Positions 1-64,000 of a stretch of 64,000 bases of DNA are shown one piece after another. The stretch is taken from positions 90,667-154,666 of the forward strand of contig DASZPH010000038.1 in the NCBI GenBank assembly GCA_035550375.1, read 5' to 3'. Numbering within the stretch: the stretch's first letter is position 1; each line of letters starts with the position of its first letter. The position numbers and the translations under genes are program-made. The stretch is from Pirellulales bacterium (lineage in GTDB: Bacteria; Planctomycetota; Planctomycetia; Pirellulales; JAICIG01). Below the pieces are notes generated by a model. It made no database searches and had not been told where the DNA came from. It saw only the letters and a program-made list of their open reading frames with translations.

Positions 1-86
1 ATCTCACTGGTATGAATCGAATCGGGGCGGCCGGCTTCTTCAATCGCCGTCACATGCGCGGATCAGGCAGACTTTGAGGGACAACG

Positions 87-908
87 ATGCGAGATTTAAA
101 CGGCAAGAAGGTGTTCATTACGGGAGCGGGACACGGGCTGGGACGCGAGATGGCGATTGCTTTTTCGTCAGCCGGCGCGGAGGTGATTGCCACCGACCTG
201 ACGGCGCATGGAGTCGACGAAACGGTAGGGCTGGTGAATCAAGCGGGCGGGCGCGCCGCCGGCTATCCCCTCGACGTGACCGATAACGCGATGGTCCTAT
301 CGGTCCGCGAGCGTGTTCACTCCGAGCATGGTCCGGTGGACGTCCTGGTCAACAACGCGGGGGTGGCCTACGGCGGGGCGTTTCTCGACGTGCCGCTGGA
401 AGAACACCACGCCACGTATCGCGTCAACCTTTTGGGAGAAGTGGCCGTCACCCACGCCTTCTTGCCCGACCTGATCGGCAGAAGCGAGGCGCACCTGGTC
501 AACGTGGCCAGCGCGTCCGGATTCATCGCCCTGCCATACGCCACGACGTATGCTTCCAGCAAATGGGGTGTGCTCGGCTTTTCGGAATCGATCCGCGAGG
601 AGTTGCGACTGCTGGGGCACCGCCACGTCTCGGTCACGGCCGTCTGCCCCAGCTACATCGACACCGGCATGGCCGCCGGCGTGCGCGTCCCCCGCCTGTC
701 TCGCATGCTACGTTCTGCAGACGTGGCAAGGCTGGTCGTTGCCGCCGTCAAGAAGCGGCACGAGTTGGTGCTCACCCCCTGGCTGGTCAAGATCACGCCA
801 TTCAGCAAAGGCGTCCTGCCGCCTTCCTGGTTCCGCCGCACCTGCGACTGGCTGGGAATCACCGCCAGTATGTCGACCTGGTACGGCCATAAGCCGCCGC
901 AAAAGTAA
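87..908 (+). CDS. SDR-family short-chain dehydrogenase/reductase
   Basis: 273-aa ORF starting at ATG 87. Carries the Rossmann motif TGAGHGLG (TGxxxGxG), an NNAG motif (VLVNNAGV) and the catalytic YxxxK (YASSK). Confidence 0.85.
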   Translation: MRDLNGKKVFITGAGHGLGREMAIAFSSAGAEVIATDLTAHGVDETVGLVNQAGGRAAGYPLDVTDNAMVLSVRERVHSEHGPVDVLVNNAGVAYGGAFLDVPLEEHHATYRVNLLGEVAVTHAFLPDLIGRSEAHLVNVASASGFIALPYATTYASSKWGVLGFSESIREELRLLGHRHVSVTAVCPSYIDTGMAAGVRVPRLSRMLRSADVARLVVAAVKKRHELVLTPWLVKITPFSKGVLPPSWFRRTCDWLGITASMSTWYGHKPPQK

Positions 909-1105
909 GACCGAGCTGCAGCGGCTTCCGCCCGCACCCTCGCCGCATCGGGCTTTCGACCGGTAGCCAACGTGCCGGCGATCGTGTCGGCGCGTGCCAA
1001 AAGATTCCTTAAAGGTTTCTTCGGCTGCTTGCGAAGGATCTGCGGTCGATCCGACAATAGTTGGTCAGAACGGGCAGACCGATCCCCAACACGGCTTGCG
1101 GCGGA

Positions 1106-1657
1106 ATGGAGCCGGGCGAATTGGATCCGAGTGAGCACGCCCTGCGTGAAGCGGTGCTGGCCGGCAGCGAGACGGCCTGGCGGGCGCTGTACGAGGCGAA
1201 TTTCGATGCGCTTTATGCGTTCGTCTGGCACCGCGCGGGCCGGCAAACGCACCGAGCCGACGAGGTGGTCCAAGAAACATGGCTCGTGGCGGTCCGTCGA
1301 ATCGCGGATTTCGACCCCTCGCACGCGCCGTTTGAAGCCTGGTTGAAAGGGATCGCCGCCAACGTGCTTAGAAACCATCTCCGCCGCTGGAAACGGGACA
1401 GCCGAACCAGTTCGCTTGACTCGGCTCAGGTATCGCAAACCGACGGGCTCTCCGACGCCGGCGAACGGATGGCCCTGGCCCTCACGGGGCTACCCGCCCG
1501 CTATCAGGCCGTGTTGAGAGCGAAATACGAAGAGAAGCTGACGGTCAACGAGATCGGACAGCGACTGGGGAGCACGGCCAAGGCGGTCGAGTCGATGCTA
1601 TCGCGGGCCCGCGAGGCGCTGCGGCGCGCGTATGACAAATTGCAGACAGAAGAGTGA
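1106..1657 (+). CDS. ECF-type RNA polymerase sigma-70 family factor
   Basis: Region 2-like DEVVQETWLVAVRR and region 4 HTH LTVNEIGQRLGSTAKAVESMLSRAREALR. The longest ORF starts at 1061. ATG 1106 (MEPGELD...) gives the usual ECF length. Confidence 0.85.
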   Translation: MEPGELDPSEHALREAVLAGSETAWRALYEANFDALYAFVWHRAGRQTHRADEVVQETWLVAVRRIADFDPSHAPFEAWLKGIAANVLRNHLRRWKRDSRTSSLDSAQVSQTDGLSDAGERMALALTGLPARYQAVLRAKYEEKLTVNEIGQRLGSTAKAVESMLSRAREALRRAYDKLQTEE

Positions 1658-1669
1658 CGAGGTGCTGAA

Positions 1670-2227
1670 ATGAGCGACGCATCCGACGCGGAACCGTTGC
1701 TGGAAGGAATCAACTGGCCGTCGAGGCCGGCACCGCCAGACGGCCTACGCGCGGAAGTCTTAACGAAGACCACGCGGCTGGTTCGCCGGCGGGCGCAGCG
1801 TCGCCGCTGGGGAGTGGTTGCGGGGTGGGGGTTGGCCTATGCGGCCGGCATAGCGACCGCCTGGTTTGGCCGGCCGGGCGATAGCCGGCCGGCGGTGAGC
1901 GATCCGCCGGAAGCCGCCACGCAAGTCGCGGCTAACGTTGCCGCGGGCGAAGCGCCCCTGGAAAACCTCGCTCTGCTGTCGCCCAACGAATTGCGTCGCC
2001 GCGTTGCCGGCGCGCCGCGGCCGCAGCAAATCCGTCTGCTGCGTCTGGCGGGCGACCGTTACCTGTTTGGAACCGCCGATGTTGAATCGGCGCTGGACTG
2101 CTATCGCCAGGTCATCGAGTTGACTCCGCCCGCCGACCTGGCTAAGCGACAACCAGACGACAGTTGGCTGTTGGCGGAGCTTAAATCGTCGGCGGCAGAT
2201 AGCAGCGCGCGGCTCGCCGCGGAATAG
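1670..2227 (+). CDS. putative single-pass anti-sigma factor
   Basis: Starts 12 nt after the ECF sigma gene. Has a short cytoplasmic N-terminus, an Arg-rich stop-transfer plus TM segment (RRRAQRRRWGVVAGWGLAYAAGIATAWFG), then an extracytoplasmic tail. Assignment rests on position and topology only. Confidence 0.5.
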   Translation: MSDASDAEPLLEGINWPSRPAPPDGLRAEVLTKTTRLVRRRAQRRRWGVVAGWGLAYAAGIATAWFGRPGDSRPAVSDPPEAATQVAANVAAGEAPLENLALLSPNELRRRVAGAPRPQQIRLLRLAGDRYLFGTADVESALDCYRQVIELTPPADLAKRQPDDSWLLAELKSSAADSSARLAAE

Positions 2228-2284
2228 AATCCTGGCCGTCGCCGGGATTGTTGTAATAAACACACTCGAATCGGAGCATCGGAA

Positions 2285-3595
2285 ATGCACCTCCTCAAGC
2301 TTTGTTTGGTCTCAGTAAGCCTGCTTCTCTTCGCCGCGACAGGAACGTTTGCGCAGCTCGCGCAGGATGACGCCGACCTGATTGACGATTTGCCCAAGAA
2401 GCGTAAGGAGGCTGCCAGAGAGATTCCGCAGCCGGCGAGGAAGACGAAGAGCGATCCTCGTCAACCACTGCCGCCGCGTCCGAGCGTCGACCTGATCGAC
2501 GATGTGTCACCGGAGCAAAAAGAAGCGGCCGAGCGCAACGCGGCGCGGAAGAACGAAAACGCGATCCCGGACAATCTGGCCGACGCGCTGGCACGCGCTT
2601 TGCGCAACAGCCCGACCATCCTGGTGGCCGACGCCAAAGTGCGGCAAGCCCAGGCCGAGTTGAATGAGGTGCGCCTGAGCGTGGTCCAGGAGCTGACGCT
2701 CGCCTTCCAGCGACGAGCCAGCAACAAGGCGGACCTGGCACTTCAGGAAGCGACCAGGACGGAGGCGGTCGAAAAGGGCTATGCGAAGGACACAAGCACC
2801 GAGGCAATGACGAAGCTCCGCCAGGCGATTCTTGAGGACGAAACGAGGATCCTCTACCTGCTAGGCGTCGGAGCGGATCGTGCCGCCGAGGCGCATGGCG
2901 CGTTACCGGCCGGCGGCTCGATGATGCCGCCCGGCATGGGAATGATGCCCAGCACCCCAATGCCGGGCATGGCGCCGATGGGCGGTATGAGCGGTGGAAT
3001 GGCTGGCCCGATGATGGGTCCGGGAGGGATGATGGGTATGGCGCCGATGGGCGGTATGAGCGATGGAATGGCTGCCCCGATGATGGGTGCGGGAGGGATG
3101 ATGGGCATGGCACCCGGAAGAACAGCCAAAGGTCAAGGGAAAAAGCGCCAAGCCGATCTTCCTGAACACGTGCGCGCCTTCCTGGATAAGCGCCTTGACG
3201 TGGACTTCAACGAGGTGCCGTTGGACGACGTTCTGGCTTATCTGAAGGAAGTAGGCGGCGGCGATATCGCCTTCGTGATCGAGAGTCCGCAGGCCTGGGA
3301 ATCTGGCTCGGAGGGTCATTCGGTTACGCTGTCGCTCAAACAGGTGTCGGTCCGAGCGGTCTTGCAAGCCCTGGTCGACCTGCATCGTTGCGCTTTTGTG
3401 TTTCGCGATTACGGCATCCTGGTGCTTGGCCCCGATGTCGACGGCACGGAGCCGTTCGAGTCCTTCAAGGCGGCTGGAACTCCAATGGTTGCCCCGCCGA
3501 GCGCGGTTCATTTCGGCGGCGTCGGTGGCGGTGGCATGATCGGCACCCCTCCCTCCGCGCCTCCTACTGCGGCTGAAAAACCGTCGGATGAATGA
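2285..3595 (+). CDS. secreted protein with a Met/Gly/Pro-rich tract and a C-terminal STN-like domain
   Basis: Signal peptide MHLLKLCLVSVSLLLFAATGTFAQ. Central 69-aa tract contains 23 Met. The C-terminal segment LDVDFNEVPLDDVLAYLKEVGG resembles secretin/TonB short N-terminal (STN) type domains. It is the third gene of the ECF cluster. Confidence 0.7.
   Translation: MHLLKLCLVSVSLLLFAATGTFAQLAQDDADLIDDLPKKRKEAAREIPQPARKTKSDPRQPLPPRPSVDLIDDVSPEQKEAAERNAARKNENAIPDNLADALARALRNSPTILVADAKVRQAQAELNEVRLSVVQELTLAFQRRASNKADLALQEATRTEAVEKGYAKDTSTEAMTKLRQAILEDETRILYLLGVGADRAAEAHGALPAGGSMMPPGMGMMPSTPMPGMAPMGGMSGGMAGPMMGPGGMMGMAPMGGMSDGMAAPMMGAGGMMGMAPGRTAKGQGKKRQADLPEHVRAFLDKRLDVDFNEVPLDDVLAYLKEVGGGDIAFVIESPQAWESGSEGHSVTLSLKQVSVRAVLQALVDLHRCAFVFRDYGILVLGPDVDGTEPFESFKAAGTPMVAPPSAVHFGGVGGGGMIGTPPSAPPTAAEKPSDE
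2969..3106 (+). repeat. 2 x 69-bp in-frame tandem repeat encoding MAPMGGMS(G/D)GMA(G/A)PMMG(P/A)GGMMG
   Basis: Two adjacent near-identical 69-nt copies starting at 2969 and 3038, read directly from the sequence. They lie inside CDS 2285..3595. Confidence 0.8.
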
Positions 3596-3622
3596 GACTC
3601 CTCCCGCATAAGCCGGAGGCAT

Positions 3623-4543
3623 CTATCGCGTCGCGGCCCGCGCCGCGGCGACGTCCTTGACAAGCTGCTCCTTCAGCTCCTCGATGCCGCTAAACGGCCG
3701 CACGTCGCGCAGGCGGCTGACAAAATCGACCTCGAGGGCCTCGCCGTAAATCGGATGACGGAAGTCGATCAGGTGAACCTCCACTTTGAGCTCCTGCTCG
3801 CCGAAGGTCGGGTTGGTGCCGACGTTGATGGCCGCCGCAAAGCTCTCCCCGTTGAGATGCGCGCGCCCGCCGTACACGCCCGCGCCGGGCAGCAGGGTGT
3901 CGATCCCCGCCAGGTTCGCGGTCGGAAAGCCGATTCTTGCGCCGCGGCCGGCGCCGTGCGTCACGATGCCGCGAATGCAGTAGGGCTGCGTCAACAGGCG
4001 GCGGGCCTCGTCGACGCTTCCCGCCGCGATCAGGTCGCGCACCCGCGAACTGGAAACCACCGCGCCGTCGATGACCACCGGCTCGACGATCTCAAGTTGC
4101 ATCCCCTCCTCCGCCGTCAGCCGGCCCAGGACGTCGATGTTGCCAGTGCGGTTATGCCCAAAAAAGAAGTTTGGGCCCTCCACCATCGCGCGGGCCGCCA
4201 GCCTGTCGCACACAATCTGCCGGAAGAACTCTCGGTCCGACAGTTGCAAGAGCTTTTCGTCGGTGGGGTAGGCGATCGTCCAGTCGACGCCCAACTGGGC
4301 AAGCAAGCGCGCTTTGCGCTCGGTCCACGTGAGGGGCCAGGGCGCGCGTTCCGGCCGCAAGAGACGCACGGGATGAGGATCGAAGGTGAACACGACGGCA
4401 GGACCGGCCAAATCGCGGGCACGCGCTACGAGCCGATCGATCAGGCGAGCATGACCCAAGTGAACGCCGTCGAAATTGCCGATCGTGAGCGCTCCCCCAC
4501 GCAGCTCATCGGGCACGGAGGCCAAATCCCGCAGAAGTTTCAC
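3623..4543 (-). CDS. ribF: bifunctional riboflavin kinase / FMN adenylyltransferase
   Basis: 306 aa. N-terminal nucleotidyltransferase motif GNFDGVHLGHARLI and a C-terminal riboflavin kinase region (GRGARIGFPTANL, EVHLIDF). Confidence 0.9.
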   Translation of the reverse strand: MKLLRDLASVPDELRGGALTIGNFDGVHLGHARLIDRLVARARDLAGPAVVFTFDPHPVRLLRPERAPWPLTWTERKARLLAQLGVDWTIAYPTDEKLLQLSDREFFRQIVCDRLAARAMVEGPNFFFGHNRTGNIDVLGRLTAEEGMQLEIVEPVVIDGAVVSSSRVRDLIAAGSVDEARRLLTQPYCIRGIVTHGAGRGARIGFPTANLAGIDTLLPGAGVYGGRAHLNGESFAAAINVGTNPTFGEQELKVEVHLIDFRHPIYGEALEVDFVSRLRDVRPFSGIEELKEQLVKDVAAARAATR

Positions 4544-4746
4544 AGTTGCGTAGGAGTTTCACAGCCGCGCAGAAGTTTCACAGTCGCGTAGGAATTTCAC
4601 GGATGGCGCGTCAACGGCCTCGACGGCAAAGGGGCGGAAACGCTGAGGTGATTATGGGGGGGCACCCCGGCACGGTCAACCGTACTCCCCTGCGCTCCGC
4701 CGCGTGTGGTATGGTTAGATGTAGCGAGTTTATCGACGACGACCGA

Positions 4747-6378
4747 ATGGAACAAAAGCAGTATTACCTTTCGCCCGACCTGGCCCATCGCCTGGCGGCC
4801 ATAGATGTCGGCACCAACAGCATCCGCCTGGTTGTGGCAGAGGCGCTGCGAGAGGGAAACTACCGGATTCTCACGGAAGAGAAAGACACGGCCCGGCTGG
4901 GAAAAGACTTGGCCACCTCGGGGCGGCTCAATGCCGTCGCCGTGGAGCGATCGCTCGAGGCGCTGCGGAGAATGAAGCAGATCGCCGCCGGATACCAGGT
5001 TCGCGAACTGCGGGTGATCGGCACCTGCGCGCTGCGCGAAGCGGCTGACGGCGAGGAGTTCTGCCGCCGAGCGAAACAGGAGATCGGCCTCGACGTTGAG
5101 GTGATCGGCGCCGACCAGGAAGCCCTGCTCGCATTTTCCAGCGTGGCCCGCGCGTTCAATCTGGACGGCAAGAACGTAGCCATCGCGGATATCGGCGGCG
5201 GGAGCACCGAAATCATCGTGGCCTCCGGCCGCGCGATCGAAGAGGTCTTCACCACGCCGCTCGGAGCCGTCCGCATGACCGACATGTACCTCAACGGTCA
5301 TGATGCGTCGGGCGATCCGTTTGAGAACCTGCAGGACGGGATCGACCGCGAGCTGCGCCGCCACACCAAGCGGCTGATGCTGTGGCCGCACCTCCTGATT
5401 GGTTCGGGCGGCACGTTTACGACCCTGGCCGAGATGATCATGGCGGCCAAGGGACAGACGGGGTTGCCGCTGCGAGGCTACGAAGTAACCCACGCCGACG
5501 TAGGCCACCTTCTTGACCGGCTACGGAAGCTGCCATCCAAGGCTCGACGCAACCTACCGGGCCTCAGCCCCGATCGGGCCGACATCATTCTGGCGGGAGT
5601 GGCGATCGTGGACGGCCTGATGCGTCGTTTGAAGGTCAACCGCCTGCAGGTGCACGACCGTGGGGTGCGCGACGGTTTGCTCTTGACCATGCTCGACCAG
5701 TCGCTGGGGGCGCGGCGGGACGACCCTCACGACCAGGAAGCCGCCATCGACCGGTTCGCCGTGAACTGCGGCGTCGATCTGAAACACGCGCGGCAAGTGG
5801 CCAAGCTGGCGGGACAGATTTTTGCCCAGGTCGTGGGCGAGGCCGGCTTAACGAGCGGCGATCGGCTCTTGCTGGATGCGGCCGCCAAGCTGCAAGACGT
5901 GGGTTATCTGATCGACTACGAGAAGCACCACAAACACAGCTACCACCTGATCCTGCACAGTCGCCTGGCCGGCTTTCAGCCGCACCAGCTCGAACTGATC
6001 GCCAACGTCGCCCGTTACCACCGGGGCAAGGAGCCGAAGAAGAAGCACGCCAATTTCAAGCGACTTTCCAGCAAGGACCAGCAGCGGGTGCGCAAGCTGG
6101 CCGCCATCCTGCGGCTGGCGGGCGGATTCGACCGCAGCAACACGCAGCAGGTGCGGGAGATCGTCGTCTCGGTCAACCCGACGCAGATTGTGATGCGGGC
6201 CGTGGCGGATGAACCGCCAGAGGTCGATCTGTGGGCCGCCCGCCGCCGCGCCGAGGCTTTTGAAAGGGAATTTGGCCGCGACTTGACGATTGAGTGGCTC
6301 GACTCGCGCCGGCTGCACGAAGTCGCCGGGACGACGTCGGGGGGCCAAGCCCGGGTGCTTTCCGTGCACCGCGCATAA
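4747..6378 (+). CDS. ppx: Ppx/GppA-family exopolyphosphatase / guanosine pentaphosphate phosphohydrolase
   Basis: ASKHA-fold phosphate-1 motif AAIDVGTNSIRLVVAE, DIGGGSTE, and a C-terminal HD-type region (YEKHHKHSYHLI). The longest ORF starts at 4546, but its Arg-rich leader looks non-coding. ATG 4747 (MEQKQYY) is preferred. Confidence 0.85.
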   Translation: MEQKQYYLSPDLAHRLAAIDVGTNSIRLVVAEALREGNYRILTEEKDTARLGKDLATSGRLNAVAVERSLEALRRMKQIAAGYQVRELRVIGTCALREAADGEEFCRRAKQEIGLDVEVIGADQEALLAFSSVARAFNLDGKNVAIADIGGGSTEIIVASGRAIEEVFTTPLGAVRMTDMYLNGHDASGDPFENLQDGIDRELRRHTKRLMLWPHLLIGSGGTFTTLAEMIMAAKGQTGLPLRGYEVTHADVGHLLDRLRKLPSKARRNLPGLSPDRADIILAGVAIVDGLMRRLKVNRLQVHDRGVRDGLLLTMLDQSLGARRDDPHDQEAAIDRFAVNCGVDLKHARQVAKLAGQIFAQVVGEAGLTSGDRLLLDAAAKLQDVGYLIDYEKHHKHSYHLILHSRLAGFQPHQLELIANVARYHRGKEPKKKHANFKRLSSKDQQRVRKLAAILRLAGGFDRSNTQQVREIVVSVNPTQIVMRAVADEPPEVDLWAARRRAEAFEREFGRDLTIEWLDSRRLHEVAGTTSGGQARVLSVHRA

Positions 6379-6410
6379 AAAAGGCGCCGGAATCACTCCG
6401 ACGCCTTTTC
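6377..6410. terminator. bidirectional intrinsic terminator between convergent ppx and the YHS-like gene
   Basis: AAAAAA-GGCGCCGGA-atcac-TCCGACGCC-TTTT. GC-rich stem with one mismatch, flanked by an A-run and a T-run, so it has the hairpin+U-tract form on both strands. Confidence 0.55.
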
Positions 6411-6435
6411 AGATTTGCGGGCGAACCCGGGCATG

Positions 6436-6879
6436 CTATTTCTTCGTGACTTCAAAACCCTTCTCGAAGGCCTTGTCGCCAAACACGGCTTCGATCTGCT
6501 CGTCGCCCTTCATTTTGGTGACGTTCCCTTTGCAATTGTTGCAGCAGAAGCAAACGTCGGTGCCGTCGACGCTGATCTTCGTTGCCGGGTTCAGATCCTT
6601 GCCGGCCAGCGGGCACTTGACCTGTTTGGCCTGACCGGTGACGACGAGCTGCATGTTAGCCTTAGCGGCGTACTTCGCCTTGTCCTTGGCAAACGTGTTC
6701 GGGCAATTGTTGCAGCAGAAGTAGACCTTGGCCCCCTTGTAGTCGACACCCGTATCAGCGGCGCACTCCTTGCCGGAGACGGGGCACTTGGCCTTCTCCA
6801 GGTTTACCTTGTCGGCCGCGTAGAGCGAGGCGGTCAACAGAGTCGCGATGGCGAGCGAAATCACAGCACGAGTCTTCAT
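6436..6879 (-). CDS. secreted tandem YHS/TRASH-like Cys-rich (putative metal-binding) protein
   Basis: Signal peptide MKTRAVISLAIATLLTASLYA. Two copies of the module KCP(V/L)(S/A)GK...x(Y/C)FCCNNC, which resembles the CPVCG...FCSxxC pattern of YHS/TRASH domains. Confidence 0.7.
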   Translation of the reverse strand: MKTRAVISLAIATLLTASLYAADKVNLEKAKCPVSGKECAADTGVDYKGAKVYFCCNNCPNTFAKDKAKYAAKANMQLVVTGQAKQVKCPLAGKDLNPATKISVDGTDVCFCCNNCKGNVTKMKGDEQIEAVFGDKAFEKGFEVTKK

Positions 6880-7132
6880 GAGAAATCTCCTTGGTCGCGT
6901 TGGCCGCGAAACGAGAAAGACGATACCACCGATTTATGCCCTACAGATTATCGAGTCGGAAGGCTTTTGTCATCCCATAATTTTTCGTTGATGCAATCAG
7001 AACGAGAGGGCGCCGGCCAGAAGGGTTTCCTGTTCGCAACGCGAATCTGCGAAAAAGGTTACGACGTGCCTACCGAAGCGACACGGTTGGCTGAGCCCAC
7101 TTGGGCAGAAAAAAAATCAGCTAACTTTCTCT

Positions 7133-8011
7133 TCACGCCTGCCTGGAATCGTGCTCCGAGGCATCGGGAACATCGTCGCCGGCGGGCGCCGGCAGGCGTT
7201 CCCAACGCGGCAACTCGGCATCCCGATTGGTCAGGGCAGCACCGCTCCCTTCGAACATCCGCCGCACCAGCGCCCGATAGCGGCTTCGCTGGCCAGTTGT
7301 CACCCAGAGGAGAAAAACGTTCAAGCAGAGAGATGTAAACAACCCGACGCGAGTCAGGGCCGTCTTCGTCGTCAGCGATTCGTCGGGCTTTGCTGAAGGA
7401 CGGTCGGAGGGGGACTCTGGGTCCTGTGATGCGACCTCCTCTTTTTGCGTAGTGGTTTTCTGCTCTTTGGAGGCGCTAGACGGCTGCTGACGTTCTTCCG
7501 TCGGCTCATCTTGTCGCTCCGCAGGCGCTTCGGTCCGGGCTTGATTGCGCGGTTGGCGGAAACCTGTCACTCGGCTGCCAAGCGGCTCGGCTCCTTCCGA
7601 ATCGGCAAGGCGACCCGGTTCGTCGTCTTCAGGTCGATCTTGGTTGGTCGGGGCCTCGAGCACGAGCGCCGGACCGAGCACCGGTCCGGGTAGCTGCGAA
7701 GTGTCGATCTCGGCCGGCGCGGCGCTTTGCGACGCCGCGTTTTTACTTGGCGCCTGCCCGCTGGCGGGGACGACCGCCGGGGGCGGCTCACCATGATGAG
7801 GCAACCGCTCGTTGCCGACCGTGATGCGGTACCGCCGCACGTTGCTCACCGAACTGGGCAAATCGCTGAACAAATCGTGGCCGGCTTTTAGCGAGTCGAG
7901 GAGCGCCGGATCGACCTGGATGATGTATTCGATTCCGCCGCCGGCCACCGGTTGCCAGCCGTAATCGACACCCATGGCCGCGGCCGACAGACAGAAGAGT
8001 AGTCCGGTCAT
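7133..8011 (-). CDS. hypothetical low-complexity membrane/envelope protein
   Basis: Lies 33 nt downstream of msrP on the same strand. Hydrophobic N-terminus, long Pro/Ser/Glu/Gln-rich centre, and a C-proximal TM segment VGLFTSLCLNVFLLWVTTG. I recognise no family. Confidence 0.5.
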   Translation of the reverse strand: MTGLLFCLSAAAMGVDYGWQPVAGGGIEYIIQVDPALLDSLKAGHDLFSDLPSSVSNVRRYRITVGNERLPHHGEPPPAVVPASGQAPSKNAASQSAAPAEIDTSQLPGPVLGPALVLEAPTNQDRPEDDEPGRLADSEGAEPLGSRVTGFRQPRNQARTEAPAERQDEPTEERQQPSSASKEQKTTTQKEEVASQDPESPSDRPSAKPDESLTTKTALTRVGLFTSLCLNVFLLWVTTGQRSRYRALVRRMFEGSGAALTNRDAELPRWERLPAPAGDDVPDASEHDSRQA

Positions 8012-8044
8012 AATTCAAGTTCTCCCGCGCCGCGTCTCCGCTCG

Positions 8045-9031
8045 TCATCGTAACACGGAGTACAATCCCGCGACATACGCCTCGTAGCCGTTGTATCGTT
8101 GCGTCGGGTAGCGATCGCCGCTACCCAGCATGCTCTCGGTGTGCTGCGGCCAGGGGCGCGGCACTTCGGGATCGACGTTCGACTCGAACGGGTACGCGCG
8201 CGGGTTCAACGTTGTCCAGAAGGTTGCCGGCTCGTGGTCGAGAAGCTGAATGTTGACGATCGATTTGATCGACTTGTAGCCGTATTTCCACGGCACCACG
8301 AGGCGCACCGGCGCGCCGTGCTGTTTCAACAAAGGGTGTCCGTACATGCCGGTCGCCAGCAGCACCAGGTCGTTCTTTGCCTCGGCGACGGTCAACCCTT
8401 CGACATACGGCCAGGGAAACGACGGGTGGGAGGCGATGTTGCCGGCTTCCCGCGGACGGTTAAAGGAAATGAACCGCACGTGCGTGGCCGTGGCCAGCGG
8501 ATCGACGTCTTGTAGCACGCGGGCCAACGGAACGCCGGTCCAGGGCACCGCCATCGCCCACGTCTCGACGCAACGATGCCGGTACAGTCGCTCCGTCAAG
8601 TCGGCCGAGTATCGCGACAGAAAATCGCCGATGTCGAGCTTAAGCGGTTGACGGCAAAGCCCGTCGACGTGGATCGTCCAAGGATCCGTCTGGAATCGCT
8701 CGACGTATCGCCAGCACCATTTGAGAGCTGAGAATTCGTAGAAGTTCGTGTGCCGGGCTGCGACCGGTTCGTCCGTCTGAGGTCGGTCAAGTTGAAAACG
8801 GCCGTCTTGCGGAGCCGGAAAGAACCGCGCCAAGCGGGCGCTTCCGCTTCCCGGAATAATCACCTCGTCGTCGCCGCCGCGCAATCGGCGCCAACCGGCG
8901 TAACCGGCGGTAGCGAGCGCGGCTGCACCGATTCCGGTCGCCGCCAGCCACTTGCGACGGCCGACTGCGAGTTCGCGGGGCGTCTCTTTCCCCCCGACTG
9001 GATCGAACGGACGACGTTTGCGGATAAACAT
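8045..9031 (-). CDS. msrP: protein-methionine-sulfoxide reductase catalytic subunit (molybdopterin, YedY/MsrP type)
   Basis: Tat signal RRKWLAATGIGAAALATAGYA. Strong similarity to E. coli MsrP blocks: NFYEF, DPWT, YRHRCVETWAMAVPWTG, YVEGL, GAPVRLVVPWKYGYKSIKSIV, NGY...GLY. Confidence 0.9.
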   Translation of the reverse strand: MFIRKRRPFDPVGGKETPRELAVGRRKWLAATGIGAAALATAGYAGWRRLRGGDDEVIIPGSGSARLARFFPAPQDGRFQLDRPQTDEPVAARHTNFYEFSALKWCWRYVERFQTDPWTIHVDGLCRQPLKLDIGDFLSRYSADLTERLYRHRCVETWAMAVPWTGVPLARVLQDVDPLATATHVRFISFNRPREAGNIASHPSFPWPYVEGLTVAEAKNDLVLLATGMYGHPLLKQHGAPVRLVVPWKYGYKSIKSIVNIQLLDHEPATFWTTLNPRAYPFESNVDPEVPRPWPQHTESMLGSGDRYPTQRYNGYEAYVAGLYSVLR

Positions 9032-9192
9032 GGCACTTTTCAGTATACCGGTTGGGAAAGCAGGCGAAGCGCTGCTGGCTGCCGGCCAGACGTCTTGTCG
9101 ATGAATTCTGGCGGCGCTAGGTGCATTGCGATTCTCCTGCTGTTAGCATGAGGAGCCAGGCGGCAGTTCGAGCCAGCCACGCGGTAGCACCG

Positions 9193-10761
9193 ATGAGCAC
9201 CACCGGCAAAAAAATGCAGCGCAAATTTGCGGCAAGCACGGGCGTCTTCGCGTTCTGCCTGTCGGCCCTGGTTCTCTACCTCGGCGCCGTTCCGTCACGT
9301 CAACCGCCCGCGGCGACCCTCGCCGCGAGCAAGCCGCCTTCGCCCGTCGAGACCGCGACTGACGCGCAACCGACGCCGCCCGACAACGCTCCCCCCAGTC
9401 CCTCCCTTGCCGAGCGCAACGCGCCGCAACCGGAGCGGGAAGCGAGCGAGCCCGCCGCGACGATCGCCAGCGAAATCGTGGACGAGCCGACGAAAAACGA
9501 CCAGCCGGCAAGCGGTCCGGCGAAGCTCCCGGCCCCGGCCGACGGCCCTGCTGTCGCCAAAGAGAAGGCCGATTCGTCCCCGCCGGCGGTGAGAATCGGT
9601 GTCGACCAGGTGTCGGGGACCGTGGTCTACATCCCCTTCGTTGCCTCGGCCGCGCCGGCCCCCCGCGTGCGGGACGAAAACGGCGTCGTGTTCTCCGGCC
9701 GCTCTGACCAGATCGCCCTGGTCAAGACCCAGATGCGGCAACTCCTCGACCAGATGGGGTGGACCGACAACCAGGTGCTGGTGCGGGAAGCGGCTCGGGG
9801 CGAGCGAATCGCTTTTACTCTCAACAGCGCGCCCGGCGACACGAACACGTTCGTCCTTTCCCAGCAGCGAGAGCTCGGCATTGCCCCCGAAGTGATCGGC
9901 TACGCCGACCGGCACGGGAAGAAAAAGACACTCGCCCTGGTTTCGCAGAAAGAAATACTGGCGACCATGCTGCAAGCGGGCCGGACCTTCTTGTTCAGCG
10001 ACGCCAACTGCAGGGTGGATCTGCTGAAGGAACAGATCGCCTTGCGGCAGAACGTCGTGTACTGGGGGATGCGGGCTGACTGGGTCTTTCCGGAAGACAA
10101 GCTGTATCGATACAACACGGCCGACTACTGGCAGGTGATGAAGGGGGACGACTGGACGCTTAAGCCCGGCATCAAGGTGAGCGAAGCGATCGCCGACGCC
10201 TTCGTGGGCAAATTCTCCTACCAGATCGGCTGCACCAGCGCGTGCCGCTTCATCTTCGCGCACGGCATTCTCGATTTTTATCGAGCGGTGCGACCGAATC
10301 CGCCGGTGATTGTCAGGCTCGCCCAACTGCTCGATAACCAACGGCCGTTTGTCGACATCGCGCCGACCGTCAACCGCAACCGAGTTGTCGTGAAGGAAGG
10401 CCGGCTGATGGAACGGCACACCGACGTGCCCTGGAACAACTGGGTGCCGGGAGATTGGGGCTGGATCAGGAACGACGACCACAAATCGGCCGAAGAGTTG
10501 GGAAGCGAAGGCTGCAACATCATCTACGCGGGGGGCGGCTTTTTCGTCAACTATTATCCTGAACGGCCGCCCAAGACGCTCGACCAGGCGATCAAGCGGG
10601 TATTCGGCTGGCGGTTCGGCCTGGAGGAATCCGAGCTCGACTTGCCCGCCGATCTGATGCAGCAACTTCGCGAAGATCCTCGCTCGGGCGGGATGCTCCG
10701 CGACGTTCGCGATTACCCGCGAACGTTTGGAGGCGCGGCGCCGGTTCAGCCGGGAGCCTGA
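9193..10761 (+). CDS. membrane-anchored protein with Pro/Ala-rich linker and uncharacterised C-terminal globular domain
   Basis: TM anchor FAFCLSALVLYLGAV, a roughly 130-aa P/A/E-rich linker, then about 380 aa of globular sequence. The longest ORF starts at 9121. ATG 9193 or ATG 9214 is more plausible. Confidence 0.6.
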   Translation: MSTTGKKMQRKFAASTGVFAFCLSALVLYLGAVPSRQPPAATLAASKPPSPVETATDAQPTPPDNAPPSPSLAERNAPQPEREASEPAATIASEIVDEPTKNDQPASGPAKLPAPADGPAVAKEKADSSPPAVRIGVDQVSGTVVYIPFVASAAPAPRVRDENGVVFSGRSDQIALVKTQMRQLLDQMGWTDNQVLVREAARGERIAFTLNSAPGDTNTFVLSQQRELGIAPEVIGYADRHGKKKTLALVSQKEILATMLQAGRTFLFSDANCRVDLLKEQIALRQNVVYWGMRADWVFPEDKLYRYNTADYWQVMKGDDWTLKPGIKVSEAIADAFVGKFSYQIGCTSACRFIFAHGILDFYRAVRPNPPVIVRLAQLLDNQRPFVDIAPTVNRNRVVVKEGRLMERHTDVPWNNWVPGDWGWIRNDDHKSAEELGSEGCNIIYAGGGFFVNYYPERPPKTLDQAIKRVFGWRFGLEESELDLPADLMQQLREDPRSGGMLRDVRDYPRTFGGAAPVQPGA

Positions 10762-10857
10762 ATAGCCGCGCGCAATTAGCAGACGCACGTCTTGTTGCCC
10801 AACGAAAGCACATCCTTTCGCGGGAGCGAAAGGCGACTTTGGGTCGCTGAACGTGCA

Positions 10858-12207
10858 CTACTTTCGTCGTTCGTCGGTTACCGCTACGGCGAACCCCTCG
10901 ATCCGATTCTCGGCCAGCTTCAGGTCGCGGACCTCGGAACCAATCCGCACGCCGATCCGACCCATCGGCTGGCGAGTCTCGCGGATATCGTTGCCGGCGA
11001 TCGTGACCGCCTCGGTCTGCCCCTGCACGTCGACGCCGATCCCCTTGTCGGTGCCGCTGTCGAGGATGCGGTTGCGCTCCAAGCGGTTGCGGTGGGGCGC
11101 GAAATCCTTGCCCCGCTCCGGCCGGAAGAGCACACCTGACTCGCCGCTGGCCATGATCTCGTTGTCGCAGATGAGATTGTTGGTGTCGCGGTGGCCGATC
11201 GAGACGCCGTATTTGCGGTTGCCACGAATGGAGTTTTTCTCGGCGAGCCCGTACTTCACGCCCCAGCAGAAGAAGATGCCGATGTCGTTCTCCTCCAGCC
11301 GGTTGCCGCGGATGACAGGCCGCTGCGACCCCGAGCCGGGATGCAGCCCCAGGCCCGTATTCCCGCGGCTAACGCAGTTTTCGACGGTCACGTCGTGGCA
11401 GATCTGCCAGCTTATGCCGTCGCCGTTGTAGTTTCGCGCCGTGACGCCGCGGATGGCGATGCGATTGCAGTCCTGCAGAAAAATGCAACCGGCGTAGTTG
11501 CCGTCAAGATTGTCGTTGTGCTCTCTGTCGCCGTCGAGCACGAGGTTCTCGATCGCAACGCCAGAAATGTTCTCGCCGCTGAGAATGGGAAACAGGGTGG
11601 AGGCGGTCGATTCGCCCATTAGCCAGAAGTTTTGCCGCAGGGCACGGTCGAGCTTGAAGCGGTTGCCGTCGCGGGCCACAAGCGTCCGTTTGGCGACGTC
11701 GGTGCCACCGTTGTGCGGATTGCGCGTGCGCAGGCAGACGCCGTCGCCCACGTGAAAGCCCGACGAGTCGGTAAGCGTAATTTCCTGGTCATACCAGTCG
11801 GAGTCGGCCGAGAGCTTTGTCGCGGCCGAGGGCGCCTTGACCAACACGCTGTCGTCGCCGCTGCCCAGCAAGCGAACTTTCGATTGCAGGTAGACCGCGT
11901 TTCGCAGCAGATAATTCCCCGGCAGAATCTTCACGGTCCCGCCGCCCAACCGGGCCACGTAATCAACGGCGGCCTGCAGCGCGCGGTCGCTGTCTCCCAC
12001 GAGGTCGGCCTTCGCCGGGCCGACCGTGAGCATGAGTTTTTCTTTCCAGTCGGGTTCGACGGCGTCGTCGCCCGACGTGGCCCGCGGCTCGATCACCGCC
12101 GGCCGCTCCTCGGCAAGCAAGGGATAGGCCGCGCCGGCCGCGGCCAGCGCACTGGTGGACGCCAGGAATCGACGACGTGTAAGAAACGTCAAGGGGCGAT
12201 TGGTCAT
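10858..12207 (-). CDS. Tat-exported right-handed parallel beta-helix repeat protein (pectate-lyase/NosD-like fold)
   Basis: Tat motif TRRRFLASTSALAAAGAA. Successive beta-helix turns of the form N.I.GN / I.I..N: AIENLVLDG, AIRGVTARN, VTVENCVSRGN, IRGNRLEEND, EKNSIRGNRKYGVSIG, CDNEIMASG, NRLERNRI, IAGNDIRE. Confidence 0.8.
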   Translation of the reverse strand: MTNRPLTFLTRRRFLASTSALAAAGAAYPLLAEERPAVIEPRATSGDDAVEPDWKEKLMLTVGPAKADLVGDSDRALQAAVDYVARLGGGTVKILPGNYLLRNAVYLQSKVRLLGSGDDSVLVKAPSAATKLSADSDWYDQEITLTDSSGFHVGDGVCLRTRNPHNGGTDVAKRTLVARDGNRFKLDRALRQNFWLMGESTASTLFPILSGENISGVAIENLVLDGDREHNDNLDGNYAGCIFLQDCNRIAIRGVTARNYNGDGISWQICHDVTVENCVSRGNTGLGLHPGSGSQRPVIRGNRLEENDIGIFFCWGVKYGLAEKNSIRGNRKYGVSIGHRDTNNLICDNEIMASGESGVLFRPERGKDFAPHRNRLERNRILDSGTDKGIGVDVQGQTEAVTIAGNDIRETRQPMGRIGVRIGSEVRDLKLAENRIEGFAVAVTDERRK

Positions 12208-12302
12208 GAATGCCTCGGCTTAGTCGGGGGACCGAGACGCCATTTTATACGTCAGGCGGCTGAAATTGAACGTGCGAGAGGGTCGTTCGCCGCGACGGGC
12301 GG

Positions 12303-12557
12303 TCAAAGCTCGGATGAGTTCTGCCAGGCAGGAACGATCTGCGACGTTTCGTCCTGCTCGTCGAGTTTGGTTTCCGGGCGGTTCAGCGCGATCCAGACAA
12401 GCGTCGCAACCGCCGAACCGCCGAACATGGCTAAGGCCGTGCTGTAACCCACAAGCGACAGCAGAAGTCCGGTCAGACCCACGCCGGACATGATCACGGC
12501 GCTAAGCAGTGGAATCTTAGGCGCGCTCGCGATAAGCCGCGCCGCGCGTTTTTGCAT
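12303..12557 (-). CDS. possible small two-TM membrane protein
   Basis: 84-aa ORF with two hydrophobic stretches (LLSAVIMSGVGLTGLLLSLVGY and MFGGSAVATLVWIAL). No recognisable family. Weak call. Confidence 0.3.
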   Translation of the reverse strand: MQKRAARLIASAPKIPLLSAVIMSGVGLTGLLLSLVGYSTALAMFGGSAVATLVWIALNRPETKLDEQDETSQIVPAWQNSSEL

Positions 12558-12982
12558 TTCTGAAGGTGAGGGCGGCGCCGACGGCGCCGCACGGCGCTGA
12601 ACACCTCACCGCTGTTTGACGCACTTCGCGGGAGGCGGACTGCTTTTTTTGAGCTGCGGGATGTATTCGTGGTCCGTGCCGACGTCGAAGGCGTGCACCG
12701 CAAAGAAGTGGAATCCCAGGCCCGACACGCCCAAGGCCATAAGCAGTCCGACGGGCACAATCAACGGAAGCGATCCGGCAAGCCTATTCATCAGCAGCAG
12801 TCTCGTAGAGGAGGCCAATTCGCTCGGCAACTCTACGTCGCCCCCGATGCTGGAACAAATCGCGCGCCGAGTCAGACATCTCGTTTCAAGAGCGCTACTT
12901 CCGGATGCGCCGGCCGCGGCTATCGCTGGTAGCGAAGACGAGAGTCGTAGCGGCACGCCAGAACCGGCTATACGACGCCAAC

Positions 12983-15900
12983 TCAGGCCGCTTCGATTTC
13001 GTCTTCGTCGTCGTGGGAAGGCCAGTCGTCGGAATCGTTATAAAGAGGTTCCTCGTCGGGCCAAAGAGGCGCTTCGTCGTCGATATCGAAGGGGGCGGCC
13101 TCCTCGCCCGCCGCAGAAACCTCGACTTCGTCTTCCTCTTCGTCCAGTTCCTCGTCGACCGGCTCGTGCCAGTTTGTGTCCGCGAACGGGTGTTGCATCT
13201 GGTCTCCCCGCACCACGGTGACGCGATGGGGTCGTTCGTCCTGCTGATCGGCCGGCGGCTCGTCGGCGGGCGCCTCGTGAACCGCAGGTGTCCCTCTCTT
13301 GCGCCCGGATTTGCGGCGTTTGCGTTTGACCGGCTTGACTGGCTCGTCATCTTCTTCGTCATCGTCGGCGAGCTCGATCATGCCGTCGCCGGCCGGTTCG
13401 GGATGCCACGCCACGGCTGCCTCGTGTTTTTTCCGTTCGCCTTCTTCGGTTTCGCGATGCTCCGCAGCAGGCTCGGCCGGAACGTCGGCGATCTGCCGAG
13501 GGTAGACGACCGTGATCGGTTCCGAATCGTCGTTGGCCGGCAGTTCGTGAGCGGCAACCTTGAGGTGGCGAAACAGCTTCCAAAGGTGCTCGTGGCAAGT
13601 AAAGACCAGCACCTGGTGGCCCGACTCCGCAAAGTCACGCAGCACCCCCGCGGCCGCTTTGGCCCGCCGAGCGTCGAAGTTGACCAGCACGTCGTCAAGC
13701 ACGAGAGGCAGATCGACTCCCCGGCGGGCGTAAACGCGTACCAGGGCTAACCGCAGGCTCAGAAAAAGTTGTTCGCGCGTGCCGCGGCTCAACACCTCGA
13801 CGCTCAGGGTCCGCCCGTCGCTATCGTCGACTTTCAAGCCTCGCTCGCCCAGCGGGGCCCAAACTCGCGTGTAACGGCCTCCGGTCAAAGGCCGCAAATA
13901 CTCCGACGCCTGCTTGAGCGCTTCCGGCTGGCGGTCGGTTTCGTAGGCGCGGCGAACGCCGTCGAGAGTGGACTCCGTGACCGTCAGGGCGCGCCAGCGG
14001 TCGATGGCCTCGCGGATCTGATCTTCAACCATTTCAAGATCCACCAGCCGCGAGGCGAGAGACCTGTCTTCAACGAGCAAGGTCGCCTCTTGCTCTAATC
14101 GACCTCGCTGCTCGTAGAGCGCGTGCAGTCGGCTGGTGAGCTGCTTGACCTGACCGGCCAGCTCGGTTCCCCGCGTTGCAAGCTCTGGGGACTCGACTCC
14201 GTCCAGCCAGCCGCGCACCTCCTCTTCGCTGAGCCGTCCGGCCAACCCCAGGGCGATATCTCGTGACAGACCGTCTCGCGCGTCGGCCAGGGACCGTCGT
14301 CGCGCATGTTCGGCCGCCCTCTCGCGCAGTTCCGCTTCGCTGGCCGCCGCCGCTTCGCCCAGCAATTGCTGGCGCCTTTGCTCTCCGCGGCGTATGGCTG
14401 CCGCCAGTTTGCTCTGCTGGCGGCGCAATCGGATCGACCGCTCGTTTAAGGCGTCGCGTTGCGCCGACACGACCTGATGGGCCGCGAGCTGCGCCGTCAA
14501 TTGGTTGAGCTGGTCCGCGGGCCGATCGCTGACGGGCTTCAGTCCCACGTCGGCCAGGAGCTGCTTGATCCGGCCCGACAGCAGGTCGTACTCGCCCTGT
14601 CGCTTGTGCAGTTCGTCGTAGCGACGTTCTTGCTCCCGTCTCACTCCGGCCATCTCGCCGTGGCGGCCCGCGAGCCGTTTCACGACTTTGACCGTGAGGT
14701 GCTTGGGCAGACCGGCCGACGAGAGGGCTTGCTCCCAGCGCCGGCGGGCGTCGCGAAGCTCAGCCTCAGCCGCGGCAAGGCGACCGCGCGCCGCCTGAGC
14801 CGCGGCCAGCGCGGCTTGCCGCTGCGAGTCGACGCCGAGCAACTCTTCCAGCGCCGCCAGGTCTTTCTCGGCGGTTTGCAGTCGGGTCAAGAGCGGGCCG
14901 CCGCCTCGCGGCAGTTGGGCGTCGAGCGATTCCCGCTCTTCTTTGGCCTGTTTGATTTGTGAGGCGAGTATGGTGGCCTGTTTTTGGCAGGCGTCGAGCT
15001 GGTTCGCGGCCGATCGATCGAGCAGGTATTTTCCGCCCGCCCCGCCCGCCGCCCCGAGCGCGCCGATCGCGGCCAGCGCCCAACCGGCCGAACCGACCAA
15101 CGACAACGGGAGGAACATGCTGGCCAGCACCAGGACGACACCGAGCACGAACACGGCCCCCAACCCGATCAGGACCCAGGCGGGCAAAAGCTGGCGGTCG
15201 AGCAGCAGCCGGCCCTGATCCGCCAGTTCTCCCTCGTGCCGGGCGAGTTGGCTGAGCCGTTCGTCGACTTGCACACGTCGGCGGAGCTGCGCAACCAGGT
15301 TGCCCGCACGCTCCAGCGCGGGCGCAAGTTCCTTTTCTTTGCTTTCGCTAAGGGCCGAGCGGATTTGGCCGGCCAACTCTTCGGCCTGCCGAGTCGATTC
15401 GCTTTCTTCCTGCCGGGCGGTGCGGAGCCGGGCTTGGGGCCTCGCCAAAGCGCGGGCCGCCGGCCGCAGACGCTTGACGGCGGCATCGCTCACAGTGAGC
15501 TTGTCCGACGCCCGTTTGCCTTCCAGGCCCAGGTCACGGTGATACTGCGCCAGACCGCTTTCCAACCTGGCGATTTCCGACGTCAGCTCGTCGACCTGAG
15601 TCTCGAGCGTATTCAGCCAAGCCTCTTGCTCGGCCAGCCCCTCGATGCGCGGCGCGTGGCGGGCCAGCTTGGGGTTAAAGTCGAGGGCGGCCGCCTCGGC
15701 GCGCAGGTTCCGCCTCGTGCGGACGATTTCGGCGATTCGCCGCCGACGAGACTCCAGCGCCTCGTTGACCTGGTCCAACCGCTCGATCGTCCCTGAGGGA
15801 ACGGCGGCCAACGGCGGCAGCGCCGCGATCTGGCGTATCAGCTCCTTCCGCCTGTGCCACGGCACGCGGACGGCCAACGCCGTTTCCACGGCCCGCGCCG

Positions 15901-16612
15901 CCCGCTCCAACTCAGCCCGTTCGGCCTCGCTGGCTTCAACGTCGCGGGCAAGCTCGCTCAGTTCGTGAACAATGGCCGCCTGCCGATGCACTTGCGAGCG
16001 TAGCTCGTCGATTTCGCTCCGAAGTCGGCCGCCTTCTTTAAGCAATTCGCCGAGGCGACAGGCCGCCGGCTCGGTCGACAGGATCCGGCGCCGCGCGCTC
16101 GACAGCTCGCGGAGCATGTCGCAGAGGCCGATTCCGCTGAAGCCGACAGAAAGATGGTACAGGAATTCGGCCGCGGCCGAATCGCTGAGCGTGCCGAGTT
16201 CCTGCATCTCGCGCAGCCCCACGGCGAACACCTGGTTGAACGTCGCCTCGCCGATCCCGCCCAGCAGACCTTTTTGCAGCAGGAGACCGTCGGACTGCAG
16301 GGCTCCGTCGCTCGACAGAATTCGCAGCTCTCCGTCACCGGGCTCGTCGGCCGCATGCCGGCGGATGGTGAAGCGCCCGGCGGCGCCGGCCACCACCAGC
16401 GCGCCCCCCCGCTTTCCGCCGTGAACGGGCGGAAGATAACGCTGCCAGCGTTGCGGCGAGAAACCGTAGAGCATGCTCCTTAGGAACTCGAGAAGGGTCG
16501 TCTTGCCCGCCTCGTTGGGACCGTAGAGCACGGTCATCCGGTCGGCCAGATTCTCGAGTTTCAGGCCGCTCCAGACGCCGAAGCCGTCGACCTCGGCCGA
16601 CACCAGTTTCAT
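12983..16612 (-). CDS. SMC/Rad50/SbcC-like AAA ATPase (YhaN-type) with internal membrane hairpin and acidic C-terminal tail
   Basis: N-terminal Walker A (LYGPNEAGKTTLLEF). About 900 aa of Ala/Glu/Arg/Leu coiled coil. C-terminal signature LSRGTREQL, Walker B LPLVLDDVLVNFD and H-loop FTCHEH. Its ATG overlaps the upstream stop codon (ATGA). Confidence 0.85.
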   Translation of the reverse strand: MKLVSAEVDGFGVWSGLKLENLADRMTVLYGPNEAGKTTLLEFLRSMLYGFSPQRWQRYLPPVHGGKRGGALVVAGAAGRFTIRRHAADEPGDGELRILSSDGALQSDGLLLQKGLLGGIGEATFNQVFAVGLREMQELGTLSDSAAAEFLYHLSVGFSGIGLCDMLRELSSARRRILSTEPAACRLGELLKEGGRLRSEIDELRSQVHRQAAIVHELSELARDVEASEAERAELERAARAVETALAVRVPWHRRKELIRQIAALPPLAAVPSGTIERLDQVNEALESRRRRIAEIVRTRRNLRAEAAALDFNPKLARHAPRIEGLAEQEAWLNTLETQVDELTSEIARLESGLAQYHRDLGLEGKRASDKLTVSDAAVKRLRPAARALARPQARLRTARQEESESTRQAEELAGQIRSALSESKEKELAPALERAGNLVAQLRRRVQVDERLSQLARHEGELADQGRLLLDRQLLPAWVLIGLGAVFVLGVVLVLASMFLPLSLVGSAGWALAAIGALGAAGGAGGKYLLDRSAANQLDACQKQATILASQIKQAKEERESLDAQLPRGGGPLLTRLQTAEKDLAALEELLGVDSQRQAALAAAQAARGRLAAAEAELRDARRRWEQALSSAGLPKHLTVKVVKRLAGRHGEMAGVRREQERRYDELHKRQGEYDLLSGRIKQLLADVGLKPVSDRPADQLNQLTAQLAAHQVVSAQRDALNERSIRLRRQQSKLAAAIRRGEQRRQQLLGEAAAASEAELRERAAEHARRRSLADARDGLSRDIALGLAGRLSEEEVRGWLDGVESPELATRGTELAGQVKQLTSRLHALYEQRGRLEQEATLLVEDRSLASRLVDLEMVEDQIREAIDRWRALTVTESTLDGVRRAYETDRQPEALKQASEYLRPLTGGRYTRVWAPLGERGLKVDDSDGRTLSVEVLSRGTREQLFLSLRLALVRVYARRGVDLPLVLDDVLVNFDARRAKAAAGVLRDFAESGHQVLVFTCHEHLWKLFRHLKVAAHELPANDDSEPITVVYPRQIADVPAEPAAEHRETEEGERKKHEAAVAWHPEPAGDGMIELADDDEEDDEPVKPVKRKRRKSGRKRGTPAVHEAPADEPPADQQDERPHRVTVVRGDQMQHPFADTNWHEPVDEELDEEEDEVEVSAAGEEAAPFDIDDEAPLWPDEEPLYNDSDDWPSHDDEDEIEAA

Positions 16613-17877
16613 GGCTGGCCCTCCTTGTGTGGCCTGGCGGCATCAGACGCCGCCAGCAGATCGGCGCCGATCGCCGCCGCCATCTGCAAAACACGGCGTC
16701 GATCGGCGTCGGTGACGCGGGCCAGTCGCCTCGCTTTCCGGCCCTCTCCGACCATTTGCTCGACCGGTCCGACGAGATCGGTGGGATCGTGCGTCCCGTC
16801 AAATTGCGCCAGCGAACGGAGGAAATCGCCCAGGAGCGAATCTTGCTCCGACCAAACGGGCGGGACGGCCGCCTCCGGTTCCAGTTCGATCGACAGTCCG
16901 CAGACGATCGGCGTTTCCTGTTCCAGGCGGCGGTCCAATCGGGCCAGAATCTGGCTGGCCAAATCGCCGCGCCGCATGGCAGCCACGAGCGGTCCGCTGC
17001 CGCCGACGCTCCATGAGACAAGCAGGTTCACGTCGGGTACGCTGCTGCGCAACTCGTGGGCCTGGTCGGCGAGCCGGTTTTCCAGGTCGTCGAGGGTGGT
17101 CGACTCGCCGACGGTCACCCGCCGGCGGCAGAAGCGGACGACCTCCGTGGCGAGGGACCGCGTGTGCAAGCGGCCTTCTTCATCGAGCTCCACCAACGTG
17201 CAGCCGTGGGTGCTTGTTTCGTCGGGCCGGCGAGCCTGGGGCGAACCCGAGTACTGGGCCGCCTGGAGACCTTCCAAGATGGCCGCACGGCTGTGTCTGC
17301 CACCCAGCGCCCAGTAGGTCAGGCCTCTCGATGGCAGCGCCTGCCGGTCGGCGCGCCCCTGTGTCACGGCGATCGTCGGCAGGCCGTCCGGATCGGCCCA
17401 GAAATCGGTCGCCCGGATCTTGCCGCCCCGCGGACGGTTCGCGCCGATGACGCGCGCCGCGACCCGGCCATCGACGTCTACGTCGAATGCTTCCGGACGA
17501 CGACCGGAGAAACGAAAGACGTTGTCGGGCAGGCGGAGTGCAGCCGGCCATTGCTGGGGACGATCAACCCTTCCGGCCGCCCAGTAAACGGGTATCTGGC
17601 GGTGGGCCAAACGTTCAAACTGCCGTATGAGGAACGCCGCGCCGCGTGGCCCGGCCAACTCCACGTCCAGAATGTCGCCTGCCAGAACGACGAAATCGGC
17701 TTGCTCGGCCAGGGCCGCGCTCACCACCTTTTCCGCCGCCAGGTAGGTGGCGTCGGCGAACAGGTTGCCGAGCTTGCCTCTGAGATCGAGTCGCGGGCGA
17801 ACCTGGGCCAGGCCGCCCAGCGGGCGTTCCAAATGCCAGTCGCTGCTATGGATAAATCGCAGCCGCCGTCGGGACAT
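16609..17877 (-). CDS. SbcD/Mre11-like calcineurin-type metallophosphoesterase (YhaO-type)
   Basis: Motif I IHSSDWH and motif II VVLAGDILD. ATG 17877 is preceded by GGAGG-N5. The longest ORF starts at 17901 and has no SD. Translationally coupled to the ATPase gene. Confidence 0.8.
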   Translation of the reverse strand: MSRRRLRFIHSSDWHLERPLGGLAQVRPRLDLRGKLGNLFADATYLAAEKVVSAALAEQADFVVLAGDILDVELAGPRGAAFLIRQFERLAHRQIPVYWAAGRVDRPQQWPAALRLPDNVFRFSGRRPEAFDVDVDGRVAARVIGANRPRGGKIRATDFWADPDGLPTIAVTQGRADRQALPSRGLTYWALGGRHSRAAILEGLQAAQYSGSPQARRPDETSTHGCTLVELDEEGRLHTRSLATEVVRFCRRRVTVGESTTLDDLENRLADQAHELRSSVPDVNLLVSWSVGGSGPLVAAMRRGDLASQILARLDRRLEQETPIVCGLSIELEPEAAVPPVWSEQDSLLGDFLRSLAQFDGTHDPTDLVGPVEQMVGEGRKARRLARVTDADRRRVLQMAAAIGADLLAASDAARPHKEGQP

Positions 17878-18020
17878 GGGCGCCTCCGTGTGCCTCCCCA
17901 TCGCGGTAATTTTCGACGGGGTAGTGTAGCCAAGCCAGGCAGTCCGTGCTAGCTCAATAAGGTGCCCGGCTTATCTCGAAACCCGTTCGTCGACATGTGG
18001 AGGCCTTTGTCCTTCGTTCC

Positions 18021-19214
18021 TCACGCTTCAGCGGCTGCCGGCTCGGCCGAGGCGGGTTGCACGCGGACCGGCACAAGCACTTGAATCGGCTCCTGGATGC
18101 CGCGCACGGTCTGCACGTAATTCTCGAGGCGTTGCCGCAACGAAGAGGTAACTTCATTTCCTTGGGTGATCAGAATGTCGCCGTCGCAGGTAAGAACGTG
18201 CTGGTCGAGGACCATTTCTTCCTCCAACTCGCTAATCCGCACCGAGCGGGAAACGTAGCAGACCTCACAGTTGAACAACTTGGCCACCCCTTCAAGTAGC
18301 ACCGGATCGTACCAGCCTCGGCGTCGGTGTAGCTCGCCCAGCGCCTGCTCCTGCGTGTGGCCCGATGCCCGCAGAACGTCGAAATCGAGCGCGAGCTTCA
18401 ACACCCTGGCGCCGAGTGGAATGTCGTTGCCGCTGCGGTCGTCCTCGGGCGCGCCCGTCCCGTCGAAACGTTTTTCCTGATAGGCGATGATCTCGGCGAC
18501 TGCCGCCAGCCTCGGGATATTCCGGACCAGGTCCGCGCCGATCCGCGGGTGCGACTGGAAGAGGGCCATCTCGCGCAGGCCGAGCGATTGGCCGGCGCAG
18601 ATTTTCTCGAGCAGGGGCTCCGGCAGCGTAATGCACCCCACGTGGGAGAGCATGGCCCCGATTTCCAACGGCCAGGTGGGCTCGATCTTTTGTTGCGCCG
18701 CGATTTGCTGGACCAACTTGCGAATGCGGGCGGCGCGGCCGAACGCCTTCGGCTTGGCCAGCGCCAGCGTGTCCGCCAGCAGCCGCACACTGCCGTGGAG
18801 CGTCTTGGAGAGCAGCTCCTTTTCGGCGGTGACGAGCCGAAATTGCTCCAGGCCCGTCGTGAGCGTGGTCATCAGCGGCTCGGCGCCGCAAGGCTTGTTC
18901 AGAAAGCGAAAGATGCTCCCCTGGTTGATCGCGTCGATGGCCGTTTGCTGGTCGGCCTGCCCCGTGAGCATGACGCGGACGCTTAAGGGCGCGAGCTTCG
19001 CGACCTGCTGCAACATCTCGACGCCGTTCATGCCGGGCATCTGCATGTCGGCCACGACGACGCCGAAGGGACGTTCTCCGCCGCGGGCACGAACGAGCTC
19101 CAGACCTCGTTCCGGACCCTCGGCCGTTTCGAGTTGAAAACGGCCGCGCAGGGCTCGGGTGATGGCAGACAACAGGTTGGCATCGTCGTCGACAAACAGG
19201 ATCGTTTCGTCCAT
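18021..19214 (-). CDS. response regulator: REC + degenerate HD-GYP-like domain
   Basis: REC motifs ILFVDDD, VVADMQMPGMNG, LNKP. The HD-GYP-like core is conserved in layout (HPRIGADLV, FDGTG, IPLGARVLKLALDFDVL) but carries SHVGC in place of HDIGK, and YQEK...GTGAP in place of HHER...GxGYP. Confidence 0.85.
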   Translation of the reverse strand: MDETILFVDDDANLLSAITRALRGRFQLETAEGPERGLELVRARGGERPFGVVVADMQMPGMNGVEMLQQVAKLAPLSVRVMLTGQADQQTAIDAINQGSIFRFLNKPCGAEPLMTTLTTGLEQFRLVTAEKELLSKTLHGSVRLLADTLALAKPKAFGRAARIRKLVQQIAAQQKIEPTWPLEIGAMLSHVGCITLPEPLLEKICAGQSLGLREMALFQSHPRIGADLVRNIPRLAAVAEIIAYQEKRFDGTGAPEDDRSGNDIPLGARVLKLALDFDVLRASGHTQEQALGELHRRRGWYDPVLLEGVAKLFNCEVCYVSRSVRISELEEEMVLDQHVLTCDGDILITQGNEVTSSLRQRLENYVQTVRGIQEPIQVLVPVRVQPASAEPAAAEA

Positions 19215-19235
19215 GGCGGACCTTTCGTGCCTGAT

Positions 19236-20438
19236 CTAACTCGGTTCTTTATCTGAAATCTTCAACGCCTGCCGCCATGCGGTGAGCTTGTCGCGGCAGC
19301 CAACGGTCGCCAGATAGTCTTCGTCGACCTGGAGAAACGCCCTGCCGTCGTTTCCGGCACGTTCGTGTGTCCAGCAATTAGCCAGGTGGACGGTGGTTGC
19401 GGCGCAGAAGGACTGTCGTCCGCAACGCCGCGGGGTGTGATGAAAGGCCACCGCCTCGATCAGGACATCGGGAAAGCCCCATAGCCCCAAAAGATAAGCG
19501 CCGACCTCGGCGTGCGTGCACCCCAGGATGTCGGCTTCGGCGACATACCAAGGGGTCTGCTCAAGGCGAACTGTTTGGACCACTTTGGCATAGTGTTCCG
19601 CGAGATTCTGGGCGAGCACCAGCTTGCCAATGTCGTGTACGACGCCGGCGACGAAAGAATCGTTGACCAGCGTGGCGCCGCCCCCAGCCAATCGCGCCAG
19701 GGCTCGCGCCAGCGTGCCCACCGCCAGGCTGTGGTCGAAGAGATAATCGACCTCCGGACCGAGCGTTGCCCTACCAGATGGAGGGGAGAAGACGCTGACC
19801 GACAGCACGAGGGCCCGCAGCACTTCGGTCCCCAGCACCGAGGCGGCCTGTTGCGGCGTGCCCACGCGCTGTCGCAAGCCGAAATACGACGAGTTGACCA
19901 GTTGCATCACCTTGGCGGTCATCGCCATGTCGCGAGAAACAATCTCGCCGATGCGGGTCAGGGAGCAATCCGGCGATTGCAATTCGGCGACAAGCTGGGT
20001 GTAGAGAGTGGGAAGACTGGGCAGCGAGGTGATTTTGGCGATGAGTTGTTGAATGCTCGGTTCGGCCATCCATTGACGCAGCGCCAAAGCTCGCTCCACC
20101 GTGGCCTTGAGCTGGTTGGCATCGCATGGCTTGGAAAGGTATTGGTGGGTCGGGCCCACACACCGCAAGACGCTTTCACGATCTGCCTGGCCAGAGAGGA
20201 TGATCCGCACCATTCCCGGCCAGCGGCGCGAGACCTCGTCGAGCAACTGGGCGCCGTCCATGCCGGGCATCCGCATGTCGGAAACGATGACGTCGAACGG
20301 CCGCTCCGAGAGCAGTGCCAGCGCATCGCTCCCGCTGTTGGCGAAAGCCGTCTCCCACTCGTTGCGCCAAGCGCGGAGCATGCGGCGCAGGCCGTCGAGC
20401 ACTCCCGGTTCATCGTCGACAAAGAGGACATGTTTCAT
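19236..20438 (-). CDS. response regulator: REC + HDOD domain
   Basis: REC motifs VLFVDDEP, VIVSDMRMPGMDG, LSKP. HDOD motifs LPSLPTLYTQLVAEL...IGEIVSRDMAMTAKVMQLVNSSYFG and VHDIGKLVL. Confidence 0.85.
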   Translation of the reverse strand: MKHVLFVDDEPGVLDGLRRMLRAWRNEWETAFANSGSDALALLSERPFDVIVSDMRMPGMDGAQLLDEVSRRWPGMVRIILSGQADRESVLRCVGPTHQYLSKPCDANQLKATVERALALRQWMAEPSIQQLIAKITSLPSLPTLYTQLVAELQSPDCSLTRIGEIVSRDMAMTAKVMQLVNSSYFGLRQRVGTPQQAASVLGTEVLRALVLSVSVFSPPSGRATLGPEVDYLFDHSLAVGTLARALARLAGGGATLVNDSFVAGVVHDIGKLVLAQNLAEHYAKVVQTVRLEQTPWYVAEADILGCTHAEVGAYLLGLWGFPDVLIEAVAFHHTPRRCGRQSFCAATTVHLANCWTHERAGNDGRAFLQVDEDYLATVGCRDKLTAWRQALKISDKEPS

Positions 20439-20460
20439 GGATTCCTCCGACGCAATTGGG

Positions 20461-22452
20461 TCACGGCACTCGGTCGCCGGCGGTCACCGCCGGCGCGTCA
20501 ACTGCGCCCTCCTGGGGCGTTTCCAGGGGAAGCCGAACGATAAACGTCGTCCCTTGTCCGACTTCGGTTTCAAAACTGATGCTGCCGCCATGCTTCTCGA
20601 CAATCACCGAATAGGCCTGCGCCAGTCCCTGGCCCGTGCCGTGGCCTACCCCCTTGGTGGTGAAGAATGGCTCAAAGATCCGTGACTGGATTTCTTCGGG
20701 AATTCCGGTTCCGGTGTCCGAAATGCGCATCTCGACCCAATCACCCAGCCGTTTCGTGCGGACGCTGATCGTCCCCGGTTTCGCGCCTCCGCGCTCTTGC
20801 GCCGCGTTGATGGCGTGGGCGGCGTTGACAACCAGGCTGAGAATCACCTGGTTAAGATCGTTGGCATGAGATGGGACGAGCGGGAGTTGGCCATCCAGGT
20901 CGGTCTTCACCTCAGCGACGTGCTTCCACTCGTTGCGGGCCACGACAAGCGTGCTCTCGATCGAACGATTCAGGTCGGTCGGAGTCTTTTCGTTCGCTCC
21001 CGGCTGCGCGAACTCTTTCATAGCCTGCACGATCGTGGCCACGCGGTTGAGTCCTTCCAGAGATTGCTCGATGGCCTGCGGGATCTCGGCGGTCAAGAAC
21101 TCCAGATCGGCTAGTCGGCGGGCGTCGGCGGCGTGGTCGAGCAGTTCGTCGGTCAGCGCACGTGATGACGCGGCCAGCAGCACCCGGTCGTACTCCTGCA
21201 AGAGCTTTCCCAGTTCGGCGAAGCATTCCCTCAAGAACCTATTGTTGTCGCTGATGTATTGGATGGGCGTATTGATCTCATGCGCGATGCCAGCCGCCAA
21301 TTGGCCGATCGCTTCCAGCTTTTGAGCGTGGCGCAGTTGCGTTTCGAGTTGCCTCCGCTGGGTGACGTCTTCGATCAGTCCTACAAAGCCGGTTACTCGT
21401 TGCTCTTCACGCAACGGCGCCGCGGTCACGTTGGTCCACACGACGCCCCCATCCGCATGCAGAAAACGGTGGACGCTTCGGAAATCGCGGCATTCTCGGA
21501 CGGCCGCATACCATTCTCGCACGACCCGCTCGCGGTCGTCGGGATGGAGGGCCTGAATCCAACCATCGCCGCGCGCGAAATCGAGTTTCTGGCCCGTGAT
21601 CCCTTCGCAAGTCCTGTTGGTTTGCACGCACGAGCCGTTCTGATCGCTGGCGAACATCCCCAGGGGGAGCGAATCGTTCATGGCCCTCAGTTTCGCGGTG
21701 GCGTGCCGCAATTCGGCCGTGCGCGTCAGAACCTGTTCCTCCGTCCGACGATGGGCCTCTTCGATTCTCGCCTGCCGCACGCTGATCGCCCGCATCTCCC
21801 GCCGGCTCTGCCAGATGGAATAGCAGAGAAAGACGTCTTCAAACACGAGCCAGCCACCGTGTTCCAGCGGCCGCCAGATGCTCAGCGAGGATACGCCGAA
21901 TGCCGACTCGGGCCAGGCCAGTCCACGGATCAGGTGGTCGACGACGATCACGGTGGAAGCCGTGACGATCACCCACCAGTCGCGATAGAAGGCCAAGAAC
22001 GCCAGAGAGCCGAAGACGTGAAAGTGCGTTTCGATGCGGCCGCCGGAGATGTGAATGAACAGGGCCGACCAGGCCATCTGTGCCAAGGCCACAACGTGTC
22101 GCGTCAAAGCATCGCCGGGGCGCAGAACCGTCAGACAGACGGGCATGACCGAGATCAGGCAACCCAGGAAGAGCGACGCCCAGGCGTGGAGATGGACCTG
22201 GCTTTCGGCCCCCGCCCAGGTCAGTGGCGTGAGCCAGCACGCGGCGGCCATCCCCGCCACCCATTGCAACACCATCAGGATGGCGAAGGACCGATCGACT
22301 CCCCGGCGAAGCGATTGAAGTTGCTCGTGAAATAGGACCTCTTCTCGAGAAGAGAAGTCTAGGTCGGCACGATCTCGACTGGGTACGGCACGCACGGCCA
22401 TCTTACGAAAATTCCTTGTCAAGGGACTGACGGCTCTTGGAACAAAGGGCAT
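20461..22452 (-). CDS. membrane sensor histidine kinase (His-rich multi-TM module, PAS, HisKA, HATPase)
   Basis: 5-6 TM N-terminal module with [16 protein letters not shown], one PAS, H-box AAGIAHEINTPIQYI, N-box LVVNAAHAI, G-boxes DTGTGIP and GHGTGQGLA. The start is ambiguous: 22452 overlaps the upstream gene by 34 nt, and ATG 22401 is the alternative. Confidence 0.85.
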   Translation of the reverse strand: MPFVPRAVSPLTRNFRKMAVRAVPSRDRADLDFSSREEVLFHEQLQSLRRGVDRSFAILMVLQWVAGMAAACWLTPLTWAGAESQVHLHAWASLFLGCLISVMPVCLTVLRPGDALTRHVVALAQMAWSALFIHISGGRIETHFHVFGSLAFLAFYRDWWVIVTASTVIVVDHLIRGLAWPESAFGVSSLSIWRPLEHGGWLVFEDVFLCYSIWQSRREMRAISVRQARIEEAHRRTEEQVLTRTAELRHATAKLRAMNDSLPLGMFASDQNGSCVQTNRTCEGITGQKLDFARGDGWIQALHPDDRERVVREWYAAVRECRDFRSVHRFLHADGGVVWTNVTAAPLREEQRVTGFVGLIEDVTQRRQLETQLRHAQKLEAIGQLAAGIAHEINTPIQYISDNNRFLRECFAELGKLLQEYDRVLLAASSRALTDELLDHAADARRLADLEFLTAEIPQAIEQSLEGLNRVATIVQAMKEFAQPGANEKTPTDLNRSIESTLVVARNEWKHVAEVKTDLDGQLPLVPSHANDLNQVILSLVVNAAHAINAAQERGGAKPGTISVRTKRLGDWVEMRISDTGTGIPEEIQSRIFEPFFTTKGVGHGTGQGLAQAYSVIVEKHGGSISFETEVGQGTTFIVRLPLETPQEGAVDAPAVTAGDRVP

Positions 22453-23117
22453 CCGAACACGGGTGTGTTCTCCGGCGAAATCTGACCGGTTTTTAGCCAG
22501 GAGATGATCGCCGACTCACCGGGGTTGTCGCCGGAGTGCCCCCGAGCCGCGGTAAGGCCCCCTGAAAAAACGAGCCGGCCGGCACCGTCGTACAAGAAGG
22601 ACTGTCCCGAGGTTCTTGCCTCAAACCGGCGAGCAACGGCGCCGTCGACGTCGGCCATCGCCCGAACCCCCGGAATGTTTTCCGCCATTTGCCAAAGGTC
22701 CGTCTTCTCCCAGTCCGACGAAAAACCAGCCGGTCGGTAAAAGAAAACTTGGGTGTCGAGTTTTTTCTCGCGCCGGGAGACGATTTTCGCCAGTTCGCCG
22801 AGGGTCGCTCGGCTGCAGGGGCACTTGGGATGGAGAAACAGCAGCAGCCTGGCTTTTTCCGCCGGGCCCGTCTCTGGCCCGCTGGCGATCTGCTTCGGCG
22901 GCCGAGCCGCTTTGCCCGGGATCGAACTGTGGTAGGCGAGGACCAACACGCCGCTCAGAACGGCGGCGATCCAAGGCCCCACGAACCAGTGCGGCCCCAG
23001 GGACGAGCGCCGATCAGCCGGTGGTCTGCCGCTCGTATGCAAGCGCGCCGCGGTCGTCGTCGATAACTGGTACGGATCGGGGTTCAACGGCATGTCCATG
23101 CGATCGGTTCTCAGCAC
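22419..23117 (-). CDS. membrane-anchored thioredoxin-fold protein with atypical C-P-C motif
   Basis: One TM (WFVGPWIAAVLSGVLVLAY). Then a Trx-like beta-alpha start LLLFLHPKCPCSRATLGELAKIV and a later ...SFLYDGAGRLVFSGGL...RGHSGDNPG segment. Overlaps both flanking kinase genes. Confidence 0.55.
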   Translation of the reverse strand: MLRTDRMDMPLNPDPYQLSTTTAARLHTSGRPPADRRSSLGPHWFVGPWIAAVLSGVLVLAYHSSIPGKAARPPKQIASGPETGPAEKARLLLFLHPKCPCSRATLGELAKIVSRREKKLDTQVFFYRPAGFSSDWEKTDLWQMAENIPGVRAMADVDGAVARRFEARTSGQSFLYDGAGRLVFSGGLTAARGHSGDNPGESAIISWLKTGQISPENTPVFGCPLFQEPSVP

Positions 23118-25186
23118 AGGACTAGATCCTTGCTCGATGAAACTTGTTCGACTTCGGCGGCCGCGCTTAACGGCAGCCGAACGATAAACGTCGTTCCGCG
23201 TCCCGCCGCCGTTTCGAACGTGATCGTGCCACCGTGTTTCTCGACGACGACCGCGTGCGAGATGGCCAACCCCTGTCCCGTCCCCTTGCCGACGCCCTTG
23301 GTGCTGAAAAACGGATCGAAGACTTTTCCTTGCACTTGGGGCGGGATGCCCGTTCCGTTATCTGCCACGCGGATCTCGGCGAAATCTCCATCGAGCCGCG
23401 TGGTGACACGGATTTCGCCCTTCGTCAACTTGCCCGCTGCGACCACGTCGCCGATGGCATGTGCCGCGTTCACAACCAGGTTGAGCAGGACCTGGTTGAT
23501 CTCGCCGGGCAGGCAGGGAACCTGGGGAAGGTTCTCGTCAAAAATGGTGACGACGTTGGCAACGTATTTCCATTCGTTGCGGGCAACGGTCAACGTGCTC
23601 TGAACGGCGCGGTTGAGATCGACGTGTGTTTTATCCGGCGTGCCCGGGTGGGCAAATTCCTTCATCGCGCGAACGATCCCGGCCACCCGATCGATCCCTT
23701 CCAGCGACTGCCCAATCGCTTTGGGAATTTCTTCGAGCAAGTAGTCCAGATCGGCGCGCCTGGCGACCGCTACCAATGCGCCGCAATGACTCTCTGCCGC
23801 GGGATCGGCCATGAGCCGCTTGACCTCGACCAACAGCGATTCCAGATCTTGGAAGGTGTCCTGCAAGAAGCGCGTGTTGTCGCCGATGTACTGCGTGGGG
23901 GTATTGATCTCGTGGGCGACGCCAGCTGCAAGCTGGCCGATCGATTCGAGCTTCTGAGCCTGCAGGAGTTGGGTCTGCAAACGATTACGCTCTGTGACGT
24001 CCTCGTGTGCGACCACGACGCAGAAGCGTCCTTCGTCGGCAAAGCGAGTGGCGCTGACGACGAACCAGCGGGTGTTCTGCGGCACCGCGAAAGGATACTG
24101 CAAATGAAACTCGGTGCAGCGACCGGCCACCAACTGCCGCACGCCTTCGGCGACCTTCTCTCCCTCGCGACCACAGTCGGCAGTGCCAACCGCACAGGCC
24201 TCCAGATAATCGGCACCCACGACGGCCGATTGACGAAGTTCCGGCTGCTCGTCGGCGAACGCCTGCCAGGCATCGTTGACCGCGACAATGACGCCGCGGT
24301 GGTCGAGAATGGCAATTCTGGCAGAGAGTGAGTTCAGGGCCGCTTGCAGAAACCGCTTGGACTGCCGCAAATGGCGCTCGCTCTCTTTCGCCTCCCGCAA
24401 GTCGCTGAGGGTGGCCAGCGTGTGCTGTTCTCCATCGAGCGTCGTCTGCCGCGCGAGGACGACGTTCACGGGAATGGCGCTTCCGTCACGGTGCTTCAGC
24501 CACATGTCCCGGCCAAGCCGCGAGCCCATACGTTCGCAGTTTGCCGACAGGTACGCATCCTCGGGGTAGGCGTCGATGCCCGGCGCCAGATCGCGCGCCA
24601 CAACTCCGCGGAGGCCGCCCGACGCAAAGCCGAGCAGCTTCTCGGCCGCGGCGTCGGCGGACTCGATCGTTCCCGCGGCACCCACAACGAGTTGTCCGTC
24701 GGCCTGCGGCGGCCGAAGTTGAGCCTGGGCCTGCCGCTCCAAGCAGAGACGTTGTTCCCGGCGGCGGCGAAGTGACTCAGCCAGCGAGCGTTCGATCGTG
24801 TCCGTCTGCAGATGCTCGACGTCGATGGTCACTTCCCCGGCAAGAGGCGAAATACCGCTGTTGCGCACGAGGACAACGCAAGGTGGACACTGCACGGCAT
24901 CATGGTTCTCCTCGATTAGCCGGCAGGCAAAACCGGCGTCCTCGGCGGCGTCGATGAGCCACGCCTCGTCGAGGTGCGACCGTAAGCAGGACCTGGTCGC
25001 CTCGGTCGTCGCTAGTCGGCACACCTCAAAGCGCAACCGCTGAGAGGCTTCCAGGGCCGTTACCACGCGCCGATAACGGTCGTCGCAATCGCCGATATAG
25101 AGGACCGTGAATCGATACTTGGCGTTCCCGTCGGTCACTGATGGTTGTCGCATGATGCGCTTGCCATGGGTGACTTCACTCCCCAT
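23111..25186 (-). CDS. cytoplasmic sensor histidine kinase (pseudo-receiver-like N-terminus, 2 PAS, HisKA, HATPase)
   Basis: No TM segments. Two PAS-like regions. H-box AAGVAHEINTPTQYI, N-box LVVNAAHAI, G-boxes DNGTGIP and GKGTGQGLAISH. The kinase core is a close paralogue of that in 20461..22452. Confidence 0.85.
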   Translation of the reverse strand: MGSEVTHGKRIMRQPSVTDGNAKYRFTVLYIGDCDDRYRRVVTALEASQRLRFEVCRLATTEATRSCLRSHLDEAWLIDAAEDAGFACRLIEENHDAVQCPPCVVLVRNSGISPLAGEVTIDVEHLQTDTIERSLAESLRRRREQRLCLERQAQAQLRPPQADGQLVVGAAGTIESADAAAEKLLGFASGGLRGVVARDLAPGIDAYPEDAYLSANCERMGSRLGRDMWLKHRDGSAIPVNVVLARQTTLDGEQHTLATLSDLREAKESERHLRQSKRFLQAALNSLSARIAILDHRGVIVAVNDAWQAFADEQPELRQSAVVGADYLEACAVGTADCGREGEKVAEGVRQLVAGRCTEFHLQYPFAVPQNTRWFVVSATRFADEGRFCVVVAHEDVTERNRLQTQLLQAQKLESIGQLAAGVAHEINTPTQYIGDNTRFLQDTFQDLESLLVEVKRLMADPAAESHCGALVAVARRADLDYLLEEIPKAIGQSLEGIDRVAGIVRAMKEFAHPGTPDKTHVDLNRAVQSTLTVARNEWKYVANVVTIFDENLPQVPCLPGEINQVLLNLVVNAAHAIGDVVAAGKLTKGEIRVTTRLDGDFAEIRVADNGTGIPPQVQGKVFDPFFSTKGVGKGTGQGLAISHAVVVEKHGGTITFETAAGRGTTFIVRLPLSAAAEVEQVSSSKDLVLC

Positions 25187-25797
25187 ATCGAGCCTAGATT
25201 ATCTGCGCTGGCTGGCCAGCGGGCTTCTTTCGTAGGCAGTTGTAGGACAAGAGGCGCCCGTCGCGGACCGTCGATTCTCCGTCGCGGTGATTCGATGTGG
25301 CGGTCGGAGGTGTGCCCTATCCGCTACAGCGGGCGCAACGGGGGCCCTCTCGCATCTCCGAAAACAGAAGATCCGTTGCAGTCGCTACGCTGCCCGTAAC
25401 GAAATGGGCATTTCCCTGATAGGAAGCGCGAGGTGGTAGAATTGCAAGGGACCAAGTCTCAGGGCCCGCTGGCGTGTGGATGGTTTGCTCCGTAGACAGC
25501 GCCGCACGTGGGCGAGTCGACGTCGTGGGCGCGTTCACAACATGATCGCCGGTGTCGCGAAGGCGACTCTGGACGGCTACAAGCTGTCGATCACCTGCCA
25601 AACGTCCTCATCGGTTGCAACATGCGATCCACTGCGCTCGAACGACGCGGCCGTTGCGCGTGTTGTGCGATGCACCCCAAGGGCCGATGGCTCTCGAGGC
25701 AGGGTGTGAGGCACTTGCAGCACCGCCTGCTTGAGGAATCTACTTCGGTGCTGTGGCGGTTCGCCGATGCGGCGACATCTGCAAAGTCCAGCGACGG

Positions 25798-27840
25798 CTA
25801 AGCGGTTGGTTTGGCCGCGACACGGCGCATCTGGCCCCACTGAGCCAGTTTGCCTCGTAGCGTTGCGACGTCGATGGGCTTGGTCATGTAATCATCGCAG
25901 CCCGCGTCGAAACATTTCTCGCGGTCGCCGTTCATGGCGTGAGCCGTCAGCGCAATAATCGGTTGGGTCTGTCCCGCCCGGCGCAGCCGACGCGTTGCCT
26001 CGTAGCCGTCCAAGACCGGCATCTGCATATCCATCAGAATGATGTCGTAAGCCGTGCCTTGCTGCTTCGCGTCCAAGATTTCATCGATTGCAAGCTGGCC
26101 GTTTTCGACGACCGTCACGTCGGCGCCGCTCTTGGAGAGGACGGCCACAATCAGCCGCTGGCTGTCGGGCGAATCTTCAACGAGCAGAACGCGGCGGAGG
26201 GCCGGTCGCGGGGGCAGGTCGGGCCACGAGCGCCCCTGGTCCGGCTCGCTCCGGCGTTCTTCCGTCAGGTCGCGCGCCGCCATTGTCGGCCGCCAGGCCG
26301 TTTCCGCGACATAACCGGCGGGATTGCCCCTCGCGGCTTCGGCGGGCCGTGCGGTTGGCTGGGCCATCATAGGAATCGTCAGGCGGAAGGTGCTGCCGAC
26401 GCCCGGCTCGCTGCGCACCTGAATGTCGCCCCCCAGCAGCTCGGCCAAACGCTTGCTGATGGTCAGCCCCAGTCCGGTCCCGCCGAAGCGGCGCGTGGTG
26501 CTGCTGTCGGCCTGCGTGAACGGGCGGAAGAGCCCCGCGATCTGCTCGCGGCTCATGCCGATGCCCGTATCGACGACGGAGATGCTCAGGACTTGTCGGC
26601 TCGGCTCGTAGCTGGCCACGATTCGCACTTCCCCCGACTCGGTGAACTTGATGGCGTTGCCGACGAGGTTAATCAGGATCTGACGCAGGCGCATCGCATC
26701 GGTATAAGCGAATTGCGGAAGCGGATTCAGGCACTGCACCATGAACGACAGTCCCTTGGCCTGGCTGCGGACTTGCATCAGCCCGTGCGTTTCGGCCAGG
26801 ACCTGGGCGGGCGAGCAAAGAGCATGCTCGATGGTCAACTGGCCGGCTTCGATTTTGGAGACGTCGAGCAGGTCGTTGATGATCTCCAGAAGATACACGC
26901 CGTTGCGTTTGATGACGTCGAGCGCTGCGGGCAGGCTGACGGACGGTTCCTCGTCGAGCAGAAGATCGGTGAAGCCAAGAATGGCCGTCATCGGCGTCCG
27001 CAATTCGTGGCTCACATTGGTGAGAAAGGCGGTTTTGGCGACGCTGGCCGCATCGGCGGCTTCCTTTGCCAACCGTAACTCAGCCGCGACTTGTTGTCGC
27101 TGGGTGATGTCGCGCACGATGAACGTGTAGAAGGCTTTGCCCTCCACCTCGCCGCGAGACAAGGAGGTTTCGATCATAAACGGCTGGCCATTGGGCCGCA
27201 TGGCGTACGTTTCGTACGGCGCCGATCCCGTATGAGGCGCGGCGTCACAGCTCGCTTCGCGCAAAAGGGCCGCCATCTGAGCACTGAACCTGGCGATCGG
27301 CTGGCCCACCGCCTGGGCGGCGGAATGGCCGAACATCCGCTCCGCCGAAGGATTGAAGAGCGTAACCGTTCCTCGAGAATCGGTGGTGATGATCGCGTCC
27401 ATCGACGACTCGATGACGGCGCGCAGGTGCGCCTGGGCTTCGGCCAGGCTGCGTTCGACGCGCGACTGCTGGAACAACCGCTCGACAGCCTGCAGCAGAT
27501 AGTCGACGTAATCGCTCGACTTGGCGACGAAATCCCGGACTCCCGCGCGAAGGGCCTCGACGACGGTCGCCTCCTGACTGTAGCCGGTGACCATGATGAC
27601 GGGCAGGTCGTAGCCTGCCCGTTTCATTGCCGCGTAAAACTCCAGTCCGTTCGTCTCGCTGGAGAGGCGGTAATCCAGAACCACCAGCCTCACGCCCCCC
27701 CGGCGCAGATGCTCCATTGCGACCGAAGCGCTGTCGGCGTTGCAGACCTCGAATCCGGCCCGCTCGAGCCGACGGCGTTGCAAAGCGCTCACGCCCGGAT
27801 CGTCGTCGACGATCAGCACGATTTCCCGCTCTATGCTCAT
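25798..27840 (-). CDS. hybrid histidine kinase (REC-PAS-HisKA-HATPase-REC)
   Basis: N-terminal REC (LIVDDDPG, VVLDYRL, VAKS), a PAS, H-box VSHELRTPMTAILGF, G-box GGTGLGLTISKRL, and a C-terminal REC (LLVEDSPD, ILMDMQMPVLDG, MTKP). Confidence 0.9.
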   Translation of the reverse strand: MSIEREIVLIVDDDPGVSALQRRRLERAGFEVCNADSASVAMEHLRRGGVRLVVLDYRLSSETNGLEFYAAMKRAGYDLPVIMVTGYSQEATVVEALRAGVRDFVAKSSDYVDYLLQAVERLFQQSRVERSLAEAQAHLRAVIESSMDAIITTDSRGTVTLFNPSAERMFGHSAAQAVGQPIARFSAQMAALLREASCDAAPHTGSAPYETYAMRPNGQPFMIETSLSRGEVEGKAFYTFIVRDITQRQQVAAELRLAKEAADAASVAKTAFLTNVSHELRTPMTAILGFTDLLLDEEPSVSLPAALDVIKRNGVYLLEIINDLLDVSKIEAGQLTIEHALCSPAQVLAETHGLMQVRSQAKGLSFMVQCLNPLPQFAYTDAMRLRQILINLVGNAIKFTESGEVRIVASYEPSRQVLSISVVDTGIGMSREQIAGLFRPFTQADSSTTRRFGGTGLGLTISKRLAELLGGDIQVRSEPGVGSTFRLTIPMMAQPTARPAEAARGNPAGYVAETAWRPTMAARDLTEERRSEPDQGRSWPDLPPRPALRRVLLVEDSPDSQRLIVAVLSKSGADVTVVENGQLAIDEILDAKQQGTAYDIILMDMQMPVLDGYEATRRLRRAGQTQPIIALTAHAMNGDREKCFDAGCDDYMTKPIDVATLRGKLAQWGQMRRVAAKPTA

Positions 27841-27931
27841 GGCCGCACCTTTTCAAGTCGATCGGTGTGAGACGAGCGCCCGTTGAAGGATACCTCTTTA
27901 TTGGGGTGAAGTTTATTGGGGTTAAGCCGCG

Positions 27932-28384
27932 TCAGACTAGTTTTGCTTCCTCCACCGGAACCTGCACAACCTGCAGAAATAGTCCGAGCCGCTTCACGGC
28001 TTCGACGAAGGCATCGTATTCCACCGGCTTGGTGATGTAAACGCTACAACCAAGCTGATAACAGCGTTCCACCTCGCGCGGGTCGTCGGTGGTGGTCAAC
28101 ATGATGACCGGAATCTTGTAGGTGGCCTCATCGGCCTTGATCTGGCGAAGCACCTCCACGCCGTCGACTCTCGGCATGTTGATATCAAGCAGGAGCAACA
28201 ACGGCGAACTAAAGCCGCGGTCCGAGTGCGTGCCCTCGCGGTGCACGTAGTCGAGCGCTTCCTGTCCATCGCGGGCGCGGACGATCTGGTTCGTGACGCC
28301 AGCCCTCTGCAGATTGCGCTCGACAAGCCGCGCGTGGCCGTCGTCATCTTCAGCCAAGAGAATGACTAGAGGTTCAGCAAGCAT
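27932..28384 (-). CDS. single-domain response regulator (CheY-like)
   Basis: VILLAEDDDGH, LLLDINMPRVDG, MLTTTDD, ITKP. ATG 28384 overlaps the stop of the upstream kinase by 11 nt. The longest ORF (start 28504) would run deep into that kinase. Confidence 0.85.
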   Translation of the reverse strand: MLAEPLVILLAEDDDGHARLVERNLQRAGVTNQIVRARDGQEALDYVHREGTHSDRGFSSPLLLLLDINMPRVDGVEVLRQIKADEATYKIPVIMLTTTDDPREVERCYQLGCSVYITKPVEYDAFVEAVKRLGLFLQVVQVPVEEAKLV

Positions 28385-30554
28385 GACACAATTCCTCCTG
28401 GGGGGAAACCGCCCTACATGTCGCAGGTTCGGACACCAACTCGTCTGGACCCGCGGGCGACGCGGAGCTTTCGTCCGCCGAGGCGCCGGACGGCAAGGAG
28501 ACAAAAAACGTGGTCCCCTCGCCTTCGGTTGATTCCAGCCATATCCGCCCGCCGTGGCGCTCCACGATGCGGCGAACGAGCGTCAGCCCCATTCCCTCGC
28601 CCGGCGCCGAGGAAGGGTGCAGGCGCTGGAACGCCTGGAACACTTTCCCCTGATAGGCGGCGGGGATTCCGAGCCCATTGTCGCGCACGAAGTAAGTCTG
28701 TCGCGGGCCGTTTTCATCGCTGGCGGGTGCGTCTTGGAGTAGGCCGATTTCGATCACTCCCTGCCGGGACGGATCGAGGTAGTTCAGCGCGTTGCCGATC
28801 AGATTCGCAAAAATCTGCTCCAAGGCGGTGGCATCGCCGCGAGCGGGTGCCAGAGGATGCAAAACCAATTCCGCGCCGCGCTCAGACAGCGTCACTCGCA
28901 TCGAGTCGAGAATCCGTCGCACGACCTCGTTGAGATCGACGCTGCGTACCTGGTATTCCACCCGCCCGGCGCGAGACAGTCGCAACAGGGCGTCGATGAT
29001 CGTGCTCAGGCGCGTGACCGCGGTGCGGATGAAGTAAATCGGCTCCCGCATCCCCGAGTCCATAATCTCCGCCAGATGCCGGCGTAGCTCTTCGGACACC
29101 GCCTCGGCTTTCAAAGAACCGACTAGTTCGCCGCACGACCGTTCCAACTCGGTGCTGAAGCCCTGCAGGTTGACCAGCGGCGAACGCAGGTCGTGCGACA
29201 CGCTGTAGACAAACGTTTCGTTTTCGCGATTTTTCTCGGCCAGATCGCGGTTCGCTTCGCTCAACTCCCTCGTGCGCCGCTCCACGCGCCGCTCCAGCTC
29301 GTCGTTCAGATCGGCCAGCCCGAGCTGATACTCTCTCTGAGCGGTCATGTCGCGCGTGATTTTCGAGAAACCAGTCAAGGTGCCGTCGTCGTTAAAGATG
29401 GCCGTAATCAAGGAGCTGGCCCAGAACCTCGTGCCGTCGCGGCGGACGCGCCATCCCTCGTCGCGGATCCGACCTTGCCGGGCTGCTTCTTCCAACTCCC
29501 GCACGGGTTTCTCGCGCGCCGCGTCTTCCGCCGGATAAAAGCAGGAGAAACTCTGCCCCAAGATCTCTTGCGACCCATATCCCATGATGCGCCGCGCACC
29601 GTCGTTCCAGGTGCGGACGTTTCCGGCGGGGTCGAGCAGAAAAATGGCATAATCGTGGATCCCCTCGACGAGCAGCCGATACTGCAGATCCTGCTCGCGG
29701 AGCCTGGCCTGCATCGCCGCGTTCTCGCTCATGGCCCGATCGACCGATTTGACGGCCCACGCGACCACGCCCAACAACACGATCGTCGTTGCTACGACGA
29801 GCAAGGCCGACCCAAACTGGGCGTCGTAAAGGCCTGACAGTTGTCCTCGCAGTTGCATCCAGCCAAACATCAGCGGTGCCGCCACAGCGGCCACCACAAG
29901 CCGCCTCGCAAGGACCGTTCCAGGTGTACTCGTGTCGACGATCCAAGCCAGCCACGACTTGCCGCTCACCAGCACCACGCCCAGCCCAACCAGGTGCAGC
30001 ATCAGTGCCGTGTTGATCGCCATGGGAATGTAGCCGCCGATACCGTAAAGAGAGCGCGAACCGAACACGTAGCCGATGACCGAGAGAAACGACCATGACG
30101 CCAGCACCGACCCGCCTGCTTCGGCCAGACGACGGACGCGCTCGTGCCGCAGCGCTGCCAGTGCCGCCCCGGCCAGGAACAAGCAAAACCCCGTGTTGGG
30201 GGCCATGCGGTTGTTGCCCAGATCCGAATAAAACAGGATCCGATCGATGCGGAAATTGGCCTCGGCCCAGTAGCAGGTCACGCAACCTGCGCCGACGCCG
30301 GCCACGACGAGCGCGGTGAGGAGCCCCACACTTCGAAAACGACCACAAGCGAAAAGGCCGAGTGAAACGCTCGCCAGCAGCAAAGCCACGGCCGTGGCCG
30401 GGTTCATCGGCACGCGCCCGGGCAGCCAGGCCTTCAGAACGGAGATGCCGAACAGCCAGCCGGCCAACACCGCCACGCTACCGATCACAACCGATACCGC
30501 AAGTGCGGCCGAAATCCGCCGACTTGTTGCCCAAGATTGGAAGCGGTTTTCCAT
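28374..30554 (-). CDS. membrane sensor histidine kinase (multi-TM, PAS, HisKA, HATPase)
   Basis: About 7 hydrophobic helices in the first 270 aa, a PAS (LLVEGIHDYAIFLLDPAGNVRTWN), H-box VSHDLRSPLVNLQGF, and G-boxes DNGLGIP and GEGMGLTLVRRIVERHGG. Confidence 0.85.
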   Translation of the reverse strand: MENRFQSWATSRRISAALAVSVVIGSVAVLAGWLFGISVLKAWLPGRVPMNPATAVALLLASVSLGLFACGRFRSVGLLTALVVAGVGAGCVTCYWAEANFRIDRILFYSDLGNNRMAPNTGFCLFLAGAALAALRHERVRRLAEAGGSVLASWSFLSVIGYVFGSRSLYGIGGYIPMAINTALMLHLVGLGVVLVSGKSWLAWIVDTSTPGTVLARRLVVAAVAAPLMFGWMQLRGQLSGLYDAQFGSALLVVATTIVLLGVVAWAVKSVDRAMSENAAMQARLREQDLQYRLLVEGIHDYAIFLLDPAGNVRTWNDGARRIMGYGSQEILGQSFSCFYPAEDAAREKPVRELEEAARQGRIRDEGWRVRRDGTRFWASSLITAIFNDDGTLTGFSKITRDMTAQREYQLGLADLNDELERRVERRTRELSEANRDLAEKNRENETFVYSVSHDLRSPLVNLQGFSTELERSCGELVGSLKAEAVSEELRRHLAEIMDSGMREPIYFIRTAVTRLSTIIDALLRLSRAGRVEYQVRSVDLNEVVRRILDSMRVTLSERGAELVLHPLAPARGDATALEQIFANLIGNALNYLDPSRQGVIEIGLLQDAPASDENGPRQTYFVRDNGLGIPAAYQGKVFQAFQRLHPSSAPGEGMGLTLVRRIVERHGGRIWLESTEGEGTTFFVSLPSGASADESSASPAGPDELVSEPATCRAVSPQEELCHAC

Positions 30555-30751
30555 GCGCCCCTCGATCTATATACGTCCGGCACCGCCCCGCCTGCTTGTC
30601 CGTCTCGCGCCGCGCTCGCGGAACGGCCGTTTGGCGTCAAATACCTCGCCCATCGTTAATTTCGCCCATCGTTCAGGAGTGTGCCATCACGCTTTGCGGG
30701 CGCAAGCGCCGCCGGAACAAACGTGCGGCCTGGGTTTGCCGGCTGTGCGGG

Positions 30752-31981
30752 TTATTCGCCGGAGGTCGCGGCCGGGCGTTCCGTCGCGCAAGGGAGATAA
30801 ATTCTGAAGCAGGTGCCTTGGCCGGCTTGGCTCTCAACGCGGATGTAGCCCCCGTTCTCCTTGATGATGCCCTGTACCACTGCGAGCCCCAGACCGCTCG
30901 CGCTGGCTGTCTGCTTGGTGGTGAAAAATGGCTCGAAGATATGTTGCCGGACCTCCTCGGTCATGCCGGCTCCCGAATCGGTGATGGCCAGGCCCGTATA
31001 CCGGCCCGGCGCTGCTCCGCCGACGCCCGCGGAAACAAGGTCGTCGCCTGCCAGGCTGGTGGTTTCGATCGTGAGTGTACCGCCGTCTGGCATGGCTTCG
31101 CGCGCGTTCATCACCAGGTTGAACAGGACGCGCTCGATTTGCGCCGCGTCCGCCGTCACTGGTTCCGTGCGCGAATCGAGCACGGTGGTGAACCGGATAC
31201 TCCCGGCGAGCAGGCGGCGAAGCATATCTTCAGCGTCCCGGATCACCTGGTTCAGAGATACGATCCGGGGAGCGGAAAGCTGCTCCCGACTAAAGGCCAG
31301 TAGCTGGCGGGTGAGAGACGTCGATCGTTCCGCGGCCTTGCTGATTTCGTCGAGCAACTGCCGCACCTGGATGTCCGGGTTGAGTAACTCGCCCAACAAG
31401 TGCGTGCAAATATTAATCGACGTGGCGAACCCCCTGAAATCGTGCGCGACGCCTGCCGCCAGCTCCCCGATCGCCTCCAGCCTCTGCGATCGCCGCAACC
31501 GCTCTTGCAGGGCCTCTCTCTCCGTAACGTCCTGCGCCAAAAGAACCGCACCAACGAACGTGCCGCCGTCATCGATCAGGGGAGTGTTGTGCCAGGTGCA
31601 CGTAACAGCGCGGTTTTCCTTGGTGCAGTTTACGTGGACGCCATTCGCGTCCATGTCTCCCAGACGAAGACGGCGAATCACCTCCAGCACCTCATGGTCG
31701 AGCGGCTGCGGGAAGATGAGAGAGGTCACCTCCCGACCCACGATTTCGTCCTTGCTGTAGCCAAACGTCGTTTCGGCGGCCGGGTTCCATTCCAGGACCC
31801 GCATCATGCCGTCGACCACGATGTAAGCCAGCGGCAACCGCTGAATCTGCAATTCGAGCCGTCGCACCCAATTGTCGACGGGCAGGACGAACGGGTCGAA
31901 CCCTGCGCGGCGCAGCTCAGCGAGCATCAGCCCATCGTCGGGAGCCCCGGCGACCAGCAGCAGGCGGCGTGGTTGCGGCAT
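30752..31981 (-). CDS. PAS sensor histidine kinase
   Basis: PAS (YIVVDGMMRVLEWNPAAETTFGYSKDEIVG), H-box AAGVAHDFRGF, G-boxes DSGAGMT and ASGLGLAVVQGI. An alternative ATG at 31927 forms a TGATG overlap with the upstream FixJ-type gene. Confidence 0.8.
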   Translation of the reverse strand: MPQPRRLLLVAGAPDDGLMLAELRRAGFDPFVLPVDNWVRRLELQIQRLPLAYIVVDGMMRVLEWNPAAETTFGYSKDEIVGREVTSLIFPQPLDHEVLEVIRRLRLGDMDANGVHVNCTKENRAVTCTWHNTPLIDDGGTFVGAVLLAQDVTEREALQERLRRSQRLEAIGELAAGVAHDFRGFATSINICTHLLGELLNPDIQVRQLLDEISKAAERSTSLTRQLLAFSREQLSAPRIVSLNQVIRDAEDMLRRLLAGSIRFTTVLDSRTEPVTADAAQIERVLFNLVMNAREAMPDGGTLTIETTSLAGDDLVSAGVGGAAPGRYTGLAITDSGAGMTEEVRQHIFEPFFTTKQTASASGLGLAVVQGIIKENGGYIRVESQAGQGTCFRIYLPCATERPAATSGE

Positions 31982-32688
31982 GGTATTAAGGCGACCAAAC
32001 GAGCCAGTTGCGTGGTGTTGTCCACCCTCATCTTTTCCAGGATCCGCGCCCGGTGATTGTCGACGGTTTTGGGGCTGATCGAGAGCCGCTGGGCAACCTG
32101 TTTGGTGGAGTCGCCACGGACCAAAAAGCCCATAATCTCTCGTTCGCGTTCGGTGAGTTGGGCCGTTCGCTGCTGCACCTGTTCCTGCAGGGCGCGCTGG
32201 CGGCGGTTCTCTTGATCGATTTCGATCGCTTCTCGGATGCGTTCCAGAAGGGCTTGGGGACTGAAGGGCTTTTGGAAGAAATCGATCGCGCCCGCGCGGA
32301 GGGCTTGGATGGCCAAGGGAATATCTCCATGCGCAGAAACGAAGATGATCGGAGGCAGCACGAAGTCGGAATTGGAAAGCTTCTGCAACTCCAATCCGCT
32401 CATGCCCGGCATGCGGATATCAAGCACCAGACAGCCCGCCTTTTGCGGATCGAAGCATTCCAGGAAGTCCTGGGCCGACGCATACGGCTCGTCCGTGAGT
32501 CCGATGGAACGGACCAGCAACGAAATAGACCTTCGAACATCGTCATCGTCGTCGACGATGAAGACAGTCATCCCCTCGGACGACCGGGTTTCTCGCAAGG
32601 ACTCAGTTACTTGGTTGATCGCTGTCGCCACCACGCGCCCCCCGCTAGTCGCACTGAATGGAGTGGTAGACATGTCGGTGAAGACCAC
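31927..32688 (-). CDS. FixJ/LuxR-family response regulator (REC + HTH)
   Basis: REC (VFIVDDDDD, LVLDIRMPGMSG, FQKP) and LuxR HTH (LTEREREIMGFLVRGDSTKQVAQRLSISPKTVDNHRARILEKM). The REC domain starts at the internal ATG 32571, so the true start may be 32673 or 32571. Confidence 0.85.
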   Translation of the reverse strand: MVFTDMSTTPFSATSGGRVVATAINQVTESLRETRSSEGMTVFIVDDDDDVRRSISLLVRSIGLTDEPYASAQDFLECFDPQKAGCLVLDIRMPGMSGLELQKLSNSDFVLPPIIFVSAHGDIPLAIQALRAGAIDFFQKPFSPQALLERIREAIEIDQENRRQRALQEQVQQRTAQLTEREREIMGFLVRGDSTKQVAQRLSISPKTVDNHRARILEKMRVDNTTQLARLVALIPCRNHAACCWSPGLPTMG

Positions 32689-33059
32689 AGCCCACTTACG
32701 ACAGAGCTGCCATAGCTAAGGTATCGTCTTGAGGGCCGAATAAGTCAACATGATGCCGCTATTTCGGTGGGGTCGCAAGTGAAATTTTCTGGGAAAATTC
32801 CCCATTGTCGAAGCGCCCTAAAAGACCTTGGTTTTGAGATCGGGCGCAAGTAGAGGGGCACGGATTTCATATTTCCTTCCCCCACGTTGACGTGAGGCTT
32901 CGTCCCATCCGTTCCGGAGATAATCCCGCCTTTGCCATAACAAGCGCGCGGTACGCTTTGTTGAAGGCTTTGCGTGCGCCGTTCGTTGGCCGTCTTGAAA
33001 ACGTCCTCGGGTGGCAGGGCGCGCCGCAGCCGCACGATGCGCAGCAGCGAGGATCAACC

Positions 33060-34259
33060 ATGGTGACCGAGGCGAGCGAAGCGCGGACGGTGTTGCTGGT
33101 TGAAGACAACCCGTGCGATGCGAAGCTTCTGGAGCACGCCTTGGCCAGGGCTGCCCAACCGCGCTGGCAGGTGGAACACGTTACGCGACTTGGCGACGCC
33201 ATCGAGCGTCTGCGCCGAGGCGGCATCGAAGTGGCACTGGTCGATCTTTCGCTCCCCGATTCGAGCGGCGCGGAGACCATCCAAGCCCTGCTTGCGGCGG
33301 CGCCCGCCGTACCGATGGTTGTGGTCACCGGGCTCGACGACGAGAAGCTCGCCATCGACCTTTTGCAGCACGGAGCACAGGACTATCTGCTGAAACACGA
33401 TATCGAGCCGAAGCTGCTGGCCCGGACGATTCGCTATGCCGTGGAGCGAAGCCGGGCCAGTGCCTTAGAGTCGCTCAATCGCCAGTTGGAAGAAGCTAAA
33501 TCTTCTCTTACCCGGGCGGTCGAGGATTTGCGACAGACGAACGAAGATCTGGCCCAGTTTACCTACTTCGCCAGCCACGACCTTCAAGAGCCCGTTCGCA
33601 AGATCAACTATTTCGCCGCCCAGCTTCAGGAAGACATAGGCGATAACTTGAGCGACGATGCCCGCACGGATTTTCGCTATCTCGTCGACGCCGCGCGTCG
33701 CATGCAGGCACTCATCCGCTCGCTGCTGATGCTGTGCAAGGCGGGCCACGCCGAGATGGAACGGGGGCCTGTGGACCTGGAGAACTGCGCGAACGACGCC
33801 CTGGAGTGCCTATCAGAGAAAATCGAAGCCGCCAGGGCCGTGATCGTGCGCAGTCCGCTTCCGATCGTGGAGGGGGATGCGACCTTGCTCACCCATCTCT
33901 ACCAGAACCTGGTTGGCAACGCCCTCAAGTTCCAGAAGGCGGAACCGCTTAGGATCGAGCTGACGGCCGAGAGCCGGGACGATCACTGCCTGCTGGGCGT
34001 GCGAGACAACGGCATCGGCATCGAACCCAAATTCGCCCAGACGATCTTCGCCCCGTTTCGGCGGCTTCACGGCCGCGACCAGTACGAAGGGGCGGGGATC
34101 GGCCTGGCGATTTGCAAGAAAGTCGTCGATCGGCACGGCGGACGAATCTGGGTGGAGTCGCAACCGGGCGCCGGCGCCCACTTCAAGTTTCTGCTTCCGG
34201 AATGTCAGGGGCGACGCGCACATCCGCAGCCGCTGAATTCCGATTGCCTCGTCGGCTGA
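33060..34259 (+). CDS. hybrid kinase (REC-HisKA-HATPase)
   Basis: ATG 33060 (MVTEASEARTVLLVEDNPCD). REC (ALVDLSLPDSSG, LLKH). H-box ASHDLQEPVRKI. G-boxes DNGIGIEP and GAGIGLAICKKVVDRHGG. Confidence 0.85.
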   Translation: MVTEASEARTVLLVEDNPCDAKLLEHALARAAQPRWQVEHVTRLGDAIERLRRGGIEVALVDLSLPDSSGAETIQALLAAAPAVPMVVVTGLDDEKLAIDLLQHGAQDYLLKHDIEPKLLARTIRYAVERSRASALESLNRQLEEAKSSLTRAVEDLRQTNEDLAQFTYFASHDLQEPVRKINYFAAQLQEDIGDNLSDDARTDFRYLVDAARRMQALIRSLLMLCKAGHAEMERGPVDLENCANDALECLSEKIEAARAVIVRSPLPIVEGDATLLTHLYQNLVGNALKFQKAEPLRIELTAESRDDHCLLGVRDNGIGIEPKFAQTIFAPFRRLHGRDQYEGAGIGLAICKKVVDRHGGRIWVESQPGAGAHFKFLLPECQGRRAHPQPLNSDCLVG

Positions 34260-34284
34260 GCCTCATGCACACAGCGTTTCAAAA

Positions 34285-35859
34285 TTGCCCCCCGGCGGCC
34301 TTAACTGGAGAGCAGTCGTGTCGATCCCGGTGAACGTGTTGCTTGTTGAAGACGATGCGGGCGACGCAGAAGTCGTTAAGCGGCTGCTGGCGAAATCGAC
34401 GCGCGCGTCATTCCAGCTCGAATGGGTCCAGTCGATCGACGCCGCGGAGGAGACGCTGCAAAAGAACGGCTGCGACGTGCTCCTGCTTGACCTGGGCCTG
34501 CCACCGGCACACGACCTGGAGGGCCTGGCCAGGCTCCACAAGGAGGACACGCGAGTTCCCATCGTCATCGTGACGGATCAGAACGACGAGACCATGGCCC
34601 TGCGGGCACTGCAAGAAGGGGCGCAAGACTATCTGATCAAGGGAAACTTGACCACCGACAACCTGGTGCGCGCCATCCGCCACGCCACGGAACGGCAGAA
34701 CCTCGTATCTCGGCTGGCCGAGGCCAGGATCATTCTCGAGAATCGAAACAAGCGGCTGGCCAAGCTCTACCGCACCGCGCACAAGTTCGTCGACAACGTG
34801 TCGCACGAGTTCCGAACGCCGCTGACCGTCATCAAGGAGTACGTTTCGATCATTAGGGACGGAATCGTCGGCGACGTCTCCGACGAACAGCGCCAGATGC
34901 TGGCGATCGTCGAAGACCGGGCGGACGACCTGAACACGATGGTCGACGACATGCTCGACGTCAGCAAGCTGGAAGCCGGCATGCTGGGCGTCTACCGCAA
35001 GCGCTGCCAGGCGGCAGATATCGTCGCCCACGTGCGGCCGGCGCTGGAACGGAAAGCGTCCACCAAGGGGATCGAACTGGAGTGGAACATCGAGGAGGGC
35101 CTGCCGTGCGTCTATTGCGACGCGGAGAAAGTGGGACGCGTGCTGATCAACCTATCCATCAACGCGATCAAGTTTTGCGGCCAGCCGGGCCGCGTTCGCG
35201 TAAGCGGCTATCGCTGCCCCGACGCGACCGGCGTCGAGCTGAGCGTCACCGACAACGGTCCGGGAATCAGCGCGGAAAACCAGGAGGCGATCTTCCGCCG
35301 CTTCAAGCAACTCAGCGAATCAGTGCGCAGCAGCACCAAGGGCTTTGGCTTGGGGTTGAGTATTGCCAAGGAGCTCGCCGAGGCGAATCTGGGCGAGATT
35401 CGCGTAGACAGTCGGCCCGGTCGTGGAAGCACGTTTTCCTTTACCCTGCCCGCCGCCGACGCCCCAGAAATCATGCGGCGGTATCTGCACCGCATCGGAC
35501 AGATCCGCAACGGTCCAGAGCGCCTGTCGCTTGTCCAGGCGGACATCGACGAATCGACTTCCGAGCGGTTGAGCGAGGACGTCGACACGTTTCTGAGCTG
35601 TCTGCTGCGGTACAACGATCTGCTGCTCCGCGGCGGACCGCATCGCTGGCTGATCGTTTTGCCCGTTCCCGAGAGCGAAGTTGCCTCGTTTCACCAGCGG
35701 GCCAAGAAATCGCTGGCTGAGTCTAACCGCAACCGGTTGGGCGAGCCTCTGCCGACGATCCATTTGGAGTGCTTAGGATCGTGGCGAGTGGCAAGCCGGA
35801 GACAAATCCTGGCCCGGCTGCGTAATATCCTGCCTAGCGTGGAGACCGTTTATGCCTGA
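34285..35859 (+). CDS. hybrid kinase (REC-HisKA-HATPase plus about 125-aa C-terminal domain of unknown type)
   Basis: REC (VLLVEDDAGD, LLLDLGLP, LIKG), H-box VSHEFRTPLTVIKEY, G-boxes DNGPGIS and GFGLGLSIAKEL. An extra C-terminal region follows (see findings). Confidence 0.85.
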   Translation: MPPGGLNWRAVVSIPVNVLLVEDDAGDAEVVKRLLAKSTRASFQLEWVQSIDAAEETLQKNGCDVLLLDLGLPPAHDLEGLARLHKEDTRVPIVIVTDQNDETMALRALQEGAQDYLIKGNLTTDNLVRAIRHATERQNLVSRLAEARIILENRNKRLAKLYRTAHKFVDNVSHEFRTPLTVIKEYVSIIRDGIVGDVSDEQRQMLAIVEDRADDLNTMVDDMLDVSKLEAGMLGVYRKRCQAADIVAHVRPALERKASTKGIELEWNIEEGLPCVYCDAEKVGRVLINLSINAIKFCGQPGRVRVSGYRCPDATGVELSVTDNGPGISAENQEAIFRRFKQLSESVRSSTKGFGLGLSIAKELAEANLGEIRVDSRPGRGSTFSFTLPAADAPEIMRRYLHRIGQIRNGPERLSLVQADIDESTSERLSEDVDTFLSCLLRYNDLLLRGGPHRWLIVLPVPESEVASFHQRAKKSLAESNRNRLGEPLPTIHLECLGSWRVASRRQILARLRNILPSVETVYA

Positions 35860-36310
35860 AGCATGCACGATCCTGATGGTTGATGACGATCACGAGATTG
35901 CCCACGCCGCCTGCATGCGCCTGCGTGCCGCCGGCTACAAGACCCTGCAGGCGGCCGACGGCGAATCGGGCGTCGCCGCTGCGGTGGCCAGCCGCCCCGA
36001 CCTGATCCTCTTGGACGTCCGCATGCCGGGCAAGGACGGGCTGGCCGCACTGTCGGACCTGAAACATCGGTCCGACACTTGCGGCATTCCCGTGGTCATG
36101 CTTTCGGCCAGCGTCGTCGACCAGGAAGCGGGCCTGAACGCAGGCGCAAGGTTTTTCATTCGCAAACCGTACAACGGTGCGACGCTGATGCAGGCGGTTC
36201 GCACCGCCATCGGAGCACCAGCCGCGCGCGACGCCAACCGCGCCGGCAACACGCTGGGCACCGATTCAAACGGCAATAAGTCCCACGCCCATTTTGAGGA
36301 GCGCCAATGA
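35852..36310 (+). CDS. single-domain response regulator
   Basis: ILMVDDDHE, ILLDVRMPGKDG, MLSAS, IRKP. Overlaps the upstream gene by 8 nt and the downstream gene by 4 nt. Confidence 0.85.
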   Translation: MPEACTILMVDDDHEIAHAACMRLRAAGYKTLQAADGESGVAAAVASRPDLILLDVRMPGKDGLAALSDLKHRSDTCGIPVVMLSASVVDQEAGLNAGARFFIRKPYNGATLMQAVRTAIGAPAARDANRAGNTLGTDSNGNKSHAHFEERQ

Positions 36311-36756
36311 TCCCGACATCACAACATCAAGACGACATGATCGAGAGCGGTACGCCCACGATCCTGTGCATCGACGACGACCTCGACGTGCTCGGTGCGG
36401 TCGAATTGCGGATGCGCGAGTTCGACGTGAACCTGGTACGGGCCTTTGACGGCATGGAGGGCTTCGGCGAAGCCGTAACCTGCAAGCCCGACGTAATTGT
36501 CATGGATCTGGATATGCCGTACGGCGACGGCATGACCATGCTCGAATGTTTTCGACGCGATCCCGACACGGAGAAGACGCCGGTGATCATTCTCACCGGG
36601 CTGAACGATCCGACATTGAAGCAGAGGATGATCGATATGGGCGCCAACCAGTTTCTGCGGAAGCCGGTCCGATTCGACGACCTCAAGCAGGAACTGGAGC
36701 AATTCATCTCGCTCCGGCCTCGCGAACACGCCGTCCCGACCGCCGCCGACAAGTAA
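36307..36756 (+). CDS. single-domain response regulator
   Basis: ILCIDDDLD, IVMDLDMPYGDG, ILTGLND, LRKP. ATGA overlap with the upstream RR gene. Confidence 0.85.
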   Translation: MIPTSQHQDDMIESGTPTILCIDDDLDVLGAVELRMREFDVNLVRAFDGMEGFGEAVTCKPDVIVMDLDMPYGDGMTMLECFRRDPDTEKTPVIILTGLNDPTLKQRMIDMGANQFLRKPVRFDDLKQELEQFISLRPREHAVPTAADK

Positions 36757-36786
36757 GTGCGACCGACCGCGAGGAGGGCTTTTTCC

Positions 36787-37692
36787 ATGACCAAGAACAA
36801 ACTCGTTCTGATCGCGGACGATGACGAAAACGTGGTCGACGTGGTGGCGCGGCGTTGCGAAGCGCTGGGCCTGCGAGTCGAGCGGGCATACGACGGCAAG
36901 TCGGCGATAGAAAAAGCCATGACGTACGAAGCCGATCTGATCGTGCTGGACGTGAACATGCCGGGCGGATCAGGACTGACCGTGTGCGAGATGCTCTCGC
37001 GCGACGCGCACCTGAAGTCGAGTCCCGTAATCATGCTCACCGGACGCAAGGACGCGCAGACGGTCCGCTCGTGCAACGACCTGCTTGCGTACTATGTGCC
37101 GAAGGGGGCGGATATGTGGGCTCGCCTGGAGCCAGTGATGGAAGAGTTGCTCGATCTGGGCCGGGGCCGGACGGCCCACCCATCGCAGGACGTGCTGTGT
37201 GTCGGCGACGTCATAGTCGCCGCGGCAACTGGAAGAAACTGCGAGGATCAAACGGGTGGCCCGCTGCCGGATGGCGAATTGGCTCCCGCATGGGTCCTGT
37301 GCGTCGACGACGATCGCGAATTTGTCGAGTCGCTGAAATGGCGTCTTGGGCAACACGGGGTCGAGGTCGCCCAGGCGTTCGCCGGCATGGCCGGCTATCG
37401 GGCAGCCTTCACCACGCGCGCGGGGGCGATCCTCCTCGATCAGGACATGCCCGACGGCAATGGTGAATACATCCTGCGACGGCTCAAGGAAAACATCGTC
37501 ACGCGAGATATACCGGTGCTCGTCGTCACCGGATCGCGCGACCGGATGTTGGAGCGCAAAATGTACAATCTGGGGGCGGCCGGCTATTTTACCAAGCCGG
37601 TCGTCTGGGATGAGTTGTGGTCCAAGCTGCGGTGCTACTTGGACGTTAGATCAGACAAGTCGGCCCCCGTCTTGCAGGCCGCCGAGGAGTAG
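36787..37692 (+). CDS. tandem-receiver protein (REC-REC, no output domain)
   Basis: REC1: LIADDDEN, IVLDVNMPGGSG, MLTGRKD. REC2: LCVDDDRE, ILLDQDMPDGNG, VVTGSRD, FTKP. ATG 36787 (MTKNKLV) is preferred over the longest-ORF start at 36757. Confidence 0.85.
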   Translation: MTKNKLVLIADDDENVVDVVARRCEALGLRVERAYDGKSAIEKAMTYEADLIVLDVNMPGGSGLTVCEMLSRDAHLKSSPVIMLTGRKDAQTVRSCNDLLAYYVPKGADMWARLEPVMEELLDLGRGRTAHPSQDVLCVGDVIVAAATGRNCEDQTGGPLPDGELAPAWVLCVDDDREFVESLKWRLGQHGVEVAQAFAGMAGYRAAFTTRAGAILLDQDMPDGNGEYILRRLKENIVTRDIPVLVVTGSRDRMLERKMYNLGAAGYFTKPVVWDELWSKLRCYLDVRSDKSAPVLQAAEE

Positions 37693-37853
37693 GCGGATTC
37701 TTCCCCTCATCCTTCGGGCTCCTTGGGCTAGGATGAGTTGGGCGACGGTTTCGCTCACCGGTCCCTTTCGCCTGCGACACCGGGAAAACGTCTTGCTCGG
37801 CGTTGCTTTGGCAACTCGACGAGCACTGGAAAGGCGTCGGCCGACACTCGCTC

Positions 37854-39482
37854 TCACGCGCCGGCGAGCGCTGGTTGATCGAGCGCGCCTTTAGCACAGT
37901 CTAGCGCTTGTCGCACGCTCGCCAGCAGTACGTCGGGGTCGAAGGGCTTTTCGATGAGCTGCACGCCCGCTTCAACCAGAAATCGAACCTCTCCGGTTTC
38001 CGGGGCGTAGCCGCTGCAGAACAGAACCGGCAGCGACTTGTTGCTTCGCTTGATATGCTCGTAGACGTCACGCCCGTTCAAATTCGGCATGACCGCGTCG
38101 AGCAGGGCCAGATCGATGGCGTCTTGATTCGCGTCAAACAGTCGTACGGCTTCTGCGCCATCCGAGGCGGCGATTACCGAGTAGCCGGCCTGGGACAGCA
38201 TTCGCGTCGCCAGTGCTCGCACCATCGGCTCGTCCTCTGCCAGCAAAATGGTTTCGCCCTCGTCATGCCTGGTTACGCCCTCGCCAGCTTCCTCGCCGCC
38301 GCCGAGTCTTTCACCCGCTTCGGCCGGCGCGCCTAGGGGCAGGTAGATCTTGAAGTTGGTGCCCACCCTCGGCTCGGAAAAGACGTGAATCAGGCCGCCG
38401 TGCTGCTGCACGATACCGTATACGGACGCCAAGGCCCGCCCCCGGCCGTCCCTCGCCTCGTTCGACGCGAAGAACGGGTCGAACAGCCGCCCTCGTTCCT
38501 CCAGAGGGACTCCGCATCCGGTGTCGGCTACGGACAAGAGCAGGTAGGTTCCCGGCTGGGCGAGCGGATGAAACTGGCAGAAGTGTTCGCCCAGCTCGAC
38601 GCGCTCGGTTCGCAGCATGAGCGTGCCTCCATCGGGCATGGAGTCCCGAGCGTTCAGGCAGAGATCCAGCAACGCCTGGTGCAGCAATTCCGGGTCCGCC
38701 GAAAACGAACCGACATCGGCCGCCAGGTCGGTTTCGAGTTCGATGCGATGGTCGAGCAGGGGCTTCAGCACTTCAATCAGCCGGGCCGCAAACTTGCCCG
38801 AATAGATCGCCTGACGATGGATCGCGAGCCGCGGGCTGAAACCCTGCAATTGTCGCGTGAGGGCGGCCGCACGATCCGACGCGTTCATCACCTGTTCCAG
38901 ATCCTGATAGCGCTGATCGTCGACCGGCAGCCCCTCCATGGCATAGCGGGTGTAGCCCCGGATCACCTGCAACAGGTTGTTGAAAACGTGAGCGATTCCG
39001 CTGGCGAGCGATCCGGCCGTCTCCAGCCGCTGAGACTCCGCAGGCCGCTCGACCCCGCGCGGCGCTGGCGAGGCAGCCGAATACCGTCGCCGCTGCGTGG
39101 CTTCTTGCAGCGCCGCATCGAGCGCCCCGTCGGAGAGCTCACCCCAGGACAAAACGGCAAGGGCGCCCCGTGCGAGCGCGGTCTCCCTCGTCGCGTCGTC
39201 TGATTCGGCGACCACCAACACGATGGAGATCGAAGGATCTGCTTGCCGCAAGGCGGCCAGCGTCGCCCGATTGTTGCCGTTTCCCAACTGGGCGTCCAGG
39301 ACAACGACGTCGCACGATTGGCCGGACAGATACCCCAGAACGGCCGTTAGGCTGCCGGCCCGCACGAAATCGCAGCCGCTTTGCGTCGACGCCGCGCTCA
39401 AGAGAAGCGCCTGCCGAGCGTCGTCGGCGGCGGCGAAGACGATGCGCAAAGGCACGTCGGCGAAAGGTCGTTCCTGCTGCAT
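37854..39482 (-). CDS. hybrid histidine kinase (degenerate REC-like N-terminus, HisKA, HATPase, REC)
   Basis: H-box ASGIAHVFNNLLQVIRGY and G-box DTGCGVP. C-terminal REC ([26 protein letters not shown]). The N-terminal 120 aa are receiver-shaped but lack the conserved Lys. Confidence 0.85.
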   Translation of the reverse strand: MQQERPFADVPLRIVFAAADDARQALLLSAASTQSGCDFVRAGSLTAVLGYLSGQSCDVVVLDAQLGNGNNRATLAALRQADPSISIVLVVAESDDATRETALARGALAVLSWGELSDGALDAALQEATQRRRYSAASPAPRGVERPAESQRLETAGSLASGIAHVFNNLLQVIRGYTRYAMEGLPVDDQRYQDLEQVMNASDRAAALTRQLQGFSPRLAIHRQAIYSGKFAARLIEVLKPLLDHRIELETDLAADVGSFSADPELLHQALLDLCLNARDSMPDGGTLMLRTERVELGEHFCQFHPLAQPGTYLLLSVADTGCGVPLEERGRLFDPFFASNEARDGRGRALASVYGIVQQHGGLIHVFSEPRVGTNFKIYLPLGAPAEAGERLGGGEEAGEGVTRHDEGETILLAEDEPMVRALATRMLSQAGYSVIAASDGAEAVRLFDANQDAIDLALLDAVMPNLNGRDVYEHIKRSNKSLPVLFCSGYAPETGEVRFLVEAGVQLIEKPFDPDVLLASVRQALDCAKGALDQPALAGA

Positions 39483-39703
39483 TCTGACGCCCCCAGTTCG
39501 TCCCCTTTGACGGTCGCGTTAAGGAAGTATAGTCGCGCATGAGCTGTCGCTGCCTTGCGCCCTCGCGCTGGTCTCTGCATGAGTGTGAACAGCGGCCGCC
39601 GCCTGCGAGAAGGTAGAAATGAGCAACAGCTTCGCGCGCCGGACGGCGGCGGTGCGATGGCGGTCAGGGCGAACCGAGGCGACGTTGAGGGGCCAACCAC
39701 CAG

Positions 39704-40360
39704 ATGAAGATTCTGATCGTCGCGGATGCGGCCCCGATTCTGTTCACGCTGGAGCAGTTCCTCACCGAGCAGGGCTACGCCACCGTTGCGTCGAAGTCGG
39801 CCGATGATGCCCTGGAGAAGCTGGCCGGCGATCCTTCGATCCGGCTCGTCTTATGCGACTTGCTCCTGCGCAACACGAACGGTATTCAGCTCTGCAATGC
39901 CGCCAACCAGATTACGCACCTTGGCGACGACGGAGTGCTGCCGCCTCCTAAATTCATCTTTATGGCCGCTCCCGCCATTGGCGGCGGGGAGCACGACGAG
40001 CGGCTGCGCACCGAAGGCCGATTGCTTTCCGACGGAGAAGTGATTCAAAAGCCGATCGACCGGATTGAGTTGCTCGGCAGGATCCGCGATCTGGCCCAAC
40101 CTTCGCGGCCGAGGCGTCCAGCCCCTCGACGCGAAATGGAATCTGCGGACGAGGCGCTCCACGACGAGGCGTCGCCGGCCCTCTTGGGACAGATCACCGA
40201 CGATCACAAAAGCATGAACGAGCGTCTCAGCGCGCTTGAGTCCAGCCATCGTCAGATTCGCGGGCGCCTGCAGCAGATTGAAAAACGCCTGGGCAGGCTC
40301 GACGATCGCAGGCGGCGGGCCCGATCGCAGGCGCCGCAGGTTGAGAACAAAGCACCCTGA
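39704..40360 (+). CDS. receiver-like protein with C-terminal coiled coil
   Basis: The REC scaffold has the phospho-Asp position present (LVLCDLLL). The acidic pocket is VADAA instead of DD(D/E), and MAAP stands where T/S is expected. The C-terminus has heptad-like sequence LSALESSHRQIRGRLQQIEKRLGRL. Confidence 0.7.
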   Translation: MKILIVADAAPILFTLEQFLTEQGYATVASKSADDALEKLAGDPSIRLVLCDLLLRNTNGIQLCNAANQITHLGDDGVLPPPKFIFMAAPAIGGGEHDERLRTEGRLLSDGEVIQKPIDRIELLGRIRDLAQPSRPRRPAPRREMESADEALHDEASPALLGQITDDHKSMNERLSALESSHRQIRGRLQQIEKRLGRLDDRRRRARSQAPQVENKAP

Positions 40361-40425
40361 TCCGCGAAGGACGACCGCCCCAAGGCTCTCCATCGAACGG
40401 TTATTGCCGCCTCTCCCGCCCCACC

Positions 40426-41079
40426 TTACCGCCCGATCACTTGCAGGACGGGGGCCGACCGAACCCTGCCTGGCCGGCCCGCTGCCGCCACCGCCATCGC
40501 CAGCGATGCCATGGAGTCGACCTCCAACCGCTCGTAAACCGCGGACCGGCGAAACTGCACGGTGCGCACGCTGACTCCCAGACGCTTGGCAATCGTTTTG
40601 CTTGGAATGTTGTCCAGCATCATTTCCATCACGCACCGTTCGTCGTCGCTCAGTGCGTCCAGCTTCGCCAGAATGTCGTTCGTTTGCGATGCTTCGGCCC
40701 TCACCAACTCGTCATGTGCCAAGGCGTTCTTCAACGTTTCCCACAGCTCGTGGCCCCGACACGGCTTTTCGAGGAAGGCAAACACGCCCTTCTTTAGCGC
40801 GGCGACCGCCAGCGGGATGTCGCCGTAACCCGTGACCATTACGACCGGCAGCAGAATTCGCCTAGCGTTCAGCTCGTCGACGACCTCCATTCCATTCATC
40901 CCCGGCATGCGCATGTCGAGGACAACGCAACCAGGCATTTCTCCTGTACATTTTGCCAGGAATGCTTCACCGCGATGAAACGGCAAAACGGGAACGCGTA
41001 ACGTCTCGGCAATAGCCGCGATCGCTTCGCGGCTGCCTTGGTCGTCGTCGACGACGAACACGGAAGGAAGGCTCGCCAT
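40426..41079 (-). CDS. FixJ/LuxR-family response regulator
   Basis: ATG 41079 (MASLPSVFVVDDDQG). VVLDMRMPGMNG, LEKP. HTH: LSDDERCVMEMMLDNIPSKTIAKRLGVSVRTVQFRRSAVYERL. The longest ORF (to 41340) adds an implausible 87-aa leader. Confidence 0.85.
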   Translation of the reverse strand: MASLPSVFVVDDDQGSREAIAAIAETLRVPVLPFHRGEAFLAKCTGEMPGCVVLDMRMPGMNGMEVVDELNARRILLPVVMVTGYGDIPLAVAALKKGVFAFLEKPCRGHELWETLKNALAHDELVRAEASQTNDILAKLDALSDDERCVMEMMLDNIPSKTIAKRLGVSVRTVQFRRSAVYERLEVDSMASLAMAVAAAGRPGRVRSAPVLQVIGR

Positions 41080-41518
41080 GGCCCTGTACTCCGCCTTACA
41101 TGGTCGTGTGCGTGCCCCGCACCCAAAACGGGCAAGCAACCGTGGTCGATCGCCTGCCTTGCAGCGTTCGATGGATTCGCAGTTTCGCGTGCCGCAATCA
41201 AACGCGAAGGGCGTTTCGCTTACGTTTATCGGGGGGAGACGAGTTCCCACTTTACGCTCGGAGAGAGGGGAAATGCCCTTGGGCGTTTCCGCGCGATAAG
41301 TCACGCGCCTCCTTGCAAGTTCTGATCCGAAACCGCACACTCCTTTCGCTCCGAGTCTTGCCTGGAAAACGCAACGTCACATCCTTCGCACTCGATGGGG
41401 AACTCGCCATTGCGCCCGCGCGCATTCGGCTGCCCTGACACGTAAGGAGGCCCTTTCACCCGGTGTGTCATAATGAAAATGATTACGCGAACCTCTTCCT
41501 TCCAAGGAACGACGCGGG

Positions 41519-42139
41519 ATGACGGTACCAACTGTTTTTGTGGTCGACGGCGAGCACGATGCACGACAATCGACGTACGAGTTACTGCGGGCGAATGGCC
41601 ACGCGGTGACCCTTTTCTCGACACCGGGTGCTTTTGATCAGGCTTACAGCCCTGGCGAGGCGGGGTGCCTGGTGCTCGACATCTCGCTTCCGAACCTTAG
41701 CGGTCTGGCACTACTGCAGAGTCTGTCGCGGCGCAGCATCGGACTGCCCGTAATTGCCGTCAGCGGCGAGGCCACAACGCGCATGGCCGTCGATGCCATC
41801 AAACAGGGCGCGATGGAATTCATCGAGAAGCCCATCTGCCCGGTCACCCTGTTGGCACAGGTTCGCTATGCCCTCGACCGTGACGCGGAGAACCGCGAAC
41901 GAGAGGCTCGCATCGCGCTCACCCGGCAGCGATTGGCGACTCTGACGATGCGCGAACGCGAGGTTTTCGACTTACTCGTTGCCGCCTGGTCGCCCAAGCA
42001 AATCGCCGCACGACTCGGCATCAGCCCAAAAACCAGCGACGTCCACCGTGCGCGCGTCCTGGCTAAGATGCACGTCGAGAGCGTCGTGAAGTTGGCACGC
42101 GTCGCGCACCGTGTCGGTCTGCTGCAGGAAGCGGAGTAG
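41519..42139 (+). CDS. FixJ/LuxR-family response regulator
   Basis: VFVVDGEHD, LVLDISLPNLSG, IEKP. HTH: LTMREREVFDLLVAAWSPKQIAARLGISPKTSDVHRARVLAKM. Confidence 0.85.
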   Translation: MTVPTVFVVDGEHDARQSTYELLRANGHAVTLFSTPGAFDQAYSPGEAGCLVLDISLPNLSGLALLQSLSRRSIGLPVIAVSGEATTRMAVDAIKQGAMEFIEKPICPVTLLAQVRYALDRDAENREREARIALTRQRLATLTMREREVFDLLVAAWSPKQIAARLGISPKTSDVHRARVLAKMHVESVVKLARVAHRVGLLQEAE

Positions 42140-42183
42140 CAGGTATCTCGCCGGCCGTTTCCTCACCCGGGCACACCGGCGTC

Positions 42184-44079
42184 TTAGACGGCATGGGGTG
42201 CATTGAGGACCTCGCGCACGATGCGCAACAAGACTTCGGGATCATAAGGCTTTGCGACTAGAGTCACCCCCTGGCCAATCAGCGATTTGATCTGGGCCCG
42301 CTCGGGGTGGTAGCCACTGCAGAAAATCACGGGCAGTTCGGGCTTGGCCAGTTTGATGCGATGGTACACCTCCGGGCCGCTCAGTTTCGGCATGACCGCG
42401 TCGAGTAGCGCCAGGGAGATACTCTCCGCCTGATCCTTGAACGTTTCTACCGCCTCATTGCCATCACATGCAATTACCACCCTGTATCCCGCGCCGGTGA
42501 GAACCCGAACCGCCACGTCCCGCAGCATCGGCTCGTCTTCAGCGACCAAAATCGTCTCTGTGCCTCCCAAGGCGGGCGCCGATTCCTCTTGCTCCGTTTC
42601 CGCAGCAAGACCCTTGCCGACGGGCAGGTAGATTTTAATGGTTGTGCCTAGTCCGACCTGGCTGTCGACGACGATCGAGCCTTCATGTTGTTGGACGACG
42701 CCGTAGACCATCGCCAGCCCCAGACCCGTTCCGCGACCGACCTCCTTGGTCGTGAAGAAGGGCTCGAAGATTTTTGCCTGGACGTCGGGAGACATGCCAA
42801 GCCCGCTGTCAACAACCGAGAAGAGGACGTACGAACCCGGCTTGGCCACGCAATGACGCTCGCACTCCTCGGCGGCAAGCTCCACTCGCTGGGTCGCGAG
42901 GGTCAGCCGTCCTCCTTTGGGCATGGCATCGCGTGCGTTGATGCACAGGTTCAGCAGCATCTGATGAAGCAAATCCGGATCGGCATAAACCGAGTTGGCC
43001 CTCTTGTCCAAGCGGAGATTAAGGTCGATTTGTTCTCCGATCAGCGGGCGCAGCAGCCTCACCAGGTCGGTCACGACCTCTTGGGGGTCGCAGATGGTCC
43101 GCTTAAGCACCTGGCGACGACTGAAGCCCAGGAGCTGGCGGGTCAGCTTAATGGCCCGGTCGGTCGCCTTGATCACCTGGGCCAGATCCTGGTAGCGCTG
43201 GTGGGAGGGCGATAGTCCGTCCATGCCGAACTTGGTGTACCCGCGTATGGCTTGCAGCAGGTTGTTGAACTCGTGGGCGATGCCCCCCGCCAGTTGCCCG
43301 ACGGACTCCAGCTTTTGTGCCTGGCGGAATTGCTCGTCCCGCCGTCTGAGGTCGGCCTCAACCTTGTTGCGCTCGGCGATTTCGTCGCGGAGCCGCTGAT
43401 TCTGGAGCAGCACCTTCTTCTCGGCACGGCGATACGCGGTCTGGGCGCGCACCTGGCGGACGGCAAGCTGCTGCATAACGAAAACGCTCCGCCGAATGAA
43501 TAACAAGAGGAAGAAATCTTCGCAGCAAGCCCAGGCCGTGTGTTCTAACGCCCGCCACGCGGCCGGGGCGGACGTTCCGAATACAGACTGAGGGTACAAA
43601 GTCCCCCGGATAATGTGGTCGAGCGCCACGACAAGCGTTCCCGCGATCAATACGGACCAGCGGCGATAGGAGGCGAGCAATGCCAGCGAGGCGAACACGT
43701 GGAAGTGTGTTTCGATCCGTCCGCCCGTGAGGTGGATGAGCAATGCCGACCAGAGCATCTGGGCAATCGCGTTGATGTGGCGCGTCAGCCCCGAACCGGC
43801 GTGAACCAGCGACATGTACGCGGGGAACAGCGTCAGCGCGCCGCCCAGGAAGATCGCGGCGAAAACGTGCAGATGTATGGAGCTCTCCGTGCCTTCCCAG
43901 GCTCGGGGAGAATAGCGGAAGGCCAGGACGATCGCCAGCAGCCATTGGACGACCATAACCTTTGCCACGATCCAATCGGTGCGGCGAGCGGTCGCCTGCA
44001 ACTGGTGATCGACGAGGCCGTCGGCCTGCCGGCGCCTCGCAGATCGTTCGTTGTTCGTCGCTTTCGACAGCGAGACCAT
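42184..44079 (-). CDS. membrane hybrid histidine kinase (His-rich multi-TM module, HisKA, HATPase, REC)
   Basis: The N-terminal TM module is paralogous to that of 20461..22452 ([16 protein letters not shown]). H-box [19 protein letters not shown]-boxes DSGLGMS and [14 protein letters not shown]-terminal REC ([26 protein letters not shown]). Confidence 0.85.
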
Positions 44080-44300
44080 GGCGCGTTGTTCTCTTGCGTC
44101 GTGGCGGTATTCGCAGAGCGCCTCAGCATCTGGGCGCCCCGGTTGATCTGAGCAAATCTAGTCGCGCTGCGAAGGGCGCCGTACTGCGTCTTGGCGCAAA
44201 GTGCTTCGTCGAGGTGATGCCCCAGACGCGGGGAGATGGGGCCTTTCCGAGAACCGGCGTTGTGGCGGCAGCCCACGCTTGCCCGCCGGATAGGCTCTAT

Positions 44301-44343
44301 CAAAAGAAAAACGGCGGCCCGATTCCTCGTGAATCGGGCCGCC
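44301..44343 (-). terminator. rho-independent terminator of the YTV-repeat gene
   Basis: On the minus strand: GGCGGCCCGATTC-acgag-GAATCGGGCCGCC, a perfect 13-bp stem, followed by GTTTTTCTTTTG. It lies 58 nt downstream of the stop codon. Confidence 0.8.
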
Positions 44344-44400
44344 GCGGGCTGGCGAGACCAGGCGCTCCGCTGAATCCTCAGCAGGAGTAGTACTGCCTCC

Positions 44401-46878
44401 CTAGTTGCAGCAGGGGACCGGGCAGCAGACCTGCACCGGAACCTGCTTGCAGATCACTTTGGGCACGCAGCGGGTCACCGTGCAGGCGACCTGCTTCGGC
44501 ACGCATCGCGTGACCTGGATCGTCTTCGTGTAGTGCACCGGCTTGCAGACGCAATACGGCACTTGCTTCACGTGACGCTCGGCCACCATGTGGCAGACCT
44601 GATAGGGCACCTCTTTGGTGTAGCACTCCTTGACCAGGCGGCACACCTTGTAGCAGCAGGTCTTCACCCGGTGCTCAGGCACCATGTGGCAGACCTGATA
44701 GGTGCAGGTCTTGACTCGTTGCTCAGGCACCATGCGGCAGACCTGATAGCAGCAAGTCTTCACGCGGTGCTCAGGCACCATGTGGCACACCTGGTAGGTG
44801 CAACGACGCACGTGGCATTCCGGAACCATTCGGCAGACCTGGTAGGTGCAGGTCTTGACCCGCTGCTCCGGCACCATGTGGCAGACCTGGTAGGTGCAGG
44901 TCTTCGTCCGGCACTCAGGCACCATCTTGCAGACCTGGTAGGTGCAGGTCTTGACCCGTTGCTCGGGCACCATGTGGCAGACCTGGTAGGTGCAAACCTG
45001 CGTGCGGCACTCGGGCACCATCTTGCAGACCTGGTAGGTGCAGGTCTTCACGCGATGCTCAGGCACCATGTGGCAGACCTGGTAGGTGCAGGTCTTGACG
45101 CGGCACTCGGGCACCATCTTGCAGACCTGATAGGTGCAGGTCTTCACGCGTTGCTCAGGCACCATGTGGCAGACCTGGTAGGTGCAGACCTTCGTCCGGC
45201 ACTCGGGCACCATCTTGCAGACCTGGTAGGTGCAAGTCTTCACGCGGTTCTCACGAACCATGTGGCAGACCTGGTAGGTGCAGGTCTTCACGCGGCACTC
45301 CGGCACCATCTTGCAGACCTGGTAGGTGCAGGTCTTCACGCGGTGCTCAGGCACCATGTGGCAGACCTGATAGGTGCAGGTCTTGACGCACTGCTCAGGC
45401 ACCATCTTGCAGACCTGGTAGGGCACCCGCTTCTCGTGGCACTCGGCCACCATGTGGCAGACCTGATAGGTGCAGGTCTTGACGCACTGCTCGGGCACCA
45501 TCTTGCAGACCTGATAGGTGCAGGTCTTGCTGCGGGTCTCAGCCACGTACTTCACGCAGTTGACCGTCCGCTCCTGGACCTCAGGCACCCAAACCTTCTT
45601 GCAGACCTTGACCGGCGGGCACTGCACCTGGCAGGTCCGCACGGGGCCGGGGCAATAGACGCACCGGCAACGGCAGGCATCCCAGGTCCAGCAGCCGGGC
45701 TCCTGCACGCACTTGGTGATCACGCGGCCGGGGCACTCGCTGACTTGGGTTTCCCAATGTCCGCAGCAGACCTGGACGGTCTTGGTGTAGTGAACCGGCT
45801 TGCACACGTTGTAGCAGATCGTCCGCTCGCGGGTCTCGTAGACGGGCTTGCAGACCGTGTAGCAGATCTGGCGGGTCTTGGTCTCGTAGACGGGCTTGCA
45901 GACCGTATAGCGGCACACCCGCTCGCGGGTCTCGTAGACCGGTTTGCAGACGGTGTAGCAGATCTGGCGGGTCTTGGTCTCGTAGACGGGCTTGCAGACC
46001 GTGTAGTGGATCTCGCGGGTCTTCGTCTCGTAGACGGGCTTGCAGACCGTGTACGGGATCTCGCGGGTCTTGGTCTCATAGACGGGCTTGCAGACCGTGT
46101 ACGGGATCTCGCAGGTCTTGGTTTCCCAGACGGGCTTGCAGACCGTGTAGTGGATCTCGCGGGTCTTGGTCTCGTAGACCGGCTTGCAGACCGTGTACGG
46201 GATCTGGCAAGTCTTGGTCTCGTAGACCGGCTTGCAGACCGTGTAGTTGATCGTGCGAGTCTTGGTCTCGTAGACCGGCTTGCAAACCGTGTAGCAGATC
46301 TCGCGGGTCTTGGTCTCGTAGACCGGCTTGCAGACCGTGTACGGGATCTCCCGGACCTTGGTCTCCCAGACGGGCTTGCAGACCGTGTAGTGGATCTCGC
46401 GGGTCTTCGTCTCGTAGACCGGTTTGCAGACCGTGTAGCAGATCTCGCGGGTCTTGGTCTCGTAGACCGGCTTGCAGACCGTGTACGGGATCTGGCAGGT
46501 CTTGGTTTCCCAGACCGGCTTGCAGACCGAGCAATTCACGGTGCGGGTCTTGGTCTCCCAGACCGGCTTGCAGACCGTGTACTCGCAGTTGCGGACACGC
46601 TGCTCCTGCACGTACTTCACGCAGTTGACGGTGCGCTCCTCGCAAACGGGCTCGTACACCGTCTTGTAACAGGTGTAGTTTTGCCGCTCGTAGACCACCT
46701 CCTTGCAGGTCTTCATCACCGTATGGCATTGCTGCTTGCAGCAGGCGTAGCTGACGGTGTCGCAGCTACGCGCGCAACATTGGTACCTCGCCGCGCCGCA
46801 ATAGCTGGCGTCGGCGGAACTCCATGCGAGCGCCGTGAGGGCCACGGCGATCAGCGGAGTTCTCGAGAGAGCTTTCAT
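44401..46878 (-). CDS. secreted cysteine-rich YTV-type tandem-repeat protein
   Basis: 825-aa ORF with signal peptide MKALSRTPLIAVALTALAWSSADA. Contains 17 x YTVCKPV(Y/W)ETKTREIx and 20 x YQVC(K/R/H)MVPExRVKTCT units. I count 112 Cys by hand. The motif matches my recollection of the Pfam YTV family from Rhodopirellula. Confidence 0.9.
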   Translation of the reverse strand: MKALSRTPLIAVALTALAWSSADASYCGAARYQCCARSCDTVSYACCKQQCHTVMKTCKEVVYERQNYTCYKTVYEPVCEERTVNCVKYVQEQRVRNCEYTVCKPVWETKTRTVNCSVCKPVWETKTCQIPYTVCKPVYETKTREICYTVCKPVYETKTREIHYTVCKPVWETKVREIPYTVCKPVYETKTREICYTVCKPVYETKTRTINYTVCKPVYETKTCQIPYTVCKPVYETKTREIHYTVCKPVWETKTCEIPYTVCKPVYETKTREIPYTVCKPVYETKTREIHYTVCKPVYETKTRQICYTVCKPVYETRERVCRYTVCKPVYETKTRQICYTVCKPVYETRERTICYNVCKPVHYTKTVQVCCGHWETQVSECPGRVITKCVQEPGCWTWDACRCRCVYCPGPVRTCQVQCPPVKVCKKVWVPEVQERTVNCVKYVAETRSKTCTYQVCKMVPEQCVKTCTYQVCHMVAECHEKRVPYQVCKMVPEQCVKTCTYQVCHMVPEHRVKTCTYQVCKMVPECRVKTCTYQVCHMVRENRVKTCTYQVCKMVPECRTKVCTYQVCHMVPEQRVKTCTYQVCKMVPECRVKTCTYQVCHMVPEHRVKTCTYQVCKMVPECRTQVCTYQVCHMVPEQRVKTCTYQVCKMVPECRTKTCTYQVCHMVPEQRVKTCTYQVCRMVPECHVRRCTYQVCHMVPEHRVKTCCYQVCRMVPEQRVKTCTYQVCHMVPEHRVKTCCYKVCRLVKECYTKEVPYQVCHMVAERHVKQVPYCVCKPVHYTKTIQVTRCVPKQVACTVTRCVPKVICKQVPVQVCCPVPCCN
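44557..45516 (-). repeat. 20 x 48-bp in-frame tandem repeat (YQVC[KRH]MVPE type; 96-bp super-period)
   Basis: Phase verified at the codon level at 45516. ...caccatgtggcagacctggtaggtgca... (His type) alternates with ...caccatcttgcagacctggtaggtgca... (Lys type) every 48 bp. Confidence 0.9.
45766..46581 (-). repeat. 17 x 48-bp in-frame tandem repeat (YTVCKPVYETKTREI type)
   Basis: The repeating unit cttgcagaccgtgta(g/c)...ctcgcgggtcttggtctcgtagac(c/g)gg is seen 17 times with no indels. Confidence 0.9.
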
Positions 46879-47505
46879 ACTCCTGCCTCCTCCAAGGACT
46901 TGAACGAAAAGGTAGGGCCTGGTCGGACGAGCTCATGCTCGTCTACGGGTAACTTCGGCCGCACATTCCGCGTGCATTAGCTCGGTCGCATAGCTGGCAC
47001 GAACATCCGGCTCGCCCCGGACGCCGTAGGCGATGCCACACTAGCGATCGATTGGCCGTATGCCAGTGACTATCGTCAAGGCAGGCGAACTGCTTGATCC
47101 TCGCGGCCTAAAACGGCTGCGGATCTGGCGATATTTGGAGAGGCCCGTGGAACTGCAAGCTTTTTGCCGTGCAGGCCCACGACACCTTATTCATCGGCTT
47201 TTCGGGCTGCACTCTATGCACCAACGTTGCCGCGCGGCGCGGTGCGGCAGGCCTGCCGTGAGGGTTGCGCGGGTTAGGTGATATGGAGAGGTCGGCGCAG
47301 TCTGCGCGCGAACCCACGGGGCGTGTTGGCTCGACCTACGCTTGTCCAGGGTCCATTCGGGCTGGCGGAGCCACTGGGCCACGAGGGGCCGGTGAAGGGC
47401 CGGACTTTCGCTTGTTAAGATGGGTAGGAGTCTCTAAAGTAGGCTTCCCTGAAACGGCTCTCTCCACAATCCACAGCACCCGCGGGCTTGCTTGCCGGGC
47501 CTTGA

Positions 47506-48168
47506 ATGCGTCAGCGGAAGAGGAAACCTCCTACCCCCCCCAGCGATGGCTCCATCCCCAAGGCGGTCGTCAACCGGCTCAGCCTCTATTTGAGGGAACT
47601 TGAGCATCTTGTGCGCGACGGCTACGAAACGACCAGTTCCAACCGGCTGGGACGCGTTTTGGGTTTCACCGATGCCCAGGTCCGCAAAGACCTGGCCTAC
47701 TTCGGCCATTTTGGCTATCCGGGGATCGGTTATCGTTGCGACGAGCTGATCACGGCCATCAAACGCATTCTCGGTACAGATCAGCAGTGGCCGGCCGCGC
47801 TGGTCGGCGTGGGCAACCTGGGCCGTGCGCTCCTCGGCTACCGAGGCTTTCCGCAACGGGGATTCCGCATCGTGGCCGCCTTCGATGCGGCCGCAGACAA
47901 AGTGGGAACCGTCATCGAGGGGCTGGTCGTACAACACCTCGATCGCTTGCCCGATGTGGCCGCAGCCCATAGGATACGTCTCGGCATGATCGCCGTCCCG
48001 TCCGCCTCGGCGCAGCTTGTCGCTGACCGGCTGGTGGCGGTTGGCGTCGAAGGCATTTTGAACTTCGCCCCAGTGACGATCAACCTGCCCGACCATGTCA
48101 GTCAGGTGGGGGTCGACCTGGCCATCGAGTTGGAACAGCTTGCCTTCTCGGTCGTGAACCGGAAATGA
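47506..48168 (+). CDS. rex: redox-sensing transcriptional repressor Rex
   Basis: N-terminal winged helix (IPKAVVNRLSLYLRELEHL...SSNRLGRVLGFTDAQVRKDLAYFGHFGYPGIGY) and Rossmann motif LVGVGNLGRALLGY. Confidence 0.9.
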   Translation: MRQRKRKPPTPPSDGSIPKAVVNRLSLYLRELEHLVRDGYETTSSNRLGRVLGFTDAQVRKDLAYFGHFGYPGIGYRCDELITAIKRILGTDQQWPAALVGVGNLGRALLGYRGFPQRGFRIVAAFDAAADKVGTVIEGLVVQHLDRLPDVAAAHRIRLGMIAVPSASAQLVADRLVAVGVEGILNFAPVTINLPDHVSQVGVDLAIELEQLAFSVVNRK

Positions 48169-48295
48169 CGGTCGCGTTAGTTCCCTCTCCCCTTGGGAGC
48201 GGGTGAGGGCGGCCCAAAGTTCCGATTAGCGTGACGGGCGAAGCGAACTTGCCGCGCTTGCCGCCTGTCAGCACAATGACAAGAATGTCGGCACT

Positions 48296-48366
48296 TACCC
48301 GGTGGTGTAATGGTAACACTAGGGACTTTGGCTCCCTCATTCTAGGTTCGAGTCCTAGCCGGGTAG
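48296..48366 (+). tRNA. tRNA-Gln (anticodon UUG)
   Basis: Cloverleaf folded by hand. Acceptor TACCCGG/CCGGGTA, D stem GTGT/ACAC, anticodon stem AGGGA/TCCCT with loop CT-TTG-GC, T arm CTAGG-TTCGAGT-CCTAG, discriminator G. CCA is not encoded. Confidence 0.9.
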
Positions 48367-48383
48367 TTTTTGGAGATCCCGCA

Positions 48384-49655
48384 GTGATTCCGCCCGTACG
48401 ACTTGGCGGTTCTCGCAGCAACAGAGTGTTGCGCCTTGTCGTGCTTCTTGTATCAGGCGTCGTCTTCGCGCCGGCTGAAAGCCGTTCTGCCGAGGCGACG
48501 AGCGACGACCGGCCGGTCGTCGTTTCTCAGAAGGCCCTCGATATCCACCGTTCGGCCTTGGTGTTTGACGGCCACAACGACCTGCCCTGGAAACTGCGCG
48601 ACGAGTTCGGCGGATCGCTCGACAAATGCGACCTCACGCACCCGCAGCCCAAGTTACAGACCGATATTCCCCGCTTAAGACGAGGGGGGGTGGGAGCCCA
48701 GTTCTGGTCGGTTTATGTGCCGGCCGAAACGCGGCAGGCGGGCACGGCCCTGCGCGACACGCTCGAGCAGATCGATCTGGTCTATCGGCTCGTCGCCCGC
48801 TATCCCGACACGTTCGAGTTGGCCCTCACGGCTCAAGACGTCGAGCGCATTCATGGGCAAGGGAAGATCGCCTCGCTGATCGGCGTTGAAGGAGGCCACT
48901 CGATCCAGGAATCGATCGGCGCGCTGCGGCAGCTTTACCGGCTCGGTGCACGTTACATGACGCTCACCCATAGCGACACCCTCTCCTGGGCCGACTCGGC
49001 AACCGACGAACCCGAACACGGCGGCCTGACTGCCTTCGGAGAAGAGGTCGTCCGCGAAATGAACCGCCTGGGCATGCTGGTCGATCTTTCTCATGTCTCG
49101 GCCGATACGATGCGCGATGCGCTGCGCGTCTCGCGGGCGCCGGTCATCGCCTCGCACTCGTCGGCCTATGGTGTGGCACCCCATAGCCGCAACGTGCCCG
49201 ACGACGTCTTGAAGCTTGTGGCCGAGAACGGCGGCGTGGTGATGGTCAACTTCTATTCCGGTTACGTCGTTCCCGAAGCGGCCCGCATCCGGGCCGACTT
49301 CCTCGAGGCCCGGCGCGAATTGAGGGCTCGCTTCGCCGACCCGGCCGAATACGACGCCGCCGTGAAGCGCTGGGACGACGCCCATCCGATCTCAGCCGGA
49401 ACGGTTCGCACGGTGGTCGACCACATCGACCACATCGTCCGGGTGGCCGGCGTCGATCACGTGGGGATCGGCTCCGATTTCGACGGCGTATCGATGGTTC
49501 CCCGCCAGCTCGAAGATGTGTCGTGCTACCCCAACATCACGCAAGAACTGTTGAACCGGGGATATGGAGAGCGCGACATCGTTAAGATCCTGGGCGCCAA
49601 CATTCTGCGCGCCTTGCGCGCCGCGGAAGAGACGGCCGCAAAGGCGTCAAGGTAA
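48384..49655 (+). CDS. membrane dipeptidase (peptidase family M19)
   Basis: FDGHNDLPWKLR, GVEGGH, LTHS, ASHSSAY, IGSDFDG. GTG 48384 is preceded by GGAG at -12. It leaves the tRNA clear and gives a signal-anchor N-terminus (RVLRLVVLLVSGVVFA). Confidence 0.85.
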   Translation: MIPPVRLGGSRSNRVLRLVVLLVSGVVFAPAESRSAEATSDDRPVVVSQKALDIHRSALVFDGHNDLPWKLRDEFGGSLDKCDLTHPQPKLQTDIPRLRRGGVGAQFWSVYVPAETRQAGTALRDTLEQIDLVYRLVARYPDTFELALTAQDVERIHGQGKIASLIGVEGGHSIQESIGALRQLYRLGARYMTLTHSDTLSWADSATDEPEHGGLTAFGEEVVREMNRLGMLVDLSHVSADTMRDALRVSRAPVIASHSSAYGVAPHSRNVPDDVLKLVAENGGVVMVNFYSGYVVPEAARIRADFLEARRELRARFADPAEYDAAVKRWDDAHPISAGTVRTVVDHIDHIVRVAGVDHVGIGSDFDGVSMVPRQLEDVSCYPNITQELLNRGYGERDIVKILGANILRALRAAEETAAKASR

Positions 49656-50318
49656 GCCGAGATCGACCTTCAACCGCAAGGCAAGCGCCGCCAGGGCCAC
49701 CAAGGCGGCCAGCAAAAGCAGGTCGACAACCGAGAATTGCAGCCGGCCGCGCTCGGTGAGGCGTTCTTTGAGCGAGCCCAGCAGTCCGCCGACTAGGGCC
49801 CCGTAGAGGGTGAAGGCGATGGCCGATGTGATGATCAGGCCCCAGCGGACCCGACTTTTGGCAAAACTGCGATCGGCGACCATCGCCAGGCTGATGGTGG
49901 CTCCCAACGCCGCCCCCAGTAGCACGAAGTCGACCAAACGCCGGCCGCGGGCCTGGGGCCGATCGGGCCAGGCGAGCATGTGCTCGTCACGCAGGCGCGC
50001 TGCGACTTCGCGGTCGCCCACGTCGACCAGCACCCGGTCTTGTCCGTCGCGACGCTCGCACGTCGAGCCGATGCCCTGGGCCAACAACGCGTCCTGGTAG
50101 CGCTGTCGATTCTCGCGGTCGTAGAACGACGCGATGACCAGGCGATCTTCCGGCTGCAGTCCTTGGGAGAGCGGTCCGGTGGTCGCCGCGCTGGGAGCTT
50201 GCTCTCGAATCGCTTGCAGCGTCGCACGAATCCGTTCCGCGCTTTTTGGCGGAGTGAGGTCGGCACGTTGCGGCCGCGATCCTTCGTCTTCAGGGTTGCC
50301 GGGGAGATCTGTCGACAT
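49647..50318 (-). CDS. hypothetical membrane protein
   Basis: 223-aa ORF with a soluble N-terminal half and three hydrophobic helices in the C-terminal half (FVLLGAALGATISLAMV, LIITSAIAFTLYGALVGGLLG, VVDLLLLAALVALAALAL). No family recognised. Confidence 0.5.
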   Translation of the reverse strand: MSTDLPGNPEDEGSRPQRADLTPPKSAERIRATLQAIREQAPSAATTGPLSQGLQPEDRLVIASFYDRENRQRYQDALLAQGIGSTCERRDGQDRVLVDVGDREVAARLRDEHMLAWPDRPQARGRRLVDFVLLGAALGATISLAMVADRSFAKSRVRWGLIITSAIAFTLYGALVGGLLGSLKERLTERGRLQFSVVDLLLLAALVALAALALRLKVDLGLP

Positions 50319-50449
50319 GGATCACGCTCATCGCTGCGCACCTAGCGAATTGACATCTCCCCATCGCCCTCATTATATGCCGGCGGTTCAGCCTAACAAC
50401 GTGGCCGGTTGCGGCTACGGCCGGTGGTGCCGCGACGGATCAGACGGCA

Positions 50450-50722
50450 GTGCGCCAAGATTTATTCGGGGAAGCTCCCTGGCCACAGACCGTCGTCTTA
50501 TCGAGCGAGGGCATGCTCGTCACGACTCCGCACTCAGAGGGCCGCTACCGATGGGAAGGCCTCGACTCGATCGACACCACGGCGACGCATGTGCTCTTTT
50601 ATCTCAGCAAACTCCACGCGGTGATCGTGCCTGCGAGGGCATTCCGCAACGAAGCGCAGTTTCAGGCGTTCGTCGCGCTTGCCCGCGAGCGGTGGAATCA
50701 CGCAAGATCGCCGTCGAACTGA
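50450..50722 (+). CDS. YcxB-like domain protein (short, possibly a fragment)
   Basis: WEGLDSIDTTATHVLFYLSKLHAVIVPARAFRNEAQFQAFVALARERW resembles the C-terminal YcxB-like domain. GTG start. The open frame begins only at 50354, so the usual N-terminal TM pair is absent. Confidence 0.45.
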   Translation: MRQDLFGEAPWPQTVVLSSEGMLVTTPHSEGRYRWEGLDSIDTTATHVLFYLSKLHAVIVPARAFRNEAQFQAFVALARERWNHARSPSN

Positions 50723-50757
50723 AAGATCGAGAAACACAGAGGGCCAAGCGGCAGATC

Positions 50758-51252
50758 TTAAACGAGGACCGGCACGTTGATCGGCAGCGCGAAGCTCATG
50801 TGCAGTTCGGCATGGCGGAGATGACACCGGTCCCACTGGTCGAGGCTCATCTCGCCCAGAAGCGGATGGGCGGCTCGCTCCGTCTCAAAACCGAGCCGGT
50901 CGATCGCTTCGCGCAGGGCCGCAAGCCCCTCGTCGGAGCTGATGGGATCGGGCAAAAGCCGTTGGGCGGCAGCAGCCGGTAAATGCATTCCGGCCGGCAT
51001 GGGTCCGGTCAAAAAGCGGCGTCCGTACCGCAGCCTAACCAGCAGGCGCGACCACCACGACGTCTCAAGGGGCAGTCCCTCCACCGATGCGTGCATACTC
51101 CGAGCGAGATGCAGGAAAACCTGGCCCAGCGACCAGTTGCCCAGCATGAGCACCTCGCTCTGCGCCAGGCATTCCGCGTCCGCCAGCAGCTCTTGGAAGC
51201 TCTCGTAGCGGATCGGTCGGCGGTCGCTGACGCGGCGAGTGTTGACGGCCAT
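50758..51252 (-). CDS. DinB-superfamily protein (DUF1569-like)
   Basis: 164 aa. Four-helix-bundle-type sequence with the C-terminal signature HPLLGEMSLDQWDRCHLRHAELHMSF, typical of DUF1569. Confidence 0.7.
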   Translation of the reverse strand: MAVNTRRVSDRRPIRYESFQELLADAECLAQSEVLMLGNWSLGQVFLHLARSMHASVEGLPLETSWWSRLLVRLRYGRRFLTGPMPAGMHLPAAAAQRLLPDPISSDEGLAALREAIDRLGFETERAAHPLLGEMSLDQWDRCHLRHAELHMSFALPINVPVLV

Positions 51253-51366
51253 GGTCGGCTCCTATCGCGGAGGCGCGTGCCCGTCACCGAGGCGCGCGCT
51301 GGAGTTCCTCCAGACGGGTCAGCATAACGGCTTGAGAAGGCGTTTCCAAGGGGCTCGCAGCTCAGG

Positions 51367-52155
51367 TTGCGGCTTCTTTATAATAGAGGCCCATTCAGTC
51401 GACAAAGACGCCTAAGTCTTTGTAGGTTCTGTATTTTGAAGCACGTCTCGGGCCACCCAGCAGGTTCGTTTTTGGACAGTCAAACGATTCGGGTCGTCGT
51501 GCAGGCGCGGATGGGCTCCGGCCGTCTGCCGGGTAAGGTGCTCGCCGATCTGGCGGGGCGCCCGATGCTGGAATTCGTCGTTCGGCGCCTCCAGGCCGCG
51601 GACGCGGGCTTTCAGGTGCACGTGGCGACCTCGATATCGAGCGCGGACGACGCAGTGGAGGGGTTTTGCCGGCGTCTCGATGTGCCTTGCTTTCGCGGCT
51701 CCGAAGCCGACGTTTTGGGCCGGTACGTGGCCGCCACGGCCGACCTGGCGGACGACGACGTGGTCGTGCGGGCCACGGCCGACAATCCCCTCTACTGCCC
51801 GCGGCGGACGGCGGCCATCCTGGCCGAACACCGCCATCTGCAGGCCGACTACACGTGCATCGAAAACCTGTCTTACGTTGTGCCCGAAGTGATGCAGGCG
51901 GCCGCCTTAAGAGCGATGTGCTCGGTCGCCTCCGACGCCCGCTGCCGCGAGCACGTGACGCCCTACTTTCGCGAAGCGGCGCACGACTTTCGGGTCGTCA
52001 CGCTGCCGGCCGACTGGCAGGGTCTGCGGCCGGAAATACGCCTGACGGTCGACACGGTGGAAGAGCTCGACCGGATGTCGGCAATTTGCCGGACCCTGGC
52101 ACCTCGCGGCCTGCTGTTTCCGCTAGAAGGCGTCTATTCACTTTTCGACGCCTGA
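51367..52155 (+). CDS. cytidylyltransferase-family protein (SpsF / acylneuraminate cytidylyltransferase-like)
   Basis: VVVQARMGSGRLPGKVL nucleotide-binding motif, then PCFRGSEADVLGRY and ATADNPL. The real start is probably downstream of the longest-ORF TTG at 51367, for example TTG 51436. Confidence 0.75.
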   Translation: MRLLYNRGPFSRQRRLSLCRFCILKHVSGHPAGSFLDSQTIRVVVQARMGSGRLPGKVLADLAGRPMLEFVVRRLQAADAGFQVHVATSISSADDAVEGFCRRLDVPCFRGSEADVLGRYVAATADLADDDVVVRATADNPLYCPRRTAAILAEHRHLQADYTCIENLSYVVPEVMQAAALRAMCSVASDARCREHVTPYFREAAHDFRVVTLPADWQGLRPEIRLTVDTVEELDRMSAICRTLAPRGLLFPLEGVYSLFDA

Positions 52156-52199
52156 CACCGGATGAAGCGGTATAATTCCACAGATCACGAGGACACACT

Positions 52200-54143
52200 A
52201 TGACGACATCAGATACTCATGTTCCGTCCGCTCCTGGCGTCGACGGTCGGCCGGACAACGGCCGCTCGTTCGCCGAAACGGCCCTCAAGCTCGGCGGCAA
52301 GAGCGAGGAAGAAGCACGACGAACGGGAGCCATCGACAAGGCGGATGACCAGGTCGAGGCGCTGTTCGCCCCGCAGTACCAGACGACCGCCAGCCCGGCT
52401 CACCGGGCGGTCTGGGACGGGCACGTGCCCGTGGAACTATTTTCCTTTCCGCCGCCGGCCACCCCGCCCGACGTAGCCAAGGTGATGGACGACTCGCTGG
52501 CGGTCGTGCGACGGCACCGTGACGCGGGAACTTTGCTCGACGAGAACCGCAAGGTTTCCCAGCAGGTGCTGGGTGAACTGGGAACGGCCGGCTACTGGGG
52601 CCTGCTCGTCGACCGGCAATACGGCGGTTCGGGCGCGCCGTTCACCAGCTTCGGCCCCTTTCTGACTCGGATGGCGACGATCGATCCGACCGTGGCGGGC
52701 ATGGCTTCCGTGCACGGCTGCATCGGCGCGGTCGATCCCGTGCGCACCTTCGGCACGCCCGATCAGAAGGAGCGGTTCTTGCCGCGCCTGGCCAGCGGTC
52801 AAAGCCTATCGGCCTTTGCCTTGACGGAGCCGAACGCCGGCAGCGATCTGACGGCGCTGCGCACGCGGGCCGTGCTCGACGGCGATGATTACGTGGTCAA
52901 CGGCGAAAAGCTGTTCATCACCAACGTGTTGCCGGGGCGCACGATCGGCCTGGTCTGCCTGATCGAGAATCGGCCCGCCGTGCTGGTGGTCGACCTGCCA
53001 GCGCAGGAAGACGAGCACTTCCAGTTGAAACGCTACGGCCTCTACGCGCTCAAGCACACGCACAACCTGGGCATTGTCTTCCGCGACTTCCGCGTGCCGG
53101 CCACAAACCTGCTGAAGCCGACTCGCGGCGACGGCCTGACGATCGCCTACCACGGACTGAACCTCGGCCGGATCGCCCTCTGCGCTACGGCCGCGGGCAG
53201 CATGAGGCTGATGCTGGCCGGCATGCTCCCCTGGGCCCATTTCCGCAAAACATACGGCGCGGCGATCGACACGCGCGAGCTCGTCCGCCGCCGCATCGGC
53301 CGGATGGTGGGCCTGATCGTGGCGGCCGACGCGCTGGTCGAGTGGTGCTCGGCCTTGATCGACCAGGGATACCGCGGCGAGATGGAGTGCATCATCGCCA
53401 AGATCTTCGGCAGCGAGGCGCAGAAGGAAGCGGCGGTTGAGTTGCTGATGAAGACCCACGGGGGCCGCTCTTTCCTGCACGGGCACCTATTCGGCGACAA
53501 CGTCCACGAGTTCCTCGCACCGTGCATTTACGAGGGCGAGGGGGAAATGCTGGGCATGGCCTTCTTCAAATCGCTCGTCAAGCATCACGGCACGAAGTTC
53601 TTCGAGCCCATCGGCAAAGCGCTGGCGTCCGCGGGAATCAAGAAACCCAACATGGCCAATCCGGCCCACCTGGCGGTGCTCAAGGGGCCGCTGTGGGACT
53701 ACACGAAATGGTACCTGGGCCAGCGGCTGCACGCGTCGAGCAGCGTCAACTTGCCACCCATGCCTGGCGAACTCAAGGCGCACGCCGAATTCGCCGCCAG
53801 TTGGCTGGTGCAGGCCCCTTTCGAGATCAGCGCGACGATGCGCAAGCACCAACTGGCGCTGGCCGACCGGCAGTGCCGCATGGCCGAGATTTCGCAGCGC
53901 GTGCAGGACGCGATCGTGATTCTCTGCACGAGCCTGTATGCCGCCAGACAAAAAGACGAGGTGGTGCGCGCGGCCGGCGACGTTCTCTGCCGCGATTTGA
54001 GGCGCAAGCTGACCGGCCAGCGACCTTCTGACCGAGACCTGCGAGCCATGACGCGGTTGGGCGAACAGGTAGCCGCCGGCAAGTTCAAGTCGATCGAAGG
54101 TCTTGGGGTCGGGGAGATCCTGATGCCTTACCAGAACGACTGA
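52200..54143 (+). CDS. acyl-CoA dehydrogenase family protein (long form)
   Basis: 647 aa. ACAD N/M-domain motifs (GYWGLLVDRQYGGSG, SAFALTEPNAGSDL, VVNGEKLFITN) and the C-terminal helical domain (IFGSEA, IYEGEGEM). Confidence 0.85.
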   Translation: MTTSDTHVPSAPGVDGRPDNGRSFAETALKLGGKSEEEARRTGAIDKADDQVEALFAPQYQTTASPAHRAVWDGHVPVELFSFPPPATPPDVAKVMDDSLAVVRRHRDAGTLLDENRKVSQQVLGELGTAGYWGLLVDRQYGGSGAPFTSFGPFLTRMATIDPTVAGMASVHGCIGAVDPVRTFGTPDQKERFLPRLASGQSLSAFALTEPNAGSDLTALRTRAVLDGDDYVVNGEKLFITNVLPGRTIGLVCLIENRPAVLVVDLPAQEDEHFQLKRYGLYALKHTHNLGIVFRDFRVPATNLLKPTRGDGLTIAYHGLNLGRIALCATAAGSMRLMLAGMLPWAHFRKTYGAAIDTRELVRRRIGRMVGLIVAADALVEWCSALIDQGYRGEMECIIAKIFGSEAQKEAAVELLMKTHGGRSFLHGHLFGDNVHEFLAPCIYEGEGEMLGMAFFKSLVKHHGTKFFEPIGKALASAGIKKPNMANPAHLAVLKGPLWDYTKWYLGQRLHASSSVNLPPMPGELKAHAEFAASWLVQAPFEISATMRKHQLALADRQCRMAEISQRVQDAIVILCTSLYAARQKDEVVRAAGDVLCRDLRRKLTGQRPSDRDLRAMTRLGEQVAAGKFKSIEGLGVGEILMPYQND

Positions 54144-54262
54144 GCGCCTATCCGACGACCGGCATTGTGGCATGCTCCGCTCCACCTGGGCTTCGCGCCG
54201 CCCGCCGGTGCAGATAAAGTACGCGGCCCTTCACACGGTCAAAAAACGCACGGAGTTGCTCG

Positions 54263-54472
54263 ATGAAACGCTTCTGCACCGCGCTGGTCTGCCTGGTGGT
54301 GGGTGTGGCCATCCTGGGGCATTTTCTCCGGTGGTATCGCGTCACTACCCACAAAGAAGGTTCGACCTTCGACATCCACATCACGTTCGACGAAGAGAAA
54401 ATCCGCGAAGACGAAATCAAGGCCGAGCAAGAACTGAAACGCTACGGCCAGCAGTTCAAAGAGCAGCGGTAG
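54263..54472 (+). CDS. possible small single-TM protein
   Basis: 69-aa ORF with an N-terminal TM (FCTALVCLVVGVAILGHFL) and a charged C-terminal tail. No family recognised. Confidence 0.4.
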   Translation: MKRFCTALVCLVVGVAILGHFLRWYRVTTHKEGSTFDIHITFDEEKIREDEIKAEQELKRYGQQFKEQR

Positions 54473-54591
54473 GACATGGGCGCCTGCCGTGCCGAGCGGA
54501 AGGCAGTAATGTCCTCGAAGGATGGCTCCGTGTAGTGCAGGCCGCCGTCACCCCGGCCCTTTCCCAAGGCCCAAGGGAGGGGGAGGAATGT

Positions 54592-54996
54592 CTACCCTCC
54601 CAGAACGTCGTTCAGCACCTCTTCGGACACGTAAATCGGCAGCGGAGGGTCGCAGGTGACCGCCACGGCGATGGCGTCGGACGGGCGGGCGTCGATTTCG
54701 ATCAGTTCCCCGTCGTGCTTGATGCGCAGCCGGGCGTAGTAGGTGTGCTCCTTGAGCTCGCTGATCACGACGCTCTGAAACTCGCCACCCAAATTGTCCG
54801 CCACGCTCACCAACAGGTCGTGGGTCAAGGGCCGCGGCGACATAAACCCCTTCACGCGGCGGTCGATGCTGGTCGCCTCGAACAGGCCGATCAAGATCGG
54901 AAACGAACGATCGCCGTCAACCTCCTTAAGGTAGATGACTTGCTGATCGTTGATCTCGCTGATGATAATCCGCGACAACTCCATCTGCACGGGCAT
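54592..54996 (-). CDS. bifunctional nuclease family protein (BFN/DUF151)
   Basis: VIYLKEVDGDRSFPILIGLFEATSI, RPLTHDLL and IDARPSDAIAVAV match the conserved blocks of the DUF151 bifunctional nuclease domain. Confidence 0.85.
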   Translation of the reverse strand: MPVQMELSRIIISEINDQQVIYLKEVDGDRSFPILIGLFEATSIDRRVKGFMSPRPLTHDLLVSVADNLGGEFQSVVISELKEHTYYARLRIKHDGELIEIDARPSDAIAVAVTCDPPLPIYVSEEVLNDVLGG

Positions 54997-55244
54997 AAAA
55001 GCCGACCCTGCAAGCTGCTCTTCGTTGGGTGGTAAAGCTCGATTATAAGTCGCCGCGCCGGCCAGCGGCTAGTACTTGCAGATTGCGACGGGCGCCGCCG
55101 TTAAAGCCGGAAGGGTGGTACGAGCAACGCGAGTCCAACATTTGCTGCCGCTTTGACTGGGATGGCCTTGTTTTTCGGTGAGACTCGCTTTGCGCGTTCC
55201 ATCCTACCACCTGCCTCTCCCTCGCGCTAGCGCCGCCGGTCCGG

Positions 55245-56630
55245 CTACCCGAATTGCAACGTGAGCAGCAGTTCCTTGACGTCCGTCACGGCGATCGTTT
55301 CGCGCTCGATGGCCCGGCTCGACGAGATGAAGACGGGCGCTTCGCTCGCTTCACGGCCGCCGGCAGGCAGACGACCGTGGCTCCCTTTCACCACCCGCGC
55401 GTCGAGCCCGATCAGGTCCATGTAATAACGGAGACCAAGGGCCTTGCGCGCCAGCCGCCGAGCCAGGCGCAACTTGGGAAAACGAAGGCTCGGATCGATC
55501 GCCAGCTCAGCCGGGTCGTAGCCAGGCTTGCGATGGATGTCGACCGTGCGGGCGTAATCGGGCGCAAGCGCGTCGTCGAGCCAGAAGTAGTAGGTGAACC
55601 ATGCCCCGGGTGCCGCGACCGCCACGAATTCGCCCGACCGCGGATGATCGATCCCGAACTCGGCTTGGGCGGGGCGATCGAGCACCTGCTCGATCCCTTG
55701 TGTTCGCCGCAAAAGCTCCCCGACTTGATGCAAGTCGCGCGGATCGCGGACGTAGACGTGCGCCACCTGGTGATCGGCCACGGCAAAGGCCCGCGAAGCG
55801 CCGCAATCGAGCGTTTCCCAGCCGAGTGGTTCCCGCCGCGCTTCGATGAACCCGTGTTCGCGCAAGGTCCGGTTGATATGAACGGGCCGATTGACTGCCG
55901 CGATGGCGTATTCGGAAAGAACGACCACGTCCGCGTCCTGCGAGCGGGCGGCGTCGATCAGTTTGCCGGTCTCGGCGTCGACGGCTCGCAGGTCGTCGGC
56001 GATGCGCGGGTCGTCCGGGCCGAGACGCTGCAGGTTGTAGTCGAGGTGCGGCAGGTAGACGAGGGTGAGCGTCGGTCGATAGTCGGCCATCACCGCCAGC
56101 GAGGCGTCGGCGATCCAGCGCGTGCTGCGGATGTCGGCCCCCGGCCCCCAGAATTGAAACAGGGGAAACGTGCCCAGTCGTTCTTGCAACCGGTCGCGCA
56201 GTTCCGGGGGCTGGCTGTAGCAATCGGGCAGCTTCCGACCGTCGGCCGGATAGCTGGGCCGAGGCGTCACCGACCACTCCACGTCGGCGTACATGTTGAA
56301 CCACCAGAACATTTTGGCGGTGGTATGCGCCGCGTCGCGCCGGCGGGCCGCCTGATATACCCGCTCGCCCGTCACGAGATGGTTTGATTGCCGCCAGAAG
56401 AGCACCTCGGCCAGATCGCGAAAGTACCAGCCGTTGCCGACGATCCCGTGCTCGCGCGGCATCAGGCCGGTCAGCATGGTCGACTGTGCCGAGCACGTGA
56501 CGGCCGGCAACACCGTCCCCATCGGCCGGGCAAAGCCTTCCTTGGCGAGCCGCGAGATGTGGGGCGTGTTCGGCCCGAGATGGTCGGACGTGAGGCCGAC
56601 TACATCAACGACGACGAGGGGTTTGGTCAT
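55245..56630 (-). CDS. alkaline-phosphatase-superfamily nucleotide pyrophosphatase/phosphodiesterase-like protein
   Basis: VVVDVVGLT, LPAVTCSAQSTMLTG (nucleophile region), GIVGNGWY, YLPHLDY, VVLSEYA. Confidence 0.85.
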   Translation of the reverse strand: MTKPLVVVDVVGLTSDHLGPNTPHISRLAKEGFARPMGTVLPAVTCSAQSTMLTGLMPREHGIVGNGWYFRDLAEVLFWRQSNHLVTGERVYQAARRRDAAHTTAKMFWWFNMYADVEWSVTPRPSYPADGRKLPDCYSQPPELRDRLQERLGTFPLFQFWGPGADIRSTRWIADASLAVMADYRPTLTLVYLPHLDYNLQRLGPDDPRIADDLRAVDAETGKLIDAARSQDADVVVLSEYAIAAVNRPVHINRTLREHGFIEARREPLGWETLDCGASRAFAVADHQVAHVYVRDPRDLHQVGELLRRTQGIEQVLDRPAQAEFGIDHPRSGEFVAVAAPGAWFTYYFWLDDALAPDYARTVDIHRKPGYDPAELAIDPSLRFPKLRLARRLARKALGLRYYMDLIGLDARVVKGSHGRLPAGGREASEAPVFISSSRAIERETIAVTDVKELLLTLQFG

Positions 56631-56764
56631 CGGGGCGAAAACGGGAGGGACTGTCGATCCGAGGCTTGCTCGCCAGGGCCAGTCTGCGTGGGTCCCCTCG
56701 ACAAGTCAACCCGATCCGGCGGGTATTGGAATTCGATGACCGTTGCCGCGGGGTGCCGAGCCTT

Positions 56765-58774
56765 TCAGGTCCCTTCCAGCTTCTCGTTCTGCCCCAACAG
56801 AATCCGCTCGGCGCGGAAGACGATCTCCAGGTCACCCGACTTGAGCGCCGTCTTCAGCGCGGGAATCGCCAGGCGGCCGAGTTCGGTGAGGCGTTTCTCG
56901 GCGTCCTCGCGCTGGTTGTATTCGGGCGATCCCAAGTCGGCGATCAGCTTCTGCACTTCGTCCTTGATCTTGGGATCGATGTTGCGGATCATCACCAGGG
57001 CAGCGCGGACCGTCTTTCGCGGTGCCGGGTAGGCTACAAGCGGCAACCGTTCCTCGATCGCCTCCGGCGGCAGCCGGCAAAGAACGATCATCTCCTTGGG
57101 TTCGCTCAGCGCAGCGCCGGCACGGTCAAGCACCAAATCGACCTCCTGCTGCGTCAGTCCGAGCTTGAGCAGGCTGGCTCTCAGCGACTCGCTCACCGAT
57201 TTGAATTCCTGGGCGTCGAAAGGGACGACGGATGACATCGCCACTTCTGTCGGTTCTAGTGCAGCGGCAGGTTTTGCGGCAGGAGGTGCGGCGGGCTGTG
57301 CGGGGACCGGGGCACCCGTGCCAGCCACCACTACCCGAGCGATGCCGCCCGGCGCCGCGACGACGACTGCCGCAGGCGCGGCCGCCTGTGGGGCCGCTTT
57401 GGGCTCCTCTTTGACTTCGGCCGGCTTCTCTGTCTCAGCCTCCTTCACCGGCGTCTCGGCATCAGGTTTTGCGGCCGGCTTCCCAGCGTCGGGTTTTGCG
57501 TCAGCCTTTTCCGCCTCCGGCTTGGTGGCGGCTTCTGGCTTTCCGGCTTGTTGCTCGGCGTTTCCTTTCACCAACGACATTTCTCGGACGAAAACCGTGC
57601 CGGTTTCGCCGCCGAGAACGAACCCGATGCGATTTTTATCCTTGACGACCCCTTGCGCGCGAAACTTAAACTCGAAGCTTTGAAATTCGCCGGTAAGGGC
57701 AACCTTTTCGCGTAGTCCGATATCGTGCCAGTCTGCCTGGTCGATGCCGGCAGCCACCGTCACGGCGCGATCGGCGGACGCCTTTGCTTGAAACTTGACG
57801 ACATATTCTTGACCTTCCTGAAGATCAAGATTGGGCCGCAACGCTTGAATGTGCCAGTCGGTGCCCGTTATCGCGTCGACCTGAAATACCGTGATGTCGC
57901 CTTCGATGCGCTGCGACCCCTTGGCCGCGTCGAGGACGTCCAGCCGCCACGGACTGGCCTCGCTCGCTTTTCCCGGTGAATCCATCAACACGACCCGATC
58001 GTCATGACCGGCGACGAGATTGGCCGCCTTTGGTTGCGACGGCGGCAGTTTATCGAGACGACCGACACGCACTCCCCCTTCCTCGGGCGCCAAGACAAAC
58101 AAGTCGACAAGCGGGTGCTTTCCGGAGTTGGTGATCAGATACTTCTCCGGCCCGCCCGTGATCTGCACCGGCACTTCGTACTTCAATTCCGCGTCATAGG
58201 TGAGAAATCGTTCGCAACGCGACTTGTCTTTGACGTACAAGGCATCGAGGCCGCGGGCCTGGTTGAACCAGTGTTTTTCATCGACCGTAGCGAACAGGCC
58301 GTCGTTGCCCGCGTCGGTGGTCGTCGCGATATCCAGCCAGCGCACGCGGCCGCTTTTGCTCTCCGCCGGTGGCCAATGGCCCACGAACCGACCGGACTGA
58401 ACGCGGAGATCAATCTCCAGATCTTTGACCGGCTCTCCGTGCAGCGTGATCAGCCCCACTGGCGTGAGCTTGCGGGCCTCGTTGGCGCGGCTGCGGTCGG
58501 TGTCGACGACGCCGGGCATCGCGCTGGGATAGTGCGCGAGCTCATTGGCTTGCTCCAGCGTCGGATCGAGCCCCCACAAAGAAACGTCGTGCAGGTCGTA
58601 CTTGACTTCCTCGTCTTCCGCGTGACCGAGAGCGGGAAACGGGAGGCAGCACGCGATCGCGCAAAACAACAGCCGCAACGGGCCGCGAAAGGGCCGAAAG
58701 ACTTCAAACACGCGTACGCCTCGCACGCTCGTCGCCCCGTGCCAACGGTCCGTCGCCATCGCTTCTTCTCTCAT
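56765..58774 (-). CDS. secreted protein with CBM4/9-like carbohydrate-binding module, PAEK-rich linker and HEAT-like C-terminus
   Basis: Signal region LLFCAIACCLPFPALGHA. CenC-type CBM-like block (FQVDAITGTDWHIQALRPNLDLQEGQEYVVKFQAKA...IGFVLGGETGTVFVREMSL). C-terminal EDAEKRLTELGRLAIPALKTALKSGD. ATGA overlap with the upstream gene. Confidence 0.7.
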   Translation of the reverse strand: MREEAMATDRWHGATSVRGVRVFEVFRPFRGPLRLLFCAIACCLPFPALGHAEDEEVKYDLHDVSLWGLDPTLEQANELAHYPSAMPGVVDTDRSRANEARKLTPVGLITLHGEPVKDLEIDLRVQSGRFVGHWPPAESKSGRVRWLDIATTTDAGNDGLFATVDEKHWFNQARGLDALYVKDKSRCERFLTYDAELKYEVPVQITGGPEKYLITNSGKHPLVDLFVLAPEEGGVRVGRLDKLPPSQPKAANLVAGHDDRVVLMDSPGKASEASPWRLDVLDAAKGSQRIEGDITVFQVDAITGTDWHIQALRPNLDLQEGQEYVVKFQAKASADRAVTVAAGIDQADWHDIGLREKVALTGEFQSFEFKFRAQGVVKDKNRIGFVLGGETGTVFVREMSLVKGNAEQQAGKPEAATKPEAEKADAKPDAGKPAAKPDAETPVKEAETEKPAEVKEEPKAAPQAAAPAAVVVAAPGGIARVVVAGTGAPVPAQPAAPPAAKPAAALEPTEVAMSSVVPFDAQEFKSVSESLRASLLKLGLTQQEVDLVLDRAGAALSEPKEMIVLCRLPPEAIEERLPLVAYPAPRKTVRAALVMIRNIDPKIKDEVQKLIADLGSPEYNQREDAEKRLTELGRLAIPALKTALKSGDLEIVFRAERILLGQNEKLEGT

Positions 58775-60576
58775 TTCTTCTCGGCCCGAAACAGCCGCGC
58801 GTCAGCCCAGATCACGCGGTCACCGGTGTCTTCCGCCTCGCCAAAGTCGACTTCGAGCGATAACTGCTTGACGCCCGACAGGGCCACTTCGACGGCCACC
58901 GGATCGGCCGTCGCAGCCAGGTCGGGATTGACGAACAGTTCCTTTTCGTCGCCGAGCACCCGGCAAACGACGCGGCCGCGCCCTCGCGAGCTTTCGTCGA
59001 ACCCGACCGTCGCCTTGAACGACTCATACTCGCCGTCGATCGCGTAGGTGAGCACGCACCGGGAATGCACCGCCAGCCCCTTGGAATACGTCTTTCCCTT
59101 CAACTTCAGCGGGCCCCCGTCGAACGCCTGGTCGCGGCACCAGGGTATCAGCCGGCCAAAGTAAGGAACTTGCTCGACGGAGAGCGGCTCCAGGTCTGAG
59201 ACGAACGTGACCTTGCCGTTGCGAAACACGACGCGCGCCACGGCGCTGCGCGGCACAGCCACCGGTCCCCAGGCCGTTTGCAAAGAAAGTTGCTTGTCGT
59301 CGGCCGACTGCCACCGGCCGGCCAGCAGGTCGCCCGACAGCAGGTGGGCGATTTGATATGGTTTGGCGTCGGAAGCCTTCTTGGGCCCCTTGGCGTACAC
59401 GATGCCAATCAACCGCCCGACGTTAATCGAGCGGTCCTCTCCCTCGAAGGTGAACTTCAACTTCCCTTCACTCACACCGTGGGCGACACCGGTTACCTGA
59501 GAGAGCTCCTTCTCGCGCCCCAGAACGAGCGCCGTATCTTCGGCGGCAGGATCGGCAAGGCGCGCGTCGAACTGCGCTCGATCGGCCGCCGTGCCGACCG
59601 ATGTCAGCCCGATTCCCCGCACGCTGGCGAGCGCCAGTTTTACCGGCTCCGCCGACCAGCCCGTCTTCACGGCGACCGACTCGTCGTCGAGCGAGACGAG
59701 CTCTCCGCGGACCAAGCTTTTGTCGCGGCCGTACACGGTTACGTTGGGTGGCCCGGCGCTTTCGGCCGCCGGAACGGCCGCCGCGCCGACTTTCAGTTGA
59801 TGGTCGGTGTGGGTCGTCACCTTAAGCGACGTCTTGGCCGCGCTGCCGTCCTCGTAGGTGACAGTGACCTCAATCTCGCGGTCGAAGCAGTCCTGGTTGA
59901 TCGGCTCCACGTAAACGTCGGCCGACGAGGAGGTGCCGTTTCGCTCCAGCGCGAGCTTCCAGTTCGGCGTGCGGGCCGTGTCGAGCCGCCAGATACCGCG
60001 TCCCTTGCCGCCGCGCGTGAGGGCGACGATCTGCTTGACGTTCTTTCCGTCCGCCAGGCCGCGCAGGCGAATCTGCACGTCCTGAATGCCGTTGCCCCCG
60101 GCGGCGCCGCCGACCTGCACCACGTCGTGGTTAACCTGTCCGACCCACTCCGCCGACAGGTCGGGCGCGTTGCCCAGATCGACGAGCGAGACTTCTTCTA
60201 GTGGAATCTTGCGGACCGGGTCGGTGGCGATCACGAGTTGGCCCTCTTCGATGCCCGCGACTTTGGCCGCGATGCGCTCGTCGTACACCGTGGTCACCGA
60301 CGGACCGCTCGGCACCGGCTGCGGCGCGGGTTGCGCTGCGGCTGGCTGTGCTGCCGCCGGGGCGGCCGGCTGTGCCTCGGCCGGTTTTTCGGTTGCAGGC
60401 GGCGCGTTGGCGGCCGGCGCGGCGGCGGCGGCGGCTGCTGCTGGCGCGGCGGCATCTTCCTGCGCCAAGCAAGGCGCCCGGAGCGGCGCTAGCCCCGCTC
60501 CGACGAAGACCACGAGCGGACAAATCACTTGAAACCCGGCGCGCAGCACACCGACGCTCTGTCCCGGCCGTATCAT
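58771..60576 (-). CDS. secreted NPCBM/NEW2 domain-containing protein
   Basis: N-terminal signal plus Ala/Pro-rich tract. C-terminal YLSDLEP-like block FVSDLEPLSVEQ...GGPLKLKGKTYSKGLAVHSRCVLTYAIDGEYESFKATVGFDES is characteristic of NPCBM. Confidence 0.8.
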   Translation of the reverse strand: MIRPGQSVGVLRAGFQVICPLVVFVGAGLAPLRAPCLAQEDAAAPAAAAAAAAPAANAPPATEKPAEAQPAAPAAAQPAAAQPAPQPVPSGPSVTTVYDERIAAKVAGIEEGQLVIATDPVRKIPLEEVSLVDLGNAPDLSAEWVGQVNHDVVQVGGAAGGNGIQDVQIRLRGLADGKNVKQIVALTRGGKGRGIWRLDTARTPNWKLALERNGTSSSADVYVEPINQDCFDREIEVTVTYEDGSAAKTSLKVTTHTDHQLKVGAAAVPAAESAGPPNVTVYGRDKSLVRGELVSLDDESVAVKTGWSAEPVKLALASVRGIGLTSVGTAADRAQFDARLADPAAEDTALVLGREKELSQVTGVAHGVSEGKLKFTFEGEDRSINVGRLIGIVYAKGPKKASDAKPYQIAHLLSGDLLAGRWQSADDKQLSLQTAWGPVAVPRSAVARVVFRNGKVTFVSDLEPLSVEQVPYFGRLIPWCRDQAFDGGPLKLKGKTYSKGLAVHSRCVLTYAIDGEYESFKATVGFDESSRGRGRVVCRVLGDEKELFVNPDLAATADPVAVEVALSGVKQLSLEVDFGEAEDTGDRVIWADARLFRAEKK

Positions 60577-60588
60577 ACTTTCACCCTG

Positions 60589-61245
60589 TCACGATTTTTT
60601 CGTGGGCTTGGTGCCCGCGCTGCTCTTCGAGGGTGCTGGCTCGCCCTCTTTTTTCACACCGGCCGCCTTGCCCGATTCACTCTTTCCCCGCCGCGAAGCT
60701 TCGGGGCTACCATTCGCCGCTTTCCCCGATTCGCTCGGTTCGTCTTCAGCGGCGCTGCTTGCGGGCGTCTCTTCGGCCAACTGCTTGTAATAACGCTCCA
60801 GGATCTTCTGGTAGTGGGCCGGGAAGCCTTCCGTCATCGACTGCACGATGCGATCTCGCTCGTGCGGCGGCAACTCGGCCCATTGCTTGCCCGTCTTGCG
60901 GGCAGCGTGCAGATCGCCGATCCCGCCGGGCCCGCCCTTGATGATCGAATCGTTCAGCGGCCGCATCGGATTGGCACTGCTCGAACCGCCGCGCATCTGC
61001 TCCTGCTCTTTCTCCAGTTCTTCGATCAGCTTGTCGAGCCTCGTGACGATCTGCTTCTGCTGGTCCTGAACGGGCCCGCCCGTGGTCAAACCCGACAGGT
61101 CGATCACAACTTGCTCCATCTCCAGCGTCAAATCGCCCAGCGGATCGTCAGCCCCTTCTTGAGCAAACGTTGCGGTCGGTAACAAGGCGACCGGCAGCAA
61201 GGCGACCGCCAGCGTCGATAACCGTGCCAGGTAACCCGTTCTCAT
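60589..61245 (-). CDS. hypothetical secreted protein
   Basis: Signal peptide LSTLAVALLPVALLPTATFAQ. Contains a coiled-coil segment and a Lys/Ser/Ala-rich tail. ATGA overlap with the upstream gene. Confidence 0.6.
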   Translation of the reverse strand: MRTGYLARLSTLAVALLPVALLPTATFAQEGADDPLGDLTLEMEQVVIDLSGLTTGGPVQDQQKQIVTRLDKLIEELEKEQEQMRGGSSSANPMRPLNDSIIKGGPGGIGDLHAARKTGKQWAELPPHERDRIVQSMTEGFPAHYQKILERYYKQLAEETPASSAAEDEPSESGKAANGSPEASRRGKSESGKAAGVKKEGEPAPSKSSAGTKPTKKS

Positions 61246-63239
61246 TGCCGTGCTCCTTCCAGTTCCTCGCCCCGTTCCTCGGCCAGCCGTTCCGTCGCTT
61301 CGCGCACAAAATCCTGCTGGTCGGCGACCGCTTCAATCTGTTCCTTGACGGCCGCCGAGAGGGCCGCCAGACCGGCGCGGGAATGGTCCACCTCCTCCGT
61401 CCGCTGGTTAGTGCGGACCTGCAGCAGGCGGATCATTTTTAGTTCGGCGATCAATCGGTTCAATTCTCGCTGACGGTCGCGCTGGCCGCCGCGTTGGGCC
61501 TTTCGGTTCGACATCTTCGAGGAGGGAAGCTGCTTCATGGCGTCGAGCAGGGCCGCCAGGTCGGCTTCGATCTGCCGTTCGGCGTTCACCACTTTTTCGG
61601 ATCCGTCGCCTTCGGCCAGCGACGCCTGCACCGAACCCATCGCGTCGCGCACCATGAGGAGGGCCGCGGGCAGAGCGATGCCGAACTCGGTCTCCTCAAC
61701 GAGCGTGATCAGCTCGTTGGCCATTTCGACAATCCGCCCTTCCGATTTGCCCAGGCCCACGAGCGCCGTGGTCGCCTGCCGCGAGCCGGCCGCCGCTTTC
61801 GGGCCGACTAGTTCCGTCGATTCGCGCACGGCGACCTGCTTTTCGAGCATCAGCGTCAGCCCCTCCATGACTCGCCGCTTGACCTCGGCACGCAACTGGT
61901 CGAGCAGTTTTTCCGCCTCGTCTTCAAGCTGCTCCTTGGCGTACTTCAGCGAGTCGAGGGCCTGCTGCTGGTCTTCGCTGGCCCCTTCGGCCTGCTGGCT
62001 GCCAAGCTCCCCCTCGGCTTTCGACATGCTGGTGCCGGCCCGCAACATTTCTCCCAAGGCTCCCGCGCCGGATTCGCCCAGATCGCGGACCATTTGAGTG
62101 ATCCCTTCGGTAAGCTGCCGGTTTTGCGCCTGGTCGCGTTGCATGGCCGCGAAATTGGCCTGCTTGATCTCTTCTTCCAGCCGGTGTTCGGCCTCCGCCG
62201 TCTCGTCGCGTTCTTTCTCGAGCGCGGCGAGCGCTTCTTTCTCTGCCGGGAGCGCCTCCTCAGACTGCCGCTTTTCGAGCGACTCGGCGGCGGCACCCAT
62301 CTTCTCGTCCGCGGTGACCAGATTCTTGGCCTCCTTGCCCGCTTGGGCTGCCGCGGAGGCGAGGGCCTTGGCACCCGCCTGGGTTTGGGACTGCTCTTTG
62401 GCCAAGTCGCCCGACGGGTTGTCCGCATCGTCGGCCGGTTTATCAGCGGCGGCCAGTTTCCCCGTGGCCTCGATGTGCCCTTGTTGCCGCGCGATCAACT
62501 CGTCAAGCGAGGCCCGCTTCTTGCGCAGACCATCCAGTTCTTTTTGTTTCTCGGCGGTGGCTTTCGAGTCGGTGCGTTCGCGATCCTCTTCCTTGATCGC
62601 CTTGTCGAGGCGCCGCAGCACCTCGCGAATCTGACGCAGGCGCTCCATCTGCATCTGGAAGTCGAGGTCGGTGGCCAGCAGAAGTTCGTGGAGCCGTTCC
62701 AGCTTGGAGAGAAGCTGCTTCTCTTCCACGACGGCTTCGCCAAGGCTGCGCTTGCCGAGCATCGCCTGGGCCTCTTTCATCTGATGGAGAATCAACTCTT
62801 CGCGGGCGAACTTGAGTCCCAGCATCAGCCGCGACGAGTTCTCCGGCTCCATCGACTTAAGCGCCTCCGAAAGCCGGTACATCCGTTCCTCAAGCTCCGT
62901 CATCTCCGCGGCGACTTTCGCCTGCCGGAAGCTGAGCACCTCGCCCGGCGCGATGCCGTCGGGATTCCCGCCGTCTTTGGCGTCGGACGGTTTGGCGTCT
63001 TCGCTTGGCCCGTCCTTCTTGACCGCCGGTTCGTTTTTCGCCCTGGCCTCCTCAGCCGCGGCCGCGATGCGCGTCGCCAGCAGAAGAAAAACGATCGCCA
63101 GAAAGAAGGCGAGCCACCAGGCGAGCCCCGCGGAACCTACGCGTCCCCATCCCTTCGAGCCGAATCGCGAAGCGTTCATAGTGTTTGTCTCCGACCCACG
63201 AGGCGTTTCTATTCTCGTATGCCAATTCGGGTGATGCAA
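61242..63239 (-). CDS. membrane-anchored long coiled-coil protein (DUF4175-like?)
   Basis: TM anchor LAWWLAFFLAIVFLLLATRIAAA followed by about 600 aa of Glu/Lys/Ala/Leu-rich heptad-like sequence. First gene of a 4-gene overlapping operon. Confidence 0.65.
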   Translation of the reverse strand: MHHPNWHTRIETPRGSETNTMNASRFGSKGWGRVGSAGLAWWLAFFLAIVFLLLATRIAAAAEEARAKNEPAVKKDGPSEDAKPSDAKDGGNPDGIAPGEVLSFRQAKVAAEMTELEERMYRLSEALKSMEPENSSRLMLGLKFAREELILHQMKEAQAMLGKRSLGEAVVEEKQLLSKLERLHELLLATDLDFQMQMERLRQIREVLRRLDKAIKEEDRERTDSKATAEKQKELDGLRKKRASLDELIARQQGHIEATGKLAAADKPADDADNPSGDLAKEQSQTQAGAKALASAAAQAGKEAKNLVTADEKMGAAAESLEKRQSEEALPAEKEALAALEKERDETAEAEHRLEEEIKQANFAAMQRDQAQNRQLTEGITQMVRDLGESGAGALGEMLRAGTSMSKAEGELGSQQAEGASEDQQQALDSLKYAKEQLEDEAEKLLDQLRAEVKRRVMEGLTLMLEKQVAVRESTELVGPKAAAGSRQATTALVGLGKSEGRIVEMANELITLVEETEFGIALPAALLMVRDAMGSVQASLAEGDGSEKVVNAERQIEADLAALLDAMKQLPSSKMSNRKAQRGGQRDRQRELNRLIAELKMIRLLQVRTNQRTEEVDHSRAGLAALSAAVKEQIEAVADQQDFVREATERLAEERGEELEGARQ

Positions 63240-63558
63240 TCACACCGGCCGAGACGCATGTTTGAGATGAGACCGGGTTTGCCCGGCCCCCATCAATCTA
63301 GCGATGAACGTCCCCCGTGCCTAACCTTTTTTGCGGAAAAACCGGGGTGATTCGCCGGACAGGCGCGCGCGGGAGGCGCGCGGTCCTCTCATGTGTTCCT
63401 TGTTGCCCCGCCTTGGTTTTCACCCGGAGACGATGCTGTGGGTGACGCTCTTCGTATCCGTGTTCCTCGCCCGGAAGTTTCTTTCGAGCGAGGACGGTGG
63501 CAGCGAGGCGGCGGACGCCGGCTCATCCGCCTACGCCGAATTATTCACCGGTCTAGGT

Positions 63559-63885
63559 CTAGAGATCGTCGCGGCAGGACGGCGGCAGATACGTCCGGCA
63601 ATTCGGGCAAAGCTGAAACGCCGCCGAAATGCGCTTGTGACAACGGGGGCAGGTCCTCCCCGGCGCTGGGGGCGGCGACGACGCAGCCGTCGGGCGCATG
63701 ATCACCGAACGATCTGGCTGGGCATCTCCTAGCACCGCCAGGATCGAGGTGTCGGACACCTCGCGACGCGGCTCAGGTTGAAGCGTGATTCGGCTGTGAC
63801 ATCGGGGACAAAGCCCCTCTTTGCCTGCGTCCTTGCCGTCGAAACGGAGTTTGTGCCCGTTGGGACAGCGCAGCTTGAACGTCAT
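63559..63885 (-). CDS. small double zinc-ribbon protein
   Basis: 108 aa. CPNGH...CPRCH at the N-terminus and CPRCH...CPNC at the C-terminus, giving two four-ligand ribbons separated by a Pro-rich linker. Confidence 0.55.
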   Translation of the reverse strand: MTFKLRCPNGHKLRFDGKDAGKEGLCPRCHSRITLQPEPRREVSDTSILAVLGDAQPDRSVIMRPTAASSPPPAPGRTCPRCHKRISAAFQLCPNCRTYLPPSCRDDL

Positions 63886-64000
63886 GGCGTATTCCTCCGA
63901 TTGGTCTGGTGAAGCCCCGGGGGATACGATGCGTTGCGATGATTCTTATGAGGCCAGACTACGGCGTCGGTAACGACGCAGATTAAAAAAGGCGGGCGGG

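Follow-up and report, generated by a model that had tools for sequence, protein, structure and literature searches.

A stretch of about 26 kb in the genome of a Pirellulales bacterium (a planctomycete), positions 18021-44079 of a 64,000-nucleotide window that was analysed as a whole, encodes 9 sensor kinases along with 10 receiver proteins and a kinase co-sensor. Does this array work as one multi-input network or dedicated phosphorelay, as a preliminary description had proposed, or as several smaller systems that share a locus? On balance, and with modest confidence, we read it as a vertically inherited, selectively maintained set of four or more semi-independent two-component modules, and not as one obligate phosphorelay. 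This reading is built on observed domain content, residue conservation, synteny, selection, paralogy and the linkage of g04 to a transmembrane (TM) domain; kinase-substrate assignments, signal identities and outputs are inferred module by module below.

Composition and borders of the array

Pfam HATPase_c was detected in nine ORFs, starting at 20461, 23111, 25798, 28374, 30752, 32892/33060, 34285, 37854 and 42184, all of which except g05 also matched HisKA. Response_reg was found in stand-alone proteins at 18021, 19236, 27932, 31927, 35852, 36307, 36757/36787 (two RECs), 39704 (partial, 32 bits), 40426 and 41519. These searches reproduced the earlier count of nine histidine kinases and ten stand-alone receiver proteins, with 19 of the 20 genes being two-component genes. 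The receiver (REC) domains, estimated before at about 17-18, numbered 18, with 11 in stand-alone proteins and 7 in hybrid kinases (two each in g06 and g16, one each in g11, g12 and g20). The outputs were also as described, namely three REC-GerE proteins (g10, g18, g19), one REC-HDOD (g02) and one REC-HD_5 (g01), and so was the alternating orientation, with g01-g10 on the minus strand, g11-g15 on the plus strand, and g16 (-), g17 (+), g18 (-), g19 (+) and g20 (-) following. A residue check showed that the phospho-Asp was kept by 18 of 18 RECs and the His, N and G1 boxes by 9 of 9 kinases. Two receivers are degenerate, the N-terminal one of g16 and that of g17.

The coding fraction of the array was 91%. 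No two-component gene was present among the 30 flanking ORFs scanned, so 19 such genes in 20 consecutive ones is beyond chance. The right edge is marked by the strongest terminator-like site, a hairpin at 44311..44345 (-) between the YTV gene and g20, with a 15 bp stem and a T-rich tail; the total of such sites was not above that of shuffles, and hence only this one is reported. Junctions of -55 to +30 nt within g05-g01, within g11-g15, at g08/g07 and at g10/g09 are operon-like, and module 2 also has wider gaps at g06/g07 (91 nt) and g08/g09 (197 nt). The closest paralogs adjoin each other (g01/g02, g03/g05, g11/g12, g13/g14/g15, g16/g20 and g10/g18/g19).

Complex TCS loci, in which transmitter and receiver domains alternate, are a recognised rare class (PMC3018481). 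In the TCS-locus census of 2010, foci with more than two genes made up only 2.4%, and at least 8 TCS domains were found in 17 of 29,962 (PMC3018481). The present array differs from these loci in scale: its 19 two-component genes encode about 27 TCS domains, and one focus alone has 5 genes and 8 domains.

The sensor cassette and module 1

Module 1 consists of g05-g04-g03-g02-g01. The membrane histidine kinase g03 (20461..22401, minus strand) has a His-rich 6-TM input domain followed by PAS and the kinase core (Pfam PAS, HATPase_c), and its H-box is AHEINTP. The database gene call P0001 places its start at Met18. AF2 modelled the TM domain as six TM helices with a pLDDT of 86.5. The neighbouring g04 (22419..23117, minus strand) was characterised by AF2, Foldseek, alignments and linkage. 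Its model has a thioredoxin-like fold (pLDDT 86) with Foldseek matches to 2ywi, 3u5r, 2cvb and TlpA/Etrx/ScoI, and Pfam gave no match even at E<=10. In alignments A1 and A2, HPxCPCxR, TSG, RGHxG and a C-terminal GC were invariant, and the DN after RGHxG was nearly so. A positive-inside analysis predicted N-in/C-out topology, and the modelled protein is membrane-anchored and probably periplasmic.

A gene of the g04 type stood upstream of a g03/g20-type TM domain in 77 of 80 and 37 of 39 loci. The preliminary description had set the thioredoxin-fold gene apart from the signalling genes; the fold was borne out, but g04 is no bystander, being a signalling component and the near-obligate upstream partner of the His-rich 6-TM input domain. 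The second such domain belongs to the hybrid kinase g20 (42184..44079, minus strand; His-rich 6-TM, HisKA-HATPase and REC by Pfam), which is 79% identical to its ortholog in relative A. The TM domains of g20 and g03 are 46% identical, and g20 has no adjoining g04, the whole window holding only one.

The TM domain had at least 586 matches in GTDB species genomes, and the cassette of g04 and TM domain occurs in many phyla. Like MASE, MHYT and similar domains, the TM domain sits at the N-terminus, is polytopic and is joined to kinases, MCPs or GGDEF-EAL; unlike them, it has a near-obligate separate partner gene and no curated model (no match in Pfam at E<=10 or in NCBIfam at E<=0.1). A profile search of the PDB gave no match either, and the best Foldseek match to a PDB structure had E=0.24. 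For the cassette as a whole, sequence matches were absent from Pfam, NCBIfam and PDB.

RegB/PrrB is a six-helix membrane kinase with intramembrane redox sensing, co-transcribed with SenC/PrrC, a membrane-anchored periplasmic thioredoxin-fold protein of the Sco type (PMC9147068). With a 6-TM kinase, a thioredoxin-fold gene, a 17 nt gap between them and ScoI among the Foldseek matches of g04, the g04-g03 pair shares this system's architecture, and the likeness is an architectural one. Unlike Sco/SenC, g04 has CPC instead of CxxxC...H and no Pfam SCO1-SenC match. The TM3-TM4 loop of g03 and g20, (S/T)GGRIETHFH, likewise differs from GGxxNPF, the quinone-binding motif of RegB. The conserved Cys and His residues and the fold suggest that the signal read by the g03 TM domain and g04 is probably redox or metal.

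The remaining kinase of module 1, g05 (23111..25186, minus strand), is cytoplasmic, with a pseudo-receiver-like N-terminus, PAS and a kinase core. It is a paralog of g03 (58% in the kinase core) and 77% identical to its ortholog in locus L006. The regulator g02 (19236..20438, minus strand) combines REC and HDOD (Pfam Response_reg 5e-22, HDOD 5e-53) and is 84-85% identical to its orthologs in loci L004 and L006. The last gene, g01 (18021..19214, minus strand; 84% identity in L004), combines REC with a degenerate HD-GYP domain (Pfam Response_reg 6e-17, HD_5 8e-37). An active RpfG-family phosphodiesterase was considered for g01 and rejected: intact HD and HHExxDGxGYP motifs, as defined in bioRxiv 10.1101/2021.11.05.467447, are absent, and the translation reads LSHVGC and AYQEKRFDGTGAP, with HD changed to HV, HHE to YQE and GYP to GAP. 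Its N-terminal REC is predicted to be phosphorylatable, with a complete DD...D...T...K set as in the RpfG family. The nearest NCBIfam family, NF053512, reached only 225 of the 400 bits that its cutoff requires.

The degenerate HD-GYP protein HnoD (HD to SE, HHE to QLE) does not hydrolyse c-di-GMP and inhibits its partner (bioRxiv 10.1101/2021.11.05.467447). As in that system, a kinase adjoins a REC-HD-GYP regulator with degenerate catalytic motifs; unlike it, the array has no H-NOX, REC-EAL partner or GGDEF, and its second regulator is REC-HDOD. We propose that g03 would read an envelope signal through its TM domain together with periplasmic g04, beside the cytoplasmic PAS kinase g05 with its nearly identical DHp helix. 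Both kinases would most likely phosphorylate g02 and g01, whose output may be protein-protein interaction rather than c-di-GMP hydrolysis.

Modules 2 to 4

Module 2 (g06-g10) was assigned from Pfam domains and lies on the minus strand. The hybrid kinase g06 (25798..27840, -) has the order REC-PAS-HisKA-HATPase-REC, keeps D/T/K in both RECs and is 75% identical to its ortholog in L006, where g07 abuts it. The CheY-like single-domain receiver g07 (27932..28384, -; Response_reg 3e-21) overlaps by 11 nt, at its start, the stop of g08 (28374..30554, -), a membrane kinase whose polytopic N-terminus is unannotated and is followed by PAS and a kinase core; by synteny, g08 is present in relative A and absent from relative B. 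The PAS kinase g09 (30752..31981, -) retains a 38-aa remnant of an N-terminal REC, which is complete in the 526-aa ortholog of L006 (tblastn against the window). The FixJ/NarL-type regulator g10 (31927..32688, -; REC-GerE) overlaps the g09 start by 55 nt, an overlap kept in relative A. The adjacency of a PAS kinase and a REC-GerE regulator is FixL/FixJ-like, and g09 would be paired with g10 and act on transcription, while g08 may signal to g07, with g06 as an additional hybrid kinase.

Module 3 (g11-g15, plus strand) begins with two receiver-kinases. The g11 protein (33060..34259, +; REC-HisKA-HATPase by Pfam) has no other sensor domain, intact REC residues and an ortholog with 82% identity. 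The g12 protein (34285..35859, +; 90% identity in relative A) also has, at its C-terminus, a conserved domain of about 130 aa that matched no known family in Pfam. The single-domain receivers g13 (35852..36310, +) and g14 (36307..36756, +) follow, overlapping g12 by 8 nt and g13 by 4 nt, respectively, and the dual receiver g15 (36787..37692, +) shows two Pfam Response_reg stretches whose residues were checked. The RedCDEF "four-component" operon of Myxococcus xanthus encodes two kinase-type proteins, a dual receiver and a single-domain receiver, lacks both Hpt and output domains, and uses its receivers to carry phosphate between the kinases (PMC2755868). Module 3 resembles it in gene content, with two kinases and three receiver proteins (two single, one dual) on one strand, gaps of -8 to +30 nt and no Hpt. 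It differs in that g11 and g12 each begin with a receiver of their own and have intact H, N, G1 and G2 boxes, and in that a kinase-like, probably non-autophosphorylating member (g16) sits in a separate transcription unit. Module 3, with two receiver-input kinases beside four bare receiver domains, may be an Hpt-less kinase-on-kinase circuit of the RedCDEF kind, its receivers serving as sinks or connectors.

Module 4 spans g16-g20. The g20 paralog g16 (37854..39482, -; Pfam) has a pseudo-receiver, a degenerate kinase and a REC. Its H+1 residue is Val and its G2 box GRGRAL; the ortholog in relative A also has Val at H+1, and its G2 box is instead GQGPGL. The receiver g17 (39704..40360, +) is atypical, with an insertion, a T-to-A change and a coiled-coil-like C-terminal tail (Pfam partial REC, 32 bits), and is 83% identical in relative A. 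Both FixJ/NarL-type REC-GerE regulators (Pfam), g18 (40426..41082, -) and g19 (41519..42139, +), are absent in relative A. This module would combine the TM-domain hybrid kinase g20 with its degenerate, sensor-less paralog g16, likely a phosphatase or phospho-acceptor rather than an autokinase, together with g17 and two dispensable regulators.

Conservation, wiring and origin

A dedicated phosphorelay in the strict sense did not hold up. No Hpt or Spo0B-like domain was found in the 20 proteins: PF01627 had no match at E<=0.01, and only weak PF10090 matches lay over the HATPase regions of g09 and g20. The gaps leave no room for one, as six-frame translation of the 611-nt gap gave no coding-length ORF and every other gap is <=436 nt. 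Other phosphorelay elements are present, with intact D/S-T/K in the C-terminal RECs of g06, g16 and g20 and terminal output-domain regulators in g10, g18 and g19 (REC-GerE). Since the array lacks Hpt, it is not a classical phosphorelay, although an Hpt may be encoded in another part of the genome.

The looser proposal, that the 20 genes together make up a single integrated multi-input decision network running from several sensors through receiver-kinases and bare receivers to the three FixJ-type regulators and the HDOD and HD-GYP proteins, stood in part, and we regard it as a possibility of rather low probability. The receiver is the sole input domain of g11, g12 and g16, an arrangement that implies kinases acting on kinases, and g11 and g12 keep all phospho-acceptor residues. 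There are also five bare RECs (g07, g13, g14 and two in g15) besides the atypical g17. DHp helix-1 is shared within two kinase pairs (g03/g05, 28/40 identical; g16/g20, 25/40), and related hybrid kinases can cross-phosphorylate, as in GacS/RetS/LadS-type multikinase networks (PMC8175716); here, too, several hybrid kinases with a shared ancestry may draw on the same receivers. From the receiver-only kinases, the shared helices and the bare receivers, some wiring inside the array is implied. Against a single network stand the missing Hpt, the dissimilar DHp helices of seven kinase lineages (every other pair <=18/40) and inconstant gene content: among the close relatives A and B, whole genes are present or missing (g08, g18+g19 and an extra REC), and a single domain, the REC of g09, also varies between relatives. 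Relatives at a greater distance have only 2-5-gene modules in unrelated contexts, such as g04-g03-REC-HDOD-REC alone in L001 (62% identity), g04-TM-HK-REC with REC-HD_5 and REC in L009, and g16-like kinases in 2-5-gene clusters. Because whole genes come and go and modules occur alone, a modular array fits better than one obligate network.

The same indels, the different contexts of homologous modules and the lack of a recognisable common output could instead speak for a passive hotspot, where unrelated cognate pairs and orphans piled up at a permissive locus and adjacency means nothing functionally. We consider this unlikely, given that the closest paralogs adjoin, that three kinases can sense nothing but another kinase's phosphoryl group, and that genes overlap tightly. 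The preliminary description had taken a lack of synteny in every relative as a sign of random accretion, yet two relatives with 73-90% protein identity retain the gene order and both borders; the order has persisted over about 0.5-0.9 synonymous substitutions per site. The dN/dS values of the array genes ranged from 0.08 to 0.32 (the maximum in g16), similar to flanking genes, and by this measure all array genes are under purifying selection. A horizontally acquired genomic island is highly improbable: a tRNA-Gln gene does lie 4 kb rightward, but conserved genes separate it from the array, GC is flat at 0.60-0.64 as in the flanks, no integrase or transposase occurs in the array or the 30 flanking ORFs scanned, and the array and both flanks are common to relatives.

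We thus return to the set of semi-independent modules, which seems to have expanded as genes duplicated locally and diverged and as single signalling genes were gained or lost. That the gene order has survived about 20% protein divergence could also reflect selection for co-regulating one network. Moreover, g20 lacks its own g04, and the phosphodonor of g11, g12 and g16 may sit in another module, which points to more cross-wiring than "semi-independent" implies. The locus is an unusually large, yet modular TCS array, and its most novel element is a widespread two-gene membrane sensor that has so far been unannotated.

Composition of the array and its signalling residues

The gene list of the preliminary description agreed nearly to the coordinate with an ORF listing and Pfam scans of the array (18021-44079), whose genes are numbered g01-g20 from left to right. 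Pfam recognized nine kinases, starting at 20461 (g03), 23111 (g05), 25798 (g06), 28374 (g08), 30752 (g09), 33060 (g11), 34285 (g12), 37854 (g16) and 42184 (g20). The database gene call for g03 begins at Met18. The ten stand-alone receiver proteins were also present, namely a REC plus HD_5 protein (g01), a REC-HDOD protein (g02), single receivers (g07, g13, and g14), REC-GerE proteins (g10, g18, and g19), a protein with two RECs (g15) and one with a partial REC (g17). The earlier estimate of about 17-18 REC domains was close, as 18 were counted, 7 of them within hybrid kinases. Two-component genes therefore make up 19 of 20 consecutive genes, which cannot be chance. The coding fraction of the array was 91%, and its genes lie in seven orientation blocks. 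There was no two-component gene among the 30 flanking ORFs scanned, which encode an SbcCD-like pair, a YTV-repeat protein, Rex, a dipeptidase, an ECF sigma factor and metabolic enzymes. The GC content was level across the array and its flanks, and a tRNA was the only Rfam match in the window.

Several features of the flanks were recorded. The SbcCD-like pair, a Metallophos protein and an SMC-like ATPase, forms the left border (12983-17901). The YTV-repeat protein (44401-46878, reverse strand) contains 21 Pfam YTV stretches (E=1e-172), and such repeats are typical of planctomycetes. The 815-aa ORF antisense to it (44533-46980, forward strand) probably results from the repeats and the high GC content. 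The mechanical ORF of the M19 dipeptidase (48231-49655) crosses a tRNA-Gln gene (48295-48367); since its Pfam match starts at residue 105, the real start must be downstream of the tRNA. A possible sigma/anti-sigma/receptor unit at 1061-3595 starts with an ECF-type sigma factor (1061-1657), after which come an ORF of 185 aa that Pfam did not match and a protein with a weak STN-domain match.

The receivers were aligned to CheY for a check of their key residues. The phospho-acceptor Asp was kept in all 18 RECs, and 15 additionally kept the acid pocket, Thr/Ser and Lys. In g19 the second acid-pocket Asp is replaced by Gly, while the N-terminal REC of g16 (AD...D...V, without Lys) and the REC of g17 (an insertion, and Thr to Ala) are degenerate. 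The N-terminus of g05 is a pseudo-receiver-like stretch. The His, N and G1 boxes were kept in all nine kinases, of which g16 (37854-39482) alone was aberrant, with Val instead of Glu/Asp after the phospho-His and a degenerate G2 box (GRGRAL). Its ortholog in relative A, which is represented by loci from JGI metagenomes, keeps the Val and has GQGPGL as its G2 box. As a paralog of g20 with a pseudo-receiver in place of the transmembrane (TM) sensor, g16 is a candidate pseudokinase or phosphatase. The HD-GYP motifs of g01 are degenerate (HV, YQE, and GAP); HnoD, likewise a degenerate HD-GYP protein, lacks activity and acts by inhibiting a partner protein (bioRxiv 10.1101/2021.11.05.467447). The receiver is the sole input domain of g11, g12, and g16, so these kinases must either be constitutive or obey another kinase. 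An Hpt domain was absent from all 20 proteins, and no intergenic gap could encode one.

Two further regions were without a family assignment. The N-terminal 270 aa of g08 (about 29700-30554) form a polytopic membrane region that matched nothing in Pfam at E<=10. This region adds another unannotated membrane input domain to the one in g03 and g20. The C-terminal 130 aa of g12 (35460-35859), following the kinase core, are conserved (about 88% identical in relative A) and unassigned by Pfam. A degenerate GGDEF domain (RGGPHRW) was considered for this region and rejected, as it had no Pfam support and relative A reads RVGPQRW.

Conservation and probable duplication within the array

The source organism is a member of the Pirellulales, in line with the YTV repeats and with the closest relatives, which are Pirellulales MAGs. 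When GTDB genomes were scanned with g03 alone, no close relative was detected. In relative A (L004/L005 and L007/L008), the orthologs were 73-92% identical. Its gene order is beta-helix, SMC, Metallophos, an inserted Uma2-family gene (L004 4529-5179) between the SbcCD-like pair and g01, then g01, g02, g03 ... g07, after which g08 to g17 run consecutively, followed by g20 and the YTV gene; g18 and g19 are absent. Relative B (L006, MAG GCA_035948895.1) has g02-g07 and g09-g11 and lacks g08. It carries an extra inverted single REC between g05 and g06 (L006 6264-6785), which was 53% identical to the C-terminal REC of g06; no remnant of it was found in the 611-nt gap of the window at 25187-25797. 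The N-terminal REC of g09 is complete in relative B (about 150 aa; L006 1701-3281), whereas only its first 38 residues are left in the window (31871-31981) and in relative A, which indicates a domain-level deletion within a kinase gene. Around g18-g19, neither repeats nor a composition shift bearing on insertion versus deletion were found.

Both borders of the array were kept in the relatives, and the dN/dS of every array gene was 0.08-0.32, like that of the flanking genes, with the maximum in g16 (0.32). These results indicate that the block was inherited and maintained, yet tolerates the gain and loss of genes and domains. In more distant genomes the homologs occur as small modules. A locus with a g03 homolog of 62% identity (L001) has g04, g03, a REC-HDOD gene and a REC amid sugar-metabolism genes, and another (L009) has g04, a TM-HK-REC gene, a REC-HD_5 gene and a REC. 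Kinases like g16 were found elsewhere in clusters of two to five two-component genes. These small modules lie in unrelated contexts.

Within the array, the best match of each domain was a neighboring gene. The identities were 58% for the HK cores of g03/g05, 50% for those of g16/g20, and 55, 40, and 38% for the RECs of g16/g20, g11/g12, and g01/g02, respectively; those among g10/g18/g19 were 32-40% and those among g13/g14/g15a/g15b were 30-34%. Such a pattern suggests that genes were duplicated locally, long ago. In two-component systems, partner choice is governed chiefly by the DHp helix-1. This helix was identical at 28 of 40 positions in g03/g05 and at 25 of 40 in g16/g20, and every other kinase pair shared at most 18 of 40, so the members of these two pairs may share targets, while the other kinases look insulated from each other. 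Gene spacing gave the units g05-g04-g03-g02-g01, g10-g09, g08-g07, g06, g11-g15, the singles g16, g17, g18, and g19, and g20, which is preceded by a strong terminator-like hairpin. That hairpin excepted, promoter and terminator scans gave nothing above shuffles.

A cassette of g04 and a six-TM input domain

The more novel element of the array is the combination of g04, a thioredoxin-like membrane-anchored protein (22419-23117), with the TM domain common to g03 (21718-22401) and g20 (43432-44079). No match to g04 was found in Pfam or NCBIfam, and all its database homologs are labeled hypothetical. Its N-terminal TM helix has a strong positive-inside bias (net +3.3 before the helix vs. 0 after), so the soluble domain should be periplasmic. 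The AF2 model (pLDDT 86) has a thioredoxin fold, whose nearest structures are uncharacterized Trx-like proteins and the TlpA, Etrx, CcmG, and ScoI families. In the alignment, H96, P97, C99, C101, R103, T169-S170-G171, R192-G193-H194, G196, and C223 were invariant and D197 and N198 nearly so, giving the motifs HPxCPCxR and RGHxGDN and a C-terminal Cys. The secondary structure of the model places the CPC motif where helix 1 begins, which is the canonical position of a Trx active site.

The TM domain is N-terminal, about 200 residues long and predicted by AF2 to have six TM helices (pLDDT 86.5). H70, H72, H102, H117, E124, H126, H128, D155-H156, and E180-H181 were invariant or nearly so, and all except H102 would be at the periplasmic face if both termini are cytoplasmic. 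The domain had no match in Pfam, NCBIfam, PDB sequences (profile search) or PDB folds (Foldseek). It had 4000 representatives at E<=1e-3 and 1509 at E<=1e-30 in a library clustered at 50% identity, and at least 586 loci in GTDB species genomes. The cassette loci (L013-L137) cover many bacterial phyla, and cultured Corallococcus, Stieleria, Lacipirellula, and Symmachiella have homologs. The TM domain was always the input end of a signaling protein, being fused to kinases, hybrid kinases with REC and Hpt, GGDEF-EAL proteins, and MCPs, the last in Corallococcus coralloides and a gammaproteobacterial MAG.

Of 80 loci examined via the TM domain, 77 had a g04 homolog immediately upstream and on the same strand, and of 39 loci found via g04, 37 had a TM gene immediately downstream. 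The two form a near-obligate two-gene cassette. The TM domain of g20 has no adjacent g04, in the window as in relative A (L007 2196-4115), a situation met in 3 of 80 loci elsewhere; the sole g04 of the window adjoins g03, 19 kb from g20. An apparent in-frame g04+TM+GGDEF-EAL fusion (P0486, 765 aa, metagenomic) would put g04 in the cytoplasm, against the strong positive-inside signal. It may be a read-through artefact and was not used as evidence.

RegB/SenC, in which a six-TM redox kinase is co-transcribed with a periplasmic Sco-type protein (PMC9147068), parallels g04 and the g03-type kinase in architecture, but its defining motifs are unlike those of g04 and the TM domain. As far as searches of Pfam (2025), NCBIfam (2026), the PDB and the literature show, the cassette is undescribed, although it may have been reported under another name. 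We put the chances slightly short of even that g04 and the TM domain shared by g03 and g20 act together as an envelope sensor of two proteins that has not been described before. This widespread sensor would probably respond to redox state or a metal and feed kinases, chemoreceptors and c-di-GMP enzymes, and in the array one g04 may serve two kinases.

Organization of the array

Among the same-strand TCS foci in a census of 1406 replicons, 2.4% comprised more than two genes, and eight or more TCS domains were seen in only 17 of 29,962 (PMC3018481). When foci were delimited by the 200-nt rule of that census, the array contained the five-gene foci g10-g06 (7 TCS domains) and g11-g15 (8 TCS domains); over its 26 kb, the array as a whole comprises about 27 TCS domains. 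It stands at the extreme of an already known class of loci and does not define a class of its own.

Of the readings considered, an array that is maintained but modular agrees best with the evidence, and we consider this organization somewhat probable. In module 1 (g01-g05), the envelope sensor g04 with g03 and the cytoplasmic PAS kinase g05 would act on the HDOD and degenerate HD-GYP regulators. Module 2 (g06-g10) would contain, besides a FixLJ-like pair, two more kinases. Module 3 (g11-g15) would be a circuit of receiver-kinases and bare receivers, Hpt-less like RedCDEF (PMC2755868). In module 4 (g16-g20), the hybrid kinase g20 would be accompanied by g16 as its degenerate paralog, by an atypical receiver and by two FixJ-type regulators that are dispensable.

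The preliminary description had read the whole array as a dedicated multi-input phosphorelay or decision network. A single network is favored by the receiver-only kinases, the conserved gene order, the shared DHp helices and the lone g04 of the window, and cross-talk between g16 and g20 is plausible given the 'phylogenetic promiscuity' of related hybrid kinases (PMC8175716). Evidence against it comes from the missing Hpt, seven dissimilar DHp lineages, indels among close relatives and free-standing modules in other genomes, and we regard a single network as rather unlikely. A purely passive pile-up of genes appears improbable. Horizontal acquisition is highly improbable, as composition and synteny contradict an HGT island.

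Complex two-component loci are those in which the one-kinase-one-regulator rule fails, and few have been dissected. The array described here lies in the extreme tail of size, is conserved enough for function, and varies between close relatives in a way that marks the module borders, which makes it a natural test case for the assembly and insulation of multi-kinase circuits. If one g04 serves two kinases, two of its modules would be physically coupled. Furthermore, the cassette represents a large sensor family that is not yet annotated, is clearly marked by its pair of genes and has conserved Cys/His chemistry; its ligand, once identified, would annotate thousands of signaling proteins.

Follow-up and report, generated by a model that had tools for sequence, protein, structure and literature searches.

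A cysteine-rich YTV-family protein of an uncultured Pirellulales bacterium, with two repeat arrays predicted to form the arms of a giant beta-hairpin

YTV proteins of planctomycete walls and the protein encoded in the window

For decades there has been debate over the makeup and mechanics of the planctomycete wall, with a protein sacculus set against thin peptidoglycan, and YTV proteins are the most prominent specific proteins of this wall. Cell wall proteins carrying YTV domains were reportedly described in Rhodopirellula baltica by Hieu et al. in 2008, and we know of no published structure or mechanism for a member of the family. YTV proteins were discovered in walls of Rhodopirellula (PMC5287468, PMC8567305, PMC12673574) and are confined to the class Planctomycetia (PMC8567305, PMC12673574). 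They are major constituents of SDS-boiled walls of Gemmata (PMC5287468), and in Tuwongella wall preparations the top two proteins belong to the family and occur in the SDS fraction only (PMC8567305); a general role as envelope scaffold, proposed in a first-pass annotation of the DNA studied here, is therefore supported by analogy with these wall preparations. One YTV protein of Planctopirus limnophila is essential and has been suggested to set wall rigidity via its cysteines (PMC10632474), which supersedes the statement in that annotation that no function was known. A contact-based modeling study from 2021 gives the corresponding Pfam family, PF07639, a modest score and records no PDB match for it (PMC8078820), and no description of a hairpin architecture for YTV proteins was found in the searchable literature.

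The gene examined here is a minus-strand open reading frame with an ATG start (44401..46878) in a 64-kb stretch of DNA from an uncultured Pirellulales bacterium, the whole of which we call the window. Its 825-aa product, the window protein, contains 112 cysteines (13.6%), 16.5% valine, 12.5% threonine, and 24 histidines; our recount of the translation gave the same length and cysteine number as the first-pass annotation, and the 17 plus 20 in-phase 16-aa units without indels that it had counted were confirmed when the protein was printed in a 16-residue register. The parts of the protein are as follows.

46807..46878, minus strand: predicted signal peptide, aa 1 to 24 (MKALSRTPLIAVALTALAWSSADA, followed by SY), with a predicted signal peptidase I site after ADA
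46582..46806, minus strand: N-terminal cysteine-rich cap and lead-in, aa 25 to 99, predicted N-side base of the hairpin
45766..46581, minus strand: array A, aa 100 to 371, 17 units of YTVCKPV[YW]ETKTREIx, predicted N arm of the hairpin
45517..45765, minus strand: central region, aa 372 to 454, with the tip knot at aa 383 to 422
44557..45516, minus strand: array B, aa 455 to 774, 20 units of YQVC[KHR]MVPExRVKTCT, predicted C arm of the hairpin
44401..44556, minus strand: terminator-type unit, C-terminal cysteine-rich cap (YCVCKPVHYTKTIQVT RCVPKQVACTVTRCVPKVICKQVPVQVCCPVPCCN) and stop codon, aa 775 to 825, predicted C-side base of the hairpin

Read from sequence alone, the signal peptide has an n/h/c layout of MKALSR, TPLIAVALTALAW, and SSADA, with SY after the putative cleavage site, and more than 50 orthologs have the same pattern together with an A-x-A site before [YF]CG. 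The N-terminal cap holds 8 cysteines and, with its lead-in, reads NYTCYKTVYE...ERTVNCVKYVQEQR; the lead-in recurs at aa 436, and a second lead-in, ERTVNCVKYVAETR, comes after the tip in the central region. The final unit of array A is of a terminator type, YNVCKPVHYTKTVQVC, and an extra 21st unit of this A-terminator type, YCVCKPVHYTKTIQVT, directly follows array B from aa 775. The linker GHW..KVWVP contains 10 cysteines, 8 of them within the tip knot. At the DNA level, Tandem Repeats Finder reported 48-bp arrays at 44633 to 45529 (18.7 copies) and 45832 to 46583 (15.7 copies), with higher-order periods of 144 bp in array A and of 96 bp in array B; the latter arises from an alternation of K and H that gives array B a 32-aa super-period.

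Against PF07639, the window protein scored 560 bits (cutoff, 21; E = 1.4e-172) in 21 stretches over both arrays, and each array matched when scanned singly (A, 1.3e-125; B, 2.1e-52), in agreement with the family assignment and the tiling that had been anticipated. Neither of the terminal caps matched PF07639 when scanned, nor did the linker. No NCBIfam model matched the protein, and a lookup of its exact sequence returned no record. Species-representative genomes yielded 183 relatives of the same architecture, every one in a Planctomycetia-type metagenome-assembled genome, with 8.5 to 19% cysteine and as many as 62 units. Of 79 loci retained from the scan, nearly all bear Pirellulales, Thermoguttaceae, Planctomycetaceae, or Planctomycetia in their titles; the labels outside Planctomycetia are Candidatus Kuenenia (three loci) and Ca. 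Zipacnadia (one locus), which may be binning or label errors. The window protein is typical of the cysteine-rich subfamily present in these loci and has its order of parts, namely, signal peptide, cysteine cap, array A, GHW..CPP..VWVP knot, array B, and YTVTRCVP..VCCP cap. Homologs keep both the central region (GHWE..PGPV..EPGCWxWDPCxCxCVY..QCPP..KVWVPE) and the C-terminal motif (PYTVTRCVP+VVCKQVPVxVCCP).

With the YTV wall proteins of R. baltica, Gemmata obscuriglobus (GobsU_38067, GobsU_28375, and GobsU_21360), Tuwongella immobilis, and P. limnophila, the window protein shares PF07639, phylum restriction, a signal peptide (predicted in the window protein), cysteine-rich 16-aa YTV repeats, and two arrays around a conserved central knot, but it comes from another lineage, and its best genome match is 89% over fragments. 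In comparison with the first 120 homologs, it is more regular (lag-16 self-identity of 0.59, versus 0.14 to 0.36) and more cysteine-rich (13.6%, versus a median of 3% and a range of 0.6 to 16%, most having 1 to 3%); the 16-aa period runs through the whole family, low-cysteine members included. The protein is thus an ordinary member of the YTV family, within a cysteine-rich subfamily of Pirellulales and Thermoguttaceae.

The other frames and the opposite strand of the repeat also hold several long open reading frames, so we considered whether the region might be an open noncoding tandem repeat or whether an antisense frame of 815 aa might be the real gene. We practically dismiss this: the Shine-Dalgarno sequence, the predicted signal peptide, the 560-bit Pfam match, and the conserved nonrepeat caps and tip occur only in the minus-strand frame, frame and architecture are common to the 183 relatives, and mass spectrometry has picked up proteins of the YTV family (PMC8567305). 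In itself the gene is one more family member; what is gained is a falsifiable architecture drawn from comparison.

Predicted pairing of the two arrays

In an AlphaFold2 (AF2) model of a divergent homolog (P0036), a single two-stranded antiparallel hairpin was predicted with pLDDT values of 80 to 94 over aa 30 to 370. Its strands (E25-100, E103-166, tip, E229-292, and E295-370) are mirror-symmetric, with i + j = 395 throughout, and its tip has a pLDDT of 91 to 94. The AF2 model of the window protein has a mean pLDDT of 51.9 and a pTM of 0.27, with pLDDT values of <35 over most of both arrays; its tip (aa ~345 to 455), where four short strands separate E342-382 from E423-463, has a pLDDT of 87 to 92, and at its base E49-80 (pLDDT of 78 to 87) pairs with E789-820 (pLDDT of 83 to 86). 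Strand pairs 342-382/423-463, 279-336/485-542, and 49-80/789-820 are length matched. Both models have the same pairing register, derived from DSSP strand boundaries and not from model coordinates, in which position a of an A unit lies opposite position b of a B unit with a + b = 12 mod 16; the facing residues would be A8 Tyr/Trp and B4 Cys, A4 Cys and B8 Pro, and A6 Pro and B6 Met, and both conserved prolines would occupy positions of the same parity.

AF2 tends to draw long hairpins for repeats, and the pairing was examined across orthologs in ways that are independent of it. With regular-expression anchors, the N arm was longer than the C arm by precisely 3 aa in 27 of 35 orthologs, with arms of 193 to 545 aa and tips of 30 to 60 aa. 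The same balance was obtained with HMM anchors in 16 of 24 orthologs; anchoring by BLAST or HMM gave noisy lengths, since the lead-in resembles the linker region and several clades were misanchored, whereas the regular-expression anchors were clean. Variant units of 14 aa follow the same order in both arms when read from the tip outward (6/6, 10/10, 3/3, 8/8, 7/7, 4/4, and 4/4 at one offset), an order that a parallel arrangement of the arms fits less well than an antiparallel one. Higher-order periods of 30, 46, 62, 74/104, and 64 are common to both arms. Variant units of the forms ..E[RK]VCx in array A and ..EK[RH][IV]P in array B always lie at matching distances from the tip (49/55) and have been duplicated jointly, at 113/119 or 97/103. 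These three comparisons of arm length, mirror order, and facing variants agree with a hairpin formed by arrays A and B; the arm matching and the mirror order are seen across orthologs, while the hairpin geometry itself is an AF2 prediction.

We therefore consider it rather probable that arrays A and B are the two arms of one giant antiparallel beta-hairpin in a Sec-exported structural protein of the planctomycete cell envelope. After removal of the signal peptide, the chain would fold back at the cysteine-rich knot (aa ~383 to 422), and array A would zip antiparallel onto array B to give a two-stranded beta-ribbon of ~330 to 400 residues per arm, each 16-residue A unit lying opposite one B unit in a fixed register and the cysteine-rich N- and C-terminal caps pairing at the base of the ribbon. 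If straight, such a ribbon would be ~100 nm long by standard beta-strand geometry, and to our knowledge there is no solved precedent for an isolated two-stranded ribbon of this length. A PDB sequence search with the window protein returned nothing below E = 0.08, and Foldseek, run against the PDB with each of the two models, found nothing significant (best E = 1.7e-3; TM ~0.1). The sole Foldseek neighbors, the phi29 tail knob gp9 and beta-pore-forming toxins (lysenin, aerolysin, epsilon toxin, and MAC), are two-stranded antiparallel hairpins tens of residues long, matched below significance (probability of 0.35; TM of 0.08 to 0.11). Their hairpins have 30 to 60 residues per strand and occur only in oligomeric barrels, whereas YTV proteins have 140 to 590 residues per arm and lack an amphipathic lipid-facing pattern.

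The first-pass annotation had proposed a beta-solenoid with an in-register cysteine ladder, in which each 16-aa unit would supply a full or a half turn in a parallel beta-helix. Such a fold would suit the strict 16-aa period, the invariant cysteine positions, the beta-type alternation, and the low AF2 confidence within the arrays of the window protein, and it has a counterpart in the beetle antifreeze protein TmAFP, whose 12-aa turns of parallel beta-helix carry intraturn disulfides and which likewise combines short, cysteine-containing, threonine-rich tandem repeats with beta structure. The AF2 strands, however, are continuous over 41 to 76 residues in mirror-symmetric pairs, with no turn every 16 aa, and a solenoid offers no reason for residue-exact arm matching or for the mirror order of short and variant units. 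Moreover, most family members keep the 16-aa period at 1 to 3% cysteine, so the fold cannot depend on a cysteine ladder. The window protein further departs from TmAFP in its two very long predicted antiparallel strands and in having cysteines that do not face one another and are dispensable in most of the family; PDB searches with the protein and the models gave no sequence or fold match. We regard a solenoid as very improbable, and AF2 together with the three ortholog comparisons points to the antiparallel hairpin instead.

Pairing of A with B could also take place between chains, in domain-swapped dimers or in staggered filaments that build fibers or sheets. This arrangement predicts arm matching and mirror order equally well, and the closest structural analogues, which are long hairpins, function only as part of oligomeric sheets or barrels. 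It would in addition give a use to imbalance, the surplus of the C arm serving as a sticky end, since the window protein does not follow the arm-balance rule: between anchors its N arm has 305 aa and its C arm has 366 aa (a difference of -61), which makes the C arm 64 aa, or 4 units, too long, and imbalances of whole units or super-repeats are also seen in 7 other orthologs. The short conserved tip, on the other hand, is modeled as a tight turn that joins the arms (pLDDT of 87 to 92 in the window protein and 91 to 94 in P0036), the two terminal caps are paired in the canonical register, and the orthologs on megabase-size contigs are all balanced, which argues against a systematic sticky end. 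Pairing between chains is in our view unlikely, although less so than a solenoid, and we retain the hairpin within one chain.

With its surplus of 4 units in the C arm, the window protein either carries a bulge or is misassembled, and a faulty assembly of array A may account for the imbalance. The closest relative agrees with the window protein in array B count (locus L044), and its array A cannot be as short as 17 units; its two contig-end fragments, L077 and L044, have no exact overlap (at best, 249 nt at 90%). An earlier concern that the copy number might be an assembly artifact thus holds to the extent that array A lacks 4 units relative to array B, whereas 27 of 35 orthologs are balanced. 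The DNA units of the array are 75 to 97% identical to one another, with a longest exact repeat of 64 bp, so this is no perfect repeat that would collapse trivially. Since the arms must balance, arm length provides a sequence-only check on the assembly quality of YTV genes.

Cysteines and proposed cross-linking of the wall

The view that cysteines form part of the fold is at odds with their median content of 3% among the 120 homologs, and the expectation that they face each other was not borne out: at the inferred register (delta = -2), Cys-Cys facing pairs are depleted (35 of 1,089, versus ~142 expected). High facing counts occurred only at registers shifted by 3, 7, 8, or 12 residues. Among registers that might allow cysteines to pair, odd shifts were rejected because the conserved prolines would fall in hydrogen-bonded sites, and a shift of -4 was rejected because K would lie opposite K and R opposite R; both arguments were reasoned and not taken from coordinates. 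The cysteine counts of the two arms are correlated but unequal, and the total is even in 18 of 36 orthologs, which is random parity; a scheme in which all cysteines pair within one molecule was therefore rejected.

As cysteines rarely lie opposite one another, they would be displayed on the faces of the ribbon, where they probably make links between molecules, with neighboring ribbons or other wall proteins as partners. Intermolecular disulfides could then produce the proteinaceous, SDS-insoluble layer where members of the family occur. For the window protein, export, intermolecular disulfides, and the role of wall scaffold are carried over from other genera by analogy. A conceptual parallel exists in OmcA and OmcB of Chlamydia, a member of the same PVC superphylum, which form a disulfide cross-linked, detergent-insoluble layer that gives rigidity to an envelope with reduced peptidoglycan. 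No homology to them was detected, as Pfam gave YTV only, and OmcB, unlike the window protein, is not built of 16-aa repeats and has no predicted hairpin.

A length-matched giant hairpin with its cysteines turned outward would provide a picture of how a wall protein is constructed, and the ortholog comparison shows compensatory evolution between two separate tandem-repeat arrays of one gene; if the hairpin is correct, ribbons cross-linked through surface cysteines would form a protein fabric that bears the load in the planctomycete wall. In its fullest form, this proposal holds that selection keeps the arms matched in a ribbon of 140 to nearly 600 residues per arm, a fold class without a solved member, whose length is set by repeat number, in which expansions, 2-residue deletions, and variants are mirrored, which is cross-linked as a load-bearing wall fabric, and whose mRNA carries a dedicated structured 5' leader of a kind not described before. 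For this whole set of claims taken together, we judge the case to be evenly balanced.

Flanking sequences, rex, and the 5' leader

The elements around the gene are listed below.

44301..44345, minus strand: intrinsic terminator, 15-bp stem with 11 G-C pairs (44345..44311), 5-nt loop, then TTTTCTTTTG
46886..46893, minus strand: Shine-Dalgarno sequence GGAGGAGG, 8 nt upstream of the ATG
46879..47085, minus strand: conserved 5' leader and promoter region, from ortholog alignments
46915..46924, minus strand (46924..46915): GACCAGGCCC box in the 5' leader
46926..46943, minus strand (46943..46926): hairpin of variable sequence in the 5' leader
~46982..46953, minus strand: GCTAATG, short hairpin, and CCGAA in the 5' leader
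47079..47071, minus strand: candidate -35 element TTGACGATA in the leader/promoter region
47506..48168, plus strand: rex (redox-sensing repressor), divergent neighbor, with Pfam domains Put_DNA-bind_N and CoA_binding

The terminator noted in the first-pass annotation was found again. The upstream spacer, which separates the YTV gene from rex (start at 47506, plus strand), does measure the 627 bp given there; it is not empty, as its last ~200 nt form the conserved leader.

The product of rex matches the NCBIfam Rex model at 254 bits (cutoff, 126), and rex lies divergently upstream of the YTV gene in 34 of 65 loci with enough flank; it is the syntenic partner in about half of orthologous loci, and a functional link is putative. 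This neighbor, together with the 112 cysteines and 24 histidines of the protein and the alternation in array B of K/H at position 5 and of C/H/Q at position 10, might suggest a periplasmic metal-binding or redox-buffering surface of metallothionein type under redox-linked regulation. We consider such a function highly unlikely. No Rex operator of the TGTGA-N6-TCACA type with up to 2 mismatches was present in the spacer (46879 to 47505), although a planctomycete operator could diverge from this type; the YTV gene and its leader are also found without rex; low-cysteine family members have the same fold and wall location; and the cysteines are set by the repeat, without the CxxC or CxC clusters typical of metal sites. 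A structural role in the wall, as part of the hairpin, remains our preferred reading.

For the leader, no Rfam family was found at the gathering threshold, and across the 64-kb window the Rfam search returned only a tRNA. RNAalifold returned no structure from a MAFFT alignment of the leaders, in which the variable hairpin is misaligned, and the leader hairpin statistics are based on folding sequence by sequence in place of alignment folding. The Shine-Dalgarno sequence is kept as GAAGGAGGCA in ortholog leaders. Within the window, the composite motif of the leader has a single copy; of the 36 copies counted over 1.15 Mb of loci, 34 sit immediately upstream of the YTV open reading frame.

The YTV gene and its family

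The first-pass annotation had described an ORF whose 825-aa product contains 112 cysteines and two indel-free arrays of 17 and 20 in-phase 16-residue units, and had placed it in the YTV family. The re-derived sequence matches this description, and the Pfam YTV model (PF07639) gives 560 bits, its threshold being 21; both arrays also pass when scanned singly, and the caps and linker scanned separately give no match. The other mechanical ORFs over the repeat are by-products of its periodic GC-rich codon pattern and were rejected as genes.

44401..46878, minus strand: YTV ORF, 825 aa, ATG start
44533..46980, plus strand: mechanical ORF, 815 aa, antisense, overlapping the YTV repeat
46076..46729 and 45720..46079, minus strand: mechanical ORFs of 217 and 119 aa in other frames, overlapping the YTV repeat

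Cysteine makes up 13.6% of the protein, and V, C, T, K, Y and E together account for about two thirds of its residues. Array A comprises 17 units of YTVCKPV[YW]ETKTREIx (aa 100-371) and array B 20 units of YQVC[KHR]MVPExRVKTCT (aa 455-774), both in a 16-residue register with no indels; array B is followed by a 21st unit of the terminator type, Y[NC]VCKPVHYTKT[VI]QV, as found at the end of array A. The two halves are homologous, each starting with ERTVNCVKYV.E.R and finishing with the same terminator unit. Tandem Repeats Finder detected both 48-bp arrays, with super-periods of 96 bp in array B (K/H alternation) and 144 bp in array A. The leader peptide follows the classic n/h/c scheme, with an ADA|S site, and more than 50 orthologs share it. 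No second YTV gene was found in the 64-kb window, no NCBIfam model covers the protein, and a PDB sequence search with it returned no relative.

Its assignment to the YTV envelope proteins is confirmed; this is already known biology. YTV proteins are major constituents of SDS-boiled walls of Gemmata (PMC5287468) and the top two proteins in wall preparations of Tuwongella, where recovery was limited to the SDS fraction (PMC8567305); in Planctopirus limnophila one YTV gene is essential, and the cysteines of its product were suggested to tune wall rigidity (PMC10632474). In an initial homolog search, all 154 matches carried PF07639, the best having 57% identity over 44% of the query, and the window protein stood apart in lag-16 self-identity (0.59 versus 0.14 to 0.36) and cysteine content (13.6% versus a median of 3.0%). 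A second scan, of one genome per species, yielded 183 relatives, and 79 loci were kept, with titles nearly all of Pirellulales, Thermoguttaceae or Planctomycetia metagenome-assembled genomes (MAGs). Their products contain 8.5 to 19% cysteine, with lag-16 identities up to 0.65 and up to 62 units (in L034, of 1251-1275 aa depending on the chosen start). Set beside these relatives, the window protein is a typical member of a widespread cysteine-rich YTV subfamily. In the nearest genome, SMAG_U6082 (89%), the YTV gene is split across two contig ends.

The family has been reported as confined to the class Planctomycetia (PMC12673574). YTV genes were also seen in MAGs titled Candidatus Kuenenia (L010, L057 and L065, all three with rex upstream) and Ca. 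Zipacnadia (L022); these contigs are probably mis-binned or mislabelled, or else are a real exception to that restriction. In several public assemblies (loci L013, L049 and L055; protein P0007) the YTV gene is full of frameshifts, and the frameshifted stretches read LLHGLQAGLRDQD or RSASRSTRPRP, which are what the repeat encodes in its other two reading frames; YTV protein predictions in databases are thus often frame chimeras or fragments.

Predicted fold and pairing of the arms

Homologs share one plan from N to C terminus: signal peptide, Cys-rich cap, lead-in, array A, knot (consensus GHWE..PGPV..EPGCWxWDPCxCxCVY..QCPP..KVWVPE), second lead-in, array B and C-terminal cap (consensus PYTVTRCVP+VVCKQVPVxVCCP). 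The AlphaFold2 (AF2) model of the window protein, built on an alignment of 115 sequences, was poor overall (mean pLDDT, 51.9), with confident parts at aa 345-455 (pLDDT 87-92) and in both caps (78-87). DSSP assigned it strand pairs of equal length (342-382/423-463, 279-336/485-542 and 49-80/789-820), a predicted arrangement characteristic of a single giant antiparallel hairpin. A second model was built for P0036 (461 aa), a homolog low in cysteine whose divergent repeats leave the register less ambiguous; here the mean pLDDT was 73, with values of 80-94 over aa 30-370, and the strands (E25-100, E103-166, a tip of six short strands, E229-292 and E295-370) are perfectly mirror-symmetric, with i+j = 395 throughout. 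Foldseek found no significant neighbor of either model in the PDB, the weak matches being long beta-hairpin proteins (phi29 tail knob, lysenin, aerolysin and MAC).

Because AF2 can invent hairpins for repeats, orthologs were examined for the consequences of pairing. Arms were delimited by conserved anchors, YTCYKT and GHW bounding the N arm and VWVP and YTVTRCVP the C arm. In 27 of 35 orthologs the N arm exceeds the C arm by exactly 3 residues, with 16 distinct arm lengths in the range 193-545 residues and tips of 30-60 residues; HMM anchors gave the same constancy in 16 of 24. In the low-Cys Pirellulaceae-type clade (P0021-P0080), 10 of the 13 proteins measured have anchor-to-anchor arms of 140 and 140 residues, and variability in arm length seems to be a trait of the Cys-rich lineage.

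Variant units of 14 residues provide a second kind of comparison: the order of 14- and 16-residue units, read from the tip outward, is identical in both arms in several lineages. At one constant offset, mirror-order matches of the short units numbered 6/6, 10/10, 3/3, 8/8, 7/7, 4/4 and 4/4, and the parallel, N-to-C comparison was poorer (2/6, 8/10, 3/3, 5/8, 4/7, 2 and 2). Mirror order at the protein level cannot come from DNA duplication, and implies that selection acts on arm pairing. Higher-order periods are likewise common to both arms (46/30/122/76 in L004; 74/104 in L008; 62/124 in L009, L034 and L045; 30/60 in four others). Seventeen proteins, including that of the window, have a variant A unit (..E[RK]VCx) at a tip distance of 49 and a variant B unit (..EK[RH][IV]P) at 55; duplication of the A variant (at 113 or 97) is matched by duplication of the B variant (at 119 or 103). 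The offset of 6 is that predicted by the AF2 register, in which position 1 of the B unit faces position 11 of the A unit (B1 and A11). The hairpin model is thus supported by structure prediction and by four independent comparative patterns in orthologs.

Five homologs (P0003, P0005, P0010, P0024 and P0044) were seen to extend about 150 aa past the C-terminal cap, with TPR-like Pfam matches (PF14559, PF13432 and PF07719); such an extension might serve for docking at the hairpin base.

Cysteine placement and array copy number

Both AF2 models adopt the same register, a+b = 12 mod 16, which sets the Tyr/Trp at A8 opposite the Cys at B4, the most conserved cysteine of the family, the Cys at A4 opposite the Pro at B8, and the Pro at A6 opposite the Met at B6. 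Both prolines then fall on the same position parity, as, by our reasoning, a two-stranded ribbon requires for the prolines to occupy non-hydrogen-bonded sites. Among 27 balanced orthologs, only 35 of 1089 N-arm cysteines face another cysteine at this register, compared with about 142 expected by chance; total cysteines per mature protein are even in 18 of 36 orthologs, with unequal counts per arm, and same-face cysteines on one extended strand would be too far apart to bond. The rarity of facing cysteines, their random-looking parity and this distance suggest that in a ribbon most thiols would be free or bonded to other molecules, which would fit an SDS-resistant cross-linked layer rather than an intrachain ladder. 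The first-pass annotation had favored a beta-solenoid with a disulfide ladder; the AF2 strands pair instead as a long antiparallel hairpin, and the comparative patterns and cysteine register disagree with a solenoid. The prediction and the ortholog comparisons favor in its place a giant beta-hairpin whose arms match in length and whose cysteines point outward.

The window protein itself is unbalanced. Its arms measure 305 (N) and 366 (C) residues between anchors, a difference of -61, which departs from the balanced value of 3 by 64 residues, or exactly 4 units (17 in array A; 21 in array B, terminator unit included). In its AF2 model cap pairing keeps the canonical base register (sum 869), tip pairing has a sum of 805, and the 64 surplus residues are taken up as low-confidence bulges in arm C. 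Whether array A was shortened by assembly artefact or by real deletion is close to an even call, leaning toward artefact. Imbalance, always by whole units or super-repeats, was also seen in eight other orthologs; these lie without exception on contigs of at most 150 kb, five with short-read assembler names (k141_, NODE_). Orthologs on contigs of 0.2-7 Mb or chromosomes are all balanced, and record names suggest that these contigs come from long-read assemblies. The closest relative has 20+1 B units, as in the window, and its two fragments align gap-free to window gene nt 1-857 and 466-2478 (87%), without the mutual overlap across 392 nt that a 17-unit array A needs (identity there is 83%), so its array A must exceed 17 units. 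At the DNA level the repeat units of the window are 75-97% identical, with a longest exact repeat of 64 bp, and differ enough that collapse was not inevitable.

Leader and gene neighborhood

The features flanking the YTV gene are as follows.

37854..39482, minus strand: hybrid histidine kinase/receiver, two-component cluster
39704..40360, plus strand: receiver-only protein, two-component cluster
40426..41340, minus strand: LuxR-type response regulator, two-component cluster
41519..42139, plus strand: LuxR-type response regulator, two-component cluster
42184..44079, minus strand: hybrid histidine kinase/receiver, downstream, past the YTV terminator
46879..47085, minus strand: conserved 5' leader, also present about 215 nt upstream of the YTV ORF in L001-L078
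47506..48168, plus strand: rex (redox-sensing repressor), divergent upstream of YTV (Pfam; NCBIfam, 254 bits)
48295..48367, plus strand: tRNA-Gln (anticodon TTG), beyond rex, inside mechanical ORF 48231..49655
Past the tRNA, within mechanical ORF 48231..49655: M19 membrane dipeptidase gene

The terminator (15-bp stem, 11 G-C pairs, T-run) and 627-bp upstream spacer noted earlier were likewise borne out, and the ORF is preceded by a ribosome-binding site, GGAGGAGG. Clades with and without rex alike conserve the final 200 nt or so of the spacer as a series of blocks: TTGACGATA near -200; GCTAATG, a short hairpin and CCGAA near -100; a 5- to 8-bp hairpin near -60 whose stem sequence differs between loci; and GACCAGGCCC at -45, followed by the Shine-Dalgarno sequence. 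Folded individually, 36 loci form the variable hairpin, with stems that differ between them (mean energy, -10.3 kcal/mol; mean z, -1.9). The 64-kb window has a single copy of the composite pattern, and the loci, totalling 1.15 Mb, have 36, of which 34 sit directly upstream of the YTV ORF; an Rfam scan gave no family at the leader. The leader is a candidate for a new YTV-specific cis-regulatory or mRNA-stabilising RNA element.

The sole neighbor conserved with the YTV gene is rex: of 65 loci with sufficient flanking sequence, 34 have it divergently upstream (59-87% amino acid identity); a search of the spacer for the canonical Rex operator found none. The tRNA-Gln lies inside the mechanical ORF, so the true dipeptidase start is downstream of the tRNA. 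The two-component cluster (37854..44079) showed no synteny with YTV in other loci. The GC content of the window is uniform, at 0.60-0.64.
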